From NCBI GenBank assembly GCA_964019425.1, contig OZ025789.1, forward strand, positions 62,001 through 126,000: DNA of 64,000 nt, written 5' to 3'. The DNA is from Flectonema sp. DT1601 (taxonomy: Eukaryota). The translations under genes were made by a program, and so were the position numbers. Below are positions 1 through 64,000 of the stretch, in pieces; the first letter of the stretch is position 1; each line of letters opens with the position of its first letter. Below the pieces are notes generated by a model. The model saw only the letters and a program-made list of their open reading frames with translations. It was not told the origin of the DNA and did no database searches.

Positions 1-3000
1 CCGTCCTTGTGGTTGCAGCATTTCTCGTCAGGGTACACCGCGCACGCCTTTCTGGAGCACGTCAAGCTCTGTTGGCTCCACTGGCACAGCACATCCTTCG
101 AGCACTCCGTTTCGTCCGCGTGCTGGCAAGGGACCCCCACGCAGGTTCCCTCCCCGCACGCCTCGTCCCACTCGCAGCCAGCTTCTTGGTTGCAACTCGT
201 CTTGTCAACTTGCGTGCAACGGGTTTCGATGCACGATCCGTTCACAGTGTCCCAAGTACAGTCGAAAGTGCTGTCCGCAATGCAACTCGGCTCATCCGGG
301 TGCAGGCAAGGGGTGTCGATGCACTTGTTCCCAGTCGCGTTCCACGAGCACTTGTCGTTCTGATCGCATGCGTTCGGATCCGAAATCCCTGGACACACCT
401 CCTTGTTGAAGCACTCCAACACCGTCGAGTTCCAATTGCAGTCGCCCGTCGAGTTCGCACACTGTTCCTGGGTGCAGTGCTTGACACACGGAGAGTCGAG
501 ACACGCGATCAGCACATCAGACCACTTGCATCCCACGTCTGATGAACACGGCACCTTGTTTCCGTAGTTGGGGCAAGGGCGGTGCACCCCGGCCTGTTGG
601 GCCTGCGTTTGCGCCGCAATCGCCGCCTGGTCAACGATGAGGTGTCCCCATGGACCGTTCGGGTCACAGATTCCGTTCAACGCCTTGTCCGGAACCTCGT
701 CGATCATCAGGTTCAAGAAGTGGTCGTCGTGTGGGTCCGACGTGATCGGCTTCAGCGAAGTTTCCGCATCGATGTCATTCTGCGTCAGCTGGTTCGTTCG
801 CCTCACCACGATCCCGAACGTCTGCACATCCATTCCGTCGAGATCGTTCTTCGCCTGCGCGAGCTTATCGTCGTCCTGGATCTTCCCGTCGGTAATGATG
901 ATCAGCACCCTCTTCCTTCCGTCAACAGGCGACGACGACTTGAAGATGCTTCCGGCGCGCACCAGCGCCTTCTCGATGTACGTTCCAGCCTCGAGGTAGT
1001 TTGCCTCGTGCCAGTCAACGTCAGCAGACAGCTCCGCCAAGTCTCCAGTCAACCGCCCCCCGGCTCCGACTCCCACAGGCGGAAAGGCCACCGAGTTCAC
1101 AATATCACCGAACGTGAAGTGCTCAGGGTGTCCGGAAAACTGCACCAGCGCCACACGAAGCTTCTCGGATCCAGCTCCCGAGTTCGACCCGACAACTGCC
1201 TTCTCGCCGCTGAGAGGCAGCGTCTTTACCCAGTCCCGCACCATCTCCATCAGCGCGTAGAACCCGTGAGGATGGCGTCCGAAGTTCTGGCTCATCGAAC
1301 CAGAACCGTCGAGGATCATCACCACGTCCAGCGTCGGGCACTCCCCGTAGGTCACCTTCACGCAAGATCCCTGTTGCGGTTGCGACGCCAACGCCTTCCA
1401 GTAGCATTTCTCGTCCTCAACACAGTCGCACTTCTCGAGCTTGTTGCAGTCTTTCTCGATACACTTCGTCCGGTCCTTGTCCCACGCGCAGTCGCTGTCA
1501 GCTTCGCACGTCGGTTCGTCCCGGAGCTTCGCGCACGGCTTCTCCACGCACATCGCCGGGGAGATCGACGGGTTCCAGTGGCAGTCCTCAATCCTGTCGC
1601 ACTGGATCTCGGTCATGTACTCCGTGCATTTCTTCTGTACACACCCCGTCGAGTTGGTGTTGTTGTTGTTGTCCTTCCACTCGCAGTACGGGTCAGCCAC
1701 GCAAGGGTCCTTGCGGTCCGCCTTGCATTTCTCTTCCACACACGTTCCGGCGGTAACTTCAACCCGTCCACTGGCGTCCTTCGGGTCCACGCAAAGCTCC
1801 CCAACTCCTCCCCATTCGCAGATGTACCCGTCGATTCGCTGGTGGTCACCTGGGAAGTCGTTCCACTCGCCCGAAGGCCAGCGGAAGTGCGCGTAGTTCT
1901 CTCCCTCGGTAGCACACGATCCCGGACACGCTCCCTTGTAGTTGTTCGGCTCCCCCGCTTCCCAATTCGTGTACATCGGCTTCCCGGTATTCGCATCTGT
2001 CGCCGCGACGAAGCTTCCCCCGCTTCCGCTTCCAATCACCAGACCCACCTGTGATGTCAGGTCGCATCCGCTTTGGTCGGCGGCGTAGGTACACCCGCCG
2101 TCCAATCCCTCCGGTCCGACAACCCATCCCCACCGTCCTTCGTCATTCTTGTCCGCCGCTCCCATCCATCCCTGGCCCTCGAGCTTCATCTTCGCCACCT
2201 GATCTTCCTCCTCCGAGGTGATGGTGATCAGGTACCCGCGGAGTCCCAGGATCATGTTGTCGGCGGATTCGCACTCTGCCTGCGCCTGTCCCCAGTGGCA
2301 CTCGCTCGCCGTAGGGTCGACGTTCTGGCATTCCGTCTTCGAGAAATAGTGGTAGTAGTGTCCAGTCGCTGACGACAGGAACCCGTGACCGTAGTTCCAA
2401 GTGATCTTTCTCGGAGATCCGGCGTCCGACGTCGTCGTGAAGGTCACCGTCGCGATCGCCGCAGCGTACTCGGCCATCGTCTTCGCCGTCGTCGACTTCA
2501 AGTACAAGACTCCAGGAACGTCGTGCCACTCTGCCTCGAACCCGAGGCCCGCGCACTGGTCGCAGGCGAGCACGTCTTTCCCCTTCACGTATCCCTCTTC
2601 GACATCAACTGCTGCTCCCTTCACGGTGTCCGAGCAGCTGCACTTCCCCGAAACGGTGCAGCTCACCGTCGGGAACGGAACCATCGGTTGTCCACGGGCG
2701 TACGCCGACACAGTCGAGTTCAAAGGAATCGTCGTCTGCCACACGCATCCATCTTGCGACGCGACGCATGGTCCCTCCTCAGTCTCCTTGCAAGGGGTCT
2801 CAGTACATTCCTGGTTAAGGTTGTTCCACACGCAGTCATCTGGATCAGCGAGGCATCCCTGTTCGTTGTCTCGGTTGCACTTCTTGTCCACACATGTTGA
2901 CCCGTCCTTGTCAACCTGGCAGTCCTTCTGCTTCTTGCAATCCTCTGGCTTTCCAGTGTAGATCTCGCACCCCGTCTTCGGTTCCCGCACGCAGATCGTT

Positions 3001-6000
3001 CCGTTTGCCCACATGCACCCGTTCGCGGCATCTGCCGTGCAGTTCTTCTCCTCGCAGTGGTGCAGACACGGACTGTCACCGCACGAAAGAGAGTTGTCGA
3101 ACCACACGCATCCAGGGTCCGCCAAGCAACCCGCCTGCCGCAAATGCTGCGGGCAAGGTTGGTGTACGCCTCCGCTCGCAGGGTTCGCTCCCCCCGATCC
3201 CTGTTGGGCCGCCTGTCCAAGAACCAGCGATCCGAAAACGCCGTTCGGGTCACAGATGTCGCCGAGCACCTTCTCCGGAACCTCATCAATCTGCAGGTTC
3301 TGGAAGTGAGCGTCATGCGGGTTCGACGTAATAGGCTTCAGCGTCTCCTCCGCGTCGAGGTCAGCCTTCGTGTGCTGGGCGCTCCTACGAACAACCACAC
3401 CGAACACCTTCACCTGCTCGGTGTCGAGCTCGGACCGCGCTTGCTGCAGAGTGTTCGGGTCGTAGATCCGACCATCGGTGATGATGATCAGCACCCTCTG
3501 TCTTCCGTCGTTTGGAGACTGGTGGAACATGTCGGCCGACATCTGGAGACCCTTCTGGATCATCGTTCCTCTGGAGTAGTAATTCGCCTCGTGCCAGTCA
3601 ACATCCGCGCTCAGCTCGTCGAAGTCTCCCGACAGCCTCGTCTCGGTTCCGGTTCCTGGAGGGGTCCCCTTCGCGTCCGCCCGTCCACTCGATGGGCCGT
3701 TCTTGTTCTTCCCCGAGAACTGGATCAATCCCACTCGGACCTCGCCCGTGTTGGCAGCAGAGTTCAGGCCCACGTCTGCCTTCTCACCGTTCAGTGGCAA
3801 CGTCTTCATCCAGTCGCGGAGCATCTCCATCAGTCCGTAGAATCCATGCGGGTGGCGTCCGAAGGGCGCGGACATCGATCCAGACCCATCCAGCAGCAGC
3901 ACCAGGTCGAGCGTCGGGCACTGACCGAACTTGGTCTCAGTACAGAACGGTGTCGGAGCAAGTGAGTTCCAGAAGCACTTCGTCTCCGCCAAACAGTCGC
4001 AGCGGTCGAGGTCCTTGCAAACCTTGTCAACACACTCGGTCGAGCTGTCGTTGAACGTGCACAGCGGGTCGGTGTTGCACGCCGGCTTGTCCTGGTTCAT
4101 CGTCGCGCAGTGCTTCACGCTGCACTGCGCCGGTGTCAGCGACACGTCCCAGTGGCAAGACGAGTCCTTGTCACAACATCTTTCGTCCGAGTGGACCGTG
4201 CACTGCTTCAGACCACATGCGTTGCTTTTCCACTCGCAATGCTGGTCCGAATTGCAAGCCTGCTCCGTCAGTGCAGGGGCTCCAGGAGCCGCCGCACAAC
4301 GCTTCTTGATGCACTGGGCTCCGTCCGTCACACCGTCGCACCCGTCCCACTCGCAGAGCGCATCGCTGTTGCACGCGCTCGAGTTCGTGTGTTTGCACGG
4401 CTTCTCCACGCACATTTGCTGAAGGCCGTCCCACTCGCAACCATTTGGATCGAGGTCGCATTCCGCCTCCGTCTGCTGGTTGCAGATACGCTCCTCGCAG
4501 TCCCTCTTCGTCTGGTTCCAGTCGCACTTCTGGTCCTTTTCGCAAGTCACGTCATCCTGGTACGAGCACAACGGATTCTTCCAGCATCCCTCGAGACCGG
4601 CCACCGACGCGTTCCAGTAGCAGTCGTTTAGCGTATCGGCTGTGCACCGAGTTTCGTTGCAGTGCTCCACGCACGGCGAGTCAACACACTCGAGTCCGAT
4701 CGAGCTGAACACGCACCCAGCGTCCGCCGTGCACAGCACCTGGTCCACGTACTGCGGGCACGGCTTGTGCACTCCAGACTGGTTCTGCGCCGCTGCTCCC
4801 GGCAGCAGGAGGGCTCCCCACTTGCTGTTCGGGTCGCAGAGCCCGTTCAACACCGTGGTTGGCAGCTCGTCGATCATCAGATTCTCAAAATGGTCGTCGT
4901 GAGGATCAGACGTGATCGGCTTCAGCTTCTCCTCCGCGAGGGTGTCCACTGATGTATGTGTTGCCTGCCTACGGAGAACCACTCCGAACACCTCAACGCT
5001 TTCCTGGTTCAGAGTCGCCCTCGCTGATGCGAGCTTGTCATCATCCTTGATCGCACCGTCGGTGATGATGATCAGCACCCGCTTCCTCCCCGCGGGGCTC
5101 GCGCGGAACATGTCCCCGGCCCATCCGAGACCCTGGTTGATGTACGTACCCGCCTGCAAATAGTTCGCCTCGTGGTAGTCGATGTCTGACTGCAACTCCG
5201 TCAGCTTTCCAGTCAACGACCCGAACGAACCGACTCCGATAGGGCTCTTGATCGCCGCCTTGTCTACAGCCGTTCCGCCGCTGATAGGGATTCCAGAGAA
5301 CTGGATCACCCCCATGCGCATTCCTCCGTTCGGCGCCGTCGAGTTCGCCCCCACCTGGTGGCTCTCCCCGGTCAGCGGCAAGGTCTTCACCCAGTCACGA
5401 ATCATCTCCATCATCGCGTAGAACCCGTTCGGATGGCGTCCGAAGTTCTGCGACATCGATCCTGATCCGTCCAGCAACAACACCACGTCGAGCGTAGGGC
5501 ACTGCCCGTAACGGTTCTCCACACATTTCCCGCTTCCCGAAGACGTGTCCCAGAAGCACTTCGGCTCCGCCTTGCAGTCGCATCTCTCGAACGGATCGCA
5601 CACCTTATCAACGCAGCGGTTGGCCCCGTCGTCCCACACGCAGTCGTCCTTCACGTTGCACGTCGTCGGATCCTTGTTTTTGTTGCAGATCTTCTCCGTG
5701 CAGAGCGACGGCGACACGGTCACGTCCCAGTGGCAGACCGGGTCCTTGTCGCACTCCTTCTCGTTCGGAATTTCGACGCACGGCGCCACCACGCACGGCT
5801 CGACATTTCCTCCCACCCACGAGCACTTGGGGTTGGCTTTGCAGTCTGTTTCCGTGTCGTTCACGCAGGCCTTCTCCACGCACACTCCAGCAACCAAGTC
5901 CGTCACTCCCGTCGCGTCGCTCACGTCGGCGCACATCTCACCGATTCCTCCCCATTCGCAGATGTACCCGTCGATTCGCTGGTGGTCTCCCGGGTAGTCG

Positions 6001-9000
6001 TTCCATTCGCCCGAAGGCCACAGGAAGTGTCCGAAGTCCTCACCGTCCTTGACGCACGATCCCGGGCACGGTCCGCGGAAGTCATTCGGCTCGTTGTTTG
6101 CCCAATTTCCGTACATGTCCCTCCCGGTGTTCGGGTCAACCGCCGGCGCGAAGTTGCCCCCGGTACCGGAACCGAACGGCAATCCCTTCTCAGAAGCGAG
6201 GTTGCATGAGCTGCTGGTACTCGAATACTGACACCCTCCGGCAGCTCCCTCTGGTCCAGTAACCCAGCTCCATGTTCCTTCCTCGCCAACGTCGCTTGCT
6301 CCCATCCATCCCTGACCTTCCAGCTTCATCCTCGCTACCTCGTCTTCCACCTCGCTCGTGATGGTGATCAAGTACCCGCGGAGTCCCAGAATCTGGTTCG
6401 AGTCCGAAGCGCATTGTTCCTGGGCATCGCTCCACGTGCACGCCCCGCCAGCGCAAGTCGACTTCGGGTAGAAGTGGTAGAAGCTGCCAGTGTGCGACGA
6501 GTAGAATCCGTGACCGTAGTTCCAAGTGATCCTCCTCTTCCCGGAGTTGTCTGCAGAAGTGCTGAACTCGATGCTGGCAACCGCCTTCGCCAACTCATCC
6601 GCCGTTCCGGTCGAAATCGTCAGCATCCCGCTCACCGCGTGCCACTCGGCCGTCAGCCCCAGCGACTTGCAAGCAACACAAGTCAGCGTGTCCTTCCCGC
6701 TCAGATATCCGTCCTCGATGTCTACCGTCGCTCCCGGAAGCACATTCGAACCAATCGTCGTCGTGCAGCTGCACCCGTTCTTCCAGCTCCCAGGGGTCTG
6801 GCAGGTCAGTCCCTCGAACGGCTTCACCGCAACGTCCTTCTCATACGTCATTTGATTCGCGAGGTTCCCAACTGCCCCAGAGCCACTCGACCAGTCACAC
6901 ATCGGGTCCGCCGCGCAGTCAGACTGCTTATCGTGAAGGCACGGCTTCCTCGAGCACCCAGGCGTCGGGAGATCCTTCCACTCGCATCCCTCAGGGTCCG
7001 ACAAACACGTCTGCTCGTTGTCGTGCTTGCACGGGTCGTTGGTGCACTCTGCGGCCTTCGCAATCGAGAAGTCGCTCGACGGCGGCGGGCACACGCATCT
7101 CCAATCGTCGGTGCTGTTCACCGAAGTGTTCGGATCGAAGCAAGTCTGCTGGCAGTCCAGGCTTCCCGCCCGACAGTCTACCGTGCACTTGAACCCGTTC
7201 GTGTCGCACTCGTCCTCCTCACATTTGGCAGGCTTCCCAGTCGCCACGTTCGACGACGGAGGTGGGCACTTGCAGAGCCAGTCATTCGTCGACTGCAAAG
7301 TCATCTTGGGGTCCTCGCACTCCTGTCCGGCATCAGAGCAAGTGCTTCCCGCGCAAGTAGGGCACGTCTGCACGCACTCGTCGAGAACACACTTCGCCTG
7401 CTGCGTTATCGCGATCCCGACTGACGGTGGCGGACACATGCATTCCCAGTCGTGCAACTTCGCGGCGTTCGGGTCCCGACACGTCTGCCCGACTGCTCTA
7501 CACGTAGCTCCGTTCTCAACACACTCGTCGACTTCGCAAGTCGCCACCGGAGCTCCGGTCATCACCCCCGAGGTCGGCGGCGGGCACTCGCACTTGAAGT
7601 CCTTCTGCGGAGGACACGTCTTCACGCTGTCGAAACAAGTCTGTCCAGCCACCAAGCAAATCGTATTGTTTCGGCACTCGTCGCACACGCAGTCCGCCTG
7701 CTTTGCCGTTGCCACTCCCCTCCCTGGGTCGACGCACGTGCACATCCAGTCAGAGACCGAGTCAACCGACTTGTTCGGATCCTCGCACGTTTGCCCAACG
7801 CTGGTGCACGTGTGCGAGCCACCCTGTTGCGTCTGCGCACAGGTCGAGCACACGGCCACGCACTCGTCCAACTGGCACTTGGCAGGAGCCGCCACCGCAG
7901 GGGTTCCCACCTGCGGTGGCACGCATTCACAGGTCCAGTCCCCGAGGTCCGTGTGCGACTGCTTGTTGTCCACGCACAGCTGTCCCTCCGCCGAGCACAC
8001 GTTGGTCGGGCTGGTGTCGGTTTGCGCGCAGGTAGGGCAGGTCACGACGCACTCGTCCAACAAGCAGTCGGTCGGCGTTCCCAAAGTCACGTTTGTTCCG
8101 ATTGCCGGTGGGGCGCACATGCATACCCAGTTTCCATCAACCATCGGGTTTGGGTCGTCGCACACGAACCCGAGATCCGTGCACTTCTTCTTCGCATCAT
8201 CATCGGTGTTGCATTCTCCCGGATACTCGCAGTGCGCAGGAACCTGTTGCCCGCGTACCGCCGCAACCGCAGGAGGAACCACGCACACGCACTCCCAGGT
8301 TCCCCTCGTCTTCTTGTCGTCGTCAACGCAGACCTGTCCAGCTGCGGTGCACACCTTCTCGTTCTTTGGGTCGTGGCACTCGTCGTCTTCACACGGCGTT
8401 GCAGCTGCGGCAATCGCGATGTCCGTCGCCGGAGGCGGACATTTGCACACCCAATCCGACAGCGAGGTCGCGTCGTGGTTCGGGTCGTGGCAGGTCTGGT
8501 TCTGGCTCGAACACGTGTCGTTCGCACACGTGGCGCACACCTTCAGACACTCGTCGATATTGCAGTGCGCAGGTGCCGCGTGACCTAACCCTGTCATGGG
8601 AGGGATGCACTCGCATGTCCAATCTCCAGTCGAGGAAGCGGTCTTATCCGGATCGTGGCATTTCTGCTCGCCGGTTGTCGCAGTCTTGCAGACGTCCTTC
8701 TCGCAAGTCGGGCAGTCCTTCTCGCACTCATCCAGCAAGCAGATCGCTGGTCCCGCGGTCATCGTTCCGTTTGTCGGCGGAAGGCACTCGCACTTCCAGT
8801 CTCCCTGCTGATTAAAGTTTGGATCGACGCACCGCTGCCCGACGTTCGCGCAGATGTCCCCGTGGAGCGTGCACTCGTCAACTTTACAGTCTGCACGACC
8901 CCCGACGTTCGTCTTGTTCGAAGGCGGCGGGCAGATGCACATCCAGTCTCCCTTCGAAGCGGCGTTCATGTTTGGGTCGAGGCAAGTCTGATTCTTGCAC

Positions 9001-12000
9001 GTGTCTTGCTGGACCACACACTCGTCGATCTTGCAGTCCGCCGCTGCCGCCGTCGCCTTTCCAGTCGATGGTGGAGGGCACGTGCACGTCCAGTCGCTGT
9101 GGTGCGTCATCGTCGGGTTCGGGTCATTGCAAGTCTGCCCCACGCTCGTGCACGTGTCGTTCGCACACGTTGGGCAGGTCGCCACGCACTCGTCGAGCCT
9201 GCAGTTCGCCGGCAGCTGCGAAGGCTGCGCCCCCGAAGGGAAGATCGTCGTCGGCGGGATGCAGTCACACACGTAGTCGTCTGGCGAACACGGATCCTTG
9301 TTCGGATCGCTGCAGCTCTGTCCAACCGCCGTGCATCCAACTCCCTTGGTCTTGCACTCATCGTAGATGCACTTGTTGCTTTCCCACGTGCATCTCGCGT
9401 CAGCGTTGCACTGCTGCTCGTTGTACTGCGGGTCATTCGTAACGAACTTACATGGACAGGTCGGGTCCTCGGCCTTCGAGCACGTCGCGTTCTGCGAGTT
9501 CCAAGTGCAGTTGTTTCCCTTGTCGTTCCTGCAATCCGGTTCCAGACAGTGCATCAAGCATGGCGAGTTCACGCACAGCCCACCGACATCCGACCACACG
9601 CACCCCGCGTCCTGGGAGCACGGCGTCTCCGTCACGTAGTCCGGGCAAGGGTGGTGCACCCCGGTCGTCGGCTTTGGAGGGTCTTTCGCGATCAAGTGTC
9701 CCCACGGACCGTTCGGGTCGCAGATCGATCCAATCAGGTCTGGGATGTCGTCGATCATGATGTTGCGGAAGTGCTCGTCATGCGGGTCTGATGTGATCGG
9801 CTTCAGGGTCTTCTCGGCGTCAAGGTCGGCTTTCGTGTGCTGATCCTTCTTCCTCACAACGATACCAAAAGTCTGCACACCCTCACGGTCGAGCTCAGCG
9901 CGAGCAGGTGCCAGCGACTGCTCATCGTAGATCCTACCGTCGGTGAAGATGAACAGGACGCGCTGCCTTCCGTCCACCGGTGAACCGTGGAAGATGTCCC
10001 CGGCCATTACCAGCGCCTTCTCAATCATCGTTCCCTTCTTGTAGTAGTTGTTCTCGTGGAAGTCGAGGTCCGCGTCCAGCTCCCCCAGCACCCCGGACAG
10101 CCTTCCGTTGGTCGTCCTGGCACCCGAAGCCGTCTTCGCTTGGCTGCGGCGGTAGTTCTTCCCAGAGAACTGCACGAAGGCGACACGCACCCCGCCATTG
10201 TTCGCTGCCGAGTTCAGCCCGACAGACGCGTCCTCGCCGTTCAGCGGTAGCTTCCCGACCCAATCCCTCATCATCTCTACCAGCGCGTAGAACCCGTGCG
10301 GATGGCTCCCGAAGGTCGATGCCATCGATCCCGATCCGTCGAGGATCACACCGATGTCGAGAGTTGGGCACTCTCCGAACTCAATCGCCACGCACTGCCC
10401 CTGACCGTTCAATCCCGCTCCCGGTTTCCAGTAGCACTTCGAGTTCTTGTCGCAAGGACAGCGGGTCGGGTACTTGCTGCAGTCGAGGTCCCTGCACGTT
10501 CTCTTCGCATCGTCCCACATGCAATCAGTTTCGTTGTTGCACGTGTCCTTGACCCCGATCTTCGGACACTTCTTGTCCCCACACACCGGAGGGGTCACAG
10601 TGATGTCCCACTTGCATGCATCCTTGTGGTCGCAGCATCTTTCGTCGAGGTATTTCGCGCACAAGTTCTCCTTGCAGCTACCGACGACCCCGGTGGCGTC
10701 CCACGAGCAGCGCGAATCCGCCGTGCACTCCCCCGCGTTCGTGTGCTTGCACAGGACCTCCTTGCACGACGACCTCGTGCCGTTGCAGGCGTCCGCCGAC
10801 CACGCGCAGTTCGGATCCGTCTCACAGGTAGTCTTATCCGGGTGCCGGCACTTCTTCTCCACGCACTGGTCCTTCCCCCGCACGTTGATCCACTCGCAGC
10901 TGTCGGGGTCGTCCAAGCAGTCCTGAATGTTGGTGTTCGGCGTGCACTTCTCCTTCTGGCACTTCGGGTCCTTAACGTTGTCCCACACGCACTTCTCTGG
11001 CGACTTCACGCACTCGGCAATCGTGGTGTACGCGCATTCAGTCTTCTTCCAACAATCCCCAGTCGTCGAGTTCCACGCACACAGGTTCACCGTGTCGGCC
11101 GTGCACGTAGGATTGTCACAGTGCGCTGTGCACGGGGAGTCGGCGCAAGCCGTCGATGCCGTGTCCCACACGCACCCGGCGTCCTGCGTGCAATCGTGCG
11201 TGTCGGTGTAGTGATCGCACGGCTTGTGCAACCCACTCTGCCCAGGTGCGTTCGTCGACGACACAATCAAGTGTCCCCACACTCCGTTCGGATCGCAGAT
11301 GTCCGCGAACACCTGCGACGCCACCTCGTCGATCTGCAAGTTCTGGAAGTGGTCATCGTGTGGGTCTGACGTGATTGGCTTCAGCGTTTTCTCGGCATCA
11401 GTGTCGGCCTTCGTGTGTCCGGATTGGCGACGCAGCACGATACCAAAGGTCTGCACCTGCTCCTGGTTCAGTACCTGTCTTGCCGGGGCCAGCACATCCG
11501 GGTCGTAGATCTTTCCGTCGGTGACGATGATCAGAATTCTCTTCCTCGAGCTCACCTTGTGCGAACGATCGAACATGTCACCGACCATTTCAAGACCCAG
11601 CTGGATCATCGTACCCTTTCCGAGGTAGTTGTTCTCATGCCAGTCAAGGTCGTCGTTAATCTCACTTTCGAGACCACTGAGATGTCCTCCAGTGCCAGTA
11701 TTTCCTCTAGTTTCGATGGCGTTGCTGCTTCCCCGAGACCACGGCCAAGGCCATCCGCGATTCTTCCCAGAGAATTGCACGAAACCGAGACGCACACCTC
11801 CCGTCAACGGACCTCCCGGCGTAGGCGACGCCGCCGGCTCCCCAGTCAGCGGAAGGGTCTTCACCCAATCACGGAGAATCTCGACTAAAGCGTAGAACCC
11901 GTGCGGGTGACGTCCGAAGTTCCTCGACATTGATCCCGAACCGTCGAGCAGCAGGATGATGTCCATCACAGGGCACTCCCCATATTTCTTGTCAGCGCAC

Positions 12001-15000
12001 TTCACACCACTCCAGAAGCAGTCTGGATCTTTCTTACACGCGCATTCTTCCATCTTGTTGCACACCTTGTCCACACACTCATTCTTCGTGCTGTTCCACA
12101 TGCATAATCCGTCGCCATTACATGGGTCTACGTGTGCGGTAGTCGGGTACGTCGATGGGCAGTACTTTTGCTTGCACACCGCAGGCGCCTGGCTGACATC
12201 CCAGTGACAGCTGTCGTCGTGGTCACAGCACTTTTCATCCGGGTAGTTCACGCACGGAGCAGGCTCGCAAGACAGCTGCTGGCTCCACACGCAGTAGATG
12301 TCCGCCTGGCAACCTGCCTGATTCTTGTGGCTGTCGAGGGTGCACCTCTTCGGAACACACTTCTGGTCCACCGGGTCTGCGCACACGTCGTCCCAAGTGC
12401 AGGCCGGATCAGCTACGCACTCGGTTTTGTTGTAGTAGCAAGGCGTCTTCACGCAGTCTGGCGGTCGCAGGCTTGTGTCCCACATGCACTTCTCTCCGAG
12501 ATTCACGCAAGCATCCTCCGTTGTTGCATCGCACTCCGGCTCGAAGCAAGCAGGGTCCTTCGCCTGATCCCATTGGCACTTGTTTGACTTGCAGTCCGGC
12601 TGGTTCTGGAAGTCTTTGCACACAGCCTTCTCGCACTCGGAGGTTGCGCTCCACAAGCATTTGTTCGTCGGATCGGTTGTGCAATTTTTCTCCTCACAGT
12701 GCGAGAAGCAAGGGTGGTCCTCACATTTTAGGCTGATGGAATTCCACTGGCACGTTTTCTCCGCGTCGCAACTCACCAACGCTCCAATTTGGCTGCAAGT
12801 TGTCACCTGTGGAGTCGAAGATCCCTGCGTGATGTACGTTCCGAACGGGCTGTTTGGATCACAGAAACCGTCCATAATCGAAAGTGCTTCGTCCACTTGC
12901 AGTGAAAGGGCGTGTGTTTCTTTAGGGTTGGAAACAATCTCCTTCAACGTCACCAAGTTCGCCATGTCACGTGCGGTCGCGCTCGCTCGGCGTCTAAGGA
13001 GGATCCCGAATACCTTTACTCCCTCCGCTGCCAATACCCGACCGGCAGGTCCAAGCTCATCCTTGTCCATGATCCTTCCATCGGTGATGATCAGCAGCAC
13101 CTTCTGTCTATGCGCCGGTGATTCCTTGAAGATCTCACCTGCCCACTCCTCCGCCTCCTTCACCTTCGTCTTGCACCGGAGAGCTTCTCCCTCGTACCAG
13201 TCGAGGTCCCCAAGGAGCTGGCTCCTGTCACCGGTCAACTTTCCGCACGTGTCAGCCACAGCCGGAGTCGTTCCCGGAATGATACTCAGCGTTGGGATAC
13301 CGTCTCCCTTCGTCACCCCATTCTTAGGATTGCATGAGCACGTAGGGCACTGCGCAACGCGAACTCCTGTGTCCCACGAGTTGAAGGCCACACGAAGCTT
13401 TCCTCCCTTGACGTCCGAGCTGATCCCCTTGGTCGAATCCTCGCCGGTCAGGGGAACCTTCTGTACCCAGTCCCTCATCACCTCCATCAGAGCATCAAAC
13501 CCGCTAGGGTGACGCCCGAATGTCTTGTCCATCGAGCACGATGCGTCAAACGACACCACCACGTCGAGGTCGGGGCAGCTCGAGTACTTCTGATCCACAC
13601 AAACTATAGGGCTCACCGACCTGTCGACGATGCAGCGAGGGTCCTCCGTGCACAGACACACCATGTCCTTAGCATCGAACAGCGCCGGTTTGTTGTAGTC
13701 ACTGCACAACTTGTCCACGCATTTGTTCGCAGCATCATCCCACCTGCACAATCCCTTCTGGTCAGTGTTGCAGCTGTCCTTGCCCGTGTGCTTGTCGAAG
13801 CAGTACTTCTCCACACACAACCCACACCCAACAGCGTCCCAGTCACAGTCCGTGTCACGGCTGCACGTCACCTCGTCAGCGTGTTTGTAGCACTTCGTCT
13901 CAGCACAAGCCGCACCGTCCCAGTTGCACGCGGTATCCGCGAGGCACTCCGCCTGAATCGTCCCCGTGCAGCGCTTCTTGTGGCACAGCGGGTTCGCCCC
14001 GTCCCCCCACTCACATTCAGGATCCCGACTGTTCTCACATGAGCCCTGGTCGGTAAACTGACAAACCTTGTTGATGCACGAGTCGCTCACGCAGTCCCAG
14101 TCGCACAACCCGCTCGGGTCAGCCAAGCACTTCTGCTCATCCTTGGTCTGGGTGCAGTCCGGCACCGTCGGGTTGCAGGTGCCAGTCGAATAATCCCACT
14201 TGCACTTGTCGTCGGCGTTGCAGGGCCCAGGCGCGAAGTGTTGGCATTTCTTTGGATCACACTCTGCCGGCACCTTCGTTGTGTTCCAGTCGCACAGATC
14301 GTCCTGAACGCAATCCTGCTGCTTTGGGTACTCGCAAACCTCGCGCTGGCACTTGTCCTGGTCCCAGAAGCATCCAGTTGCCCTATCACACTCCGGCTTG
14401 AGGCAGTGCTTCTCGCATTCAGTCGTCACACACATTCCGTTCGCCGTGTTCCGCGCTCCCGCCGTGCAAGTCACCGACCCTCCGGCGAGCATGCAATTCT
14501 CGCAAACGAATCCGGAAGCCTTCTGCGTCGCCGAAAGCTCCAAGCAGTTCAGGTTCAGGCACCCATCGGCCGCAGCACACTTCTGGGGAACCTGGTCCTG
14601 CCAGTCGCATGCCTGGTCCGCACGGCACTCCAGCTTCACTCCCCACTTCGAACACGGGACAGAAGCACCGGTCGCCGGCGGTGTCGTTGAGCCTCCCCCC
14701 TGGTTCTGGTGCGCCTGGATTGCTGCCCCAAAGCGGCCAGCAGGGTCGCAGAAGTCCTTGAACACCTCCTCCAACATGTCGTCCAGCGGAACGTTCACAA
14801 AGTGGTCATCGTGCGGATCCGAAGTGATCGGCTTCAGGGTTTTTTCCGCATCCAAGTCATCCTTCGTGTGTGCAGCACTCTTGCGTACCACTACACCGAA
14901 AGTGATCACATCCATCGCATCCAAGTTCTGTCGGATCCGTGGGATCTCGACACTGCTCTGCGGCTCCTTCGGGTTCATCGCCCCGTCGGTGATGACGATC

Positions 15001-18000
15001 AGAACGTGCTGTCTGTGCGATGGCGATCCCTGGAACACGTGCACTGCATCCTCCAACGCCTTTGCCATGTAGGTTACCGACCCCATGTAGTTCGTCTCGT
15101 GCCAGTCCAGGTCGACGTCCAGCTCGCTGAGTTTCCCACTGAGCTCTCCATCAGTGCACGTACCTTTGGGAACAGGATCCCTGCACTTCCTGCTCCGTGT
15201 GCACCCCTGGTTGTTGTTCTTGCACACCCAGTACTCGTCAGTTCTCGAGAACTGCACGAACGCGAGACGGAAGGTTCCTCCGACCACCGTCGATCCCTTC
15301 CCGACCGTGTGATCCTCCCCCGTCAGCGGAAGGGTCTGCATCCAGTCGCGCAGCATCTCCACCATTCCAAAGTATCCGTGAGGGTGCTTCCCAAAAGTTC
15401 CGCTCATCGAGCCAGATCCGTCCAGCACGAACACTACGTCCAGGTCGGGACAAGCCGACACGTGCACATCCCTGCACTTCGGGCTGGCCGTTGAATCCCA
15501 GTAGCAGTTCGGTTGCTTCGTGCACTCGCAGTTCTTCAGGAAATCGCTGCACTTCGCCGTCTCACAGTAGTCTCCTTTGGAGTCTGTTCCCTTCTTGCAG
15601 TTCGGGTCGCTCTCGCAGCTATCCGCCACCTTGCTCGCAGGCGGGTAGTTCGCGTTGTGCGCCACCGTGCAAACCGTCGGTTGGCACGATGCAGGCGCCG
15701 TTGTGGTGTTCCAGTGGCAGCGCGGGTCGTGGTCACAACCAACAATGTCGTTTCCGAAGCTTGGGCAGTAGTCTGTCACGCACGGAGTCGTTCCGTCCCA
15801 CACACAAAGCGGATCCTGGTTGCAATTGTTCTGGTTCGTATGCACCTTGCACTTGTCTACTTCGCACTGATTGCTTTTGGTGTTCCACTTGCAGTTCTCG
15901 CACCCAGCTGCGTCGCAAGGCTGCTGGGCAGTGTACGAACACAGTTTCTCTGAACAAGCTCCGTTCTTCCATTCACAATTCGAGTCCACTCCGCAAGTCC
16001 CCGGGGTCGTGTACTGACACCGGCTGTCACGGCACTCAGTTGGCAACGAGCAGTTGTACACACACTGCGGGTCCGCGAGGCAGTCTGCTTGCGACTTCCC
16101 ATCACACGTCGGGACCTGCAAGCACACAGGTGGGTCAACTCCCGTGTCCCACAAGCATTCCGTCTTGTTCAGGCACGCTTCTCTCACGAACACAGCGGCG
16201 CACGGCTTCTTCGAACAATCCCTAGTGTTGTCGTCCCACACGCACAGCGAGTCCGCGTCTCCCTCGCAGTTGGTCTTGTCGGTGTGCTCGCACACTTTCC
16301 TCGTGCACTCCTTCGGCGTTCCCGACCACGCGCATGCAGGGTCCTTGTCACAGCAATCCTTCTCGCAGCAGTCCTTGCAGTGCGTCGTTCCGCAGGTCCC
16401 GTCGATCGCTGACACCACTCCAGCACCGCAGATGACCGTTGCCCGCTGCAGCTTGCAGTTCGCACACCGGTACAGCCCCGTGTACTGGCTCGGAACCGCT
16501 TGGCAATTCAACTCAGGACATCCGGTCGGCGAGTCGCAAGTGCGGAGCTTCGGCTGCTTCCACTCACAGTACTTGTCGGCGTTGCACTCGTCTTTGAATC
16601 CCCATGTTGCGCATGGGAAGTGCGTGCTGTCCACAGGTGGGATGAGAGACCTTCCAATCGGACTCGACGGGTCGCAGAAGACGTTCAGCAGTTGGCTCGG
16701 AATCTCATCGAGCTGCAGGTTCAAGAAATGATCGTCCTTCGGGTCCGTAACCAGCGGCTTCAATCTCAGTTCCGCGTAGTCGTCCTGGTGGGTTCTCTTG
16801 GTGAACCTCCGCATAACCACACCAAATACCACCACTTTCTCCCGACGGAGGTCCTGCTGCGCCTTGTTGAGCATCCCAGGGTAGGTCGGCTGCCAGTTCT
16901 GGTCGCATCCGAACGGACACTGGTTACACGAGTTCCCGGAGCTGCACGCGTCTCCATTGATGTCCGTCAGCCCTCCATCGGCGATGATCACTACAATCTG
17001 CTTCCTGCCTGGCGGCGAAACCAAGAATGTGTGGTCGGCCACGTCCTGGAGTGCGTCGTGGATGTAGGTCCAGTGACGCTGGTAGTTCGCCTCGTGCCAG
17101 TCGATATCCCCCATCAGCTCCTGCAGGTTACCAGACAGCAAACCGTCAGTGCACTGCCCGATCGCGCAATTCGTCGGGTGGTCTTCATCGGGGCGAGCGT
17201 TCGCCTTCGAGAACTGGATGAATGTGATACGGAAGGTTCCTCCCTTCACACTCGATTGGGCCCCCACCGTGTGGTCCTCCCCCGTCAACGGCAAGGTCTT
17301 CACCCAGTCACGAAGCATCTCGAGAAGAGCGGTGTATCCGTGGGCGTGGCGTCCGAACGACCTCCACATCGATCCCGAACCGTCGATTATGAAGGCGACA
17401 TCCAGGTCCGGGCACTGAGCCAGCGAAGGGATCGCGCAGTGCGGGTTTTTCGGGTCCGTAGCAACCCACGTGCAGTCGGGGTCCTCGCTACACTTACACT
17501 CGTCCTTCGGGTTGTTGTACTTGTCGCACGTCTTCACAGCACAGTACGCAGGGTTCGCCTTCGTTTGCCACATGCACTTGTCGTCGTTCAGGCACGCCGT
17601 GTTCGAGTATCCTCCGCACGGGGTTTGTGTGCACACCGGCGGAGTACCTGTCGTGTCCCAGTGACACGCCGTGTCCGCGTTACACGAAACGTCATCCGGA
17701 TGCTTCACGCAAGGCCTCTCCACACATTTGTCCAGCGCCGTGTCCCATTCACACTTGCCGTCGGCATTGCAGGTCGGGGCACTCACGTACAGGCAGATCT
17801 TCTCCGCGCAGTACTCAATCAGCGTCGACGGAGGACCGGCTGGTGGAGGAGTCTGTACCGGAACCCACTCGCATCCGTCTTCGGCATTGCAGGTTCCCTC
17901 CTTGGTGTGCAGACACTTTTTCGGATAGCACTTCGGGCTCTTGCTCGGGTCGTACTCGCACACGCTCAGGAAACAGTAGTCTGGATCCCCAGCTGGCGGG

Positions 18001-20519
18001 CTACACGGCGCCCCCATCTGAACCGACACCGCTTCGCACGGCTGCTCGTCCTCGTGCACTCGGCAAGGGTTGTCGATGCACGTGTCCGTCGCCCACATCG
18101 CATCCCACAAGCAGTTGTCGTTAGCTTTGCAGTCCACCTGGTTCTTCCCAGTGCATCCCGGTTCCTCCCGCTTGCAGTTCCCGTTGTCCCACTTGCATCC
18201 TGGGTGGGCCTTGCAGTCAGTCTCTGAACACAAAGGGTAGCAATCTGACTGAGTGCACGACGGCGAGATCGAAGAATCCCACTTGCAGTCCAAGTCAGCC
18301 ATACAATCCGTCTCGCTTCCCTTCGACGCGCATCCTAACGGCACCGTCACCGTATTGACGGCAATTCCCCTTCCAAAAACGCTTTTCGGATCGCAAATCT
18401 GGTCCAGCACCTGTTCCTTGAAGTGGTCGAGGTCAACGTTGAGGAAGTGCTCATCCTGCGGGTCAGACACTAACGGCTTCAGCTTCGCCTCCGCCCGAAG
18501 GTCCTGTCTCGTGTGTCCGGTCGCTTTCCTCACAACGATACCGAAAATCTGCGCATTGTATTTCGTTTTCAAGTCGTCCTCCGCCGCCCGTACGTCGCTG
18601 TCCTGATCGTGTAGAGCCCCATCAGTGATGATCATCACAATCTTCTTCCTCGTCGAACCGTCGCGTCCGAAAATCGAATCCACCTCCCGCAACGCGGGTT
18701 CCAAGATCGTCTTCCCTTGACTCCATCTCCTGCAGAAAAAGTTCTCGTGGAAGGTCACGTCCTTGGAAAGGGCGGCGTAGTTTCCGGACAAAGGAGCTCC
18801 TCCTCCAGTCGTTCCCGAAACAGGCACCCAAGCCTTGCAGTTCACGAACCCGGCAGGCGGCGTGTCTTGCGCCGTCTGCGAATCCCCAGGCTTCCCGAAC
18901 TGCACCATCGACGCGCGAATTCCGTACGTAGAGGTCGACGACGGTGCCAACTCCGCCGCGTGCAGGAAGTCCCTCATCTCCTCCATCATTCCGTAAAACC
19001 CGACCGCGTGTGACCCGAACCTCGCGCTCATCGAACCAGACCCGTCGAGCAGGAAGGCGATGTCCACAGGCGGACACTGAACCTTCGGGTCCACACAGTG
19101 GGTGTTCGCTGAATCCCAAACACAGTCAGGTGACGCAGCCAAACAGTCGCACTTGTCGGCGATGTCGCTGCACTCGCGCTTCTGGCACTGCGTCCCAGCC
19201 GCGTTGTTCGCGTTCCAGTAGCAAGGTCCGAGGCTGTCCGCGTTGCATGCGTCCTTCGCCTTGTGCGTCGTCGGACAGTACGCGTCCACACACTCCGCCG
19301 GCGATTTCGTCAGGTCCCAGTCACAGAGCAGGTTCGTTTCACAGCTTCCCTCGTTGTCGTACACGTGGCACCCGTCCTCCACGCACTCCGCAGGGTTCTT
19401 GCTGTCGTCCCACTTGCACGATCCCGCTGGCTGGTGGGCATCACACGCACCGATGTTGTTATACACATGGCACCCGGCAATCAGTACCTGGGTTCCGAAC
19501 ACGTCATCCGGGTTCATGCACAGGTCTCCAACTCCTCCCCACTCGCAAACGAATCCCTCGATGTGGTCGTGTCCGTTCGGGTAGTCGTTCCACTTACCGC
19601 TGGCGTAGTAGTGTCCGTAGTCTTCTCCGGTGGTATCGCAAGTTCCCGGACACGGTCTCGAGTATTCGTTCGGTTCTCCAGATTGCCAGTTTGTGTACGC
19701 ACCGTTCGCAACCACGAATCCAGATCCTCTTCCCCTTCCGATCAGCTGACCCTTCCCACAGTCTACCCCGCTGCACGGTGTCTTAGATCCGGGAAGCGGG
19801 TATCCGAGGTCGCACGCCGAACGCTGCGGTCCAGTCACCCCAAGGTTGTACGGTGGGCAACCCTCTGGTCCAGTCAGCCACCTCCATTCTCCCTCCTTCG
19901 CAACGTCACCGCTTCCGATCCATCCCTCCCCGTGAAGCTTCTCAGAGGCAACCCTTTCTTCCTGCGCGTCGGTGATGGTCACCAGGTAACCCACCAACCC
20001 GAGGATGTCCTGGCTCTCCAAAGCGCACTCCGCTTGTCCCTGGTCCCAGTGGCATTTTCCGGACCTCCCTTGGCTGTCCCGGCAGTTCCCCTTGGCGCTC
20101 GAGTAGTATTCGTAGAAGTGTCCGGTTACCGTCGAGTACATCGCATGTCCGAAGTTGTAAGTCACACGTCGGGAAGCCCCATTTCCCGATGATGTCCTAA
20201 ACTGAATTGACGATAAGGCCGCGGCATATTCGGCGATCGTAGCTGACCCAGAGAGAGTCATGATACCAGTGCTCACATCAAAGTTAGCGCTGATTCCTCC
20301 AGTGCACGCGGTGCACGTCAAGGTGTCGGCTCCCCTAACGTATCCCTCCTCAATGTCCATCACAGCTCCAGAGATCGAGGTGCTACAATCACATGTGGCA
20401 GATGTGAATGTAATTTGACTGCAATCGACATCAGGGAAAGGTGTCATTAGCACTCCCTGTTCATATTTCAATCCACTGCTCACTCCCAACAGTCCTAACA
20501 ACGCAATGAGCTGCCTCAT
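1..20519 (-). CDS. Second copy of the giant vWA/C-type lectin surface protein ('copy 1'); N-terminal ~6,839 codons, truncated by the window edge
   Basis: Matches 38776-59294 at a constant 38,775-bp offset. ATG at 20519. The differences I found are point substitutions only, with no frameshift or stop. Absent from the ORF track, presumably because it has no stop codon inside the window. Contains vWA domains 1-9 and all three lectin modules. Confidence 0.93.
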   Translation of the reverse strand, partial: MRQLIALLGLLGVSSGLKYEQGVLMTPFPDVDCSQITFTSATCDCSTSISGAVMDIEEGYVRGADTLTCTACTGGISANFDVSTGIMTLSGSATIAEYAAALSSIQFRTSSGNGASRRVTYNFGHAMYSTVTGHFYEYYSSAKGNCRDSQGRSGKCHWDQGQAECALESQDILGLVGYLVTITDAQEERVASEKLHGEGWIGSGDVAKEGEWRWLTGPEGCPPYNLGVTGPQRSACDLGYPLPGSKTPCSGVDCGKGQLIGRGRGSGFVVANGAYTNWQSGEPNEYSRPCPGTCDTTGEDYGHYYASGKWNDYPNGHDHIEGFVCEWGGVGDLCMNPDDVFGTQVLIAGCHVYNNIGACDAHQPAGSCKWDDSKNPAECVEDGCHVYDNEGSCETNLLCDWDLTKSPAECVDAYCPTTHKAKDACNADSLGPCYWNANNAAGTQCQKRECSDIADKCDCLAASPDCVWDSANTHCVDPKVQCPPVDIAFLLDGSGSMSARFGSHAVGFYGMMEEMRDFLHAAELAPSSTSTYGIRASMVQFGKPGDSQTAQDTPPAGFVNCKAWVPVSGTTGGGAPLSGNYAALSKDVTFHENFFCRRWSQGKTILEPALREVDSIFGRDGSTRKKIVMIITDGALHDQDSDVRAAEDDLKTKYNAQIFGIVVRKATGHTRQDLRAEAKLKPLVSDPQDEHFLNVDLDHFKEQVLDQICDPKSVFGRGIAVNTVTVPLGCASKGSETDCMADLDCKWDSSISPSCTQSDCYPLCSETDCKAHPGCKWDNGNCKREEPGCTGKNQVDCKANDNCLWDAMWATDTCIDNPCRVHEDEQPCEAVSVQMGAPCSPPAGDPDYCFLSVCEYDPSKSPKCYPKKCLHTKEGTCNAEDGCEWVPVQTPPPAGPPSTLIEYCAEKICLYVSAPTCNADGKCEWDTALDKCVERPCVKHPDDVSCNADTACHWDTTGTPPVCTQTPCGGYSNTACLNDDKCMWQTKANPAYCAVKTCDKYNNPKDECKCSEDPDCTWVATDPKNPHCAIPSLAQCPDLDVAFIIDGSGSMWRSFGRHAHGYTALLEMLRDWVKTLPLTGEDHTVGAQSSVKGGTFRITFIQFSKANARPDEDHPTNCAIGQCTDGLLSGNLQELMGDIDWHEANYQRHWTYIHDALQDVADHTFLVSPPGRKQIVVIIADGGLTDINGDACSSGNSCNQCPFGCDQNWQPTYPGMLNKAQQDLRREKVVVFGVVMRRFTKRTHQDDYAELRLKPLVTDPKDDHFLNLQLDEIPSQLLNVFCDPSSPIGRSLIPPVDSTHFPCATWGFKDECNADKYCEWKQPKLRTCDSPTGCPELNCQAVPSQYTGLYRCANCKLQRATVICGAGVVSAIDGTCGTTHCKDCCEKDCCDKDPACAWSGTPKECTRKVCEHTDKTNCEGDADSLCVWDDNTRDCSKKPCAAVFVREACLNKTECLWDTGVDPPVCLQVPTCDGKSQADCLADPQCVYNCSLPTECRDSRCQYTTPGTCGVDSNCEWKNGACSEKLCSYTAQQPCDAAGCENCKWNTKSNQCEVDKCKVHTNQNNCNQDPLCVWDGTTPCVTDYCPSFGNDIVGCDHDPRCHWNTTTAPASCQPTVCTVAHNANYPPASKVADSCESDPNCKKGTDSKGDYCETAKCSDFLKNCECTKQPNCYWDSTASPKCRDVHVSACPDLDVVFVLDGSGSMSGTFGKHPHGYFGMVEMLRDWMQTLPLTGEDHTVGKGSTVVGGTFRLAFVQFSRTDEYWVCKNNNQGCTRSRKCRDPVPKGTCTDGELSGKLSELDVDLDWHETNYMGSVTYMAKALEDAVHVFQGSPSHRQHVLIVITDGAMNPKEPQSSVEIPRIRQNLDAMDVITFGVVVRKSAAHTKDDLDAEKTLKPITSDPHDDHFVNVPLDDMLEEVFKDFCDPAGRFGAAIQAHQNQGGGSTTPPATGASVPCSKWGVKLECRADQACDWQDQVPQKCAAADGCLNLNCLELSATQKASGFVCENCMLAGGSVTCTAGARNTANGMCVTTECEKHCLKPECDRATGCFWDQDKCQREVCEYPKQQDCVQDDLCDWNTTKVPAECDPKKCQHFAPGPCNADDKCKWDYSTGTCNPTVPDCTQTKDEQKCLADPSGLCDWDCVSDSCINKVCQFTDQGSCENSRDPECEWGDGANPLCHKKRCTGTIQAECLADTACNWDGAACAETKCYKHADEVTCSRDTDCDWDAVGCGLCVEKYCFDKHTGKDSCNTDQKGLCRWDDAANKCVDKLCSDYNKPALFDAKDMVCLCTEDPRCIVDRSVSPIVCVDQKYSSCPDLDVVVSFDASCSMDKTFGRHPSGFDALMEVMRDWVQKVPLTGEDSTKGISSDVKGGKLRVAFNSWDTGVRVAQCPTCSCNPKNGVTKGDGIPTLSIIPGTTPAVADTCGKLTGDRSQLLGDLDWYEGEALRCKTKVKEAEEWAGEIFKESPAHRQKVLLIITDGRIMDKDELGPAGRVLAAEGVKVFGILLRRRASATARDMANLVTLKEIVSNPKETHALSLQVDEALSIMDGFCDPNSPFGTYITQGSSTPQVTTCSQIGALVSCDAEKTCQWNSISLKCEDHPCFSHCEEKNCTTDPTNKCLWSATSECEKAVCKDFQNQPDCKSNKCQWDQAKDPACFEPECDATTEDACVNLGEKCMWDTSLRPPDCVKTPCYYNKTECVADPACTWDDVCADPVDQKCVPKRCTLDSHKNQAGCQADIYCVWSQQLSCEPAPCVNYPDEKCCDHDDSCHWDVSQAPAVCKQKYCPSTYPTTAHVDPCNGDGLCMWNSTKNECVDKVCNKMEECACKKDPDCFWSGVKCADKKYGECPVMDIILLLDGSGSMSRNFGRHPHGFYALVEILRDWVKTLPLTGEPAASPTPGGPLTGGVRLGFVQFSGKNRGWPWPWSRGSSNAIETRGNTGTGGHLSGLESEINDDLDWHENNYLGKGTMIQLGLEMVGDMFDRSHKVSSRKRILIIVTDGKIYDPDVLAPARQVLNQEQVQTFGIVLRRQSGHTKADTDAEKTLKPITSDPHDDHFQNLQIDEVASQVFADICDPNGVWGHLIVSSTNAPGQSGLHKPCDHYTDTHDCTQDAGCVWDTASTACADSPCTAHCDNPTCTADTVNLCAWNSTTGDCWKKTECAYTTIAECVKSPEKCVWDNVKDPKCQKEKCTPNTNIQDCLDDPDSCEWINVRGKDQCVEKKCRHPDKTTCETDPNCAWSADACNGTRSSCKEVLCKHTNAGECTADSRCSWDATGVVGSCKENLCAKYLDERCCDHKDACKWDITVTPPVCGDKKCPKIGVKDTCNNETDCMWDDAKRTCRDLDCSKYPTRCPCDKNSKCYWKPGAGLNGQGQCVAIEFGECPTLDIGVILDGSGSMASTFGSHPHGFYALVEMMRDWVGKLPLNGEDASVGLNSAANNGGVRVAFVQFSGKNYRRSQAKTASGARTTNGRLSGVLGELDADLDFHENNYYKKGTMIEKALVMAGDIFHGSPVDGRQRVLFIFTDGRIYDEQSLAPARAELDREGVQTFGIVVRKKDQHTKADLDAEKTLKPITSDPHDEHFRNIMIDDIPDLIGSICDPNGPWGHLIAKDPPKPTTGVHHPCPDYVTETPCSQDAGCVWSDVGGLCVNSPCLMHCLEPDCRNDKGNNCTWNSQNATCSKAEDPTCPCKFVTNDPQYNEQQCNADARCTWESNKCIYDECKTKGVGCTAVGQSCSDPNKDPCSPDDYVCDCIPPTTIFPSGAQPSQLPANCRLDECVATCPTCANDTCTSVGQTCNDPNPTMTHHSDWTCTCPPPSTGKATAAAADCKIDECVVQQDTCKNQTCLDPNMNAASKGDWMCICPPPSNKTNVGGRADCKVDECTLHGDICANVGQRCVDPNFNQQGDWKCECLPPTNGTMTAGPAICLLDECEKDCPTCEKDVCKTATTGEQKCHDPDKTASSTGDWTCECIPPMTGLGHAAPAHCNIDECLKVCATCANDTCSSQNQTCHDPNHDATSLSDWVCKCPPPATDIAIAAAATPCEDDECHDPKNEKVCTAAGQVCVDDDKKTRGTWECVCVVPPAVAAVRGQQVPAHCEYPGECNTDDDAKKKCTDLGFVCDDPNPMVDGNWVCMCAPPAIGTNVTLGTPTDCLLDECVVTCPTCAQTDTSPTNVCSAEGQLCVDNKQSHTDLGDWTCECVPPQVGTPAVAAPAKCQLDECVAVCSTCAQTQQGGSHTCTSVGQTCEDPNKSVDSVSDWMCTCVDPGRGVATAKQADCVCDECRNNTICLVAGQTCFDSVKTCPPQKDFKCECPPPTSGVMTGAPVATCEVDECVENGATCRAVGQTCRDPNAAKLHDWECMCPPPSVGIAITQQAKCVLDECVQTCPTCAGSTCSDAGQECEDPKMTLQSTNDWLCKCPPPSSNVATGKPAKCEEDECDTNGFKCTVDCRAGSLDCQQTCFDPNTSVNSTDDWRCVCPPPSSDFSIAKAAECTNDPCKHDNEQTCLSDPEGCEWKDLPTPGCSRKPCLHDKQSDCAADPMCDWSSGSGAVGNLANQMTYEKDVAVKPFEGLTCQTPGSWKNGCSCTTTIGSNVLPGATVDIEDGYLSGKDTLTCVACKSLGLTAEWHAVSGMLTISTGTADELAKAVASIEFSTSADNSGKRRITWNYGHGFYSSHTGSFYHFYPKSTCAGGACTWSDAQEQCASDSNQILGLRGYLITITSEVEDEVARMKLEGQGWMGASDVGEEGTWSWVTGPEGAAGGCQYSSTSSSCNLASEKGLPFGSGTGGNFAPAVDPNTGRDMYGNWANNEPNDFRGPCPGSCVKDGEDFGHFLWPSGEWNDYPGDHQRIDGYICEWGGIGEMCADVSDATGVTDLVAGVCVEKACVNDTETDCKANPKCSWVGGNVEPCVVAPCVEIPNEKECDKDPVCHWDVTVSPSLCTEKICNKNKDPTTCNVKDDCVWDDGANRCVDKVCDPFERCDCKAEPKCFWDTSSGSGKCVENRYGQCPTLDVVLLLDGSGSMSQNFGRHPNGFYAMMEMIRDWVKTLPLTGESHQVGANSTAPNGGMRMGVIQFSGIPISGGTAVDKAAIKSPIGVGSFGSLTGKLTELQSDIDYHEANYLQAGTYINQGLGWAGDMFRASPAGRKRVLIIITDGAIKDDDKLASARATLNQESVEVFGVVLRRQATHTSVDTLAEEKLKPITSDPHDDHFENLMIDELPTTVLNGLCDPNSKWGALLLPGAAAQNQSGVHKPCPQYVDQVLCTADAGCVFSSIGLECVDSPCVEHCNETRCTADTLNDCYWNASVAGLEGCWKNPLCSYQDDVTCEKDQKCDWNQTKRDCEERICNQQTEAECDLDPNGCEWDGLQQMCVEKPCKHTNSSACNSDALCEWDGCDGVTDGAQCIKKRCAAAPGAPALTEQACNSDQHCEWKSNACGLKQCTVHSDERCCDKDSSCHWDVSLTPAQCSVKHCATMNQDKPACNTDPLCTFNDSSTECVDKVCKDLDRCDCLAETKCFWNSLAPTPFCTETKFGQCPTLDLVLLLDGSGSMSAPFGRHPHGFYGLMEMLRDWMKTLPLNGEKADVGLNSAANTGEVRVGLIQFSGKNKNGPSSGRADAKGTPPGTGTETRLSGDFDELSADVDWHEANYYSRGTMIQKGLQMSADMFHQSPNDGRQRVLIIITDGRIYDPNTLQQARSELDTEQVKVFGVVVRRSAQHTKADLDAEETLKPITSNPHDAHFQNLQIDEVPEKVLGDICDPNGVFGSLVLGQAAQQGSGGANPASGGVHQPCPQHLRQAGCLADPGCVWFDNSLSCGDSPCLHHCEEKNCTADAANGCMWANGTICVREPKTGCEIYTGKPEDCKKQKDCQVDKDGSTCVDKKCNRDNEQGCLADPDDCVWNNLNQECTETPCKETEEGPCVASQDGCVWQTTIPLNSTVSAYARGQPMVPFPTVSCTVSGKCSCSDTVKGAAVDVEEGYVKGKDVLACDQCAGLGFEAEWHDVPGVLYLKSTTAKTMAEYAAAIATVTFTTTSDAGSPRKITWNYGHGFLSSATGHYYHYFSKTECQNVDPTASECHWGQAQAECESADNMILGLRGYLITITSEEEDQVAKMKLEGQGWMGAADKNDEGRWGWVVGPEGLDGGCTYAADQSGCDLTSQVGLVIGSGSGGSFVAATDANTGKPMYTNWEAGEPNNYKGACPGSCATEGENYAHFRWPSGEWNDFPGDHQRIDGYICEWGGVGELCVDPKDASGRVEVTAGTCVEEKCKADRKDPCVADPYCEWKDNNNNTNSTGCVQKKCTEYMTEIQCDRIEDCHWNPSISPAMCVEKPCAKLRDEPTCEADSDCAWDKDRTKCIEKDCNKLEKCDCVEDEKCYWKALASQPQQGSCVKVTYGECPTLDVVMILDGSGSMSQNFGRHPHGFYALMEMVRDWVKTLPLSGEKAVVGSNSGAGSEKLRVALVQFSGHPEHFTFGDIVNSVAFPPVGVGAGGRLTGDLAELSADVDWHEANYLEAGTYIEKALVRAGSIFKSSSPVDGRKRVLIIITDGKIQDDDKLAQAKNDLDGMDVQTFGIVVRRTNQLTQNDIDAETSLKPITSDPHDDHFLNLMIDEVPDKALNGICDPNGPWGHLIVDQAAIAAQTQAQQAGVHRPCPNYGNKVPCSSDVGCKWSDVLIACLDSPCVKHCTQEQCANSTGDCNWNSTVLECFNKEVCPGISDPNACDQNDKCSWNATGNKCIDTPCLHPDEPSCIADSTFDCTWDTVNGSCIETRCTQVDKTSCNQEAGCEWDEACGEGTCVGVPCQHADETECSKDVLCQWSQQSLTCSRKACAVYPDEKCCNHKD

Positions 20520-20731
20520 CTTCAAATCTGAAGACAATATATTCCTACTGCGTGTGTCTTATATTGAGTTGTGAGGCTCTTCTGTTGATGTTTTATATGT
20601 GCGTATAATGAACTATATTTATTTATTTATTTATATTTCCGTATAATCTGGTAGGTGGGGAGGGAAAATAAAGTGATTCTTGTTGTGGAACACGATTGCA
20701 AAATTAAATACCGCTGGAGGCCACGTGAACA
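1..20731. repeat. Near-perfect direct segmental duplication, left copy (partner 38776-59506)
   Basis: Same sequence and same shadow-ORF pattern at +38,775. Identity ends after ...ggaggccacgtgaaca (20731 / 59506). Confidence 0.97.
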
Positions 20732-20795
20732 AATAAATCGATAATACGAAAATTGAAGAAAATAAGACTGCAAGAAATAAAAAAACAACTGAAAG

Positions 20796-20856
20796 CTGAA
20801 GTCGTTGCATTCATATATTTCAGAAGAGAGAGGAAGAGAATAAGAAGAAGAAGACT
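20796..20856 (-). promoter_or_regulatory. Putative polypyrimidine tract + CAG (candidate trans-splice/3' processing signal) upstream of copy 1
   Basis: The plus-strand (GAA/GA)-rich run is TCTTCTTC...CTCTCTCTTC on the coding strand, followed by ...gacttCAG 277 nt before the ATG. A homologous element is present at 63223-63312. Confidence 0.4.
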
Positions 20857-21174
20857 GTCAGATATATCGAATTAACGATTCCGGTTACAAAACTACATTC
20901 TGCATGAATGACGTGTTAGTTAGCCTTAATTATTATCAATCAAATGCAAAAAATCGTTAAGGCAACAAACAAATAATGGTTGGGTCAAGAAGTTAGTTAA
21001 TTAGAACAAAACTGACGACTACGAGGGGTCCGGGTAGCCCGCAGTAAGAACCCAATCGCGAAGATTGTAGTTTTATACATAACTGCGTCGGATATGTTTA
21101 TATTGAGAACAAGTACTCTCATAAAGTAGATCGTTGTTTTTTTTTAAGTGAAAATTTTCACATAGGTACAGTAA

Positions 21175-21655
21175 AACAATAAAAAATGCAAGCCCTAACA
21201 CAAAGGGGAACGTGAAGGAGGGGTACCTGCCAAAGTACTTACTTTTAGTCATTGGGAACACATCATATTTCCAGTAAGCTGCTTATCAGAATGTTTGCCG
21301 ACACCGATTTGAGCCTCATGTGGACAACGTGATGATGACTTTTTTTTCCCTCCAAACATTAGTCCGCTTTCACTTAGCACTGCATTTCATGGAATAGAAA
21401 AAAGAAAAGCAGACAATAGAAACAAGGTACATGCCATACTTTTGAAAATAACAAAATCAAATAAATTGAAAAATAAAGATGGATTGCAGAACCCCTAATT
21501 CAGCGATTCATAATCCGATTTCATAAAAGAAAACACGGCATCATCGATGGAAGCCGCGCCACTGACTGTTGCACATTGGGATTTGAGATATTCCTTTCAT
21601 ATGTTATACGACAATACAATGTGAACAAAACGTGGTAAACAACAAAGGGAGGGCA
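21175..21655. repeat. 3' flank/UTR block of the giant gene, repeated at 63481-63975
   Basis: aacaataaaaaatgcaagccctaacac...ggtaaacaacaaa is shared at high identity, with a few indels. Confidence 0.95.
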
Positions 21656-21890
21656 GAGGGGGCGGGGATAATTTGATACTAGAATGATATCTTGGTGGGG
21701 AGGGTTGAAGAAAGGGGGAGTAGGGAGGGAATCATGTTTCCACTTCCGTAAAACTACAATATAATATAAAACCGTTTTTTTTTGTTTTTGTTTTTTACGA
21801 ATTGGCAACTTTAATAAAAACAAGATCAAGATATGGAAATCACAAAAAAAGTTGTTTCGTTTCTTTCGTTTCATTTGATCCTCAAAAACC

Positions 21891-24800
21891 CTACTTTTCA
21901 GGGCTGCGTACATCATCATCATCATCGTCATCGAGCATCTTCTTGTTTCCATCGTCCATTTCGAAATCATCGAACTTTCTCTCTTTCTTCTCCTGGTCGA
22001 GAGCAGCGTTCTCATTTCTGGATTTCATGAGCGAGTAGGCCAAGAAGACGATAAGTGCGATGACTAAGATCCACAATACTAAGATCAAAGCAGCTGGAAG
22101 GCAGGCTTCTCCAAGCTGCAGCCCTTCACAACAGGCTTCTCCAGCCGTCAGCAAGGTTGCGCCACGGGCACCCGCGTCGTCGTTGAATTCCTCGAGGACT
22201 TCCAACTGACCAATTCTGCTGCCCGCTCTGTCGTGAGTTTCGACAGGTGCCCACTTCTCTCCTTCCATTGCGTAGCATAAAGTGTACTCTCCTGAGATTT
22301 GAGCCGTCACGTTCATCATCAACTCCATTCCAACCTTCGGCTCAAGCATCGGGTTCGCAACCCCCGCGGCTTGGCAGGTTTCGGTAATCGTGATCTTGCT
22401 TCCCTCCGACACCATGCATCCCTGGTTGACAGTTGCCAAGCAGTCCTGGCCCTTCATCAGCGCAAGCTTTCCTGAATTCTTCTTCTTTTGCGAGAAGCAT
22501 CCGTGAACAATGACCGTGAACATCTCAGCCTTCACCGGTTTGTTCGGGTACGCCGTGTACCAGTACGCCCCACTTGGAGCACACATGCGAACACTGCAGT
22601 CCGCGCCCCCCCAGCCAGGATCACATGCGCACATGTTGTTTTCGCAGTCTCCCTTTCCGCTGCAGGTGGCATCCCGATCGCACACAACACAGCTTCCGTC
22701 AACTACCTTGAAGTCACACTGGTCGCAATTCTTTCCCGACATCCCCGCAGGGCATTCCTTGCAGGCTCCCGCTTGAGTGCAAGTTCCGTTCCAAGAACAC
22801 GACGCGTCTTCGACGCATGCAGTCTGGTTCAGGGCAGGGCAGCCTCCCACGACGCACTCGCTTCCGGTCCACTCGCACTTTCCATCAGAACGGACGTCAC
22901 ACGTCTCTTTGGTGCTCCATTCCGAGCAAGGGAGGCTGGTAACGCATCGGTTCACGTCCCACGTGCACCACTCCATCTGGTTGCAGCCCGCACGATCGCC
23001 GGCATCTTCGCACCCGTCGTTCTTTTTGCACGTCGCTTCTTCCCACTTGCATCCCTGGGTATCCTCGCAATCCGTTGCTTCGCCGATCATCGCGCATTTC
23101 TTTCCGCAGAGAGGCTGCTTCACCCCCGTCGGGAGGGCGGCACCCTCGAACCACTCACACTTATCGTCGGCGCCGCACTTCTTCATCTCCGAGTACATGA
23201 AGCACCCTTCTCCGTCTTTGCACATCACGTTTGGAGCGTCCCACTCGCACCGTGCCGCCGGAGCACGGAGCTTCTGGCAGATCGTCGCGTCCTTGTAGAT
23301 CGGACATCCAGTCTTATCCTTGCACACCCCAGCATCCCACTCACAGACCGCGTCTTCGATACACTTCGCCTCCTCCCCGGCGTACACCGCGCATCCCTTC
23401 GGATCTTCGCAGTGTGCCACCGTTCCGTTCGATCCGTCCACCCATACGCACAGCGCCGCCTCGCACTTCTGCCCCTCGTCCCAGACACCGCAGTCCTTCT
23501 CGATGCACACTCTGCTGCTGGCCGACCACGCGCAGTCGTCCTTCTGGGATAAGTCGCACTCGCTTTCCGTTGGGTACAGTCCGCATCCCTCCACGTCGTC
23601 GCACGTCGACGTCGCCGTGTTCCAAACGCATTCGCGACGGTCATCGCACGTTGGCTTCGTTCCGATCACGCCGCACTTCGACCGCTCTTCGCACGCCGGC
23701 TTCGCCGCGTTCCAAGAGCACGAGTGGTCGGCATTGCAGGATACCTCCTCCTCCAAAGCGTAGCATCCCACGTTGGGCTTGCACACCGCCGCCGACAACG
23801 TGCTTGTTTCCCAGCGACAAGATTCCGTGTCCGTCGTCGACTCGCACGCTCCCTGCGTCGCGAACTCGCACACCTGCTTCTGGCAGCTTTGGCTCCCCGC
23901 GTCCCATCCGCAGCGCTCCTCGGCTGCCGCACCCGCACACGCGTCTTCCGCGCAGAAGCTCGGGCACGCACTCCTCACGCACTCCGCTCCCGCCGCAGCC
24001 CACTTGCACAGGCTGTCTACCTCGCATCCAGCGGCACTCTCCCATTCTCCGCAAGATCCCTTGTGCAGCGGCTCCCCATGCTCCGACACGTAGTATCCGA
24101 ACGACGTAGCTTCATTGCACAACCCTGCGAAAACGTCCGCAAGCTCCGACATCTCGACAGACTCGAAGTGCGAGTCCACCGGCTCCGTCACCAGCGCCTT
24201 CATCGTCTCTGCATCCGACTCGCTTACCGCGCTCGGCCTCGAGAACCTCCTCACCTGGATTCCGAACACCGTCGCCCTCTGCGCCTCCAGCCTTCCGCGG
24301 GTTGCTTTCATCAGGTTCGCGTCTGGAATCGCCCCGTCCGCCACCACAATCACAACCTTCTTCCTGTCAGCCGGAGACTCGTCCAGCATCACGCTCGCCA
24401 TCTCCATCGCCTGCGACGCGTACGACTCCACAGTAGCGCTTCCCCTGAACTGATCTTCGTGCCAGTGAAGGTCGTCCACCAGCTGTGCCTCGCTTCCCGA
24501 CAACAATCCCTTAGTTCCCTCCGTCGACGTTCTCTTTGCCGCCCCGCTTGCCGAGAACTGTGCAAACCCGACCCTGAACCCGCTTGTCCGCAGCACCTTT
24601 GTGGCCGCCCCGCTTCCCTCTCCATCCGCGAGCGGCAACGTCTTCACCCAGTCCAGCAGCAGCTCGGTCACCGCCAGGAACCCGTGTGGGTGACGACCGA
24701 ACACCTCCGCCATGCTCGTCGATCCGTCCATCAATACCACCACGTCGACCGCCGGGCAGTTCGCGTACATCGACGCCATGCAGCTGTCATCCTTCCACAT

Positions 24801-27800
24801 GCAACCAGAGGTCTTTCCGCACTCGCACGACTTCGAGAATCTCTTGCACTGACTCACCCCTTCATCACACGTCCTCTGCGCCTCGTCCCACACGCAGCTT
24901 TCGACACCCTCGCAAGACGGCTTGTCCTCGTTCACTCGGCAAACCTTCACTCCGCAGTGCGCCGGGGCGTGCGCCGTCTTCCACTCGCACGACGCATCCG
25001 CCGCACAATCCCTCTCGTTGGTGTAAGGCACGCACTCCAGAGGGGTGCACGTGTTTCCTTTCCACTCGCAGTCATACGAGTGTTTCCCGCACACATCCTC
25101 CGTCTTGTATGGAACACACGGCTTCTCCACGCAGCTCCCGATCACCAAGTCCCACTGACACGTGTCCTTCCCATCGCACGTCACCGGGTCAGGCGCATTG
25201 CACATCTTTTCGACACACTTGCTCTTGTCCGCCGCCTCCTCGTCGAACTGGCACCCGTAAGGGTCAGCAACGCAGTTGTCCTCAGTCGTCGCCGTGCAAG
25301 GCGGTGGTCCACAAACGGAGTCCCCCTCGTACCAACGGCACCCCTCGTCCGTAACGGTGTACTTCATCGCTTCGCAAGCCAGCTTCTCCGACGCCGAGCA
25401 CTCAACAACGCGGCCACACTCACCGAACGTCGCGTCCCACACGCACCCCGCAGCACCGTTGCACGAACCCTCGTCGCACTCATCGTGGCACATCGACCAC
25501 TCGCACGCCAGCTGCGTCGCGTTCCACTTGCATGCCGCTTCCCTGTAGCACGCCTTCTCCGTCACGAACGATCCGCAAGGGAGGTGGTGTCCCTCCAATG
25601 ACTGGTAGTTCAAAATGATCTTTCCAAACTTGCTGTTCGGGTTGCAGATGTCCACCAAAACTTCTCTCGAGAAGTCGTCAAGAGGGATGTTCACGTAGTG
25701 GTCTGCCTTCGGCTCCGAAACGATCCCGCTGAGCACCGCCTCAGCCTCGAGATCGACCTCCGAGTGCGCTTTGAACCTCCTCAGCACCACTCCGAACACC
25801 TCGACTCCCTGCCCGCCGAGCGCTGCCCTCGCCGAATTCAGCTCCGCAGCGTCGTGGATCTTCCCGTCGGTCACGATCAGGAGCACCTTGCGGCGCCCAG
25901 CAGGGCTGCTCTGGAACAGGTTCGCCGCGAAATCGAGCGCCTGCGAGATGTACGTCGACTCCATTGCGTAGGCTTGCTCATGGAAGTCGAGATCTGCCGA
26001 CAGCTCGGCAACGACTCCCGAGAACCTTCCACCAGTTCCGGTTCCAGCTGGTGCCCGGACAGCAGACTTTGGTGCCGAGAACTGGATGAACCCGACACGG
26101 AGTCCTCCGGCCTGCGGATCCATCGTACCCGCCGACTCCAAGCTCAGAGGCAGCGTCTTCACCCAGTCACGGAGCTGCTCCACCATCGCGTAGAACCCGT
26201 GTGGGTGGCGCCCGAAAGCCTGGCTCATCGAACCAGAACCGTCGAACACAACCGCGATATCCATCACCGGACACCCACCGAACGCTCCTTCCAAGCACGC
26301 CGACCGCTTCGCGTCCCACGTGCACCGGTCTACCGCCTTGCAGCTGCACCCGTCCTTCAGATCAGAGCACTTCAGCTCAACGCACCCCTGCCCCGACCAC
26401 TTGCACTTCTCAGAGTCCGTCTTGCAAGCCGCTTGTTCTGCGTGCTTCGAGCAGTACTTCTGCGTGCACCCTGGCGGCGATTCCTCGGTGTTCCAGTGGC
26501 AAGCGTCATCGTGGTCGCATGTCATCTCGTCAGGGTAAGGCGTGCACTTCTTCGGCACGCACTCCGGCGTCCCCGTCGACCACTCGCACTTCTTCCCATC
26601 CGCCAAGCACCCGGCCTCGTCGCTTGCCTGGCAAGGGATCAGCACGCAAGGCCCCCACGCCATCGTTCCGCGAATCTTCGAATCCCATGTACACTTCGCG
26701 TCCACGCCACAAGCATCCTGCGAAGTGTACGTGCACGGCCGCTCCACGCACGCGTCATGCGCGCTCTCCCACTCGCATCCAACCAGGTCCTCAACGCATC
26801 CAGACTCCGACTCGTGTTGGCACTTCTTCTTCTCACACTTCACCTTGTTCGCATTCCAGTCGCATCCCGGGTCAATCAAACATTCCGACACATCCGCGTG
26901 CGAGCAGATCGGCTGCTTGAAGCAGCTCCCGTCGATCCACGAACACAAGTTAGCGTGGTCCTCGGCACACGTTGCATTGTCACAGTGAGCAAGGCACCCG
27001 GAGTCCGCACACGAGAGCAGGCGGTCGCTCCATCTGCACGACAAGTCCGTGTCACACGCATCCTTCTCGAGATGATTTGGGCAAGGGGTGCTCGCCGAAC
27101 CCGAACCCGTCGCTGACTTGGCGATGAGAGCTCCGAACTGTTTGTGCGGGTCGCACAGTGCCCACAAGATCGAGTCGAGCTCGTCGATCGTCGCATCCGC
27201 AAAGTGCTCATCCTGCACCGTCGAAGTGATCATCTTCAGCGCCTCCCTCGCCGTCGAGCTCGACGCATCGAACGCCGTTGTCGGCCTCAGCAACAACCCG
27301 AAGGTCTGCACCTGCATTCCGAGCAGCGTCCTCAAGTTCTGCACCGTCGCCGTAGTCGCCGCGTCCTTCAGCTCGCTGTCAGTCAGCACCAGCAGGATCC
27401 GCTTCCTCGTCACCGATCCCAGCATCCCCTTCGTCAAGTCCAACGCGCTCTTGATGTACGCCCGCTCCGTACCCACGATGTTCTTCTCGTGGAAGTCGAG
27501 GTCCTTCAGCAGCTCGTCCAGGTCTCCGGTAACGTGTCCCGCGCTCCCCACTCCCTGCGGTGACTTGATCGCCCCTGCCTCCGCCGCGAACTGCACCACT
27601 CCCACGCGCACACCCTGTGCTGGGCTTTCCTTGAACGCCTTTCCGAGTGTCCCGGACAGAGGGATCCCCTTTACCCAGTCGCGAATCTTCTCAACCATCG
27701 CGTAGTACCCGTTCGGGTGTCTGTCAAACGCTCCCTGCATCGACGTCGTCGAATCCATCGCGATCACCACATCCATCAGCGGGCATCCTCCGAATTGCCC

Positions 27801-30800
27801 CGTCACGCACTCCTTCTTCGAACCATCCCAGAAGCATCCGAGGTCCTTGTTGCACGGACACGGCTCCCCAATCTTCGTGCAATTCTTGTCAGCACACTCG
27901 CCGTCCACCGAGTCCCAGCTGCACCTCTGCTGAGGGTCAGTCGAGCAGCTTCCCTGCTCAGAGAACCTGCTGCAGTACTTCACCTTGCACATCGACGGTG
28001 CATCGTCCACCGACCAGTGGCACTTGTCATCGTGGTTGCAAGTCACTTCGTCCGCGTGTGCCGCGCACTCGCAGCACCACGGGTTCGCCTCGCAAGTCGC
28101 AGACTGGCAGCGATCCTTCACGCACAGCTTCTCCTCTGCCTTCCACTGGCATCCCTCCGCGGCCGCCGCTTGCGTGCACTTCGCCTCCTCCGTGTACGTG
28201 CATTCCGTCTTGGTGCACACCATGTCGTCCGTCGCCCACTCGCATCCCTCCGGATCGGTCACGCAGCTGTCCTCGGCCTGGTGGTTGCACTTCCTCACCT
28301 GGCAGGTGCTTCCGTTCCATCGGCACGCGTTTGCGGTGTCGGCATCGCACAGCTGCGGCGATGCGTGCTTTGGGCAAGCTGGCTGCCTTTCGCATGACTT
28401 CCCGTTAGTCCACCCGCAGAAGTCGCTGGTAGCGGCGTTGCACTCACTTTCGCTGCATCCGTACGACAGGCACGGCGTGTTGACGCATCCCAACAGCGAC
28501 TCCGACCACACGCACCACGTGTCATCCAAACACGAACCGGCAGACTCATACACAGCACACGGCTGGTGTGCAGCTCCCTCCCGCATCGCAATCAGCGCCC
28601 CGAACTTCTTCGTAGGGTCGCAGATCGCCTCGAACACCTCGGTGACCACATCGTCCAGTTTCAAGTTCAAGAAGTGCTCGTCCGTCGGCAGCGACACCAC
28701 CGGCTTCAGGGCAAATTCGGCATCGATGTCCTCCTGGGTTCTCGTGTCCAGCCGGCGAATTACCACTCCGAAGGTCTGAACCGACAACGCATCGAGCGAT
28801 CCACGCACAGCCTTCAGCATATCCGCGTCGTTCAGTTTCCCGTCGGTGATCAGAATCAGGACGCGCTTCCTCGTCGGTGGGGATGCTCTGAAGATCTCAA
28901 CCGCGTGTTCAAGGGCTCCCTCAACGAAGGTGCGGTCCGCCATCTGGTTCTTGTTGTGGTACTCGATGTCCTTCTCCAGCTCCGACAGGTTTCCAGACAA
29001 GAGCCCGTTTGCTGTTCCCACCATACCGGCCGTCGTCCTCGGAGCCCCAGGCGTCGAGAACTGCACGAACCCGACACGCATCCCCGTCGCCTTGGTCTGC
29101 TCCTTCGCTGTGTACGAGTCCCCGTTCAACGGAAGCTTCTTCACCCACTCCTTCAGGAACGTCGTCAGCGCCTCGTATCCGTGAGGATGGCGACCAAACG
29201 CCTGGCTCATGGATCCCGAACCGTCGAATACCACCGCCACGTCCAGCGGCGGACAAGCCCCGAACACCGAAGTCACGCATTCGTCCGAGGCGCCACTCCA
29301 GAAGCACCCGGCCTCCTCCTGACATGCACACTGGTTTCCGTTGAACCGGTCGCACCTCGACTCTACGCAACCACGCTGCTGCGAGTCCCATGCGCAAGCC
29401 GCATCCCCGTCACAGTCGCTCTCAGCCTTCCAGCGCGCGCAGTAGGTCTCCGTACAGTACGCCGGCGATGAGTCGACGTCCCACTTGCACCCCACGTCCG
29501 TGTGGCAAGACGACTCGTCCAGGTGCTGGGCACATGGCCGCTCAACGCACTTGTTGCTCTCCCACTTGCACTGTTTGTCCCCAACACAGAGGTCCATTAC
29601 CACATACTGGCACGGCTTCTCGCTGCAAACCGACGCAACCTGGTCCCACGTGCACTCCACATCCGCCAGACAGTCGGCAGACACGTTGTAGCTGCACTTC
29701 TTCAACGAGCACTTGTCCTCGACCCACACGCACTCTTCCTCCGTGTCGCTGACGCACGCCGTCTCAGTGATGTGCTGGCATGGCCGCGGCTCGCATCGGT
29801 CCTTCGTCGTCGACCACCAGCACTCGGGATCCGATCCACAGTCGTTCGCGTTCGCAGCCGCGCACACCTTCTTCTTCCCGCACGCGTGATCCTTCGCGTC
29901 GTACTCACACAGCAAGCTCTCCTCCGCCGACATGCACAGCTTCTCCGAACACAGCTGCAGACAAGGGGTGTTTGCGCACCTCACCAAACTGTCGTCCCAC
30001 TGGCAACCCGAATCGCGGTTGCACTCCGCCGAGTTGTGGTGGAAGTCGCACGGCAGGTGCGAGTCCGTTGTCCCCAGGTTTACCAACCACCTTCCCCACG
30101 GGGTTCCCGGGTTGCACCACTTGTCGAACACGTTCTCCTGAAGCTCGTCAATCATGAGGTTCGTGAAGTGAGTCTCCTGCGGCTCCGTCACCAGCGGCCT
30201 CAGCGATGCCTCAGCCTCCAGATCCCCGGCCGTGTGCGACTGCGATTTTCTAATCACGATCCCGACCGTGTGCACCCCGATCGCATCCAGTTTCGACTTC
30301 GCGAGCGCCGTCTGGTCTCCGTCCTCAATCTTCCCGTCGATGATCACCATCACCACCTTCTTCCTTCCGTCGTTCGGAGCCCCCGCCAGCAACCCTGCCG
30401 CCGTGTCGAACGACTCGGCGAGGAAGCTTCCCCCTCCCATGAAATTCTTCTCCTGCCAGTCCAGATCCACAGTCAACTCCGGCATGTACCCGGACAACCT
30501 TCCACCGGCAGCCCCGTTCACCCCGCTCAGCGGCGTGCTCAGCGACGATCCCCTCACCACCCCGTTCACCTTCTTGTTCTCATTCCCGCTGAACTGGATG
30601 AACGAGATCCTCGTCAGACCCACAGGGTACCCTGTTCCGTTGCGATCGGCTCTGCCGTAGTCGTTCGCGAGCGGAAGCAGCAGTGACCAGTCCCGAAGCA
30701 TCTCCAGCAGCGCAGCGTATCCGCGCGGGTGGCGTCCGAACTGATTTGCCATCGAAGCCGATCCGTCGAACAGCACCACGATGTCCATCGTCGGACATGC

Positions 30801-33800
30801 TCCGTAATGCACGTCCACGCAAACGTTGTCGTGCCAGAAGCACTCCGGGTTGCTGTTGCATGCGCAGTGCACCTCATCCGTGTTCGTCAAGTCCTTTGCG
30901 TAGTCTCCACACTTCTTGTCCGAACACGTCGAGAAGTCCCAGTGGCAAGCCGGTTCGTTGTTGCAGCTAACCGATTCCCCATACTGCGAGCAGAACTTCT
31001 CCTTGCACTTTCCAGGCGCCACCGCCGAGTCCCACTCGCACACCAAGTCTTCGTGGCAAGACACCTCGTCCGCGTACCCGACGCAAGGCTTCTCCTGACA
31101 CACATTGCTCGTCGTGTTCATCTCGCACCACTGCTTGTTGCTCTCATCCTCCACGCAGCACGTCGAGTTCCCCCCGCACGACACGCACCTTTTCGGCTTG
31201 CAGATCAATCCGTGCTTGTCCCACTCGCAGATCTCCTTCTCGGTCGAACACCCGTCCTCCGTCTTCAGTGTCTTGCACGGCTCCAGGCTGCAGGTCAACA
31301 GCAGCGAGTCGTAAACGCATCCCTCAGGGTCCGCGAGACACGCGTCCTCGTCGGCGTGCACGCAAGGCTTCTCCGCGCACGTGTTGTTCCTCCAAGCGCA
31401 CTCGTCGTCCTGCGCGCAAGAGGTCTCGTCAGGGTGAGCGCACAGCTTCGACTTCCAGCACACGCTCTCCGTCCCGTTCCACTCGCAGTGGTTTTCCTTG
31501 TCGTCAGTGCATGGACCGTCGTCACAGTGTTGGAAGCAAGGGGTGTTTCCACACACCTGCGCCGAGTCTCCCCACGCGCATCCCTTCTCCTGGTTACACG
31601 TTCCCTTCGATGGGAACTGCTCGCAAGGAACCGCCCCCGCTGGAAGCCCGATGCTTCCGCTTCCTCCACCGGCCACGTACCTTCCCCACTTGCTCGCAGG
31701 GTCGCAAAGTCCCGTCAGCACCTCGGTCGGCACCTCGTCCAGCATCAAGCTCAGAAAGTGCTCGTCAGCAGGTGCAGACACCACAGGCTTCAGCGCCGCC
31801 TCCGCGTCGATGTCTCCCTGCGTCCTCGCCGAGAATCGGCGCACCGCGATACCAAACACCAACACCTGCTGCTGCTTCAGGGTGCTCCGCACTCCCGAAA
31901 GCTTGTCTCCGTCCATCAGCACCCCGTCCGTGATGATGATGATGATCTTTCGCCGTCCATCCACCGGTGAATCCTGTGCGAACATGTTCGACGCCATGAC
32001 GAGACCCTCCTCGATGAAGGTCAGCTGCTTCATGTAATTGTCCTCGTGCCACTCGATGTCAGCCTGCAGCTGCGCCAGGTCCCCGCTCAGACGACCGTTT
32101 GCACCCACGCCTGGCGGCGTGCGCTGCGCCGAGTTCACTACTCCCCCAGTCGGCCCCGTGCTTCCAGCCAACCCACTGAACTGCACCAGCCCGACACGCA
32201 CTCCCCCGCTAGGCACCGAGTTCGAACCGACCGCTGAATCCTCTCCGCTGAGCGGCAGCGTCTTCACCCAGTCGCGGATCATCTCCATCATCGCGTAGAA
32301 CCCGTGTGGGTGTCGCCCGAAGCTCTGGCTCATCGAACCAGAACCGTCAAGCACCAGCGCCACATCGAGCGTCGGGCACTTCCCGTAAGCCTGTTCCTCG
32401 CACCTTCCACGTCCACCGGTGTTGCTCCAGAAGCAGCTCGGGTCCTGCTGACATCCGCACCTCTCAGGGATCTTGTGGCAAGTCTTCTCTACGCACAAGT
32501 CCTTCTCCCACAGACATCCCGAGTCCGCCTCACACATCGCCTGCTCGGGGTACTTCGCACACCGCTCGAGCTGACAGCTTCCCGGAGAGGTGCTGGTGTC
32601 CCAGTGGCACCGGCGGTCAGCGTCGCACGACTTGTCTTCGGTGTATTCGACGCAAGGGCGCACCGTGCACGTCAGGTTCGACGTCTGCCAATCGCACAAC
32701 GCATCAGAGCGGCAATCCACCTCCGCCGTGTACACGCACTTCTTCTGTACGCAAGTCTTGTCCCCGGTCCACATGCAGCTCTTCTCCGTGTCTGACTCGC
32801 ATTCCTGTCGCGCCTCGTGGTTCACGCAAGGCATCAACACACAGGTCGTCGGGTCCTTCCACATGCACACCGCCTCAGTGTCCGCCAGACAGCTGTCCTC
32901 GGTCTTGTGATGGCACCTCTTCTCCCCGCAGTCGGTCGCCGTCGCGTTCCATTCGCATCCTTCCTCCGACTCACATGTCACCACGTTGTCCCCTCCGCAC
33001 ACCTCCTTGCGGTAGCAAGTCTTCTCCAACTCGTTCCACCCTCCCACGCATCCGTTGGTTACATCCCCATCGCACATCGCCTCCGAACAGTGCACCACGC
33101 AAGGCGAGTTCACGCATCCCAGCAGGGTCTCCGACCATACGCATCCGCGGTCCGACATGCAGCTTGTCTTTCCTTCGTACTTCCTGCACGGCTGGTGTTG
33201 CCCCCCGACAGGCTGCATCGCGAGTCCGCTTCCCCAACCGGTCGCCGGGTCGCACATCTTCGTCAGCGGACCGTTCACATCTGCCAACTCGTCCATGTCG
33301 ACGTTCACGAAGTGATCTGCGTGTGGGTCCGACGTGATCGGCTTCAGCGTCTCCTCCGCGTCCGCATCCAGCTGCGTGTGAGTCGCGAACCGACGAACCA
33401 CGATCCCGAACACTTCGACCTGCTGAGAGCTCAACTTTGCCTGCGCAGACGCCAGCAGGTTCTTGTCCTGGATCGCCCCGTCAGTGATGATGAAGAGAGC
33501 GCGTCTCCTCCCGTCAAGAGGCGAGTCCTGGAAGATTCCGGCTGCCATGTCGAGACCCGCCCGGATGTACGTTCCCTGCGCCATGTAGTTCGCCTCGTGC
33601 CACGAAAGGTCCGCCAACAGCTCGCCTGCGTCGCCCGACAGCCTTCCGGCCGTTCCCGTGTTGCTCGGGGTCTTCAGAGCCGATCCCGGGATCGGTCCTG
33701 TTACTGGCGACCCGCTGTCCTGTGGAACTCCGCTGAACTGGATGAACGCCACGCGCGTCTTCCGGTTCACCGTCGAAGGCGTTCCCGCCGCCTCACCGCT

Positions 33801-36800
33801 AAGCGGAAGCCCCTGCACCCAGCTCTTCAGCATCTCAACCTCCGCAAAGTACCCGTGTGGGTGGCGTCCGAAGGCATTGCTCATCGATCCAGATCCATCG
33901 AACAGCACCACGAGGTCCAGCGTCGGGCACGTCCCGTACCGGGTGTCAACGCAAGCCTGCTCCGACGGAATCCAGAAGCAGTCTGGGTCGTTGTGGCACT
34001 CACAAGGGTCCGAAGACAGCTTGTCGCAGACCTTCGTCACGCACGAGTTCCCCTCCGTCATGCACTTCGCGTCCGCCTTGCAGGTCGCCTGGTTGCAACC
34101 CCTCTTCGTGCAGTGTCTTCTGCAGTACTTCTCGTTACACGTACCCGGCGCAATCGAGGTGTCCCACTCGCAAATCACGTCCCCGTTGCACTCCTTCTCG
34201 CTCGAGTACTGCTTGCAAGGGGCTGTTTCGCACAGCGAATTTCCGCCGATCTGCTTCACCCACTCACACAACCCTGCCGCCGGCTTCGTCAAGCAGTCTC
34301 CCTTCTCCGTGTACGGACTGCACTTCTTCAGCTCGCAGTAGTCGGCGTCCAAGTTCCACGTGCAATTTAAGTCCTGCTCACACGTCGCTACCGCGTCGTA
34401 CGTGCACGGCCTCTTTCCGCACGTCTGCGCGAGGTTGTTCCACTCACAAGGGTCCGGATCGGCTAAGCATCCCTGCTCGTTGTCGTGTTCGCACTTCTTA
34501 CCGATGCAAGTCTTTCCATCATCCGCAACCTCGCACTTCTCGTCCTGCAGACACCGCGCAGCCGTCGGATGCTTGCAAACTTCCTCCTTCACGCACCCTC
34601 CGGATTTCCACTGACACTGGTTCGGCCAGTCCGCCGTGCAGTTGTCCTGCTTGCAGTGCTTCAGGCACGGCGAGTCTCCGCAAGACAACGTCTCATCGAA
34701 CCACACGCAGTGGGACTGCTTGTTGCACGGATCCTTCTCCGCCACCGTCGGGCAAGGGAGCACCTCCTCCGAAACGTCCGCGACATAGCGTCCCCACACG
34801 TGTTGCGGCTCGCAGATCCCGTTCAGCGCCGTCGCCAATTCGTCCACCAGAATGTTCTGGAAGTGCGCGCTCGCCGGCGAGCTCACGATCTGCTTCAGGG
34901 TTTCCTCCGCCCTCAGGTCGATTGCCGTGCGCGTCCCGAACGGCCGGATCACCGCCCCGAAGATCCTAACCTGCGCCTGGTCGAGTTCCGACATCGCCTG
35001 ACCGTAAGCATCCTTGTCGTGCAGTTCCCCGTCCGACACGATGATGAGCACCCGCCTCCTTCCGTCAACGGGGGAGGCCCGGAACAGGCTCACCGCCTTC
35101 TCGAGCCCGGCGAGCAGGTAGGTCTGCTGCGTAGTTGGCTGCGTCACCAAGCTTCCCCCGAGGAACGCCCCCATGTGGTACTCCGCATCCGCGCGCACCT
35201 CCGACAGGGAACCGGTCAGGTGACCTCCACTACCCGTTCCAGGTGGCGAGAACGTCGCCTGCCTTGGGTCATCCGAAGTCCACTTGCTGCTTCCGGCGAA
35301 CTGCACCAAAGCCAACCGGATCGCCTTCGTATTCGCCACCGACGGCTGTCCAGCCGCCTCCTTGCTCAGAGGAAGCGTTGCCGCCCAGTCCTTCACCACC
35401 TCAACCAACGCGTAGAACCCGTTCGGGTGCCGTCCGAACGCCCGGCTCATCGACGCCCCTCCGTCGAGGAGGAGCACGATGTCCAGGGTCGGGCAGGTAC
35501 CGTAACGCTGGAACGTGCAGTGTGAGCTGACCGCCGTCGAACTGAAGAAGCAGTCCGCGTCTCCCTCGCACTGGCACTTGTCCATCACTCCGCAATCCTT
35601 CTCCACGCAAGTCAACTTCGCGTCCGACCACATGCACTCGTCCTCTCCCTTGCACCCGTTCTGGTCGAACTTCCTGCACGGCAGCTGCGCACACAACGCA
35701 GGCGACTGCTGCACGTCCCAGTGGCACCCGTCCACCGCGTTGCAGCACTGCTCCCCGGCATACTCAGAGCAAACCTTCGCCGAACAGCTTCCGTTCCATT
35801 GGCACCGCGAGTCCGCCGTGCACGCGGCATCGGACCCCGCCCCTTCGCACGGCTTCACAACACACTCCTCATCAGGGCAGCTGTTGTCCCACTTGCATCC
35901 CGAGTCCGCCCCGCAAGTCGTCGAGTCCGGGTACTGGCAAGGAGTCAACACGCACTCCCGGCTTCCCGTCTGCCACGTGCACTCGAACTCCGTGTCAGCC
36001 AAGCAGCTGTTCTCGTCAGGGTGCAGACAAGGCTTCTCCCCACACTCTCCACCCGTTCCCGCGGTCACGTTCCACGCGCACATCGCATCTTGGTTGCATG
36101 CCTGCGGGGTTGTGTGCGGGCAGATCTCCTTCTTGTAACAAACCTGCTCCTGCGAGTTCCACTCGCAGTGGTTCCCCTGATCTCCGTTACATTCCGACTC
36201 CTCACAGTGACGGATGCAAGGTGTGTCCACGCACGCAGTCAGCACCTCCTGATACAGGCATCCCGGGTCGCTGTCGCACTTCGTCTTGTCCACGTAATTC
36301 CTGCAAGGTTTGTGCACTCCTGCCTGACTCTGAGGGTCGACTACGTACTTGCCCCACAGGCTGTTGGGGTCGCACAGTCCGTCAAGCGCGTCAGGGATCT
36401 CGCTGAGCATGAGGTTCAGGTAGTGGTCCACGTGTGGCTCCGATGTGATCGGTCTCAGCGAATTCTCCGCGTCGAGGTCCACCGCCGTGTGGGCGAGGAA
36501 CCTCCTCACCACCACCCCGAAGGTCACCACCCCGGCGTTCTCGAGCCTTCCACGCGCGTCTTTCAGCCTATCAACATCCTTGATCTCCCCGTCCGTGAAG
36601 ACCAACAGCACCTTCTTCCTCAAACTACCCGGGGATTCCTTGAACATGTCCGCCGCGGTGTCCAGCGCCGAGGCTATGTAGGTTCCGCCCTGCATGTAGT
36701 TCGTCTCCTGCCACTCCAGCTCCGCGTCGAGCTCGGTCCTCAAACCCGTCAACCTTCCGCTCGTCCCAATCTGCGCCGGAGTCGTTTGCGCTGCGTCCAC

Positions 36801-39800
36801 GTTTCCATTCGGCAGCTTGTTCGTTGGGATTCCACTGAACTGGACAAATCCGACACGCGCCTTCCCGTCGAGCAACGGAGAGCCTCCGGCAGGCACCCCG
36901 CTCAACGACAGCGACTGAACCCATGTCTTCAGCATCTCCATCAGTCCGTAGAATCCGTGAGGGTGCACTCCGAAGCTCTGGCTCATCGATCCGGAACCGT
37001 CAACCACCAGCACGATGTCCAGCGTCGGGCACTCTCCAAACTTCGACGTCTTGCAGGTTCCCTTGTCCCAGTAACAGTCCCCATCCTTGCGACACCTGCA
37101 CACCTCGAACTCCCCGCAGTTCTTCTCGACGCAAGTATTGTTCAGCCACATGCACTCTCCGTCCTGGTCACACGCCCCCGGTTCACCGTATCTCTTGCAG
37201 TACTTCACCTCGCAGTCAGTTCCCCAACTGCACAGGTCGTCCTTTCCACAAGTCTTTTCATCGGGATGCTCCTTGCACGGCTTGAACGTGCACGCGTTGT
37301 TCTTCCACTCGCAGATTCCTCCGTCCTTCTCCTCGCACTCCACCTGCTGACCCCAGCGGCACTTGATCGTTTCGCACAGGTCTGCGTCCCTATTCCAAGT
37401 GCACTCGGTGTCGTTGTTGCAGAACACCGGCTCGAAGTACACGCAAGGCTGCTTGCTGCAATCCTTTCCGCTTTCGTTCCACACACACGGTCCCTTCGGG
37501 TCCGCCAGACATCCCTGCTGGTTGTCGTGGTCGCAGATCTTTCCGATGCACGTCTTCTTGTCCGCAGGGTCCACCTCGCACTTGTCGTCCTTCTCGCACT
37601 CCACCGTGTCCGGGTGGTTGCAGAGCTCCTCCTTGCGACACGCACCGAGCGTCTGGTTCCACACGCAGTGGTTGTCGGCGTCCGCTGAGGTGCAGTTGTC
37701 CTGCTTGCAGTGCGCCAGGCACGGAGAATCTCCGCAGGACAGCGTCCGGTCGAACCACACACACCCGTCGTCTTTGTTGCAAGGATCCTTGCTCGCGTAC
37801 AATGTGCATGCCACCCCGTCGCTCGTATCCGCGATGAACTTGCCCCATGCGTGGTTCGGATCGCACAGACCCTTCAGCGCCGAGGCCACCTCATCGACCT
37901 GCAGGCTCTGCAGGTGCTGGTCCTTCGGGTCCGACAACGCTCCCGACAACGTCTGCTGCGTCTTCACATCGTCGGTTGACACCGTGCTGAACGGCCTCAA
38001 CGCGATCCCGAACACGTGAACCTGCGCCTGGTCGAGCGCCGCCCTTGCCGCCGTGTACGAGTCCTTGTCGTTCAGCTCCCCGTCTGCCACGATGATCAGA
38101 ACCCTCTTCCTTCCGTCAAACGGCGACGTCTGGAACAAGCTTACCGCCTTCTGAAGACCCCCCAGCAAGTACGTCTGCTTCAGGTCCGGCTGGGCCGCCG
38201 CACTTTCCCCCATGAAGTTCCCCTCGTGGAAATCGGCATCCGCCTCCACCTCGCTCAGCACTCCGCTCAATCTCCCACCGCTTCCCGTCCCCGGCGGCGA
38301 TGACAGCGCCTGCTTTTCGTCGCTCGAAGGCCACTGGCTGCTTCCCGCGAACTGCACCATCGCCAACCGCATCGCCTTCGTCTGCGGCATGCTCGTCGTC
38401 CCGGCAGCCTCCCCACTCAGCGGCAGGGTCGCCGCCCAGTCCCGCACCACTTCCACCAACGCGTAGAACCCGTTCGGGTGCCGTCCGAACGCCCGGCTCA
38501 TCGAAGCCCCTCCGTCGATCAGGAGCACCACGTCAAGCGTCGGACATGTTGCGTACCGCTGGAACGTGCAGTGCGAACCACCGTCCGAGATGCTGAAAAA
38601 GCAGTCCGGATCAGCGTCGCACTCACACTTCTCGAACTCTCCGCAGTCCTTCTCCACGCACTTGTTGTCTTTCCACATGCAATCCCTCTCATCGCTGCAC
38701 GCAACTTGCTCGCCGAACTTCCTGCATGGGAGCTCGGCACACACCGCCGGCGCCTGCTGCACGTCCCAGTGGCATCCGTCCTTGTGGTTGCAGCATTTCT
38801 CGTCAGGGTACACCGCGCACGCCTTTCTGGAGCACGTCAAGCTCTGTTGGCTCCACTGGCACAGCACATCCTTCGAGCACTCCGTTTCGTCCGCGTGCTG
38901 GCAAGGGACCCCCACGCAGGTTCCCTCCCCGCACGCCTCGTCCCACTCGCAGCCAGCTTCTTGGTTGCAACTCGTCTTGTCAACTTGCGTGCAACGGGTT
39001 TCGATGCACGATCCGTTCACAGTGTCCCAAGTACAGTCGAAAGTGCTGTCCGCAATGCAACTCGGCTCATCCGGGTGCAGGCAAGGGGTGTCGATGCACT
39101 TGTTCCCAGTCGCGTTCCACGAGCACTTGTCGTTCTGATCGCATGCGTTCGGATCCGAAATCCCTGGACACACCTCCTTGTTGAAGCACTCCAACACCGT
39201 CGAGTTCCAATTGCAGTCGCCCGTCGAGTTCGCACACTGTTCCTGGGTGCAGTGCTTGACACACGGAGAGTCGAGACACGCGATCAGCACATCAGACCAC
39301 TTGCATCCCACGTCTGATGAACACGGCACCTTGTTTCCGTAGTTGGGGCAAGGGCGGTGCACCCCGGCCTGTTGGGCCTGCGTTTGCGCCGCAATCGCCG
39401 CCTGGTCAACGATGAGGTGTCCCCATGGACCGTTCGGGTCACAGATTCCGTTCAACGCCTTGTCCGGAACCTCGTCGATCATCAGGTTCAAGAAGTGGTC
39501 GTCGTGTGGGTCCGACGTGATCGGCTTCAGCGAAGTTTCCGCATCGATGTCATTCTGCGTCAGCTGGTTCGTTCGCCTCACCACGATCCCGAACGTCTGC
39601 ACATCCATTCCGTCGAGATCGTTCTTCGCCTGCGCGAGCTTATCGTCGTCCTGGATCTTCCCGTCGGTAATGATGATCAGCACCCTCTTCCTTCCGTCAA
39701 CAGGCGACGACGACTTGAAGATGCTTCCGGCGCGCACCAGCGCCTTCTCGATGTACGTTCCAGCCTCGAGGTAGTTTGCCTCGTGCCAGTCAACGTCAGC

Positions 39801-42800
39801 AGACAGCTCCGCCAAGTCTCCAGTCAACCGCCCCCCGGCTCCGACTCCCACAGGCGGAAAGGCCACCGAGTTCACAATATCACCGAACGTGAAGTGCTCA
39901 GGGTGTCCGGAAAACTGCACCAGCGCCACACGAAGCTTCTCGGATCCAGCTCCCGAGTTCGACCCGACAACTGCCTTCTCGCCGCTGAGAGGCAGCGTCT
40001 TTACCCAGTCCCGCACCATCTCCATCAGCGCGTAGAACCCGTGAGGATGGCGTCCGAAGTTCTGGCTCATCGAACCAGAACCGTCGAGGATCATCACCAC
40101 GTCCAGCGTCGGGCACTCCCCGTAGGTCACCTTCACGCAAGATCCCTGTTGCGGTTGCGACGCCAACGCCTTCCAGTAGCATTTCTCGTCCTCAACACAG
40201 TCGCACTTCTCGAGCTTGTTGCAGTCTTTCTCGATACACTTCGTCCGGTCCTTGTCCCACGCGCAGTCGCTGTCAGCTTCGCACGTCGGTTCGTCCCGGA
40301 GCTTCGCGCACGGCTTCTCCACGCACATCGCCGGGGAGATCGACGGGTTCCAGTGGCAGTCCTCAATCCTGTCGCACTGGATCTCGGTCATGTACTCCGT
40401 GCATTTCTTCTGTACACACCCCGTCGAGTTGGTGTTGTTGTTGTTGTCCTTCCACTCGCAGTACGGGTCAGCCACGCAAGGGTCCTTGCGGTCCGCCTTG
40501 CATTTCTCTTCCACACACGTTCCGGCGGTAACTTCAACCCGTCCACTGGCGTCCTTCGGGTCCACGCAAAGCTCCCCAACTCCTCCCCATTCGCAGATGT
40601 ACCCGTCGATTCGCTGGTGGTCACCTGGGAAGTCGTTCCACTCGCCCGAAGGCCAGCGGAAGTGCGCGTAGTTCTCTCCCTCGGTAGCACACGATCCCGG
40701 ACACGCTCCCTTGTAGTTGTTCGGCTCCCCCGCTTCCCAATTCGTGTACATCGGCTTCCCGGTATTCGCATCTGTCGCCGCGACGAAGCTTCCCCCGCTT
40801 CCGCTTCCAATCACCAGACCCACCTGTGATGTCAGGTCGCATCCGCTTTGGTCGGCGGCGTAGGTACACCCGCCGTCCAATCCCTCCGGTCCGACAACCC
40901 ATCCCCACCGTCCTTCGTCATTCTTGTCCGCCGCTCCCATCCATCCCTGGCCCTCGAGCTTCATCTTCGCCACCTGATCTTCCTCCTCCGAGGTGATGGT
41001 GATCAGGTACCCGCGGAGTCCCAGGATCATGTTGTCGGCGGATTCGCACTCTGCCTGCGCCTGTCCCCAGTGGCACTCGCTCGCCGTAGGGTCGACGTTC
41101 TGGCATTCCGTCTTCGAGAAATAGTGGTAGTAGTGTCCAGTCGCTGACGACAGGAACCCGTGACCGTAGTTCCAAGTGATCTTTCTCGGAGATCCGGCGT
41201 CCGACGTCGTCGTGAAGGTCACCGTCGCGATCGCCGCAGCGTACTCGGCCATCGTCTTCGCCGTCGTCGACTTCAAGTACAAGACTCCAGGAACGTCGTG
41301 CCACTCTGCCTCGAACCCGAGGCCCGCGCACTGGTCGCAGGCGAGCACGTCTTTCCCCTTCACGTATCCCTCTTCGACATCAACTGCTGCTCCCTTCACG
41401 GTGTCCGAGCAGCTGCACTTCCCCGAAACGGTGCAGCTCACCGTCGGGAACGGAACCATCGGTTGTCCACGGGCGTACGCCGACACAGTCGAGTTCAAAG
41501 GAATCGTCGTCTGCCACACGCATCCATCTTGCGACGCGACGCATGGTCCCTCCTCAGTCTCCTTGCAAGGGGTCTCAGTACATTCCTGGTTAAGGTTGTT
41601 CCACACGCAGTCATCTGGATCAGCGAGGCATCCCTGTTCGTTGTCTCGGTTGCACTTCTTGTCCACACATGTTGACCCGTCCTTGTCAACCTGGCAGTCC
41701 TTCTGCTTCTTGCAATCCTCTGGCTTTCCAGTGTAGATCTCGCACCCCGTCTTCGGTTCCCGCACGCAGATCGTTCCGTTTGCCCACATGCACCCGTTCG
41801 CGGCATCTGCCGTGCAGTTCTTCTCCTCGCAGTGGTGCAGACACGGACTGTCACCGCACGAAAGAGAGTTGTCGAACCACACGCATCCAGGGTCCGCCAA
41901 GCAACCCGCCTGCCGCAAATGCTGCGGGCAAGGTTGGTGTACGCCTCCGCTCGCAGGGTTCGCTCCCCCCGATCCCTGTTGGGCCGCCTGTCCAAGAACC
42001 AGCGATCCGAAAACGCCGTTCGGGTCACAGATGTCGCCGAGCACCTTCTCCGGAACCTCATCAATCTGCAGGTTCTGGAAGTGAGCGTCATGCGGGTTCG
42101 ACGTAATAGGCTTCAGCGTCTCCTCCGCGTCGAGGTCAGCCTTCGTGTGCTGGGCGCTCCTACGAACAACCACACCGAACACCTTCACCTGCTCGGTGTC
42201 GAGCTCGGACCGCGCTTGCTGCAGAGTGTTCGGGTCGTAGATCCGACCATCGGTGATGATGATCAGCACCCTCTGTCTTCCGTCGTTTGGAGACTGGTGG
42301 AACATGTCGGCCGACATCTGGAGACCCTTCTGGATCATCGTTCCTCTGGAGTAGTAATTCGCCTCGTGCCAGTCAACATCCGCGCTCAGCTCGTCGAAGT
42401 CTCCCGACAGCCTCGTCTCGGTTCCGGTTCCTGGAGGGGTCCCCTTCGCGTCCGCCCGTCCACTCGATGGGCCGTTCTTGTTCTTCCCCGAGAACTGGAT
42501 CAATCCCACTCGGACCTCGCCCGTGTTGGCAGCAGAGTTCAGGCCCACGTCTGCCTTCTCACCGTTCAGTGGCAACGTCTTCATCCAGTCGCGGAGCATC
42601 TCCATCAGTCCGTAGAATCCATGCGGGTGGCGTCCGAAGGGCGCGGACATCGATCCAGACCCATCCAGCAGCAGCACCAGGTCGAGCGTCGGGCACTGAC
42701 CGAACTTGGTCTCAGTACAGAACGGTGTCGGAGCAAGTGAGTTCCAGAAGCACTTCGTCTCCGCCAAACAGTCGCAGCGGTCGAGGTCCTTGCAAACCTT

Positions 42801-45800
42801 GTCAACACACTCGGTCGAGCTGTCGTTGAACGTGCACAGCGGGTCGGTGTTGCACGCCGGCTTGTCCTGGTTCATCGTCGCGCAGTGCTTCACGCTGCAC
42901 TGCGCCGGTGTCAGCGACACGTCCCAGTGGCAAGACGAGTCCTTGTCACAACATCTTTCGTCCGAGTGGACCGTGCACTGCTTCAGACCACATGCGTTGC
43001 TTTTCCACTCGCAATGCTGGTCCGAATTGCAAGCCTGCTCCGTCAGTGCAGGGGCTCCAGGAGCCGCCGCACAACGCTTCTTGATGCACTGGGCTCCGTC
43101 CGTCACACCGTCGCACCCGTCCCACTCGCAGAGCGCATCGCTGTTGCACGCGCTCGAGTTCGTGTGTTTGCACGGCTTCTCCACGCACATTTGCTGAAGG
43201 CCGTCCCACTCGCAACCATTTGGATCGAGGTCGCATTCCGCCTCCGTCTGCTGGTTGCAGATACGCTCCTCGCAGTCCCTCTTCGTCTGGTTCCAGTCGC
43301 ACTTCTGGTCCTTTTCGCAAGTCACGTCATCCTGGTACGAGCACAACGGATTCTTCCAGCATCCCTCGAGACCGGCCACCGACGCGTTCCAGTAGCAGTC
43401 GTTTAGCGTATCGGCTGTGCACCGAGTTTCGTTGCAGTGCTCCACGCACGGCGAGTCAACACACTCGAGTCCGATCGAGCTGAACACGCACCCAGCGTCC
43501 GCCGTGCACAGCACCTGGTCCACGTACTGCGGGCACGGCTTGTGCACTCCAGACTGGTTCTGCGCCGCTGCTCCCGGCAGCAGGAGGGCTCCCCACTTGC
43601 TGTTCGGGTCGCAGAGCCCGTTCAACACCGTGGTTGGCAGCTCGTCGATCATCAGATTCTCAAAATGGTCGTCGTGAGGATCAGACGTGATCGGCTTCAG
43701 CTTCTCCTCCGCGAGGGTGTCCACTGATGTATGTGTTGCCTGCCTACGGAGAACCACTCCGAACACCTCAACGCTTTCCTGGTTCAGAGTCGCCCTCGCT
43801 GATGCGAGCTTGTCATCATCCTTGATCGCACCGTCGGTGATGATGATCAGCACCCGCTTCCTCCCCGCGGGGCTCGCGCGGAACATGTCCCCGGCCCATC
43901 CGAGACCCTGGTTGATGTACGTACCCGCCTGCAAATAGTTCGCCTCGTGGTAGTCGATGTCTGACTGCAACTCCGTCAGCTTTCCAGTCAACGACCCGAA
44001 CGAACCGACTCCGATAGGGCTCTTGATCGCCGCCTTGTCTACAGCCGTTCCGCCGCTGATAGGGATTCCAGAGAACTGGATCACCCCCATGCGCATTCCT
44101 CCGTTCGGCGCCGTCGAGTTCGCCCCCACCTGGTGGCTCTCCCCGGTCAGCGGCAAGGTCTTCACCCAGTCACGAATCATCTCCATCATCGCGTAGAACC
44201 CGTTCGGATGGCGTCCGAAGTTCTGCGACATCGATCCTGATCCGTCCAGCAACAACACCACGTCGAGCGTAGGGCACTGCCCGTAACGGTTCTCCACACA
44301 TTTCCCGCTTCCCGAAGACGTGTCCCAGAAGCACTTCGGCTCCGCCTTGCAGTCGCATCTCTCGAACGGATCGCACACCTTATCAACGCAGCGGTTGGCC
44401 CCGTCGTCCCACACGCAGTCGTCCTTCACGTTGCACGTCGTCGGATCCTTGTTTTTGTTGCAGATCTTCTCCGTGCAGAGCGACGGCGACACGGTCACGT
44501 CCCAGTGGCAGACCGGGTCCTTGTCGCACTCCTTCTCGTTCGGAATTTCGACGCACGGCGCCACCACGCACGGCTCGACATTTCCTCCCACCCACGAGCA
44601 CTTGGGGTTGGCTTTGCAGTCTGTTTCCGTGTCGTTCACGCAGGCCTTCTCCACGCACACTCCAGCAACCAAGTCCGTCACTCCCGTCGCGTCGCTCACG
44701 TCGGCGCACATCTCACCGATTCCTCCCCATTCGCAGATGTACCCGTCGATTCGCTGGTGGTCTCCCGGGTAGTCGTTCCATTCGCCCGAAGGCCACAGGA
44801 AGTGTCCGAAGTCCTCACCGTCCTTGACGCACGATCCCGGGCACGGTCCGCGGAAGTCATTCGGCTCGTTGTTTGCCCAATTTCCGTACATGTCCCTCCC
44901 GGTGTTCGGGTCAACCGCCGGCGCGAAGTTGCCCCCGGTACCGGAACCGAACGGCAATCCCTTCTCAGAAGCGAGGTTGCATGAGCTGCTGGTACTCGAA
45001 TACTGACACCCTCCGGCAGCTCCCTCTGGTCCAGTAACCCAGCTCCATGTTCCTTCCTCGCCAACGTCGCTTGCTCCCATCCATCCCTGACCTTCCAGCT
45101 TCATCCTCGCTACCTCGTCTTCCACCTCGCTCGTGATGGTGATCAAGTACCCGCGGAGTCCCAGAATCTGGTTCGAGTCCGAAGCGCATTGTTCCTGGGC
45201 ATCGCTCCACGTGCACGCCCCGCCAGCGCAAGTCGACTTCGGGTAGAAGTGGTAGAAGCTGCCAGTGTGCGACGAGTAGAATCCGTGACCGTAGTTCCAA
45301 GTGATCCTCCTCTTCCCGGAGTTGTCTGCAGAAGTGCTGAACTCGATGCTGGCAACCGCCTTCGCCAACTCATCCGCCGTTCCGGTCGAAATCGTCAGCA
45401 TCCCGCTCACCGCGTGCCACTCGGCCGTCAGCCCCAGCGACTTGCAAGCAACACAAGTCAGCGTGTCCTTCCCGCTCAGATATCCGTCCTCGATGTCTAC
45501 CGTCGCTCCCGGAAGCACATTCGAACCAATCGTCGTCGTGCAGCTGCACCCGTTCTTCCAGCTCCCAGGGGTCTGGCAGGTCAGTCCCTCGAACGGCTTC
45601 ACCGCAACGTCCTTCTCATACGTCATTTGATTCGCGAGGTTCCCAACTGCCCCAGAGCCACTCGACCAGTCACACATCGGGTCCGCCGCGCAGTCAGACT
45701 GCTTATCGTGAAGGCACGGCTTCCTCGAGCACCCAGGCGTCGGGAGATCCTTCCACTCGCATCCCTCAGGGTCCGACAAACACGTCTGCTCGTTGTCGTG

Positions 45801-48800
45801 CTTGCACGGGTCGTTGGTGCACTCTGCGGCCTTCGCAATCGAGAAGTCGCTCGACGGCGGCGGGCACACGCATCTCCAATCGTCGGTGCTGTTCACCGAA
45901 GTGTTCGGATCGAAGCAAGTCTGCTGGCAGTCCAGGCTTCCCGCCCGACAGTCTACCGTGCACTTGAACCCGTTCGTGTCGCACTCGTCCTCCTCACATT
46001 TGGCAGGCTTCCCAGTCGCCACGTTCGACGACGGAGGTGGGCACTTGCAGAGCCAGTCATTCGTCGACTGCAAAGTCATCTTGGGGTCCTCGCACTCCTG
46101 TCCGGCATCAGAGCAAGTGCTTCCCGCGCAAGTAGGGCACGTCTGCACGCACTCGTCGAGAACACACTTCGCCTGCTGCGTTATCGCGATCCCGACTGAC
46201 GGTGGCGGACACATGCATTCCCAGTCGTGCAACTTCGCGGCGTTCGGGTCCCGACACGTCTGCCCGACTGCTCTACACGTAGCTCCGTTCTCAACACACT
46301 CGTCGACTTCGCAAGTCGCCACCGGAGCTCCGGTCATCACCCCCGAGGTCGGCGGCGGGCACTCGCACTTGAAGTCCTTCTGCGGAGGACACGTCTTCAC
46401 GCTGTCGAAACAAGTCTGTCCAGCCACCAAGCAAATCGTATTGTTTCGGCACTCGTCGCACACGCAGTCCGCCTGCTTTGCCGTTGCCACTCCCCTCCCT
46501 GGGTCGACGCACGTGCACATCCAGTCAGAGACCGAGTCAACCGACTTGTTCGGATCCTCGCACGTTTGCCCAACGCTGGTGCACGTGTGCGAGCCACCCT
46601 GTTGCGTCTGCGCACAGGTCGAGCACACGGCCACGCACTCGTCCAACTGGCACTTGGCAGGAGCCGCCACCGCAGGGGTTCCCACCTGCGGTGGCACGCA
46701 TTCACAGGTCCAGTCCCCGAGGTCCGTGTGCGACTGCTTGTTGTCCACGCACAGCTGTCCCTCCGCCGAGCACACGTTGGTCGGGCTGGTGTCGGTTTGC
46801 GCGCAGGTAGGGCAGGTCACGACGCACTCGTCCAACAAGCAGTCGGTCGGCGTTCCCAAAGTCACGTTTGTTCCGATTGCCGGTGGGGCGCACATGCATA
46901 CCCAGTTTCCATCAACCATCGGGTTTGGGTCGTCGCACACGAACCCGAGATCCGTGCACTTCTTCTTCGCATCATCATCGGTGTTGCATTCTCCCGGATA
47001 CTCGCAGTGCGCAGGAACCTGTTGCCCGCGTACCGCCGCAACCGCAGGAGGAACCACGCACACGCACTCCCAGGTTCCCCTCGTCTTCTTGTCGTCGTCA
47101 ACGCAGACCTGTCCAGCTGCGGTGCACACCTTCTCGTTCTTTGGGTCGTGGCACTCGTCGTCTTCACACGGCGTTGCAGCTGCGGCAATCGCGATGTCCG
47201 TCGCCGGAGGCGGACATTTGCACACCCAATCCGACAGCGAGGTCGCGTCGTGGTTCGGGTCGTGGCAGGTCTGGTTCTGGCTCGAACACGTGTCGTTCGC
47301 ACACGTGGCGCACACCTTCAGACACTCGTCGATATTGCAGTGCGCAGGTGCCGCGTGACCTAACCCTGTCATGGGAGGGATGCACTCGCATGTCCAATCT
47401 CCAGTCGAGGAAGCGGTCTTATCCGGATCGTGGCATTTCTGCTCGCCGGTTGTCGCAGTCTTGCAGACGTCCTTCTCGCAAGTCGGGCAGTCCTTCTCGC
47501 ACTCATCCAGCAAGCAGATCGCTGGTCCCGCGGTCATCGTTCCGTTTGTCGGCGGAAGGCACTCGCACTTCCAGTCTCCCTGCTGATTAAAGTTTGGATC
47601 GACGCACCGCTGCCCGACGTTCGCGCAGATGTCCCCGTGGAGCGTGCACTCGTCAACTTTACAGTCTGCACGACCCCCGACGTTCGTCTTGTTCGAAGGC
47701 GGCGGGCAGATGCACATCCAGTCTCCCTTCGAAGCGGCGTTCATGTTTGGGTCGAGGCAAGTCTGATTCTTGCACGTGTCTTGCTGGACCACACACTCGT
47801 CGATCTTGCAGTCCGCCGCTGCCGCCGTCGCCTTTCCAGTCGATGGTGGAGGGCACGTGCACGTCCAGTCGCTGTGGTGCGTCATCGTCGGGTTCGGGTC
47901 ATTGCAAGTCTGCCCCACGCTCGTGCACGTGTCGTTCGCACACGTTGGGCAGGTCGCCACGCACTCGTCGAGCCTGCAGTTCGCCGGCAGCTGCGAAGGC
48001 TGCGCCCCCGAAGGGAAGATCGTCGTCGGCGGGATGCAGTCACACACGTAGTCGTCTGGCGAACACGGATCCTTGTTCGGATCGCTGCAGCTCTGTCCAA
48101 CCGCCGTGCATCCAACTCCCTTGGTCTTGCACTCATCGTAGATGCACTTGTTGCTTTCCCACGTGCATCTCGCGTCAGCGTTGCACTGCTGCTCGTTGTA
48201 CTGCGGGTCATTCGTAACGAACTTACATGGACAGGTCGGGTCCTCGGCCTTCGAGCACGTCGCGTTCTGCGAGTTCCAAGTGCAGTTGTTTCCCTTGTCG
48301 TTCCTGCAATCCGGTTCCAGACAGTGCATCAAGCATGGCGAGTTCACGCACAGCCCACCGACATCCGACCACACGCACCCCGCGTCCTGGGAGCACGGCG
48401 TCTCCGTCACGTAGTCCGGGCAAGGGTGGTGCACCCCGGTCGTCGGCTTTGGAGGGTCTTTCGCGATCAAGTGTCCCCACGGACCGTTCGGGTCGCAGAT
48501 CGATCCAATCAGGTCTGGGATGTCGTCGATCATGATGTTGCGGAAGTGCTCGTCATGCGGGTCTGATGTGATCGGCTTCAGGGTCTTCTCGGCGTCAAGG
48601 TCGGCTTTCGTGTGCTGATCCTTCTTCCTCACAACGATACCAAAAGTCTGCACACCCTCACGGTCGAGCTCAGCGCGAGCAGGTGCCAGCGACTGCTCAT
48701 CGTAGATCCTACCGTCGGTGAAGATGAACAGGACGCGCTGCCTTCCGTCCACCGGTGAACCGTGGAAGATGTCCCCGGCCATTACCAGCGCCTTCTCAAT

Positions 48801-51800
48801 CATCGTTCCCTTCTTGTAGTAGTTGTTCTCGTGGAAGTCGAGGTCCGCGTCCAGCTCCCCCAGCACCCCGGACAGCCTTCCGTTGGTCGTCCTGGCACCC
48901 GAAGCCGTCTTCGCTTGGCTGCGGCGGTAGTTCTTCCCAGAGAACTGCACGAAGGCGACACGCACCCCGCCATTGTTCGCTGCCGAGTTCAGCCCGACAG
49001 ACGCGTCCTCGCCGTTCAGCGGTAGCTTCCCGACCCAATCCCTCATCATCTCTACCAGCGCGTAGAACCCGTGCGGATGGCTCCCGAAGGTCGATGCCAT
49101 CGATCCCGATCCGTCGAGGATCACACCGATGTCGAGAGTTGGGCACTCTCCGAACTCAATCGCCACGCACTGCCCCTGACCGTTCAATCCCGCTCCCGGT
49201 TTCCAGTAGCACTTCGAGTTCTTGTCGCAAGGACAGCGGGTCGGGTACTTGCTGCAGTCGAGGTCCCTGCACGTTCTCTTCGAATTGTCCCACATGCAAT
49301 CAGTTTCGTTGTTGCACGTGTCCTTGACCCCGATCTTCGGACACTTCTTGTCCCCACACACCGGAGGGGTCACAGTGATGTCCCACTTGCATGCATCCTT
49401 GTGGTCGCAGCATCTTTCGTCGAGGTATTTCGCGCACAAGTTCTCCTTGCAGCTACCGACGACCCCGGTGGCGTCCCACGAGCAGCGCGAATCCGCCGTG
49501 CACTCTCCCGCGTTCGTGTGCTTGCACAGGACCTCCTTGCACGACGACCTCGTGCCGTTGCAGGCGTCCGCCGACCACGCGCAGTTCGGATCCGTCTCAC
49601 AGGTAGTCTTATCCGGGTGCCGGCACTTCTTCTCCACGCACTGGTCCTTCCCCCGCACGTTGATCCACTCGCAGCTGTCGGGGTCGTCCAAGCAGTCCTG
49701 AATGTTGGTGTTCGGCGTGCACTTCTCCTTCTGGCACTTCGGGTCCTTAACGTTGTCCCACACGCACTTCTCTGGCGACTTCACGCACTCGGCAATCGTG
49801 GTGTACGCGCATTCAGTCTTCTTCCAACAATCCCCAGTCGTCGAGTTCCACGCACACAGGTTCACCGTGTCGGCCGTGCACGTAGGATTGTCACAGTGCG
49901 CTGTGCACGGGGAGTCGGCGCAAGCCGTCGATGCCGTGTCCCACACGCACCCGGCGTCCTGCGTGCAATCGTGCGTGTCGGTGTAGTGATCGCACGGCTT
50001 GTGCAACCCACTCTGCCCAGGTGCGTTCGTCGACGACACAATCAAGTGTCCCCACACTCCGTTCGGATCGCAGATGTCCGCGAACACCTGCGACGCCACC
50101 TCGTCGATCTGCAAGTTCTGGAAGTGGTCATCGTGTGGGTCTGACGTGATTGGCTTCAGCGTTTTCTCGGCATCAGTGTCGGCCTTCGTGTGTCCGGATT
50201 GGCGACGCAGCACGATACCAAAGGTCTGCACCTGCTCCTGGTTCAGTACCTGTCTTGCCGGGGCCAGCACATCCGGGTCGTAGATCTTTCCGTCGGTGAC
50301 GATGATCAGAATTCTCTTCCTCGAGCTCACCTTGTGCGAACGATCGAACATGTCACCGACCATTTCAAGACCCAGCTGGATCATCGTACCCTTTCCGAGG
50401 TAGTTGTTCTCATGCCAGTCAAGGTCGTCGTTAATCTCACTTTCGAGACCACTGAGATGTCCTCCAGTGCCAGTATTTCCTCTAGTTTCGATGGCGTTGC
50501 TGCTTCCCCGAGACCACGGCCAAGGCCATCCGCGATTCTTCCCAGAGAATTGCACGAAACCGAGACGCACACCTCCCGTCAACGGACCTCCCGGCGTAGG
50601 CGACGCCGCCGGCTCCCCAGTCAGCGGAAGGGTCTTCACCCAATCACGGAGAATCTCGACCAAAGCGTAGAACCCGTGCGGGTGACGTCCGAAGTTCCTC
50701 GACATTGATCCCGAACCGTCGAGCAGCAGGATGATGTCCATCACAGGGCACTCCCCATATTTCTTGTCAGCGCACTTCACACCACTCCAGAAGCAGTCTG
50801 GATCTTTCTTACACGCGCATTCTTCCATCTTGTTGCACACCTTGTCCACACACTCATTCGTCGTGCTGTTCCACATGCATAATCCGTCGCCATTACATGG
50901 GTCTACGTGTGCGGTAGTCGGGTACGTCGATGGGCAGTACTTTTGCTTGCACACCGCAGGCGCCTGGCTGACATCCCAGTGACAGCTGTCGTCGTGGTCA
51001 CAGCACTTTTCATCCGGGTAGTTCACGCACGGAGCAGGCTCGCAAGACAGCTGCTGGCTCCACACGCAGTAGATGTCCGCCTGGCAACCTGCCTGATTCT
51101 TGTGGCTGTCGAGGGTGCACCTCTTCGGAACACACTTCTGGTCCACCGGGTCTGCGCACACGTCGTCCCAAGTGCAGGCCGGATCAGCTACGCACTCGGT
51201 TTTGTTGTAGTAGCAAGGCGTCTTCACGCAGTCTGGCGGTCGCAGGCTTGTGTCCCACATGCACTTCTCTCCGAGATTCACGCAAGCATCCTCCGTTGTT
51301 GCATCGCACTCCGGCTCGAAGCAAGCAGGGTCCTTCGCCTGATCCCATTGGCACTTGTTTGACTTGCAGTCCGGCTGGTTCTGGAAGTCTTTGCACACAG
51401 CCTTCTCGCACTCGGAGGTTGCGCTCCACAAGCATTTGTTCGTCGGATCGGTTGTGCAATTTTTCTCCTCACAGTGCGAGAAGCAAGGGTGGTCCTCACA
51501 TTTTAGGCTGATGGAATTCCACTGGCACGTTTTCTCCGCGTCGCAACTCACCAACGCTCCAATTTGGCTGCAAGTTGTCACCTGTGGAGTCGAAGATCCC
51601 TGCGTGATGTACGTTCCGAACGGGCTGTTTGGATCACAGAAACCGTCCATAATCGAAAGTGCTTCGTCCACTTGCAGTGAAAGGGCGTGTGTTTCTTTAG
51701 GGTTGGAAACAATCTCCTTCAACGTCACCAAGTTCGCCATGTCACGTGCGGTCGCGCTCGCTCGGCGTCTAAGGAGGATCCCGAATACCTTTACTCCCTC

Positions 51801-54800
51801 CGCTGCCAATACCCGACCGGCAGGTCCAAGCTCATCCTTGTCCATGATCCTTCCATCGGTGATGATCAGCAGCACCTTCTGTCTATGCGCCGGTGATTCC
51901 TTGAAGATCTCACCTGCCCACTCCTCCGCCTCCTTCACCTTCGTCTTGCACCGGAGAGCTTCTCCCTCGTACCAGTCGAGGTCCCCAAGGAGCTGGCTCC
52001 TGTCACCGGTCAACTTTCCGCACGTGTCAGCCACAGCCGGAGTCGTTCCCGGAATGATACTCAGCGTTGGGATACCGTCTCCCTTCGTCACCCCATTCTT
52101 AGGATTGCATGAGCACGTAGGGCACTGCGCAACGCGAACTCCTGTGTCCCACGAGTTGAAGGCCACACGAAGCTTTCCTCCCTTGACGTCCGAGCTGATC
52201 CCCTTGGTCGAATCCTCGCCGGTCAGGGGAACCTTCTGTACCCAGTCCCTCATCACCTCCATCAGAGCATCAAACCCGCTAGGGTGACGCCCGAATGTCT
52301 TGTCCATCGAGCACGATGCGTCAAACGACACCACCACGTCGAGGTCGGGGCAGCTCGAGTACTTCTGATCCACACAAACTATAGGGCTCACCGACCTGTC
52401 GACGATGCAGCGAGGGTCCTCCGTGCACAGACACACCATGTCCTTAGCATCGAACAGCGCCGGTTTGTTGTAGTCACTGCACAACTTGTCCACGCATTTG
52501 TTCGCAGCATCATCCCACCTGCACAATCCCTTCTGGTCAGTGTTGCAGCTGTCCTTGCCCGTGTGCTTGTCGAAGCAGTACTTCTCCACACACAACCCAC
52601 ACCCAACAGCGTCCCAGTCACAGTCCGTGTCACGGCTGCACGTCACCTCGTCAGCGTGTTTGTAGCACTTCGTCTCAGCACAAGCCGCACCGTCCCAGTT
52701 GCACGCGGTATCCGCGAGGCACTCCGCCTGAATCGTCCCCGTGCAGCGCTTCTTGTGGCACAGCGGGTTCGCCCCGTCCCCCCACTCACATTCAGGATCC
52801 CGACTGTTCTCACATGAGCCCTGGTCGGTAAACTGACAAACCTTGTTGATGCACGAGTCGCTCACGCAGTCCCAGTCGCACAACCCGCTCGGGTCAGCCA
52901 AGCACTTCTGCTCATCCTTGGTCTGGGTGCAGTCCGGCACCGTCGGGTTGCAGGTGCCAGTCGAATAATCCCACTTGCACTTGTCGTCGGCGTTGCAGGG
53001 CCCAGGCGCGAAGTGTTGGCATTTCTTTGGATCACACTCTGCCGGCACCTTCGTTGTGTTCCAGTCGCACAGATCGTCCTGAACGCAATCCTGCTGCTTT
53101 GGGTACTCGCAAACCTCGCGCTGGCACTTGTCCTGGTCCCAGAAGCATCCAGTTGCCCTATCACACTCCGGCTTGAGGCAGTGCTTCTCGCATTCAGTCG
53201 TCACACACATTCCGTTCGCCGTGTTCCGCGCTCCCGCCGTGCAAGTCACCGACCCTCCGGCGAGCATGCAATTCTCGCAAACGAATCCGGAAGCCTTCTG
53301 CGTCGCCGAAAGCTCCAAGCAGTTCAGGTTCAGGCACCCATCGGCCGCAGCACACTTCTGGGGAACCTGGTCCTGCCAGTCGCATGCCTGGTCCGCACGG
53401 CACTCCAGCTTCACTCCCCACTTCGAACACGGGACAGAAGCACCGGTCGCCGGCGGTGTCGTTGAGCCTCCCCCCTGGTTCTGGTGCGCCTGGATTGCTG
53501 CCCCAAAGCGGCCAGCAGGGTCGCAGAAGTCCTTGAACACCTCCTCCAACATGTCGTCCAGCGGAACGTTCACAAAGTGGTCATCGTGCGGATCCGAAGT
53601 GATCGGCTTCAGGGTTTTTTCCGCATCCAAGTCATCCTTCGTGTGTGCAGCACTCTTGCGTACCACTACACCGAAAGTGATCACATCCATCGCATCCAAG
53701 TTCTGTCGGATCCGTGGGATCTCGACACTGCTCTGCGGCTCCTTCGGGTTCATCGCCCCGTCGGTGATGACGATCAGAACGTGCTGTCTGTGCGATGGCG
53801 ATCCCTGGAACACGTGCACTGCATCCTCCAACGCCTTTGCCATGTAGGTTACCGACCCCATGTAGTTCGTCTCGTGCCAGTCCAGGTCGACGTCCAGCTC
53901 GCTGAGTTTCCCACTGAGCTCTCCATCAGTGCACGTACCTTTGGGAACAGGATCCCTGCACTTCCTGCTCCGTGTGCACCCCTGGTTGTTGTTCTTGCAC
54001 ACCCAGTACTCGTCAGTTCTCGAGAACTGCACGAACGCGAGACGGAAGGTTCCTCCGACCACCGTCGATCCCTTCCCGACCGTGTGATCCTCCCCCGTCA
54101 GCGGAAGGGTCTGCATCCAGTCGCGCAGCATCTCCACCATTCCAAAGTATCCGTGAGGGTGCTTCCCAAAAGTTCCGCTCATCGAGCCAGATCCGTCCAG
54201 CACGAACACTACGTCCAGGTCGGGACAAGCCGACACGTGCACATCCCTGCACTTCGGGCTGGCCGTTGAATCCCAGTAGCAGTTCGGTTGCTTCGTGCAC
54301 TCGCAGTTCTTCAGGAAATCGCTGCACTTCGCCGTCTCACAGTAGTCTCCTTTGGAGTCTGTTCCCTTCTTGCAGTTCGGGTCGCTCTCGCAGCTATCCG
54401 CCACCTTGCTCGCAGGCGGGTAGTTCGCGTTGTGCGCCACCGTGCAAACCGTCGGTTGGCACGATGCAGGCGCCGTTGTGGTGTTCCAGTGGCAGCGCGG
54501 GTCGTGGTCACAACCAACAATGTCGTTTCCGAAGCTTGGGCAGTAGTCTGTCACGCACGGAGTCGTTCCGTCCCACACACAAAGCGGATCCTGGTTGCAA
54601 TTGTTCTGGTTCGTATGCACCTTGCACTTGTCTACTTCGCACTGATTGCTTTTGGTGTTCCACTTGCAGTTCTCGCACCCAGCTGCGTCGCAAGGCTGCT
54701 GGGCAGTGTACGAACACAGTTTCTCTGAACAAGCTCCGTTCTTCCATTCACAATTCGAGTCCACTCCGCAAGTCCCCGGGGTCGTGTACTGACACCGGCT

Positions 54801-57800
54801 GTCACGGCACTCAGTTGGCAACGAGCAGTTGTACACACACTGCGGGTCCGCGAGGCAGTCTGCTTGCGACTTCCCATCACACGTCGGGACCTGCAAGCAC
54901 ACAGGTGGGTCAACTCCCGTGTCCCACAAGCATTCCGTCTTGTTCAGGCACGCTTCTCTCACGAACACAGCGGCGCACGGCTTCTTCGAACAATCCCTAG
55001 TGTTGTCGTCCCACACGCACAGCGAGTCCGCGTCTCCCTCGCAGTTGGTCTTGTCGGTGTGCTCGCACACTTTCCTCGTGCACTCCTTCGGCGTTCCCGA
55101 CCACGCGCATGCAGGGTCCTTGTCACAGCAATCTTTCTCGCAGCAGTCCTTGCAGTGCGTCGTTCCGCAGGTCCCGTCGATCGCTGACACCACTCCAGCA
55201 CCGCAGATGACCGTTGCCCGCTGCAGCTTGCAGTTCGCACACCGGTACAGCCCCGTGTACTGGCTCGGAACCGCTTGGCAATTCAACTCAGGACATCCGG
55301 TCGGCGAGTCGCAAGTGCGGAGCTTCGGCTGCTTCCACTCACAGTACTTGTCGGCGTTGCACTCGTCTTTGAATCCCCATGTTGCGCATGGGAAGTGCGT
55401 GCTGTCCACAGGTGGGATGAGAGACCTTCCAATCGGACTCGACGGGTCGCAGAAGACGTTCAGCAGTTGGCTCGGAATCTCATCGAGCTGCAGGTTCAAG
55501 AAATGATCGTCCTTCGGGTCCGTAACCAGCGGCTTCAATCTCAGTTCCGCGTAGTCGTCCTGGTGGGTTCTCTTGGTGAACCTCCGCATAACCACACCAA
55601 ATACCACCACTTTCTCCCGACGGAGGTCCTGCTGCGCCTTGTTGAGCATCCCAGGGTAGGTCGGCTGCCAGTTCTGGTCGCATCCGAACGGACACTGGTT
55701 ACACGAGTTCCCGGAGCTGCACGCGTCTCCATTGATGTCCGTCAGCCCTCCATCGGCGATGATCACTACAATCTGCTTCCTGCCTGGCGGCGAAACCAAG
55801 AATGTGTGGTCGGCCACGTCCTGGAGTGCGTCGTGGATGTAGGTCCAGTGACGCTGGTAGTTCGCCTCGTGCCAGTCGATATCCCCCATCAGCTCCTGCA
55901 GGTTACCAGACAGCAAACCGTCAGTGCACTGCCCGATCGCGCAATTCGTCGGGTGGTCTTCATCGGGGCGAGCGTTCGCCTTCGAGAACTGGATGAATGT
56001 GATACGGAAGGTTCCTCCCTTCACACTCGATTGGGCCCCCACCGTGTGGTCCTCCCCCGTCAACGGCAAGGTCTTCACCCAGTCACGAAGCATCTCGAGA
56101 AGAGCGGTGTATCCGTGGGCGTGGCGTCCGAACGACCTCCACATCGATCCCGAACCGTCGATTATGAAGGCGACATCCAGGTCCGGGCACTGAGCCAGCG
56201 AAGGGATCGCGCAGTGCGGGTTTTTCGGGTCCGTAGCAACCCACGTGCAGTCGGGGTCCTCGCTACACTTACACTCGTCCTTCGGGTTGTTGTACTTGTC
56301 GCACGTCTTCACAGCACAGTACGCAGGGTTCGCCTTCGTTTGCCACATGCACTTGTCGTCGTTCAGGCACGCCGTGTTCGAGTATCCTCCGCACGGGGTT
56401 TGTGTGCACACCGGCGGAGTACCTGTCGTGTCCCAGTGACACGCCGTGTCCGCGTTACACGAAACGTCATCCGGATGCTTCACGCAAGGCCTCTCCACAC
56501 ATTTGTCCAGCGCCGTGTCCCATTCACACTTGCCGTCGGCATTGCAGGTCGGGGCACTCACGTACAGGCAGATCTTCTCCGCGCAGTACTCAATCAGCGT
56601 CGACGGAGGACCGGCTGGTGGAGGAGTCTGTACCGGAACCCACTCGCATCCGTCTTCGGCATTGCAGGTTCCCTCCTTGGTGTGCAGACACTTTTTCGGA
56701 TAGCACTTCGGGCTCTTGCTCGGGTCGTACTCGCACACGCTCAGGAAACAGTAGTCTGGATCCCCAGCTGGCGGGCTACACGGCGCCCCCATCTGAACCG
56801 ACACCGCTTCGCACGGCTGCTCGTCCTCGTGCACTCGGCAAGGGTTGTCGATGCACGTGTCCGTCGCCCACATCGCATCCCACAAGCAGTTGTCGTTAGC
56901 TTTGCAGTCCACCTGGTTCTTCCCAGTGCATCCCGGTTCCTCCCGCTTGCAGTTCCCGTTGTCCCACTTGCATCCTGGGTGGGCCTTGCAGTCAGTCTCT
57001 GAACACAAAGGGTAGCAATCTGACTGAGTGCACGACGGCGAGATCGAAGAATCCCACTTGCAGTCCAAGTCAGCCATACAATCCGTCTCGCTTCCCTTCG
57101 ACGCGCATCCTAACGGCACCGTCACCGTATTGACGGCAATTCCCCTTCCAAAAACGCTTTTCGGATCGCAAATCTGGTCCAGCACCTGTTCCTTGAAGTG
57201 GTCGAGGTCAACGTTGAGGAAGTGCTCATCCTGCGGGTCAGACACTAACGGCTTCAGCTTCGCCTCCGCCCGAAGGTCCTGTCTCGTGTGTCCGGTCGCT
57301 TTCCTCACAACGATACCGAAAATCTGCGCATTGTATTTCGTTTTCAAGTCGTCCTCCGCCGCCCGTACGTCGCTGTCCCGATCGTGTAGAGCCCCATCAG
57401 TGATGATCATCACAATCTTCTTCCTCGTCGAACCGTCGCGTCCGAAAATCGAATCCACCTCCCGCAACGCGGGTTCCAAGATCGTCTTCCCTTGACTCCA
57501 TCTCCTGCAGAAAAAGTTCTCGTGGAAGGTCACGTCCTTGGAAAGGGCGGCGTAGTTTCCGGACAAAGGAGCTCCTCCTCCAGTCGTTCCCGAAACAGGC
57601 ACCCAAGCCTTGCAGTTCACGAACCCGGCAGGCGGCGTGTCTTGCGCCGTCTGCGAATCCCCAGGCTTCCCGAACTGCACCATCGACGCGCGAATTCCGT
57701 ACGTAGAGGTCGACGACGGTGCCAACTCCGCCGCGTGCAGGAAGTCCCTCATCTCCTCCATCATTCCGTAAAACCCGACCGCGTGTGACCCGAACCTCGC

Positions 57801-59294
57801 GCTCATCGAACCAGACCCGTCGAGCAGGAAGGCGATGTCCACAGGCGGACACTGAACCTTCGGGTCCACACAGTGGGTGTTCGCTGAATCCCAAACACAG
57901 TCAGGTGACGCAGCCAAACAGTCGCACTTGTCGGCGATGTCGCTGCACTCGCGCTTCTGGCACTGCGTCCCAGCCGCGTTGTTCGCGTTCCAGTAGCAAG
58001 GTCCGAGGCTGTCCGCGTTGCATGCGTCCTTCGCCTTGTGCGTCGTCGGACAGTACGCGTCCACACACTCCGCCGGCGATTTCGTCAGGTCCCAGTCACA
58101 GAGCAGGTTCGTTTCACAGCTTCCCTCGTTGTCGTACACGTGGCACCCGTCCTCCACGCACTCCGCAGGGTTCTTGCTGTCGTCCCACTTGCACGATCCC
58201 GCTGGCTGGTGGGCATCACACGCACCGATGTTGTTATACACATGGCACCCGGCAATCAGTACCTGGGTTCCGAACACGTCATCCGGGTTCATGCACAGGT
58301 CTCCAACTCCTCCCCACTCGCAAACGAATCCCTCGATGTGGTCGTGTCCGTTCGGGTAGTCGTTCCACTTACCGCTGGCGTAGTAGTGTCCGTAGTCTTC
58401 TCCGGTGGTATCGCAAGTTCCCGGACACGGTCTCGAGTATTCGTTCGGTTCTCCAGATTGCCAGTTTGTGTACGCACCGTTCGCAACCACGAATCCAGAT
58501 CCTCTTCCCCTTCCGATCAGCTGACCCTTCCCACAGTCTACCCCGCTGCACGGTGTCTTAGATCCGGGAAGCGGGTATCCGAGGTCGCACGCCGAACGCT
58601 GCGGTCCAGTCACCCCAAGGTTGTACGGTGGGCAACCCTCTGGTCCAGTCAGCCACCTCCATTCTCCCTCCTTCGCAACGTCACCGCTTCCGATCCATCC
58701 CTCCCCGTGAAGCTTCTCAGAGGCAACCCTTTCTTCCTGCGCGTCGGTGATGGTCACCAGGTAACCCACCAACCCGAGGATGTCCTGGCTCTCCAAAGCG
58801 CACTCCGCTTGTCCCTGGTCCCAGTGGCATTTTCCGGACCTCCCTTGGCTGTCCCGGCAGTTCCCCTTGGCGCTCGAGTAGTATTCGTAGAAGTGTCCGG
58901 TTACCGTCGAGTACATCGCATGTCCGAAGTTGTAAGTCACACGTCGGGAAGCCCCATTTCCCGATGATGTCCTAAACTGAATTGACGATAAGGCCGCGGC
59001 ATATTCGGCGATCGTAGCTGACCCAGAGAGAGTCATGATACCAGTGCTCACATCAAAGTTAGCGCTGATTCCTCCAGTGCACGCGGTGCACGTCAAGGTG
59101 TCGGCTCCCCTAACGTATCCCTCCTCAATGTCCATCACAGCTCCAGAGATCGAGGTGCTACAATCACATGTGGCAGATGTGAATGTAATTTGACTGCAAT
59201 CGACATCAGGGAAAGGTGTCATTAGCACTCCCTGTTCATATTTCAATCCACTGCTCACTCCCAACAGTCCTAACAACGCAATGAGCTGCCTCAT
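21891..59294 (-). CDS. Giant (~12,467 aa) single-exon type I membrane/surface protein: 19 vWA domains, 3 C-type lectin modules, Cys-rich CxW and EGF-like repeats, C-terminal TM helix (complete copy, 'copy 2')
   Basis: Uninterrupted 37.4-kb ORF. The track starts it at TTG 59312; the first ATG is at 59294 and gives a signal-like MRQLIALLGLLGVSSG. TAG stop at 21891-21893. Repeated CPxLDxxxxxDGSGS...IITDG vWA motifs, EPN/WND lectin motifs, and a hydrophobic LPAALILVLWILVIALIVFLAYSLM segment near the C-terminus. Confidence 0.95.
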   Translation of the reverse strand: MRQLIALLGLLGVSSGLKYEQGVLMTPFPDVDCSQITFTSATCDCSTSISGAVMDIEEGYVRGADTLTCTACTGGISANFDVSTGIMTLSGSATIAEYAAALSSIQFRTSSGNGASRRVTYNFGHAMYSTVTGHFYEYYSSAKGNCRDSQGRSGKCHWDQGQAECALESQDILGLVGYLVTITDAQEERVASEKLHGEGWIGSGDVAKEGEWRWLTGPEGCPPYNLGVTGPQRSACDLGYPLPGSKTPCSGVDCGKGQLIGRGRGSGFVVANGAYTNWQSGEPNEYSRPCPGTCDTTGEDYGHYYASGKWNDYPNGHDHIEGFVCEWGGVGDLCMNPDDVFGTQVLIAGCHVYNNIGACDAHQPAGSCKWDDSKNPAECVEDGCHVYDNEGSCETNLLCDWDLTKSPAECVDAYCPTTHKAKDACNADSLGPCYWNANNAAGTQCQKRECSDIADKCDCLAASPDCVWDSANTHCVDPKVQCPPVDIAFLLDGSGSMSARFGSHAVGFYGMMEEMRDFLHAAELAPSSTSTYGIRASMVQFGKPGDSQTAQDTPPAGFVNCKAWVPVSGTTGGGAPLSGNYAALSKDVTFHENFFCRRWSQGKTILEPALREVDSIFGRDGSTRKKIVMIITDGALHDRDSDVRAAEDDLKTKYNAQIFGIVVRKATGHTRQDLRAEAKLKPLVSDPQDEHFLNVDLDHFKEQVLDQICDPKSVFGRGIAVNTVTVPLGCASKGSETDCMADLDCKWDSSISPSCTQSDCYPLCSETDCKAHPGCKWDNGNCKREEPGCTGKNQVDCKANDNCLWDAMWATDTCIDNPCRVHEDEQPCEAVSVQMGAPCSPPAGDPDYCFLSVCEYDPSKSPKCYPKKCLHTKEGTCNAEDGCEWVPVQTPPPAGPPSTLIEYCAEKICLYVSAPTCNADGKCEWDTALDKCVERPCVKHPDDVSCNADTACHWDTTGTPPVCTQTPCGGYSNTACLNDDKCMWQTKANPAYCAVKTCDKYNNPKDECKCSEDPDCTWVATDPKNPHCAIPSLAQCPDLDVAFIIDGSGSMWRSFGRHAHGYTALLEMLRDWVKTLPLTGEDHTVGAQSSVKGGTFRITFIQFSKANARPDEDHPTNCAIGQCTDGLLSGNLQELMGDIDWHEANYQRHWTYIHDALQDVADHTFLVSPPGRKQIVVIIADGGLTDINGDACSSGNSCNQCPFGCDQNWQPTYPGMLNKAQQDLRREKVVVFGVVMRRFTKRTHQDDYAELRLKPLVTDPKDDHFLNLQLDEIPSQLLNVFCDPSSPIGRSLIPPVDSTHFPCATWGFKDECNADKYCEWKQPKLRTCDSPTGCPELNCQAVPSQYTGLYRCANCKLQRATVICGAGVVSAIDGTCGTTHCKDCCEKDCCDKDPACAWSGTPKECTRKVCEHTDKTNCEGDADSLCVWDDNTRDCSKKPCAAVFVREACLNKTECLWDTGVDPPVCLQVPTCDGKSQADCLADPQCVYNCSLPTECRDSRCQYTTPGTCGVDSNCEWKNGACSEKLCSYTAQQPCDAAGCENCKWNTKSNQCEVDKCKVHTNQNNCNQDPLCVWDGTTPCVTDYCPSFGNDIVGCDHDPRCHWNTTTAPASCQPTVCTVAHNANYPPASKVADSCESDPNCKKGTDSKGDYCETAKCSDFLKNCECTKQPNCYWDSTASPKCRDVHVSACPDLDVVFVLDGSGSMSGTFGKHPHGYFGMVEMLRDWMQTLPLTGEDHTVGKGSTVVGGTFRLAFVQFSRTDEYWVCKNNNQGCTRSRKCRDPVPKGTCTDGELSGKLSELDVDLDWHETNYMGSVTYMAKALEDAVHVFQGSPSHRQHVLIVITDGAMNPKEPQSSVEIPRIRQNLDAMDVITFGVVVRKSAAHTKDDLDAEKTLKPITSDPHDDHFVNVPLDDMLEEVFKDFCDPAGRFGAAIQAHQNQGGGSTTPPATGASVPCSKWGVKLECRADQACDWQDQVPQKCAAADGCLNLNCLELSATQKASGFVCENCMLAGGSVTCTAGARNTANGMCVTTECEKHCLKPECDRATGCFWDQDKCQREVCEYPKQQDCVQDDLCDWNTTKVPAECDPKKCQHFAPGPCNADDKCKWDYSTGTCNPTVPDCTQTKDEQKCLADPSGLCDWDCVSDSCINKVCQFTDQGSCENSRDPECEWGDGANPLCHKKRCTGTIQAECLADTACNWDGAACAETKCYKHADEVTCSRDTDCDWDAVGCGLCVEKYCFDKHTGKDSCNTDQKGLCRWDDAANKCVDKLCSDYNKPALFDAKDMVCLCTEDPRCIVDRSVSPIVCVDQKYSSCPDLDVVVSFDASCSMDKTFGRHPSGFDALMEVMRDWVQKVPLTGEDSTKGISSDVKGGKLRVAFNSWDTGVRVAQCPTCSCNPKNGVTKGDGIPTLSIIPGTTPAVADTCGKLTGDRSQLLGDLDWYEGEALRCKTKVKEAEEWAGEIFKESPAHRQKVLLIITDGRIMDKDELGPAGRVLAAEGVKVFGILLRRRASATARDMANLVTLKEIVSNPKETHALSLQVDEALSIMDGFCDPNSPFGTYITQGSSTPQVTTCSQIGALVSCDAEKTCQWNSISLKCEDHPCFSHCEEKNCTTDPTNKCLWSATSECEKAVCKDFQNQPDCKSNKCQWDQAKDPACFEPECDATTEDACVNLGEKCMWDTSLRPPDCVKTPCYYNKTECVADPACTWDDVCADPVDQKCVPKRCTLDSHKNQAGCQADIYCVWSQQLSCEPAPCVNYPDEKCCDHDDSCHWDVSQAPAVCKQKYCPSTYPTTAHVDPCNGDGLCMWNSTTNECVDKVCNKMEECACKKDPDCFWSGVKCADKKYGECPVMDIILLLDGSGSMSRNFGRHPHGFYALVEILRDWVKTLPLTGEPAASPTPGGPLTGGVRLGFVQFSGKNRGWPWPWSRGSSNAIETRGNTGTGGHLSGLESEINDDLDWHENNYLGKGTMIQLGLEMVGDMFDRSHKVSSRKRILIIVTDGKIYDPDVLAPARQVLNQEQVQTFGIVLRRQSGHTKADTDAEKTLKPITSDPHDDHFQNLQIDEVASQVFADICDPNGVWGHLIVSSTNAPGQSGLHKPCDHYTDTHDCTQDAGCVWDTASTACADSPCTAHCDNPTCTADTVNLCAWNSTTGDCWKKTECAYTTIAECVKSPEKCVWDNVKDPKCQKEKCTPNTNIQDCLDDPDSCEWINVRGKDQCVEKKCRHPDKTTCETDPNCAWSADACNGTRSSCKEVLCKHTNAGECTADSRCSWDATGVVGSCKENLCAKYLDERCCDHKDACKWDITVTPPVCGDKKCPKIGVKDTCNNETDCMWDNSKRTCRDLDCSKYPTRCPCDKNSKCYWKPGAGLNGQGQCVAIEFGECPTLDIGVILDGSGSMASTFGSHPHGFYALVEMMRDWVGKLPLNGEDASVGLNSAANNGGVRVAFVQFSGKNYRRSQAKTASGARTTNGRLSGVLGELDADLDFHENNYYKKGTMIEKALVMAGDIFHGSPVDGRQRVLFIFTDGRIYDEQSLAPARAELDREGVQTFGIVVRKKDQHTKADLDAEKTLKPITSDPHDEHFRNIMIDDIPDLIGSICDPNGPWGHLIAKDPPKPTTGVHHPCPDYVTETPCSQDAGCVWSDVGGLCVNSPCLMHCLEPDCRNDKGNNCTWNSQNATCSKAEDPTCPCKFVTNDPQYNEQQCNADARCTWESNKCIYDECKTKGVGCTAVGQSCSDPNKDPCSPDDYVCDCIPPTTIFPSGAQPSQLPANCRLDECVATCPTCANDTCTSVGQTCNDPNPTMTHHSDWTCTCPPPSTGKATAAAADCKIDECVVQQDTCKNQTCLDPNMNAASKGDWMCICPPPSNKTNVGGRADCKVDECTLHGDICANVGQRCVDPNFNQQGDWKCECLPPTNGTMTAGPAICLLDECEKDCPTCEKDVCKTATTGEQKCHDPDKTASSTGDWTCECIPPMTGLGHAAPAHCNIDECLKVCATCANDTCSSQNQTCHDPNHDATSLSDWVCKCPPPATDIAIAAAATPCEDDECHDPKNEKVCTAAGQVCVDDDKKTRGTWECVCVVPPAVAAVRGQQVPAHCEYPGECNTDDDAKKKCTDLGFVCDDPNPMVDGNWVCMCAPPAIGTNVTLGTPTDCLLDECVVTCPTCAQTDTSPTNVCSAEGQLCVDNKQSHTDLGDWTCECVPPQVGTPAVAAPAKCQLDECVAVCSTCAQTQQGGSHTCTSVGQTCEDPNKSVDSVSDWMCTCVDPGRGVATAKQADCVCDECRNNTICLVAGQTCFDSVKTCPPQKDFKCECPPPTSGVMTGAPVATCEVDECVENGATCRAVGQTCRDPNAAKLHDWECMCPPPSVGIAITQQAKCVLDECVQTCPTCAGSTCSDAGQECEDPKMTLQSTNDWLCKCPPPSSNVATGKPAKCEEDECDTNGFKCTVDCRAGSLDCQQTCFDPNTSVNSTDDWRCVCPPPSSDFSIAKAAECTNDPCKHDNEQTCLSDPEGCEWKDLPTPGCSRKPCLHDKQSDCAADPMCDWSSGSGAVGNLANQMTYEKDVAVKPFEGLTCQTPGSWKNGCSCTTTIGSNVLPGATVDIEDGYLSGKDTLTCVACKSLGLTAEWHAVSGMLTISTGTADELAKAVASIEFSTSADNSGKRRITWNYGHGFYSSHTGSFYHFYPKSTCAGGACTWSDAQEQCASDSNQILGLRGYLITITSEVEDEVARMKLEGQGWMGASDVGEEGTWSWVTGPEGAAGGCQYSSTSSSCNLASEKGLPFGSGTGGNFAPAVDPNTGRDMYGNWANNEPNDFRGPCPGSCVKDGEDFGHFLWPSGEWNDYPGDHQRIDGYICEWGGIGEMCADVSDATGVTDLVAGVCVEKACVNDTETDCKANPKCSWVGGNVEPCVVAPCVEIPNEKECDKDPVCHWDVTVSPSLCTEKICNKNKDPTTCNVKDDCVWDDGANRCVDKVCDPFERCDCKAEPKCFWDTSSGSGKCVENRYGQCPTLDVVLLLDGSGSMSQNFGRHPNGFYAMMEMIRDWVKTLPLTGESHQVGANSTAPNGGMRMGVIQFSGIPISGGTAVDKAAIKSPIGVGSFGSLTGKLTELQSDIDYHEANYLQAGTYINQGLGWAGDMFRASPAGRKRVLIIITDGAIKDDDKLASARATLNQESVEVFGVVLRRQATHTSVDTLAEEKLKPITSDPHDDHFENLMIDELPTTVLNGLCDPNSKWGALLLPGAAAQNQSGVHKPCPQYVDQVLCTADAGCVFSSIGLECVDSPCVEHCNETRCTADTLNDCYWNASVAGLEGCWKNPLCSYQDDVTCEKDQKCDWNQTKRDCEERICNQQTEAECDLDPNGCEWDGLQQMCVEKPCKHTNSSACNSDALCEWDGCDGVTDGAQCIKKRCAAAPGAPALTEQACNSDQHCEWKSNACGLKQCTVHSDERCCDKDSSCHWDVSLTPAQCSVKHCATMNQDKPACNTDPLCTFNDSSTECVDKVCKDLDRCDCLAETKCFWNSLAPTPFCTETKFGQCPTLDLVLLLDGSGSMSAPFGRHPHGFYGLMEMLRDWMKTLPLNGEKADVGLNSAANTGEVRVGLIQFSGKNKNGPSSGRADAKGTPPGTGTETRLSGDFDELSADVDWHEANYYSRGTMIQKGLQMSADMFHQSPNDGRQRVLIIITDGRIYDPNTLQQARSELDTEQVKVFGVVVRRSAQHTKADLDAEETLKPITSNPHDAHFQNLQIDEVPEKVLGDICDPNGVFGSLVLGQAAQQGSGGANPASGGVHQPCPQHLRQAGCLADPGCVWFDNSLSCGDSPCLHHCEEKNCTADAANGCMWANGTICVREPKTGCEIYTGKPEDCKKQKDCQVDKDGSTCVDKKCNRDNEQGCLADPDDCVWNNLNQECTETPCKETEEGPCVASQDGCVWQTTIPLNSTVSAYARGQPMVPFPTVSCTVSGKCSCSDTVKGAAVDVEEGYVKGKDVLACDQCAGLGFEAEWHDVPGVLYLKSTTAKTMAEYAAAIATVTFTTTSDAGSPRKITWNYGHGFLSSATGHYYHYFSKTECQNVDPTASECHWGQAQAECESADNMILGLRGYLITITSEEEDQVAKMKLEGQGWMGAADKNDEGRWGWVVGPEGLDGGCTYAADQSGCDLTSQVGLVIGSGSGGSFVAATDANTGKPMYTNWEAGEPNNYKGACPGSCATEGENYAHFRWPSGEWNDFPGDHQRIDGYICEWGGVGELCVDPKDASGRVEVTAGTCVEEKCKADRKDPCVADPYCEWKDNNNNTNSTGCVQKKCTEYMTEIQCDRIEDCHWNPSISPAMCVEKPCAKLRDEPTCEADSDCAWDKDRTKCIEKDCNKLEKCDCVEDEKCYWKALASQPQQGSCVKVTYGECPTLDVVMILDGSGSMSQNFGRHPHGFYALMEMVRDWVKTLPLSGEKAVVGSNSGAGSEKLRVALVQFSGHPEHFTFGDIVNSVAFPPVGVGAGGRLTGDLAELSADVDWHEANYLEAGTYIEKALVRAGSIFKSSSPVDGRKRVLIIITDGKIQDDDKLAQAKNDLDGMDVQTFGIVVRRTNQLTQNDIDAETSLKPITSDPHDDHFLNLMIDEVPDKALNGICDPNGPWGHLIVDQAAIAAQTQAQQAGVHRPCPNYGNKVPCSSDVGCKWSDVLIACLDSPCVKHCTQEQCANSTGDCNWNSTVLECFNKEVCPGISDPNACDQNDKCSWNATGNKCIDTPCLHPDEPSCIADSTFDCTWDTVNGSCIETRCTQVDKTSCNQEAGCEWDEACGEGTCVGVPCQHADETECSKDVLCQWSQQSLTCSRKACAVYPDEKCCNHKDGCHWDVQQAPAVCAELPCRKFGEQVACSDERDCMWKDNKCVEKDCGEFEKCECDADPDCFFSISDGGSHCTFQRYATCPTLDVVLLIDGGASMSRAFGRHPNGFYALVEVVRDWAATLPLSGEAAGTTSMPQTKAMRLAMVQFAGSSQWPSSDEKQALSSPPGTGSGGRLSGVLSEVEADADFHEGNFMGESAAAQPDLKQTYLLGGLQKAVSLFQTSPFDGRKRVLIIVADGELNDKDSYTAARAALDQAQVHVFGIALRPFSTVSTDDVKTQQTLSGALSDPKDQHLQSLQVDEVASALKGLCDPNHAWGKFIADTSDGVACTLYASKDPCNKDDGCVWFDRTLSCGDSPCLAHCKQDNCTSADADNHCVWNQTLGACRKEELCNHPDTVECEKDDKCEVDPADKKTCIGKICDHDNQQGCLADPKGPCVWNESGKDCSKQPCVYFEPVFCNNDTECTWNRDADLCETIKCRWGQQVECEEKDGGICEWKNNACTFKPCKEHPDEKTCGKDDLCSWGTDCEVKYCKRYGEPGACDQDGECMWLNNTCVEKNCGEFEVCRCRKDGDCYWDKGTCKTSKFGECPTLDIVLVVDGSGSMSQSFGVHPHGFYGLMEMLKTWVQSLSLSGVPAGGSPLLDGKARVGFVQFSGIPTNKLPNGNVDAAQTTPAQIGTSGRLTGLRTELDAELEWQETNYMQGGTYIASALDTAADMFKESPGSLRKKVLLVFTDGEIKDVDRLKDARGRLENAGVVTFGVVVRRFLAHTAVDLDAENSLRPITSEPHVDHYLNLMLSEIPDALDGLCDPNSLWGKYVVDPQSQAGVHKPCRNYVDKTKCDSDPGCLYQEVLTACVDTPCIRHCEESECNGDQGNHCEWNSQEQVCYKKEICPHTTPQACNQDAMCAWNVTAGTGGECGEKPCLHPDENSCLADTEFECTWQTGSRECVLTPCQYPDSTTCGADSGCKWDNSCPDEECVVKPCEGAGSDAACTADSRCQWNGSCSAKVCSEYAGEQCCNAVDGCHWDVQQSPALCAQLPCRKFDQNGCKGEDECMWSDAKLTCVEKDCGVMDKCQCEGDADCFFSSTAVSSHCTFQRYGTCPTLDIVLLLDGGASMSRAFGRHPNGFYALVEVVKDWAATLPLSKEAAGQPSVANTKAIRLALVQFAGSSKWTSDDPRQATFSPPGTGSGGHLTGSLSEVRADAEYHMGAFLGGSLVTQPTTQQTYLLAGLEKAVSLFRASPVDGRRRVLIIVSDGELHDKDAYGQAMSELDQAQVRIFGAVIRPFGTRTAIDLRAEETLKQIVSSPASAHFQNILVDELATALNGICEPQHVWGRYVADVSEEVLPCPTVAEKDPCNKQSHCVWFDETLSCGDSPCLKHCKQDNCTADWPNQCQWKSGGCVKEEVCKHPTAARCLQDEKCEVADDGKTCIGKKCEHDNEQGCLADPDPCEWNNLAQTCGKRPCTYDAVATCEQDLNCTWNLDADYCELKKCSPYTEKGDCLTKPAAGLCEWVKQIGGNSLCETAPCKQYSSEKECNGDVICEWDTSIAPGTCNEKYCRRHCTKRGCNQATCKADAKCMTEGNSCVTKVCDKLSSDPCECHNDPDCFWIPSEQACVDTRYGTCPTLDLVVLFDGSGSMSNAFGRHPHGYFAEVEMLKSWVQGLPLSGEAAGTPSTVNRKTRVAFIQFSGVPQDSGSPVTGPIPGSALKTPSNTGTAGRLSGDAGELLADLSWHEANYMAQGTYIRAGLDMAAGIFQDSPLDGRRRALFIITDGAIQDKNLLASAQAKLSSQQVEVFGIVVRRFATHTQLDADAEETLKPITSDPHADHFVNVDMDELADVNGPLTKMCDPATGWGSGLAMQPVGGQHQPCRKYEGKTSCMSDRGCVWSETLLGCVNSPCVVHCSEAMCDGDVTNGCVGGWNELEKTCYRKEVCGGDNVVTCESEEGCEWNATATDCGEKRCHHKTEDSCLADTEAVCMWKDPTTCVLMPCVNHEARQECESDTEKSCMWTGDKTCVQKKCVYTAEVDCRSDALCDWQTSNLTCTVRPCVEYTEDKSCDADRRCHWDTSTSPGSCQLERCAKYPEQAMCEADSGCLWEKDLCVEKTCHKIPERCGCQQDPSCFWSNTGGRGRCEEQAYGKCPTLDVALVLDGSGSMSQSFGRHPHGFYAMMEMIRDWVKTLPLSGEDSAVGSNSVPSGGVRVGLVQFSGLAGSTGPTGGVVNSAQRTPPGVGANGRLSGDLAQLQADIEWHEDNYMKQLTFIEEGLVMASNMFAQDSPVDGRRKIIIIITDGVLMDGDKLSGVRSTLKQQQVLVFGIAVRRFSARTQGDIDAEAALKPVVSAPADEHFLSLMLDEVPTEVLTGLCDPASKWGRYVAGGGSGSIGLPAGAVPCEQFPSKGTCNQEKGCAWGDSAQVCGNTPCFQHCDDGPCTDDKENHCEWNGTESVCWKSKLCAHPDETSCAQDDECAWRNNTCAEKPCVHADEDACLADPEGCVYDSLLLTCSLEPCKTLKTEDGCSTEKEICEWDKHGLICKPKRCVSCGGNSTCCVEDESNKQWCEMNTTSNVCQEKPCVGYADEVSCHEDLVCEWDSAVAPGKCKEKFCSQYGESVSCNNEPACHWDFSTCSDKKCGDYAKDLTNTDEVHCACNSNPECFWHDNVCVDVHYGACPTMDIVVLFDGSASMANQFGRHPRGYAALLEMLRDWSLLLPLANDYGRADRNGTGYPVGLTRISFIQFSGNENKKVNGVVRGSSLSTPLSGVNGAAGGRLSGYMPELTVDLDWQEKNFMGGGSFLAESFDTAAGLLAGAPNDGRKKVVMVIIDGKIEDGDQTALAKSKLDAIGVHTVGIVIRKSQSHTAGDLEAEASLRPLVTEPQETHFTNLMIDELQENVFDKWCNPGTPWGRWLVNLGTTDSHLPCDFHHNSAECNRDSGCQWDDSLVRCANTPCLQLCSEKLCMSAEESLLCEYDAKDHACGKKKVCAAANANDCGSDPECWWSTTKDRCEPRPCQHITETACVSDTEEECVWVEDKCSLKKCSYNVSADCLADVECTWDQVASVCSEKPCQYVVMDLCVGDKQCKWESNKCVERPCAQHLDESSCHTDVGCKWDVDSSPAYCTETYCARWKAESDCDGDAACAWDSQQRGCVESRCDRFNGNQCACQEEAGCFWSGASDECVTSVFGACPPLDVAVVFDGSGSMSQAFGRHPHGYEALTTFLKEWVKKLPLNGDSYTAKEQTKATGMRVGFVQFSTPGAPRTTAGMVGTANGLLSGNLSELEKDIEYHNKNQMADRTFVEGALEHAVEIFRASPPTRKRVLILITDGKLNDADMLKAVRGSLDALSVQTFGVVIRRLDTRTQEDIDAEFALKPVVSLPTDEHFLNLKLDDVVTEVFEAICDPTKKFGALIAMREGAAHQPCAVYESAGSCLDDTWCVWSESLLGCVNTPCLSYGCSESECNAATSDFCGWTNGKSCERQPACPKHASPQLCDADTANACRWNGSTCQVRKCNHQAEDSCVTDPEGCEWATDDMVCTKTECTYTEEAKCTQAAAAEGCQWKAEEKLCVKDRCQSATCEANPWCCECAAHADEVTCNHDDKCHWSVDDAPSMCKVKYCSRFSEQGSCSTDPQQRCSWDSVDGECADKNCTKIGEPCPCNKDLGCFWDGSKKECVTGQFGGCPLMDVVIAMDSTTSMQGAFDRHPNGYYAMVEKIRDWVKGIPLSGTLGKAFKESPAQGVRVGVVQFAAEAGAIKSPQGVGSAGHVTGDLDELLKDLDFHEKNIVGTERAYIKSALDLTKGMLGSVTRKRILLVLTDSELKDAATTATVQNLRTLLGMQVQTFGLLLRPTTAFDASSSTAREALKMITSTVQDEHFADATIDELDSILWALCDPHKQFGALIAKSATGSGSASTPCPNHLEKDACDTDLSCRWSDRLLSCADSGCLAHCDNATCAEDHANLCSWIDGSCFKQPICSHADVSECLIDPGCDWNANKVKCEKKKCQHESESGCVEDLVGCEWESAHDACVERPCTYTSQDACGVDAKCTWDSKIRGTMAWGPCVLIPCQASDEAGCLADGKKCEWSTGTPECVPKKCTPYPDEMTCDHDDACHWNTEESPPGCTQKYCSKHAEQAACKTDSEKCKWSGQGCVELKCSDLKDGCSCKAVDRCTWDAKRSACLEGAFGGCPVMDIAVVFDGSGSMSQAFGRHPHGFYAMVEQLRDWVKTLPLSLESAGTMDPQAGGLRVGFIQFSAPKSAVRAPAGTGTGGRFSGVVAELSADLDFHEQAYAMESTYISQALDFAANLFQSSPAGRRKVLLIVTDGKIHDAAELNSARAALGGQGVEVFGVVLRRFKAHSEVDLEAEAVLSGIVSEPKADHYVNIPLDDFSREVLVDICNPNSKFGKIILNYQSLEGHHLPCGSFVTEKACYREAACKWNATQLACEWSMCHDECDEGSCNGAAGCVWDATFGECGRVVECSASEKLACEAMKYTVTDEGCRWYEGDSVCGPPPCTATTEDNCVADPYGCQFDEEAADKSKCVEKMCNAPDPVTCDGKDTCQWDLVIGSCVEKPCVPYKTEDVCGKHSYDCEWKGNTCTPLECVPYTNERDCAADASCEWKTAHAPAHCGVKVCRVNEDKPSCEGVESCVWDEAQRTCDEGVSQCKRFSKSCECGKTSGCMWKDDSCMASMYANCPAVDVVVLMDGSTSMAEVFGRHPHGFLAVTELLLDWVKTLPLADGEGSGAATKVLRTSGFRVGFAQFSASGAAKRTSTEGTKGLLSGSEAQLVDDLHWHEDQFRGSATVESYASQAMEMASVMLDESPADRKKVVIVVADGAIPDANLMKATRGRLEAQRATVFGIQVRRFSRPSAVSESDAETMKALVTEPVDSHFESVEMSELADVFAGLCNEATSFGYYVSEHGEPLHKGSCGEWESAAGCEVDSLCKWAAAGAECVRSACPSFCAEDACAGAAAEERCGWDAGSQSCQKQVCEFATQGACESTTDTESCRWETSTLSAAVCKPNVGCYALEEEVSCNADHSCSWNAAKPACEERSKCGVIGTKPTCDDRRECVWNTATSTCDDVEGCGLYPTESECDLSQKDDCAWSASSRVCIEKDCGVWDEGQKCEAALCVWVDGSNGTVAHCEDPKGCAVYAGEEAKCIEDAVCEWDAGVCKDKTGCPIYKDATICQKLRAPAARCEWDAPNVMCKDGEGCFMYSEMKKCGADDKCEWFEGAALPTGVKQPLCGKKCAMIGEATDCEDTQGCKWEEATCKKNDGCEDAGDRAGCNQMEWCTWDVNRCVTSLPCSEWSTKETCDVRSDGKCEWTGSECVVGGCPALNQTACVEDASCSWNGTCTQAGACKECPAGMSGKNCDQCDFKVVDGSCVVCDRDATCSGKGDCENNMCACDPGWGGADCSVRMCAPSGAYWYTAYPNKPVKAEMFTVIVHGCFSQKKKNSGKLALMKGQDCLATVNQGCMVSEGSKITITETCQAAGVANPMLEPKVGMELMMNVTAQISGEYTLCYAMEGEKWAPVETHDRAGSRIGQLEVLEEFNDDAGARGATLLTAGEACCEGLQLGEACLPAALILVLWILVIALIVFLAYSLMKSRNENAALDQEKKERKFDDFEMDDGNKKMLDDDDDDDVRSPEK
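22026..22103 (-). other. Single transmembrane helix followed by a 44-aa acidic cytoplasmic tail
   Basis: CLPAALILVLWILVIALIVFLAYSLM, then KSR (positive-inside) and a tail ending MLDDDDDDDVRSPEK*. Confidence 0.88.
22590..24060 (-). other. Membrane-proximal stalk: CxW repeat array followed by laminin/tenascin-type EGF motifs
   Basis: Tandem C..y.....C.....C.W......C units, then CPAGMSGKNCDQC and CSGKGDCENNMCACDPGWGGADC. Confidence 0.75.
24116..40115 (-). other. vWA domains 9-19 with ~1.5-kb periodicity (starts near 40115, 38545, 37030, 35495, 33930, 32378, 30797, 29255, 27786, 26273, 24758)
   Basis: Eleven consecutive units of vWA (~220 aa) + Cys-rich CxW linker (~290 aa). MIDAS variants: DGGAS (10, 12), DGSAS (15), DSTTS (17), DGSTS (19). 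Confidence 0.9.
40580..41460 (-). other. Lectin module 3 (copy 1 equivalent 1805-2685)
   Basis: RKITWNYG...GHYYHYF...GYLITITS...EGRWGWVVGPEG...YTNWEAGEPNN...GEWND...GYICEWGG. Confidence 0.85.
42025..44275 (-). other. vWA domains 7-8, lying between lectin modules 2 and 3
   Basis: CPTLDVVLLLDGSGSMSQNFGRHPNG and CPTLDLVLLLDGSGSMSAPFGRHPHG. Confidence 0.9.
44721..45600 (-). other. Lectin module 2 (copy 1 equivalent 5946-6825)
   Basis: RRITWNYG...GYLITITS...GWMG...EGTWSWVTGPEG...YGNWANNEPND...GEWND...GYICEWGG. Confidence 0.85.
45815..48140 (-). other. Array of ~14 EGF-like Cys-rich repeats, consensus DEC...C...GQ.C.DP......DW.C.CPPP..G......C (copy 1 equivalent 7040-9365)
   Basis: Counted 13 DEC starts plus one PGEC variant, spaced about 45-60 aa apart. 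Confidence 0.75.
48495..57845 (-). other. vWA domains 1-6 with CxW linkers (domain starts near 57845, 56185, 54225, 52350, 50750, 49145)
   Basis: Each has D-hydrophobic strand-DxSxS (DGSGS; DASCS in domain 4), a xxQFS-like strand, a hydrophobic strand ending TDG/ADG, and a FGxV/I strand. Confidence 0.9.
58308..59220 (-). other. Lectin module 1: beta-rich Ig/cadherin-like domain + C-type lectin domain (copy 1 equivalent 19533-20445)
   Basis: GIMTLSGSATIAEYAAALSSIQF...RRVTYNFG, then GHFYEYY, GYLVTITD, GWIG, EGEWRWLTGPEG, YTNWQSGEPN, GEDYGH, GKWND, GFVCEWGG. Confidence 0.85.
59247..59294 (-). other. Signal peptide of the giant protein
   Basis: MRQLIALLGLLGVSSG: basic N-region, hydrophobic core, small residues at the likely cleavage site. 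Confidence 0.8.
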
Positions 59295-59777
59295 CTTCAA
59301 ATCTGAAGACAATATATTCCTACTGCGTGTGTCTTATATTGAGTTGTGAGGCTCTTCTGTTGATGTTTTATATGTGCGTATAATGAACTATATTTATTTA
59401 TTTATTTATATTTCCGTATAATCTGGTAGGTGGGGAGGGAAAGTAAAGTGATTCTTGTTGTGGAACACGATTGCAAAATTAAATACCGCTGGAGGCCACG
59501 TGAACATAGTCGAGCATACCTGGGAAAAAATTAACGGCTTGCAGGTACCCCTTTTAAACTAAACAGGATTTTATTTATTTATTTATTTATTTTTTTCGTT
59601 CTCTCCATAGAGTTATTACAGTTCTACGGAGTAAAGAATAAAGAAATCCATACAAACATAACACACAACACAAAACGCATATATAAGCACACCACACGTG
59701 TAATCACGAAAATTGAGTTTTTCTGGGACCCCAGACAAGAAATAATTCTATTGTCAAGTATCCTTTATCAATTAAGA

Positions 59778-60653
59778 TCAGAATAAAGAGTTCCAGAAGT
59801 CGCAGTCATCTTTATGAGGATCGTTAATAATATGAGAATCTTGACCATCGAAGTCCTTCAGCATAAAGTTTAGTACTTCTACTCCATTATAAAGAGGCCA
59901 CTTAACTCCTGGTATCGCATTGCTGTTTGGATCTCCCGTTGCAGCGAGAGCCGACCAGTGACCCATTATTTTGTTTGATAGTTGTCTCTCAGAAGGGTGG
60001 AAATCACAGTGTGTTTTATTATAAGGAGGCCCTAATTGATCTGGGCCAACAGTTGTTCCAAAAACATATTTAATCTCAGCCCCGTGAGTAGCCCAACCCT
60101 TCTCTACCGAGGTTGGATCTGGGTGAACTACGTCAAGTTCGACTCCCGCATCACACCCAAATCCATTATCGCGAACTCTGTTGGGCTGGTAGTGAGCGAA
60201 TTCGTAAACATAAACTTTTCTACCCGCAGTCTGAGCCATTCTTGCTAACGCCCTTGCCGGACAAATAACAAAAGCGTCAGCATCAGTTTGCACGAAGGCG
60301 CTTTGCGGGGAATTTTGAAACCTTTCGAGCGGATACTGGGACTCGATCTTGGAAGCTATTTCAGAACCCCAGGTTGTGACGAGGGCTGCTTTGTAATCCG
60401 CAAGTGTTGTTTGCTTCTTATCAGGAGGTACCAAACCCAACGTTGGTGCGGTTCCGTAAAATGCAGAAGTTCCATCTTTGCTGTTGTGACCGACGATGAG
60501 TTCAGACGGGTTGAGTTCCCCTCTCTCCCACCTCGATCCTGGGATACCATCACCAGGAAACATATTCGTATCGGCAAAGTAACCACTGAAGTATGGAGCA
60601 ACAGTTAAGTTATTCATGTAGTATGGTGGCCATTGGACTAGTTCTGCTTTTAC
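59778..60653 (-). CDS. Type-B carboxylesterase, exon 2 (291 aa; spliced protein 566 aa)
   Basis: The acceptor CAG| at 60654 joins in frame: ...AQLQQ|VKAELVQWPPYYMNN... Contains GHNSKDG (acid), DAFVICP, VYVYEF, HGAEIKYVFG (catalytic His), WSALAATGDPN, WPLY, CDFW. Stop at 59778-59780. Confidence 0.92.
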   Translation of the reverse strand, partial: VKAELVQWPPYYMNNLTVAPYFSGYFADTNMFPGDGIPGSRWERGELNPSELIVGHNSKDGTSAFYGTAPTLGLVPPDKKQTTLADYKAALVTTWGSEIASKIESQYPLERFQNSPQSAFVQTDADAFVICPARALARMAQTAGRKVYVYEFAHYQPNRVRDNGFGCDAGVELDVVHPDPTSVEKGWATHGAEIKYVFGTTVGPDQLGPPYNKTHCDFHPSERQLSNKIMGHWSALAATGDPNSNAIPGVKWPLYNGVEVLNFMLKDFDGQDSHIINDPHKDDCDFWNSLF

Positions 60654-62129
60654 CTGAGTTGATGGTTTTGTTTTGTTTTGTTTTGTTTTGTTTTGTTTTG
60701 TTTTGTTTTGTTTTGTTTTGTTTTGTTTTGTTTTGTTTTGTTTTGTTTTGTTTTGTTTTGTTTTGTTTTGTTTTGTTTTGTTTTGTTTTGTTTTGTTTTG
60801 TTTTGTTTTGTTTTGTTTTGTGTTGTTTTGTGTTGTTTTGTTTTGTTTTGTTTTGTTTTGTTTTGTTTTGTTTTGTTTTGTTTTGTTTTGTTTTGTTTTG
60901 TTTTGTTTTGTTTTGTTTTGTTTTGTTTTGTTTTGTTTTGTTTTGTTTTGTTTTGTTTTGTTTTGTTTTGTTTTGTTTTGTTTTGTTTTGTTTTGTTTTG
61001 TTTTGTTTTGTTTTGTTTTGTTTTGTTTTGTTTTGTTTTGTTTTGTTTTGTTTTGTTTTGTTTTGTTTTGTTTTGTTTTGTTTTGTTTTGTTTTGTTTTG
61101 TTTTGTTTTGTTTTGTTTTGTTTTGTTTTGTTTTGTTTTGTTTTGTTTTGTGTTGTTTTGTTTTGTTTTGTTTTGTTTTGTGTTGTTTTGTTTTGTTTTG
61201 TGTTGTTTTGTTTTGTGTTGTTTTGTTTTGTGTTGTTTTGTTTTGTTTTGTTTTGTTTTGTTTTGTTTTGTTTTGTTTTGTTTTGTTTTGTTTTGTTTTG
61301 TTTTGTTTTGTTTTGTTTTGTTTTGTTTTGTTTTGTTTTGTTTTGTTTTGTTTTGTTTTGTTTTGTTTTGTTTTGTTTTGTTTTGTTTTGTTTTGTTTTG
61401 TTTTGTTTTGTTTTGTTTTGTTTTGTTTTGTTTTGTTTTGTTTTGTTTTGTTTTGTTTTGTTTTGTTTTGTTTTGTTTTGTTTTGTTTTGTTTTGTTTTG
61501 TTTTGTTTTGTTTTGTTTTGTTTTGTTTTGTTTTGTTTTGTTTTGTTTTGTTTTGTTTTGTTTTGTTTTGTTTTGTTTTGTTTTGTTTTGTTTTGTTTTG
61601 TTTTGTTTTGTTTTGTTTTGTTTTGTTTTGTTTTGTTTTGTTTTGTTTTGTTTTGTTTTGTTTTGTTTTGTTTTGTGTTGTTTTGTTTTGTTTTGTTTTG
61701 TTTTGTTTTGTTTTGTTTTGTTTTGTTTTGTTTTGTTTTGTTTTGTTTTGTTTTGTTTTGTTTTGTTTTGTTTTGTTTTGTTTTGTTTTGTTTTGTTTTG
61801 TTTTGTTTTGTTTTGTTTTGTTTTGTTTTGTTTTGTTTTGTTTTGTTTTGTTTTGTTTTGTTTTGTTTTGTTTTGTTTTGTTTTGTTTTGTTTTGTTTTG
61901 TTTTGTTTTGTTTTGTTTTGTTTTGTTTTGTTTTGTTTTGTTTTGTTTTGTTTTGTTTTGTTTTGTTTTGTTTTGTTTTGTTTTGTTTTGTTTTGTTTTG
62001 TTTTGTTTTGTTTTGTTTTGTTTTGTTTTGTTTTGTTTTGTTTTGTTTTGTTTTGTTTTGTTTTGTTTTGTTTTGTTTTGTTTTGTTTACTTAAAACTCT
62101 CTGGAAAAAACAAAAAAAGAACAACAGAC
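60654..62129 (-). other. 1,476-nt phase-0 GT-AG intron of the carboxylesterase
   Basis: Starts GTCTGT and ends AACTCAG on the minus strand. Removing it restores a continuous full-length esterase. Confidence 0.88.
60666..62085. repeat. (TTTTG)n / (CAAAA)n pentanucleotide microsatellite, ~284 units
   Basis: Directly visible; 8 TGTTG variant units at 60821, 60831, 61151, 61181, 61201, 61216, 61231 and 61676. Confidence 0.99.
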
Positions 62130-62954
62130 CTGCTGAAGTTGTGCGACAGTTGTAAAGTTAAAACTGTCTAAGATCATTGTGGTCACTTCAGATCCGAATG
62201 TTGAGTTTAATGGACCCCAACCCTTATTAGGAGGACCTCCAAAACAAGGACCTGATTGCATGATAGTTCTGTGAATTAATCCTTTTGCAGAAGGAGCAAC
62301 AGCAATAGTACAGGTACTGTATGCTCCACTTGATTGTCCGAATATTGTCACTCGATTCGGATCACCTCCAAAGAATCGAATATATTTATGAACCCAAGAA
62401 ATAGCTGTGATTTGATCATTTATTCCATTCATTCCTCCAGTCATCTTCCCTTCTAAGTCTGTCACGAGATACCCAAGTGCTCCAAGACGGTAGTTGAATC
62501 CAACGACGATGGTGTTTTCCTGAATTGCGATGTTGCTTCCGTTTTGAAATCTGTTAGAACCAGTTCCGCTACAAAGCCCACCACCATAAATATAGATCAT
62601 AACCGGGAATGAGCTTCTCGAAGTTGCATTTGAAGGTTTCCAAATATTAAGAGTCAGGCAATCTTCTGAAGGTGGGGGCGCTTCAGGGTCTGTTGCTTCC
62701 GAAGGATTACCCAACGGATTCTGAATGCAGGGGGATTTGAACTTGGAACCATCAAATACACCTTTGTACTTCTGTTCATTTAATATCGATCTCTTAAACC
62801 TCTTCTCTGCTAAGGGAGGAATAGCATAAGGAATACCTGCGTATCTATCAACACCAACAGCAGCATTGCTACCTATGATCGTCCCCAAAGGGAAGTCGAC
62901 CGTCGGTACTGAAGCAGCAGCAGCCACCAACGTGACTATCGCAGTGAATATCAT
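62130..62954 (-). CDS. Type-B carboxylesterase/cholinesterase-family alpha/beta hydrolase, exon 1 (275 aa, with signal peptide)
   Basis: GIPYAIPP, SEDCLTLNIW, YIYGGG (oxyanion hole), NYRLGALGYL, FGGDPNRVTIFGQSSG (GxSxG nucleophile), IMQSG. Ends at CAG|GT (62130|62129). Confidence 0.93.
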
Positions 62955-63222
62955 ATTTTAGTTGGAACTCTGTTTTAGAATAGAAAATTAAAAGTTAACT
63001 TAAAAAAAAAAGGAAAAAAACGAGCAGAGCGTACTTTCAAAATGATAGAACATCATATTAGCTAGTAGATAGGTATATTTGATAACTACAATCTCCTTAA
63101 CGAAAAACCTTAAATCAATAATACGAAAAATGAATAAAATAAAACTTGTCCAATACAATTCGATACTATTGAGCAACAGCATCAATAAACTGAAATAGCA
63201 ACAAATAAAAGCAACTGAAAAA

Positions 63223-63312
63223 CTGAAGTAGTTTCATTCATATTTTTCAGAAGAGAGGGCAGAGAGAGGAAGAGAACAATAAGATGAAGAAAGAAGAAGA
63301 AGACGAAGAAAT
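63223..63312 (-). promoter_or_regulatory. Putative polypyrimidine tract + CAG upstream of the carboxylesterase
   Basis: Homologous to 20796-20856; the CAG lies 269 nt before the esterase ATG. Confidence 0.4.
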
Positions 63313-63480
63313 GTCAGATATTTCGAATTAACGATTCTGGTAACAAAACTACATTTTGCATGAAGGACGTTCTCCACACAAAACCCATTGTTTTGTTTCT
63401 TTTATTTTTGTGGATTTGTTTGTTTTTCTTCTTCTTTTTGTTTTGGTGATGAAATTTGCTAAATAGGTAGGGAACAGAAT

Positions 63481-63975
63481 AACAATAAAAAATGCAAGCC
63501 CTAACACAAAGGGGAACGTGAAGGAGGGGTACCTGCCAAAGTACTTACTTTTAGTCATTGGGAACACATCATATTTCCAGTAAGCTGCTTATCAGAATGT
63601 TTGCCGACACCGATATATTGAGCCTCATGTGGACAACGTGATGATGACTTTTTTTTCCCTCCAAACATTAATCCGCTTTCACTTAGCGCTGAATTTTCAC
63701 GGAAGAGAAAAAACAAAAAAAAACAAAAAACAAAAGCAGACAATAGAAACAAGGTACATGTCATGCTTTTGAAAATAACAAAATTAAATAAATTGAAAAA
63801 TAAAGATGGATTGCAGAACCCCTAATTCAGCGATTCATAATCCGATTTCAAAAAAGAAAACACGGCATCATCGATGGAAGCCGCGCCACTGACTGTTGCA
63901 CATTGGGATTTGAGATATTCCTTTCATATGTTATACGACAATACAATGTGAACAAAACGTGGTAAACAACAAATG
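63481..63975. repeat. Second copy of the giant gene's 3' flank block; implies another gene copy beyond the right edge
   Basis: Matches 21175-21655 at an offset of about 42.3 kb. Confidence 0.93.
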
Positions 63976-64000
63976 GGAATGGGTGGGTAGGGCAGAGAGG

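Follow-up and report, generated by a model that had tools for sequence, protein, structure and literature searches.

A head-to-tail tandem array, likely of three or more copies, of a 37-kb gene for a giant predicted adhesion protein in a diplonemid protist

Results

Tandem duplication of the giant gene

The window, which is the whole 64,000-nucleotide stretch of DNA analysed here, holds two head-to-tail copies of a 37-kb gene, and we read it as part of a euglenozoan-type tandem array of at least two and likely at least three copies, whose coding sequences would have been homogenised by gene conversion and one of whose spacers would have lost an esterase gene. We give this whole reading a probability of about 0.58.

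The two-copy tandem is very probably real. In the self-BLAST of the window, positions 1-20731 matched positions 38776-59506 in a single ungapped alignment of 20,731 bp with 99.961% identity, giving a tandem period of 38,775 bp with eight substitutions and no indels between the copies (Table 1). These data bore out the head-to-tail pair proposed in the sequence-only reading, and the ORF coordinates agreed with its spacing of 1,371 bp between the stop of copy 2 (21891) and the ATG of copy 1 (20519). All genes of the window lie on the minus strand, so that the assembled sequence has the head-to-tail, single-strand arrangement of at least two copies by which a euglenozoan tandem array is recognised, and the window contains no ambiguous base (N). 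Long plus-strand ORFs were regarded as mere shadows, cast by the GC-rich coding strand and by the microsatellite described below, and were discarded.

The substitutions between the two copies are located at positions 10508, 10511, 10731, 11886, 12085, 16359, 18604, and 20668. Seven of them are coding and four alter a residue, which corresponds to four amino-acid differences between the proteins. Five of the eight fall within 1.6 kb (p = 0.006, or p = 0.04 once two adjacent sites are merged), and the copies share one 10.5-kb stretch without any difference, where the phasing of the assembler may fail. Comparison of the spacers found no long repeat at the 20731/20732 junction, and the part of the copy 2 3' flank at about 20915-21133 had no counterpart in the esterase-bearing spacer. 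A repeat-driven mis-join via the flank copy is an unlikely source of the 1,371-bp junction because the esterase would then remain in the spacer. The 5' flank of copy 1 contains a pyrimidine-rich stretch and an AG at 20648, which, judged from the sequence, is a candidate trans-splice acceptor, as is the site at 59423.

Among the sequencing runs listed, X1 was the single one to contain the sequence (share 0.20), and no RNA run did. X1, which may be the source sample itself, gave four contigs of depth 2 over 57840-59442 with no differing letters. Three of the four also matched 19500-20667, and none of them spanned either junction. The last X1 contig stops one base short of 20668/59443, the sole position at which the flanks of the two copies differ. 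This break was considered as a sign of two variant reads and was given no weight; three other breaks lie at sites where the copies agree.

Table 1. Features of the window and their coordinates
Feature	Position	Strand	Remark
Giant gene, copy 1 (initial 6,839 codons)	1..20519	-	Runs off the left edge of the window
5' flank of copy 1, 212 bp	20520..20731	-	Common to copy 2 except 20668
3' flank of copy 2	20732..21890	-	Directly adjoins the copy 1 5' flank (20731/20732)
Copy 2 of the giant gene, complete uninterrupted ORF, 12,467 aa	21891..59294	-	
5' flank of copy 2, 212 bp	59295..59506	-	Near-identical duplication ends at 59506
Two-exon carboxylesterase gene (567 aa predicted)	59778..62954	-	Pfam COesterase E 1e-67 and 1.5e-18
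GTTTT pentanucleotide microsatellite, 284.8 copies, (CAAAA)285	60665..62088	.	Fills the esterase intron
Diverged second copy of the giant-gene 3' flank, upstream of the esterase	63111..64000	-	Third stop predicted near 64,230

The esterase-bearing spacer and the third copy

The carboxylesterase gene, which the sequence-only reading does not mention, is present only in the spacer upstream of the complete copy 2, and the 1,371-bp spacer is without one. Its GT-AG intron extends over 62129-60654, and with one choice of splice sites the frame stays open and carries GxSxG and HGAE. A search of proteins of 157-503 aa revealed no second esterase; both esterase ORFs were singletons, and the best other match was at 48%.

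The repeat of the 3' flank that had been noticed at 63481-63975 proved real and longer than first described. The sequence from 64000 to 63111 is collinear with 21661-20734 (721 matches, 46 mismatches, and 284 gap columns), and the homology extends to the window edge at 64000. The two 3' flanks diverge by about 6% plus indels, compared with 0.04% between the ORFs. Identity was 97.3% nearest the predicted stop (13 mismatches in 481 positions) and 91.2% in the distal flank (16 in 181), which also had many indels, and this gradient was significant (Fisher p = 0.0012).

A third copy of the giant gene probably lies beyond the right edge, since 63111-64000 is a copy of the 3' flank and is best conserved towards the predicted stop. 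The earlier estimate of probably three copies thus held in part: the flank repeat does place a third stop just outside the window, but the third ORF itself also lies outside it, and the copy is unproven because the flank repeat fits a two-copy history in which a flank-esterase-giant gene unit was duplicated. A second C-terminus most likely exists on the contig of the window, because a 2,742-aa C-terminal piece (P0041), 99.9% identical to copy 2, comes from a contig of 100,320 bp, which is also the size given for the contig of the window's own esterase ORFs. P0041 may be the end of copy 1 or of copy 3, copy 1 being at least as likely. Its reading frame shifts by one base near aa 9,731, which points to consensus errors or a broken copy on its contig. 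Three complete copies would need about 118.5 kb, too much for 100,320 bp. If the window started at the left end of the contig, a 6,839-aa product cut off by the edge would be expected; the protein collection did not contain it, and no near-identical upstream piece for P0041 was present among the best 150 of 164 matches listed (50% representatives).

The giant protein

The predicted product of copy 2 has a mass of 1.35 MDa and contains 1,026 Cys residues. It consists of 19 vWA domains, three C-type-lectin-like modules, Cys-rich CxW repeats, 12 EGF-like repeats, and a C-terminal EGF. The full MIDAS motif (DxSxS-T/S-D) is kept in 16 of the 19 vWA domains, and all 18 vWA units scanned matched PF00092 in Pfam. 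A modelled vWA repeat showed the Rossmann vWA fold (pLDDT 82.7), and the repeat matched integrin I-domains both by profile (E 9e-10) and in the fold search (E 2e-9, target TM 0.74). The linkers between the vWA domains are Cys-rich modules of about 30 aa, for which no Pfam family scored above the cut-off. One of the three lectin-like modules narrowly exceeded the cut-off of C-type lectin PF00059 (22.8 vs 22.6), the others scoring 19.7 and 18.5; the EPN sugar-binding motif occurs in all three, and their matches to PDB lectins were weak. The N-terminus is hydrophobic and, judged by eye, may be a signal peptide. By hydrophobicity, a single membrane helix is predicted near aa 12,392-12,425, followed by a short acidic tail, and this C-terminal hydrophobic stretch is conserved in the orthologues. 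From its domain content and by analogy, we predict a membrane-anchored adhesion protein. Integrin alpha1/alpha2, collagen VI, and ANTXR have the vWA domain alone in common with it (15-23% identity), and neither a beta-propeller nor a collagen helix turned up in the giant protein, unlike in proteins of the integrin alpha or collagen VI type. Literature searches found no paper describing this protein family, which seems undescribed; the array type itself is already known.

Homologues in other diplonemids

The euglenozoan origin proposed in the sequence-only reading was supported by the named close homologues of the giant protein, all of which come from diplonemids, namely Flectonema neradi (75%), D. 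papillatum (41-51%), Rhynchopus, Namystynia, and Hemistasia-coded. This marine protist is likely a diplonemid too. The D. papillatum orthologues are collinear with copy 2 over aa 5,700-12,467 with 37-53% identity and have the membrane anchor and tail in common with it. They include DIPPA_03389, DIPPA_26127, DIPPA_07896, DIPPA_24042, and DIPPA_01852, with several near-identical versions, as well as proteins auto-named 'Halomucin' or 'Teneurin-a', which are automatic names that give no function. Unlike the intact ORF of the window, they are annotated as fragments on short contigs. Seven supplementary files contained no mention of four of these DIPPA identifiers, of 'Halomucin', or of 'Willebrand'. 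Five C-terminal versions, 92.7-99.2% alike, occur on five contigs of D. papillatum; at least four are distinct, with mosaic differences of up to 7%. D. papillatum is reported to be haploid (PMC10161547), and the available part of the D. japonicum genome note contained nothing on tandem genes or ploidy (PMC13598402).

In the tree of copies, the sequences grouped by species, with support of 100/100 for D. papillatum and 99/96 for the window. This grouping would fit concerted evolution, although independent recent duplications would yield the same tree. Full-length paralogues with 96-99.9% identity on equally long contigs were found in four of the ten clusters looked up, and we infer tandem adjacency in the relatives solely from these equal contig sizes. 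In the multicopy count, P0031/P0033 were excluded because they are halves of a single gene, P0048/P0049/P0043 were taken as one locus, and the isoforms of F. neradi and Rhynchopus, which may be alleles or assembly variants, were left out.

Discussion

Both spacers could be accounted for without a third gene if a flank-esterase-giant gene unit had been duplicated once, with later deletion of the second esterase and homogenisation of the ORFs; the flank at 63111-64000 would then belong to an unrelated upstream gene. The lack of a second esterase among the proteins of 157-503 aa agrees with this history, as does the possibility that P0041 is the end of copy 1. We nevertheless consider it unlikely, because homology reaches the window edge and the breakpoint is thereby confined to the 229 bp past the stop, because it does not foresee the identity peak beside the predicted stop, and because relatives carry at least four versions. 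Sharp breakpoints and 0.04% divergence would also suit a recent doubling of the 38,775-bp unit of 5' flank, gene, and 3' flank inside an older gene-esterase pair without conversion, and the four non-synonymous changes among seven coding differences are as in very young copies. The third copy would then be a more diverged paralogue, and copy number may be neutral. This history is improbable, since the copy differences are clustered rather than even, and since the second esterase predicted behind copy 1 was not found, which is informative only if the contig reaches that far.

Most accurate long reads are shorter than the 37-kb repeat, so the assembler might have switched inside it between haplotypes or strains that have two real tandem copies each and spacers with or without the esterase, which would give the look of three copies. 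The 10.5 kb identical between the copies and the frameshifted C-terminus on the contig are in line with such chaining, and the source may be neither haploid nor clonal. We give it little credence, as spacers with 6% divergence and large indels around ORFs differing by 0.04% would be odd alleles and the one diplonemid with reported ploidy, D. papillatum, is haploid; the tandem itself would stay real in any case. If the chromosome had a single copy, the junction would have to stem from a chimeric read, from falsely duplicated sequence, or from an extrachromosomal circle of 38.8 kb that was assembled as linear DNA. Circles of this kind occur in Leishmania, and none of the X1 contigs spans the junction. 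Such an origin is very improbable, given that eight substitutions separate the copies, that the distinct C-terminal variant P0041 lies on an equally long contig, that the junction spacer is not a copy of any other stretch of the window, and that the orthologues are multicopy.

For the array homogenised by conversion, which we prefer, the ancestral repeat unit would have been giant gene-3' flank-esterase-5' flank. One unit would have lost about 3.6 kb including the esterase, leaving the 1,371-bp spacer. Through conversion or unequal exchange, the 37-kb ORFs would stay alike, and the homogenisation would leak into the flank nearest the ORF while the distal spacer drifts.

Tandem arrays of trypanosomatids likewise consist of head-to-tail copies on one strand, which resemble each other more within a species than across species, vary in patches, and can be interrupted by an unrelated gene (Jackson 2007, PMC1855330). 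Near-identical ORFs with diverging spacers, as seen here, are reported in the available part of that study only for histone among those arrays. The present array differs from them in its 38.8-kb unit with a 37.4-kb ORF and in its diplonemid host, in which co-transcription is presumed by analogy. Because tandem arrays are ordinary in euglenozoans, the layout alone is unsurprising. Its scale is unusual, since a single 1.35-MDa protein takes up at least 75 kb of nearly identical coding DNA, and the units of tubulin, histone, and transporter arrays are far smaller than 38.8 kb.

The genes on the single strand would be co-transcribed and trans-spliced. Diplonemid genes are reported to form unidirectional clusters that are probably co-transcribed, and polycistronic transcription with spliced-leader trans-splicing is reported for D. 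papillatum (PMC10161547). Given such expression of same-strand genes, an extra copy would provide more of the megadalton surface protein. Dosage was proposed for the trypanosomatid arrays because array genes lack promoters of their own, and effects beyond dosage are also described for trypanosome arrays (PMC1855330). By analogy, selection for gene dosage is conceivable here, at somewhat below even odds. Considered beside dosage, the 3' flanks of the copies differ, and the D. papillatum versions are up to 7% apart in their C-terminal part. A broader proposal, which we regard as tentative and rather doubtful, is that a tandem array of megadalton adhesins predates the split between Flectonema-like forms and Diplonema, with conversion homogenising 37 kb of coding sequence, 3' UTRs diverging, and output set by stage. 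If this were true, copy number and UTR variants would set the stage-wise amount of the main attachment or prey-binding coat of the cell.

Through its vWA/MIDAS and lectin-like domains, the giant protein would bind to substrate, prey, or mucilage. It is a concrete candidate for a role in diplonemid gliding, in attachment, or in the sticky coating of the sessile stages (PMC5845003). The intact ORF serves as a full-length model for the genes fragmented in the D. papillatum annotation, and gene replacement is feasible in D. papillatum (PMC10161547), so that both function and dosage are testable.

Tandem arrangement of the giant gene

Aligned with itself, the window shows a single repeat, ungapped and 20,731 bp long (1-20731 versus 38776-59506; identity 99.961%, period 38,775 bp). 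Eight sites distinguish the copies, seven of them coding (four with a residue change) and one in the common 212-bp 5' flank. This repeat, the two minus-strand ORFs and the gap of 1,371 bp between the stop of copy 2, the complete copy, and the ATG of copy 1, which is open at the left edge, bear out the two head-to-tail copies and the coordinates proposed by the sequence-only reading.

Features of the giant-gene array in the window
Feature	Coordinates	Strand	Product or match
Carboxylesterase gene	62954-59778	minus	Pfam COesterase, E 1e-67 and 1.5e-18
Giant gene copy 2, complete ORF	59294-21891	minus	12,467 aa
Giant gene copy 1, partial ORF	from ATG 20519, past left window edge	minus	

The spacer between the copies (short spacer) and the one upstream of copy 2 (long spacer) were unlike each other. 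In the latter, the esterase gene is placed before the same 212-bp flank. A single GT-AG choice (62129-60654) yields an open 567-aa frame, and the only intron (1,476 bp) consists almost entirely of a GTTTT microsatellite (284.8 units; (CAAAA)285 on the gene strand). The closest esterase homologues found were only 43-48% identical, on short contigs. Past the esterase and as far as the window edge, 64000-63111 is collinear with 21661-20734, the 3' flank of the giant gene. The short spacer therefore corresponds to the long one with about 3.6 kb taken out; its junction carries no long repeat. Flank identity is graded, with 468/481 beside the stop versus 165/181 distally (Fisher p = 0.0012) and a poorly aligning middle. 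The segment 20915-21133 is present only in the short spacer; three contigs of sequencing run X1 give gapped, imperfect alignments to portions of it (20942-21077), so it may be a dispersed repeat.

A further copy to the right of the window is likely from the 3'-flank repeat, which runs to the edge; its stop is expected near 64,230 by extrapolation from the flank alignment, and copy 3 itself would lie outside the window. Relative to copy 2, P0041, a further giant-protein C-terminus of 2,742 aa, carries a single substitution and, near aa 9,731, a one-base frameshift in a short C run that reflects either a consensus error or a broken copy. The contig of P0041 is listed at 100,320 bp, exactly as for both window esterase ORFs, so a second C-terminus most likely lies on the window's contig, beyond the window. 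It could end copy 1, with a stop at -16,884, or a copy 3. The 6,839-aa edge-cut product of copy 1 was not found in the protein collection, which has proteins up to 7,575 aa as well as cut products; this counts against a window starting flush at the contig's left end, and the assignment of P0041 leans toward copy 1. Three complete copies require about 118.5 kb, so any copy 3 would be severed by the end of a 100,320-bp contig.

Diplonemid relatives

All named strong matches were diplonemid. The earlier interpretation is partly supported: the euglenozoan origin stands with the tandem, and the third copy is likely. One giant-protein search gave 19 matches, including D. papillatum and a Hemistasia-coded transcript; the three weakest were unrelated proteins lacking cysteine. 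Transcript matches in Flectonema neradi (75% over 2,350 aa), Rhynchopus and Namystynia indicated that the family is transcribed in relatives. PMC10161547 describes unidirectional gene clusters, spliced leaders and a median 3' UTR of about 800 bp in D. papillatum.

Sequences and contig sizes, rather than gene adjacency, indicate that relatives are also multicopy. Twelve proteins make up the D. papillatum orthologue cluster, five of them with a C-terminus, on five contigs; across the final ~910 aa these C-termini are 92.7-99.2% alike and represent at least four versions, as two are nearly the same. The 97 positions that distinguish the homologues P0051 and P0050 all lie from residue 3,775 on. 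Copies clustered by species in a midpoint-rooted tree of 14 C-terminal rows, two of its branches being long. Among ten clusters of more distant members of the family, four contain full-length proteins that are 96-99.9% alike and whose contigs are equal in size, four are singletons and two have members on different contigs. The more distant D. papillatum paralogues P0063 and P0066, 56-60% identical to the homologue P0048, indicate that the family also has older duplicates. A second giant diplonemid-type family (P0002-P0016 and P0020-P0040; 4,500-6,700 aa, few vWA domains, about 60 EGF-like repeats) likewise has near-identical members on equal-sized contigs, its cluster 4 comprising 11 members.

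Origin of the array

An older array, ancestrally of [giant gene - esterase] units, fits best; one esterase would have been lost from it, and conversion or unequal exchange would homogenise the giant ORFs. Such an array would explain why the flanks have diverged 100-fold more than the ORFs, the flank identity gradient, the clustering of copy differences (p = 0.006-0.04) and the grouping of copies by species. The rival readings are a history of two copies only, the chaining of haplotypes, a recent simple duplication, and an assembly artefact or circle. The window is free of N, and the D. papillatum strain is haploid according to PMC10161547. The run X1 contigs matched to the window spanned neither junction. 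The short spacer, where gene end meets gene start within 1.4 kb, argues indirectly for a real tandem, and it counts against a mis-join via the repeated flank, which would have brought the esterase along.

In its head-to-tail copies on one strand and its euglenozoan host, the arrangement agrees with trypanosomatid tandem arrays, and its genes would be co-transcribed. Arrays of this kind are usually explained by dosage, but a survey of T. brucei arrays reports considerable variation among them and consequences other than dosage (PMC1855330). Here the near-identical proteins favour dosage, the unlike 3' flanks would allow differing regulation of the copies, and copy number may be under neutral drift. 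The arrangement is of a known type and this array is unusual in scale; the main interest lies in the giant protein.

The giant protein

A self-built profile found 19 vWA domains in the protein, 16 of which keep the full MIDAS; PF00092 matched all 18 units scanned, and integrin I-domains were the top matches of the vWA unit. Identity among these domains is only 26-64%, so the internal repeats are old. In the model of one unit (pLDDT 82.7), about nine small helix-hairpin modules come after a vWA domain. The protein also contains three C-type-lectin-like modules (EPN in each, one of the three passing the Pfam cut-off), 172 CxW motifs and 12 EGF-like repeats. Its cysteines number 1,026, and only one strongly hydrophobic stretch is present, close to the C-terminus. 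These features predict an adhesion or binding protein anchored in the membrane. Gliding, attachment and mucilaginous coats of diplonemids are described in PMC5845003, and the protein may be tied to any of these. No paper on the family was found in literature searches outside subscription journals and bioRxiv supplements, and seven supplementary files of PMC10161547 gave no match.

The 37.4-kb ORF of copy 2 is intronless; several homologues from other assemblies terminate in what looks like read-through into an intron, which suggests intron gain or loss within the family. The ~30-aa Cys-rich CxW module had no Pfam match at cut-off, only one weak hit each to PSI and Paramecium surface antigen, and was confidently modelled as a helix plus hairpin (window 35487-37022, minus strand, residues 235-512).

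Follow-up and report, generated by a model that had tools for sequence, protein, structure and literature searches.

A predicted megadalton vWA and C-type lectin membrane protein in Flectonema sp. DT1601, the longest found in a family spread across diplonemids

TRAP, CTRP and MIC2 are type I membrane proteins with MIDAS-bearing vWA domains (one to six per protein) and a short tail, and they are defined by thrombospondin type 1 repeats beside the vWA and by an acidic tail with a sub-terminal Trp. Collagen VI has a collagen helix and matrilin a coiled coil. Ciliate surface antigens are GPI-anchored, have no cytoplasmic tail and are not known to carry vWA or lectin domains. For animal C-type lectins, the EPN rule predicts binding of mannose-, GlcNAc-, glucose- or fucose-type sugars. 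Nematodes pair vWA with a C-type lectin domain, as in Hc-CLEC-160, a 45-kDa two-domain protein in the part of its description used here (PMC6054721). Among euglenozoans, the kinetoplastids have Bodonin and DGF-1, surface proteins present in multiple copies for which a role in attachment to prey and substrate has been proposed; Bodonin has about seven TM helices and an ectodomain with Ser/Thr/Asn contents of 14.8/10.4/5.6% (PMC4728078, in part). Diplonemids bear a glycocalyx and hair coat on the apex, flagellar pocket and flagella and attach by one flagellum (PMC5845003), and they have apical hairs and glide on the anterior tip (PMC10653844), according to the sections of these sources drawn on here.

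In the portions of the literature found, no protein was named for diplonemid attachment to prey or surfaces or for the make-up of the hair coat. A literature search outside subscription journals returned no published description of the protein family reported below. None of the terms "lectin", "adhes" or "willebrand" occurs in the body of the D. papillatum genome paper, whose supplements may list such genes. All the domains that could be named are familiar, as is the broader notion of a surface adhesin with many vWA domains; the family is undescribed.

Open reading frame and predicted protein

We analysed a stretch of 64 kb (hereafter the window) from Flectonema sp. DT1601, a single-celled marine flagellate whose closest relatives by sequence mark it as a diplonemid. 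The window is free of N. On its reverse strand, to which all coordinates below refer, an open reading frame (21891-59294, copy A) encodes 12,467 aa, with a lone stop at its end. The remaining five frames of this interval carry 65-424 stops each, and in base-shuffled coding sequences (n=20) the longest stop-free run was at most 272 codons. The lowest GC over 100-nt windows of the coding sequence was 0.42 and GC3 was 0.77, so the coding sequence has no intron-like stretch. A pyrimidine tract ending in AG, 128 nt upstream of the ATG (59423-59451), is a candidate trans-splice acceptor. The predicted protein has a mass of 1,350,035 Da (1.35 MDa) and contains 8.2% Cys (1,026 residues), 66 N-glycan sequons, 5.3% Pro and Ser/Thr/Asn contents of 6.8/6.7/4.0%. 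These values bear out the sequence-only reading that preceded this analysis, which had described an intronless 37.4-kb frame of about 12,467 aa and 1.3-1.4 MDa. In total, the protein comprises 19 vWA domains and three C-type lectin modules, together with one TM helix, 14 EGF-like repeats and some 200 small modules of four cysteines each. The claimed domain order, with vWA domains in blocks of 6+2+11, three lectin modules and a C-terminal TM helix, was likewise recovered by domain mapping.

Domain architecture and binding sites

The N-terminus is signal-peptide-like (aa 1-16; 59247-59294), and 11 relatives begin similarly. Lectin module 1 follows immediately (aa 17-349; 58248-59246), with module 2 at 44655-45629 and module 3 at 40515-41477. 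In each, a beta-rich carrier domain houses an inserted lectin domain. Profile matches to C-type lectins in the PDB reached E 1.3e-16, and Pfam Lectin_C exceeded its cut-off in one of the three modules, with E 0.003 or better in all three. The residues of calcium site 2 (EPN..E..WND) were complete in 3/3 modules, which upholds the earlier report of EPN and WND motifs. An AlphaFold model of module 1 (pLDDT 94.4, pTM 0.92) matched the C-type lectin fold (Z 14.5, rmsd 2.0, 121 aligned residues). In the model, the carrier domain consists of six strands, a helix and a strand that returns after the lectin domain; fold-search lists were filled by the lectin part, and the ESM Atlas gave only leads under 0.9 for the carrier (DUF5416).

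The first vWA block, with its Cys-rich linkers, spans 48495-57851 and was located by Pfam and domain mapping. It contains vWA1 (57168-57851), vWA2 (55449-56189), vWA3 (53523-54227), vWA4 (51636-52352), vWA5 (50070-50750) and vWA6 (48495-49145), starting at aa 482, 1036, 1690, 2315, 2849 and 3384. The second block (42027-44276) holds vWA7 (43611-44276, from aa 5007), a linker and vWA8 (42027-42695, from aa 5534), and was located by domain mapping. vWA9-19 and their linkers of about 290 aa, each with 38-40 Cys, occupy 24117-40115; these domains start at aa 6394, 6917, 7422, 7934, 8456, 8973, 9500, 10014, 10504, 11008 and 11513. Pfam VWA was above cut-off in 6/6 protein pieces. The best PDB sequence match of the repeat unit was integrin alpha-1 (E 5.9e-10), with whose MIDAS Thr and Asp those of the repeat unit line up. 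A model of linker plus vWA8 (pLDDT 84.9, pTM 0.74) matched the integrin I-domain type (E 2.6e-09; Z 20.2, rmsd 2.8, 177 aligned), and vWA matches filled the fold-search lists, so that the linker received no fold assignment of its own. The MIDAS motif (DxSxS..T..D) was canonical in 14 of the 19 domains, including 6/6 of the first block. Among the non-canonical domains, vWA15 and vWA19 have Ser in place of the MIDAS Thr, and vWA10, 12 and 17 are degenerate.

Between the first vWA block and lectin module 2 lie 14 Cys repeats of about 50-60 aa each (aa 3722-4494; 45813-48131). The count and Cys pattern agree with the roughly 14 EGF-like repeats described earlier, but Pfam gave no EGF match for this block, and neither Pfam nor NCBIfam gave it a name; the label EGF-like therefore rests on the Cys pattern. 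None of five protein pieces from the window was named by NCBIfam. The linkers are Cys-rich and not mucin-like (Ser+Thr 13%). Of three linker regions scanned, one exceeded the cut-off of PF01508 (28.3 versus 21.2 bits) and the two others matched weakly or not at all. Searches with a linker gave no usable match in the ESM Atlas and no match in phage genomes.

Toward the C-terminus, a membrane-proximal stalk of four-cysteine CxW modules (22785-24116) is followed by an EGF-type region (22590-22784), where a Pfam EGF_Teneurin match (E 5.3e-05, slightly below cut-off) agrees with the C-terminal EGF of the sequence-only reading. Between this region and the membrane we found a domain of about 155 aa (22125-22589), absent from the earlier description, which has no family name and is conserved in diplonemid relatives. 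A strong hydrophobic segment (aa 12391-12427) contains the single predicted TM helix (about aa 12400-12422; 22029-22097) with a Kyte-Doolittle peak of 3.29; no other segment exceeds 1.6. The predicted cytoplasmic tail (21894-22028) is 45 aa long and charged. Its description as acidic stands for this protein, although the poly-Asp end is not kept in F. neradi. The tail contains an [FY]xx-hydrophobic motif in common with diplonemid relatives (FDDF in this protein, YDGF in R. euleeides, YADV in Namystynia and YEDL in Artemidia).

This Tyr/Phe-x-x-hydrophobic motif resembles clathrin-adaptor sorting signals. The protein could be a very large uptake receptor with several ligands, sited in the cytopharynx or flagellar pocket and working like the mannose receptor or megalin, with food particles or polysaccharides as cargo and internalisation via its tail. 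The position of the motif 15-20 residues past the membrane, kept in the tails of diplonemid relatives, fits such a role, as do the import of prey polysaccharides by D. papillatum (PMC10161547) and the budding of hair-coated vesicles from the flagellar pocket (PMC10653844), both taken from parts of the sources. We consider this distinctly unlikely, however: a cycling receptor of this size would be an extreme case, Phe replaces the canonical Tyr both here and in F. neradi, the tail differs in a group of relatives of about 2,700 aa (the 2.7-kaa group), and four-residue motifs arise by chance.

Relatives and conservation of the array

Sequence comparison indicates that diplonemids at large share this family, in which the protein is the longest member found; the relatives in other euglenozoans are shorter. 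Relatives were found in seven named diplonemid species, and transcripts of Flectonema neradi are 75-84% identical to the protein. Members of the 2.7-kaa group, from other euglenozoans, share its modules, as does a prokinetoplastid protein; five of eight metagenome contigs with 2.7-kaa relatives start with a spliced-leader-like sequence, which we take to be a spliced leader. The best named match of the gene beside one 2.7-kaa relative was a partial oomycete one at 40%, of no use for placing its taxon. No single relative found covers the entire protein: the longest transcript-derived relative has 6,951 aa, the longest overall 7,575 aa, and many are partial. Expression in relatives is supported by Trinity-named records, which tile aa 720-12460. 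The architecture had been called unrecognised, which holds insofar as no published description was found, but the protein is not a lone case.

The order of vWA domains was conserved in several relatives. Best matches of D. papillatum P0030 fell in order for 8/8 domains, covering vWA9-16, which shows the vWA array to be old. The same was true of P0024 (10/10), P0025 (6/6), P0037 (4/4) and P0039 from F. neradi (4/4), and order was kept only partly in Rhynchopus and Namystynia. P0024 lacks the EGF-like block, and in R. euleeides the third lectin module is followed by nine vWA domains instead of 11. In a tree of 117 vWA domains, 17 of the 19 window domains had sisters from other proteins, with support under 0.2 for three of these groupings. 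Pairwise identity among the 19 domains was just 27-65%, and we rejected a recent repeat expansion given this divergence and the positional orthology across relatives.

A second copy adjoins copy A in the window (copy B, 1-20731, same strand; identified by sequence identity). It comprises the 5' leader and the first 6,839 codons (ORF 3-20519, continuing beyond the window), is 99.96% identical to copy A, and differs from it in the coding sequence by seven bases and four residues. Copy B is either a real duplicate or an assembly duplicate. The presence of this 20.7-kb duplicate, together with the lack of any relative above 7,575 aa among those found, could suggest that the 37-kb frame itself arose during assembly, by fusion of repeats or of several shorter genes. 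We regard this as highly improbable, since the mutual divergence of the vWA domains indicates that they are not collapsed or expanded copies, and since every block junction is crossed, in the same order, by overlapping relatives from other species.

Binding sites were less well conserved than the array. Canonical MIDAS motifs numbered 1/8 in D. papillatum, 3/11 in Rhynchopus euleeides, 1/5 in R. humris, 3/7 in Namystynia, 0/30 in the 2.7-kaa group and 12/14 in a paralogous subfamily. Lectin motifs were lost in several orthologous modules, including both modules of P0172. Ligand binding is therefore not uniformly kept, and many vWA domains may be structural. These counts, with 14/19 here, weaken the idea in the sequence-only reading that all vWA domains bind protein ligands via metal.

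The same evidence bears on a chiefly structural alternative, in which the protein forms the backbone of fine non-tubular hairs or a coat on the diplonemid apex and flagella; its vWA domains would serve as beads or in self-association, and capture of ligands would be secondary. Consistent with this, domain order and linker Cys counts are kept across relatives while MIDAS decays, and a non-canonical Gly at the vWA10 position is kept in P0024, P0030, P0037 and P0172. Environmental data yield assembled full-length mRNAs of relatives. Descriptions of hairs exist for diplonemids (PMC5845003, PMC10653844) and for a prokinetoplastid (PMC7859406), and Chlamydomonas mastigonemes provide a precedent for a single membrane-anchored core protein (PMC11015965), although the parts of the hair descriptions used here give no hair length for comparison. 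A purely structural role would not need intact sites, so the preponderance of intact MIDAS motifs here and in the paralogous subfamily, and the three intact lectin sites of this copy, count against it. We consider this alternative rather unlikely.

Putative function and comparison with known systems

As a member of an old diplonemid family, this predicted single-pass membrane protein likely projects from the cell as a long disulfide-braced fibre and likely grips prey or surfaces via its three calcium-type lectin domains and its metal-site vWA domains, a reading that we hold to be moderately probable. The hydrophobic N-terminus, 1,026 Cys, 66 sequons and single TM helix point to secretion and type I anchoring. 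The approximately 200 helix-plus-hairpin modules would act as spacers, with one vWA bead per ~520 residues, and from typical module sizes we estimate that the chain would extend roughly 0.2-0.5 micrometre. The lectin domain at the tip and the pair at mid-length may bind mannose-, GlcNAc-, glucose- or fucose-type sugars if the EPN rule of animal C-type lectins applies. vWA domains with intact MIDAS could add metal-dependent binding to acidic ligands, and decayed ones would be structural. Display would probably be in the glycocalyx and hair coat of the parts with which diplonemids contact substrate and prey, namely the cell apex, the flagella and the feeding apparatus; the fibre is possibly a component of the hair coat seen on the latter two. 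The earlier surface adhesin reading is thus retained in its domain calls, type I topology and surface or adhesion role, but not in metal binding by all vWA domains.

A shed or cleaved form could instead build a mucilage coat that glues sessile cells to one another and to surfaces. Sessile Diplonema attach via a mucilaginous coat around the cells in the part of the description drawn on here (PMC5845003), and the fold neighbours include two vWA-rich matrix proteins, collagen VI and mussel PTMP1. Against this, the TM helix and tail are kept in full-length diplonemid relatives, the linkers do not resemble mucins, and Flectonema, the nearest named relative, has no described dispersal swimming stage. 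This form of adhesion appears very unlikely to us compared with the anchored fibre.

A bolder version of the anchored fibre, which we put forward tentatively as unlikely yet possible, is that the family forms the body of the fine non-tubular euglenozoan hairs on flagella and feeding apparatus, with one membrane-anchored chain per hair, a gene-encoded length (in some euglenozoans about 2,700 aa, in diplonemids 12,500 aa) and a lectin tip shared with bacterial giant adhesins. If true, diplonemids would have their first named fibre for prey capture or attachment. More generally, the gene, which has a D. papillatum orthologue, is a concrete, conserved candidate for diplonemid attachment or the hair coat. 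A megadalton vWA array that lacks introns and holds its domain positions across genera is unusual. Such genes are easily missed: none of the relatives found exceeds 7,575 aa, many of them are incomplete, and the name given to a D. papillatum paralogue looks unrelated. This paralogue, KAJ9442392.1, has the same modules in 4,686 aa (five vWA, four lectin modules and a TM helix). It is called "Halomucin" in NCBI, a label that looks automatic.

Compared with Chlamydomonas MST1/MST3, which build a ciliary hair on one membrane-anchored core protein and offer an analogy for the hair proposal (PMC11015965, in part), the protein shows neither hydroxyproline helices nor a PKD2-like channel domain (5.3% Pro, one TM helix). 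Unlike Bodonin and DGF-1, it combines one TM helix with a Cys-rich vWA array and lower Ser/Thr/Asn contents, and P0003 carries the same lectin module on a weakly DGF-1_C-like multi-pass C-terminus. Paramecium surface antigens have periodic Cys/Trp repeats as here, with PF01508 above cut-off in one of three linker regions, but here a TM helix and a charged 45-aa tail take the place of a GPI anchor.

The lectin modules share the fold and calcium-site motifs of animal C-type lectins. In contrast to Hc-CLEC-160, each lectin domain here sits within a carrier domain whose other occurrences are in Cys-poor repeat proteins of bacterial type, and bacterial giant adhesins likewise have carrier-domain repeats with an inserted C-type lectin. 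Among the best 150 library matches, 79 were Cys-poor and without vWA. In the collected protein set, 15 Cys-poor proteins share the carrier and lectin module. Some of the bacterial-type proteins bear sortase, bacterial Ig or OmpA-like domains, and neither this vWA type nor the Cys-rich linkers occur in them. One Cys-poor relative, used to scan prokaryote genomes, gave no match. In an unrooted tree, modules of Cys-poor proteins formed a separate clade (support 0.99). A split of this kind gives no direction for gene transfer, and we make no claim that the lectin module passed horizontally from bacteria.

Likeness to integrin alpha I-domains, collagen VI and matrilins is at the domain level only (14-24% identity). 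Collagen VI likewise strings vWA domains, but here they are separated by the 290-aa Cys-rich linkers, the protein is membrane-anchored, and Pfam gave no match to a collagen helix, matrilin coiled coil or beta-propeller. The vWA domains of apicomplexan TRAP and MIC2 are fold neighbours of the vWA8 model (Z 16-18). Pfam gave no thrombospondin match over the whole protein (E 0.01), and the tail is acidic but without Trp. Set beside TRAP, CTRP and MIC2, this protein carries 19 vWA domains and three lectin modules and belongs to another lineage.

The giant gene and its second copy

The giant gene occupies window positions 21891-59294 on the reverse strand as a single open reading frame of 12,467 codons with a terminal stop only, encoding a 1.35 MDa protein with 8.2% cysteine. 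Stop-free runs reached at most 272 codons in the shuffled coding sequence (20 trials), and the other five frames held 65-424 stops. GC3 was 0.77, with every 100-nt window at least 42% GC; the gap between the genes was about 40% GC. These results bear out the claim, made by a sequence-only reading, of one intronless 37.4-kb open reading frame. The adjoining carboxylesterase gene (59778-62954, reverse strand) is apparently intron-split, with Pfam COesterase in both halves. Its intron, about 1.5 kb long, is packed with AAAAC units, 276 in all. A canonical GT-AG pair from 62129 to 60654 is the best guess and gives a 566-aa product; there are 12 other open joins. Since this neighbour appears split, the host genome likely has cis-introns, and the absence of introns would therefore be a property of the giant gene itself.

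A second copy (copy B, reverse strand) runs off the window, with bases 1-20731 repeating 38776-59506 of the giant gene's copy (copy A) at 99.96% identity. The duplication takes in 212 nt of leader, ending that distance before the ATG, and seven base changes separate the two coding sequences, four of which alter a residue. The 3' flank of copy A (21134-21649) is 91% like 63432-63976, upstream of the carboxylesterase gene, which suggests that a third, older copy may end immediately beyond the window's right edge. Two family genes also stand in tandem on a contig bearing relatives (L001:269-12676); the upstream one has its 3' part in common with a gene in another such contig (L002). Given the flank likeness and these tandem genes, copies A and B fit a real tandem array, although copy B may be a haplotype duplicate from assembly.

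Domain anatomy and predicted folds

The protein carries 19 vWA domains (pairwise identity 27-65%) in blocks of 6, 2 and 11, each preceded by a lectin module, with 14 EGF-like repeats ahead of the second module. Inter-vWA linkers are mostly about 290 aa with 38-40 cysteines, and linkers across the whole protein total 6,136 residues and 802 cysteines, equivalent to about 200 modules of 31 aa with four cysteines each. The last vWA domain is followed by a CxW stalk, then an EGF-type region, a 155-aa domain with no name, one TM helix and, finally, a tail of 45 aa. For one linker with vWA8, numbered from the N-terminus, AlphaFold (pLDDT 84.9, pTM 0.74) predicted each four-cysteine module as a short helix and hairpin, and the vWA part of the model matched integrin I-domains in fold. 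The lectin module was modeled (pLDDT 94.4, pTM 0.92) as a beta-rich carrier with a C-type lectin domain inserted ahead of its final strand. Sequence, profiles and models agree with the architecture first noted, a signal peptide-lectin-vWA-EGF-like-TM order with 19 vWA and three lectin domains.

Relatives and their binding motifs

Searching with the N-terminal 1,184 residues of the mature protein returned 3,132 proteins at E 0.001. In 32 of the best 150 of these, our own profiles picked up both this type of vWA domain and the lectin module; 79 were cysteine-poor, without vWA, matching via the carrier or lectin part. Species were known for 14 of 30 matches checked (one via a cluster member). One was the prokinetoplastid Apiculatamorpha spiralis and 13 were diplonemids, the relatives being Flectonema neradi, Diplonema papillatum, D. 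ambulator, Rhynchopus euleeides, R. humris, Namystynia karyoxenos and Artemidia motanka. We take Namystynia and Artemidia to be diplonemids. Transcripts of F. neradi showed 84% identity over aa 3588-4763 and 75% over aa 10118-12460, so the source of the window is most likely a diplonemid close to Flectonema.

Best vWA matches ran in order in several relatives: vWA1-10 in P0024, vWA1-6 in P0025, vWA8-11 in P0037, vWA9-16 for the eight domains of P0030 (D. papillatum) and vWA16-19 in P0039 (F. neradi). Order was only partly kept in R. euleeides, R. humris and Namystynia. A FastTree built on 211 columns covered 117 vWA domains from 22 selected proteins. In it, 17 of the 19 window domains had sisters from other proteins, vWA8 grouped with vWA6 and vWA12 with vWA10; three sister groupings of window domains had support below 0.2. 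Transcript-derived pieces from four species gave overlapping cover of aa 720-12460, the longest single piece being 6,951 aa. From the in-order matches, tree sisters and transcript pieces, we infer that the array is old and is transcribed in relatives, as seen in overlapping pieces; an assembly fusion ranks last of four rival explanations. Layouts vary: P0024 lacks the EGF block, R. euleeides has nine vWA domains past the third lectin, and a paralogous subfamily has 5-6 vWA domains and 2-4 lectin modules.

Relatives of about 2,700 aa from environmental assemblies mostly have a TM helix plus two each of lectin modules and vWA domains. Five of eight fetched contigs start with a spliced-leader-like sequence (three flagged by script, two by eye, beginning inside the motif), presumably the 3' end of the euglenozoan spliced leader, and would therefore be full-length euglenozoan mRNAs. 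Because their lectin modules lie near Apiculatamorpha in the module tree, this group is likely kinetoplastid. Fifteen cysteine-poor proteins with the giant protein's carrier-lectin module formed their own clade (support 0.99), and two that were scanned contained bacterial surface domains. The module tree shows kinship of cysteine-poor and cysteine-rich modules but no direction of transfer.

Other combinations were also observed. P0003 and P0004 join the same carrier-lectin module to a multi-pass membrane C-terminus and are bodonin-like proteins with a lectin head; P0003 has a weak DGF-1_C match. P0040 (5,132 aa) is a compact form of the array: it has 19 matches to the same vWA type, most of its linkers are very short, and its MIDAS (the vWA metal-site motif) is decayed. 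In P0041, P0062 and P0073 (6,100-7,600 aa), a lectin module and four or five vWA domains are followed by 3,600-4,800 aa consisting entirely of CxW repeats. P0074 (D. ambulator) combines a CAP domain, one vWA domain and the lectin module, and the NCBI name of the D. papillatum paralogue P0029 (KAJ9442392.1), "Halomucin", mismatches its domains. P0026, P0171 and P0043 carry 44-59 EGF-like repeats downstream of one to four vWA2-like domains; modules of the giant protein are shuffled into these other giant proteins.

The calcium-site motif (EPN, following Glu, WND) is kept in all three lectin domains of the giant protein, and the D-S-S-T-D MIDAS in 14 of 19 vWA domains. Leaving out domains gapped at a motif column, MIDAS was canonical in 7/10 domains of P0024, 12/14 of the paralogous subfamily, 1/8 of D. 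papillatum, 3/11 of R. euleeides, 1/5 of R. humris, 3/7 of Namystynia, 1/3 of F. neradi and 0/30 of the 2,700-aa group. The full lectin motif occurred in 17 of 43 scored modules of cysteine-rich proteins. By these motif counts, the family keeps its architecture better than its binding chemistry. This is the chief argument against reading the protein as a multivalent adhesin and nothing more. The interpretation offered by the sequence-only reading, a multivalent filament binding glycan and protein ligands, is partly supported, with motif decay in several relatives counting against it; a mainly structural hair protein is the leading rival.

Proposed action and known systems

Most likely, the protein would be secreted and then anchored via its one helix; a shed mucilage component is the third-ranked rival. 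An uptake receptor ranks second, favored by a Tyr/Phe-x-x-hydrophobic motif kept in its own tail and those of diplonemid relatives. As an anchored protein, its ectodomain would form a beaded, disulfide-braced fibre, perhaps 0.2-0.5 micrometre by estimate. Its lectin domains would recognise sugars of the EPN type carried by prey or substrate, MIDAS-intact vWA domains would add avidity, and the other vWA domains would be structural. Excerpts of two papers report that in diplonemids the apex, the flagellar pocket, the flagella and the feeding apparatus bear a glycocalyx and a coat of fine hairs, and that the cells attach by a flagellum and glide on their anterior tip (PMC5845003, PMC10653844). 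The proposed fibre would act at these sites.

Our literature search found no published description of a giant lectin-vWA family. The architecture, first noted as unrecognized, is therefore undescribed in the literature searched but does not stand alone: the giant protein is the longest found member of an undescribed, conserved euglenozoan surface-protein family, whose domains are already known. Small nematode proteins combine vWA and C-type lectin in one chain, according to part of one source (PMC6054721). The giant protein does not belong with ciliate surface antigens or collagen VI. It differs from bodonins, as characterized in an excerpt of PMC4728078, in having one TM helix and in not being Ser/Thr/Asn-rich, and from TRAP in lacking thrombospondin repeats and the tail Trp. 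By analogy of its parts, it would nevertheless work like TRAP/CTRP-type and bacterial giant adhesins.
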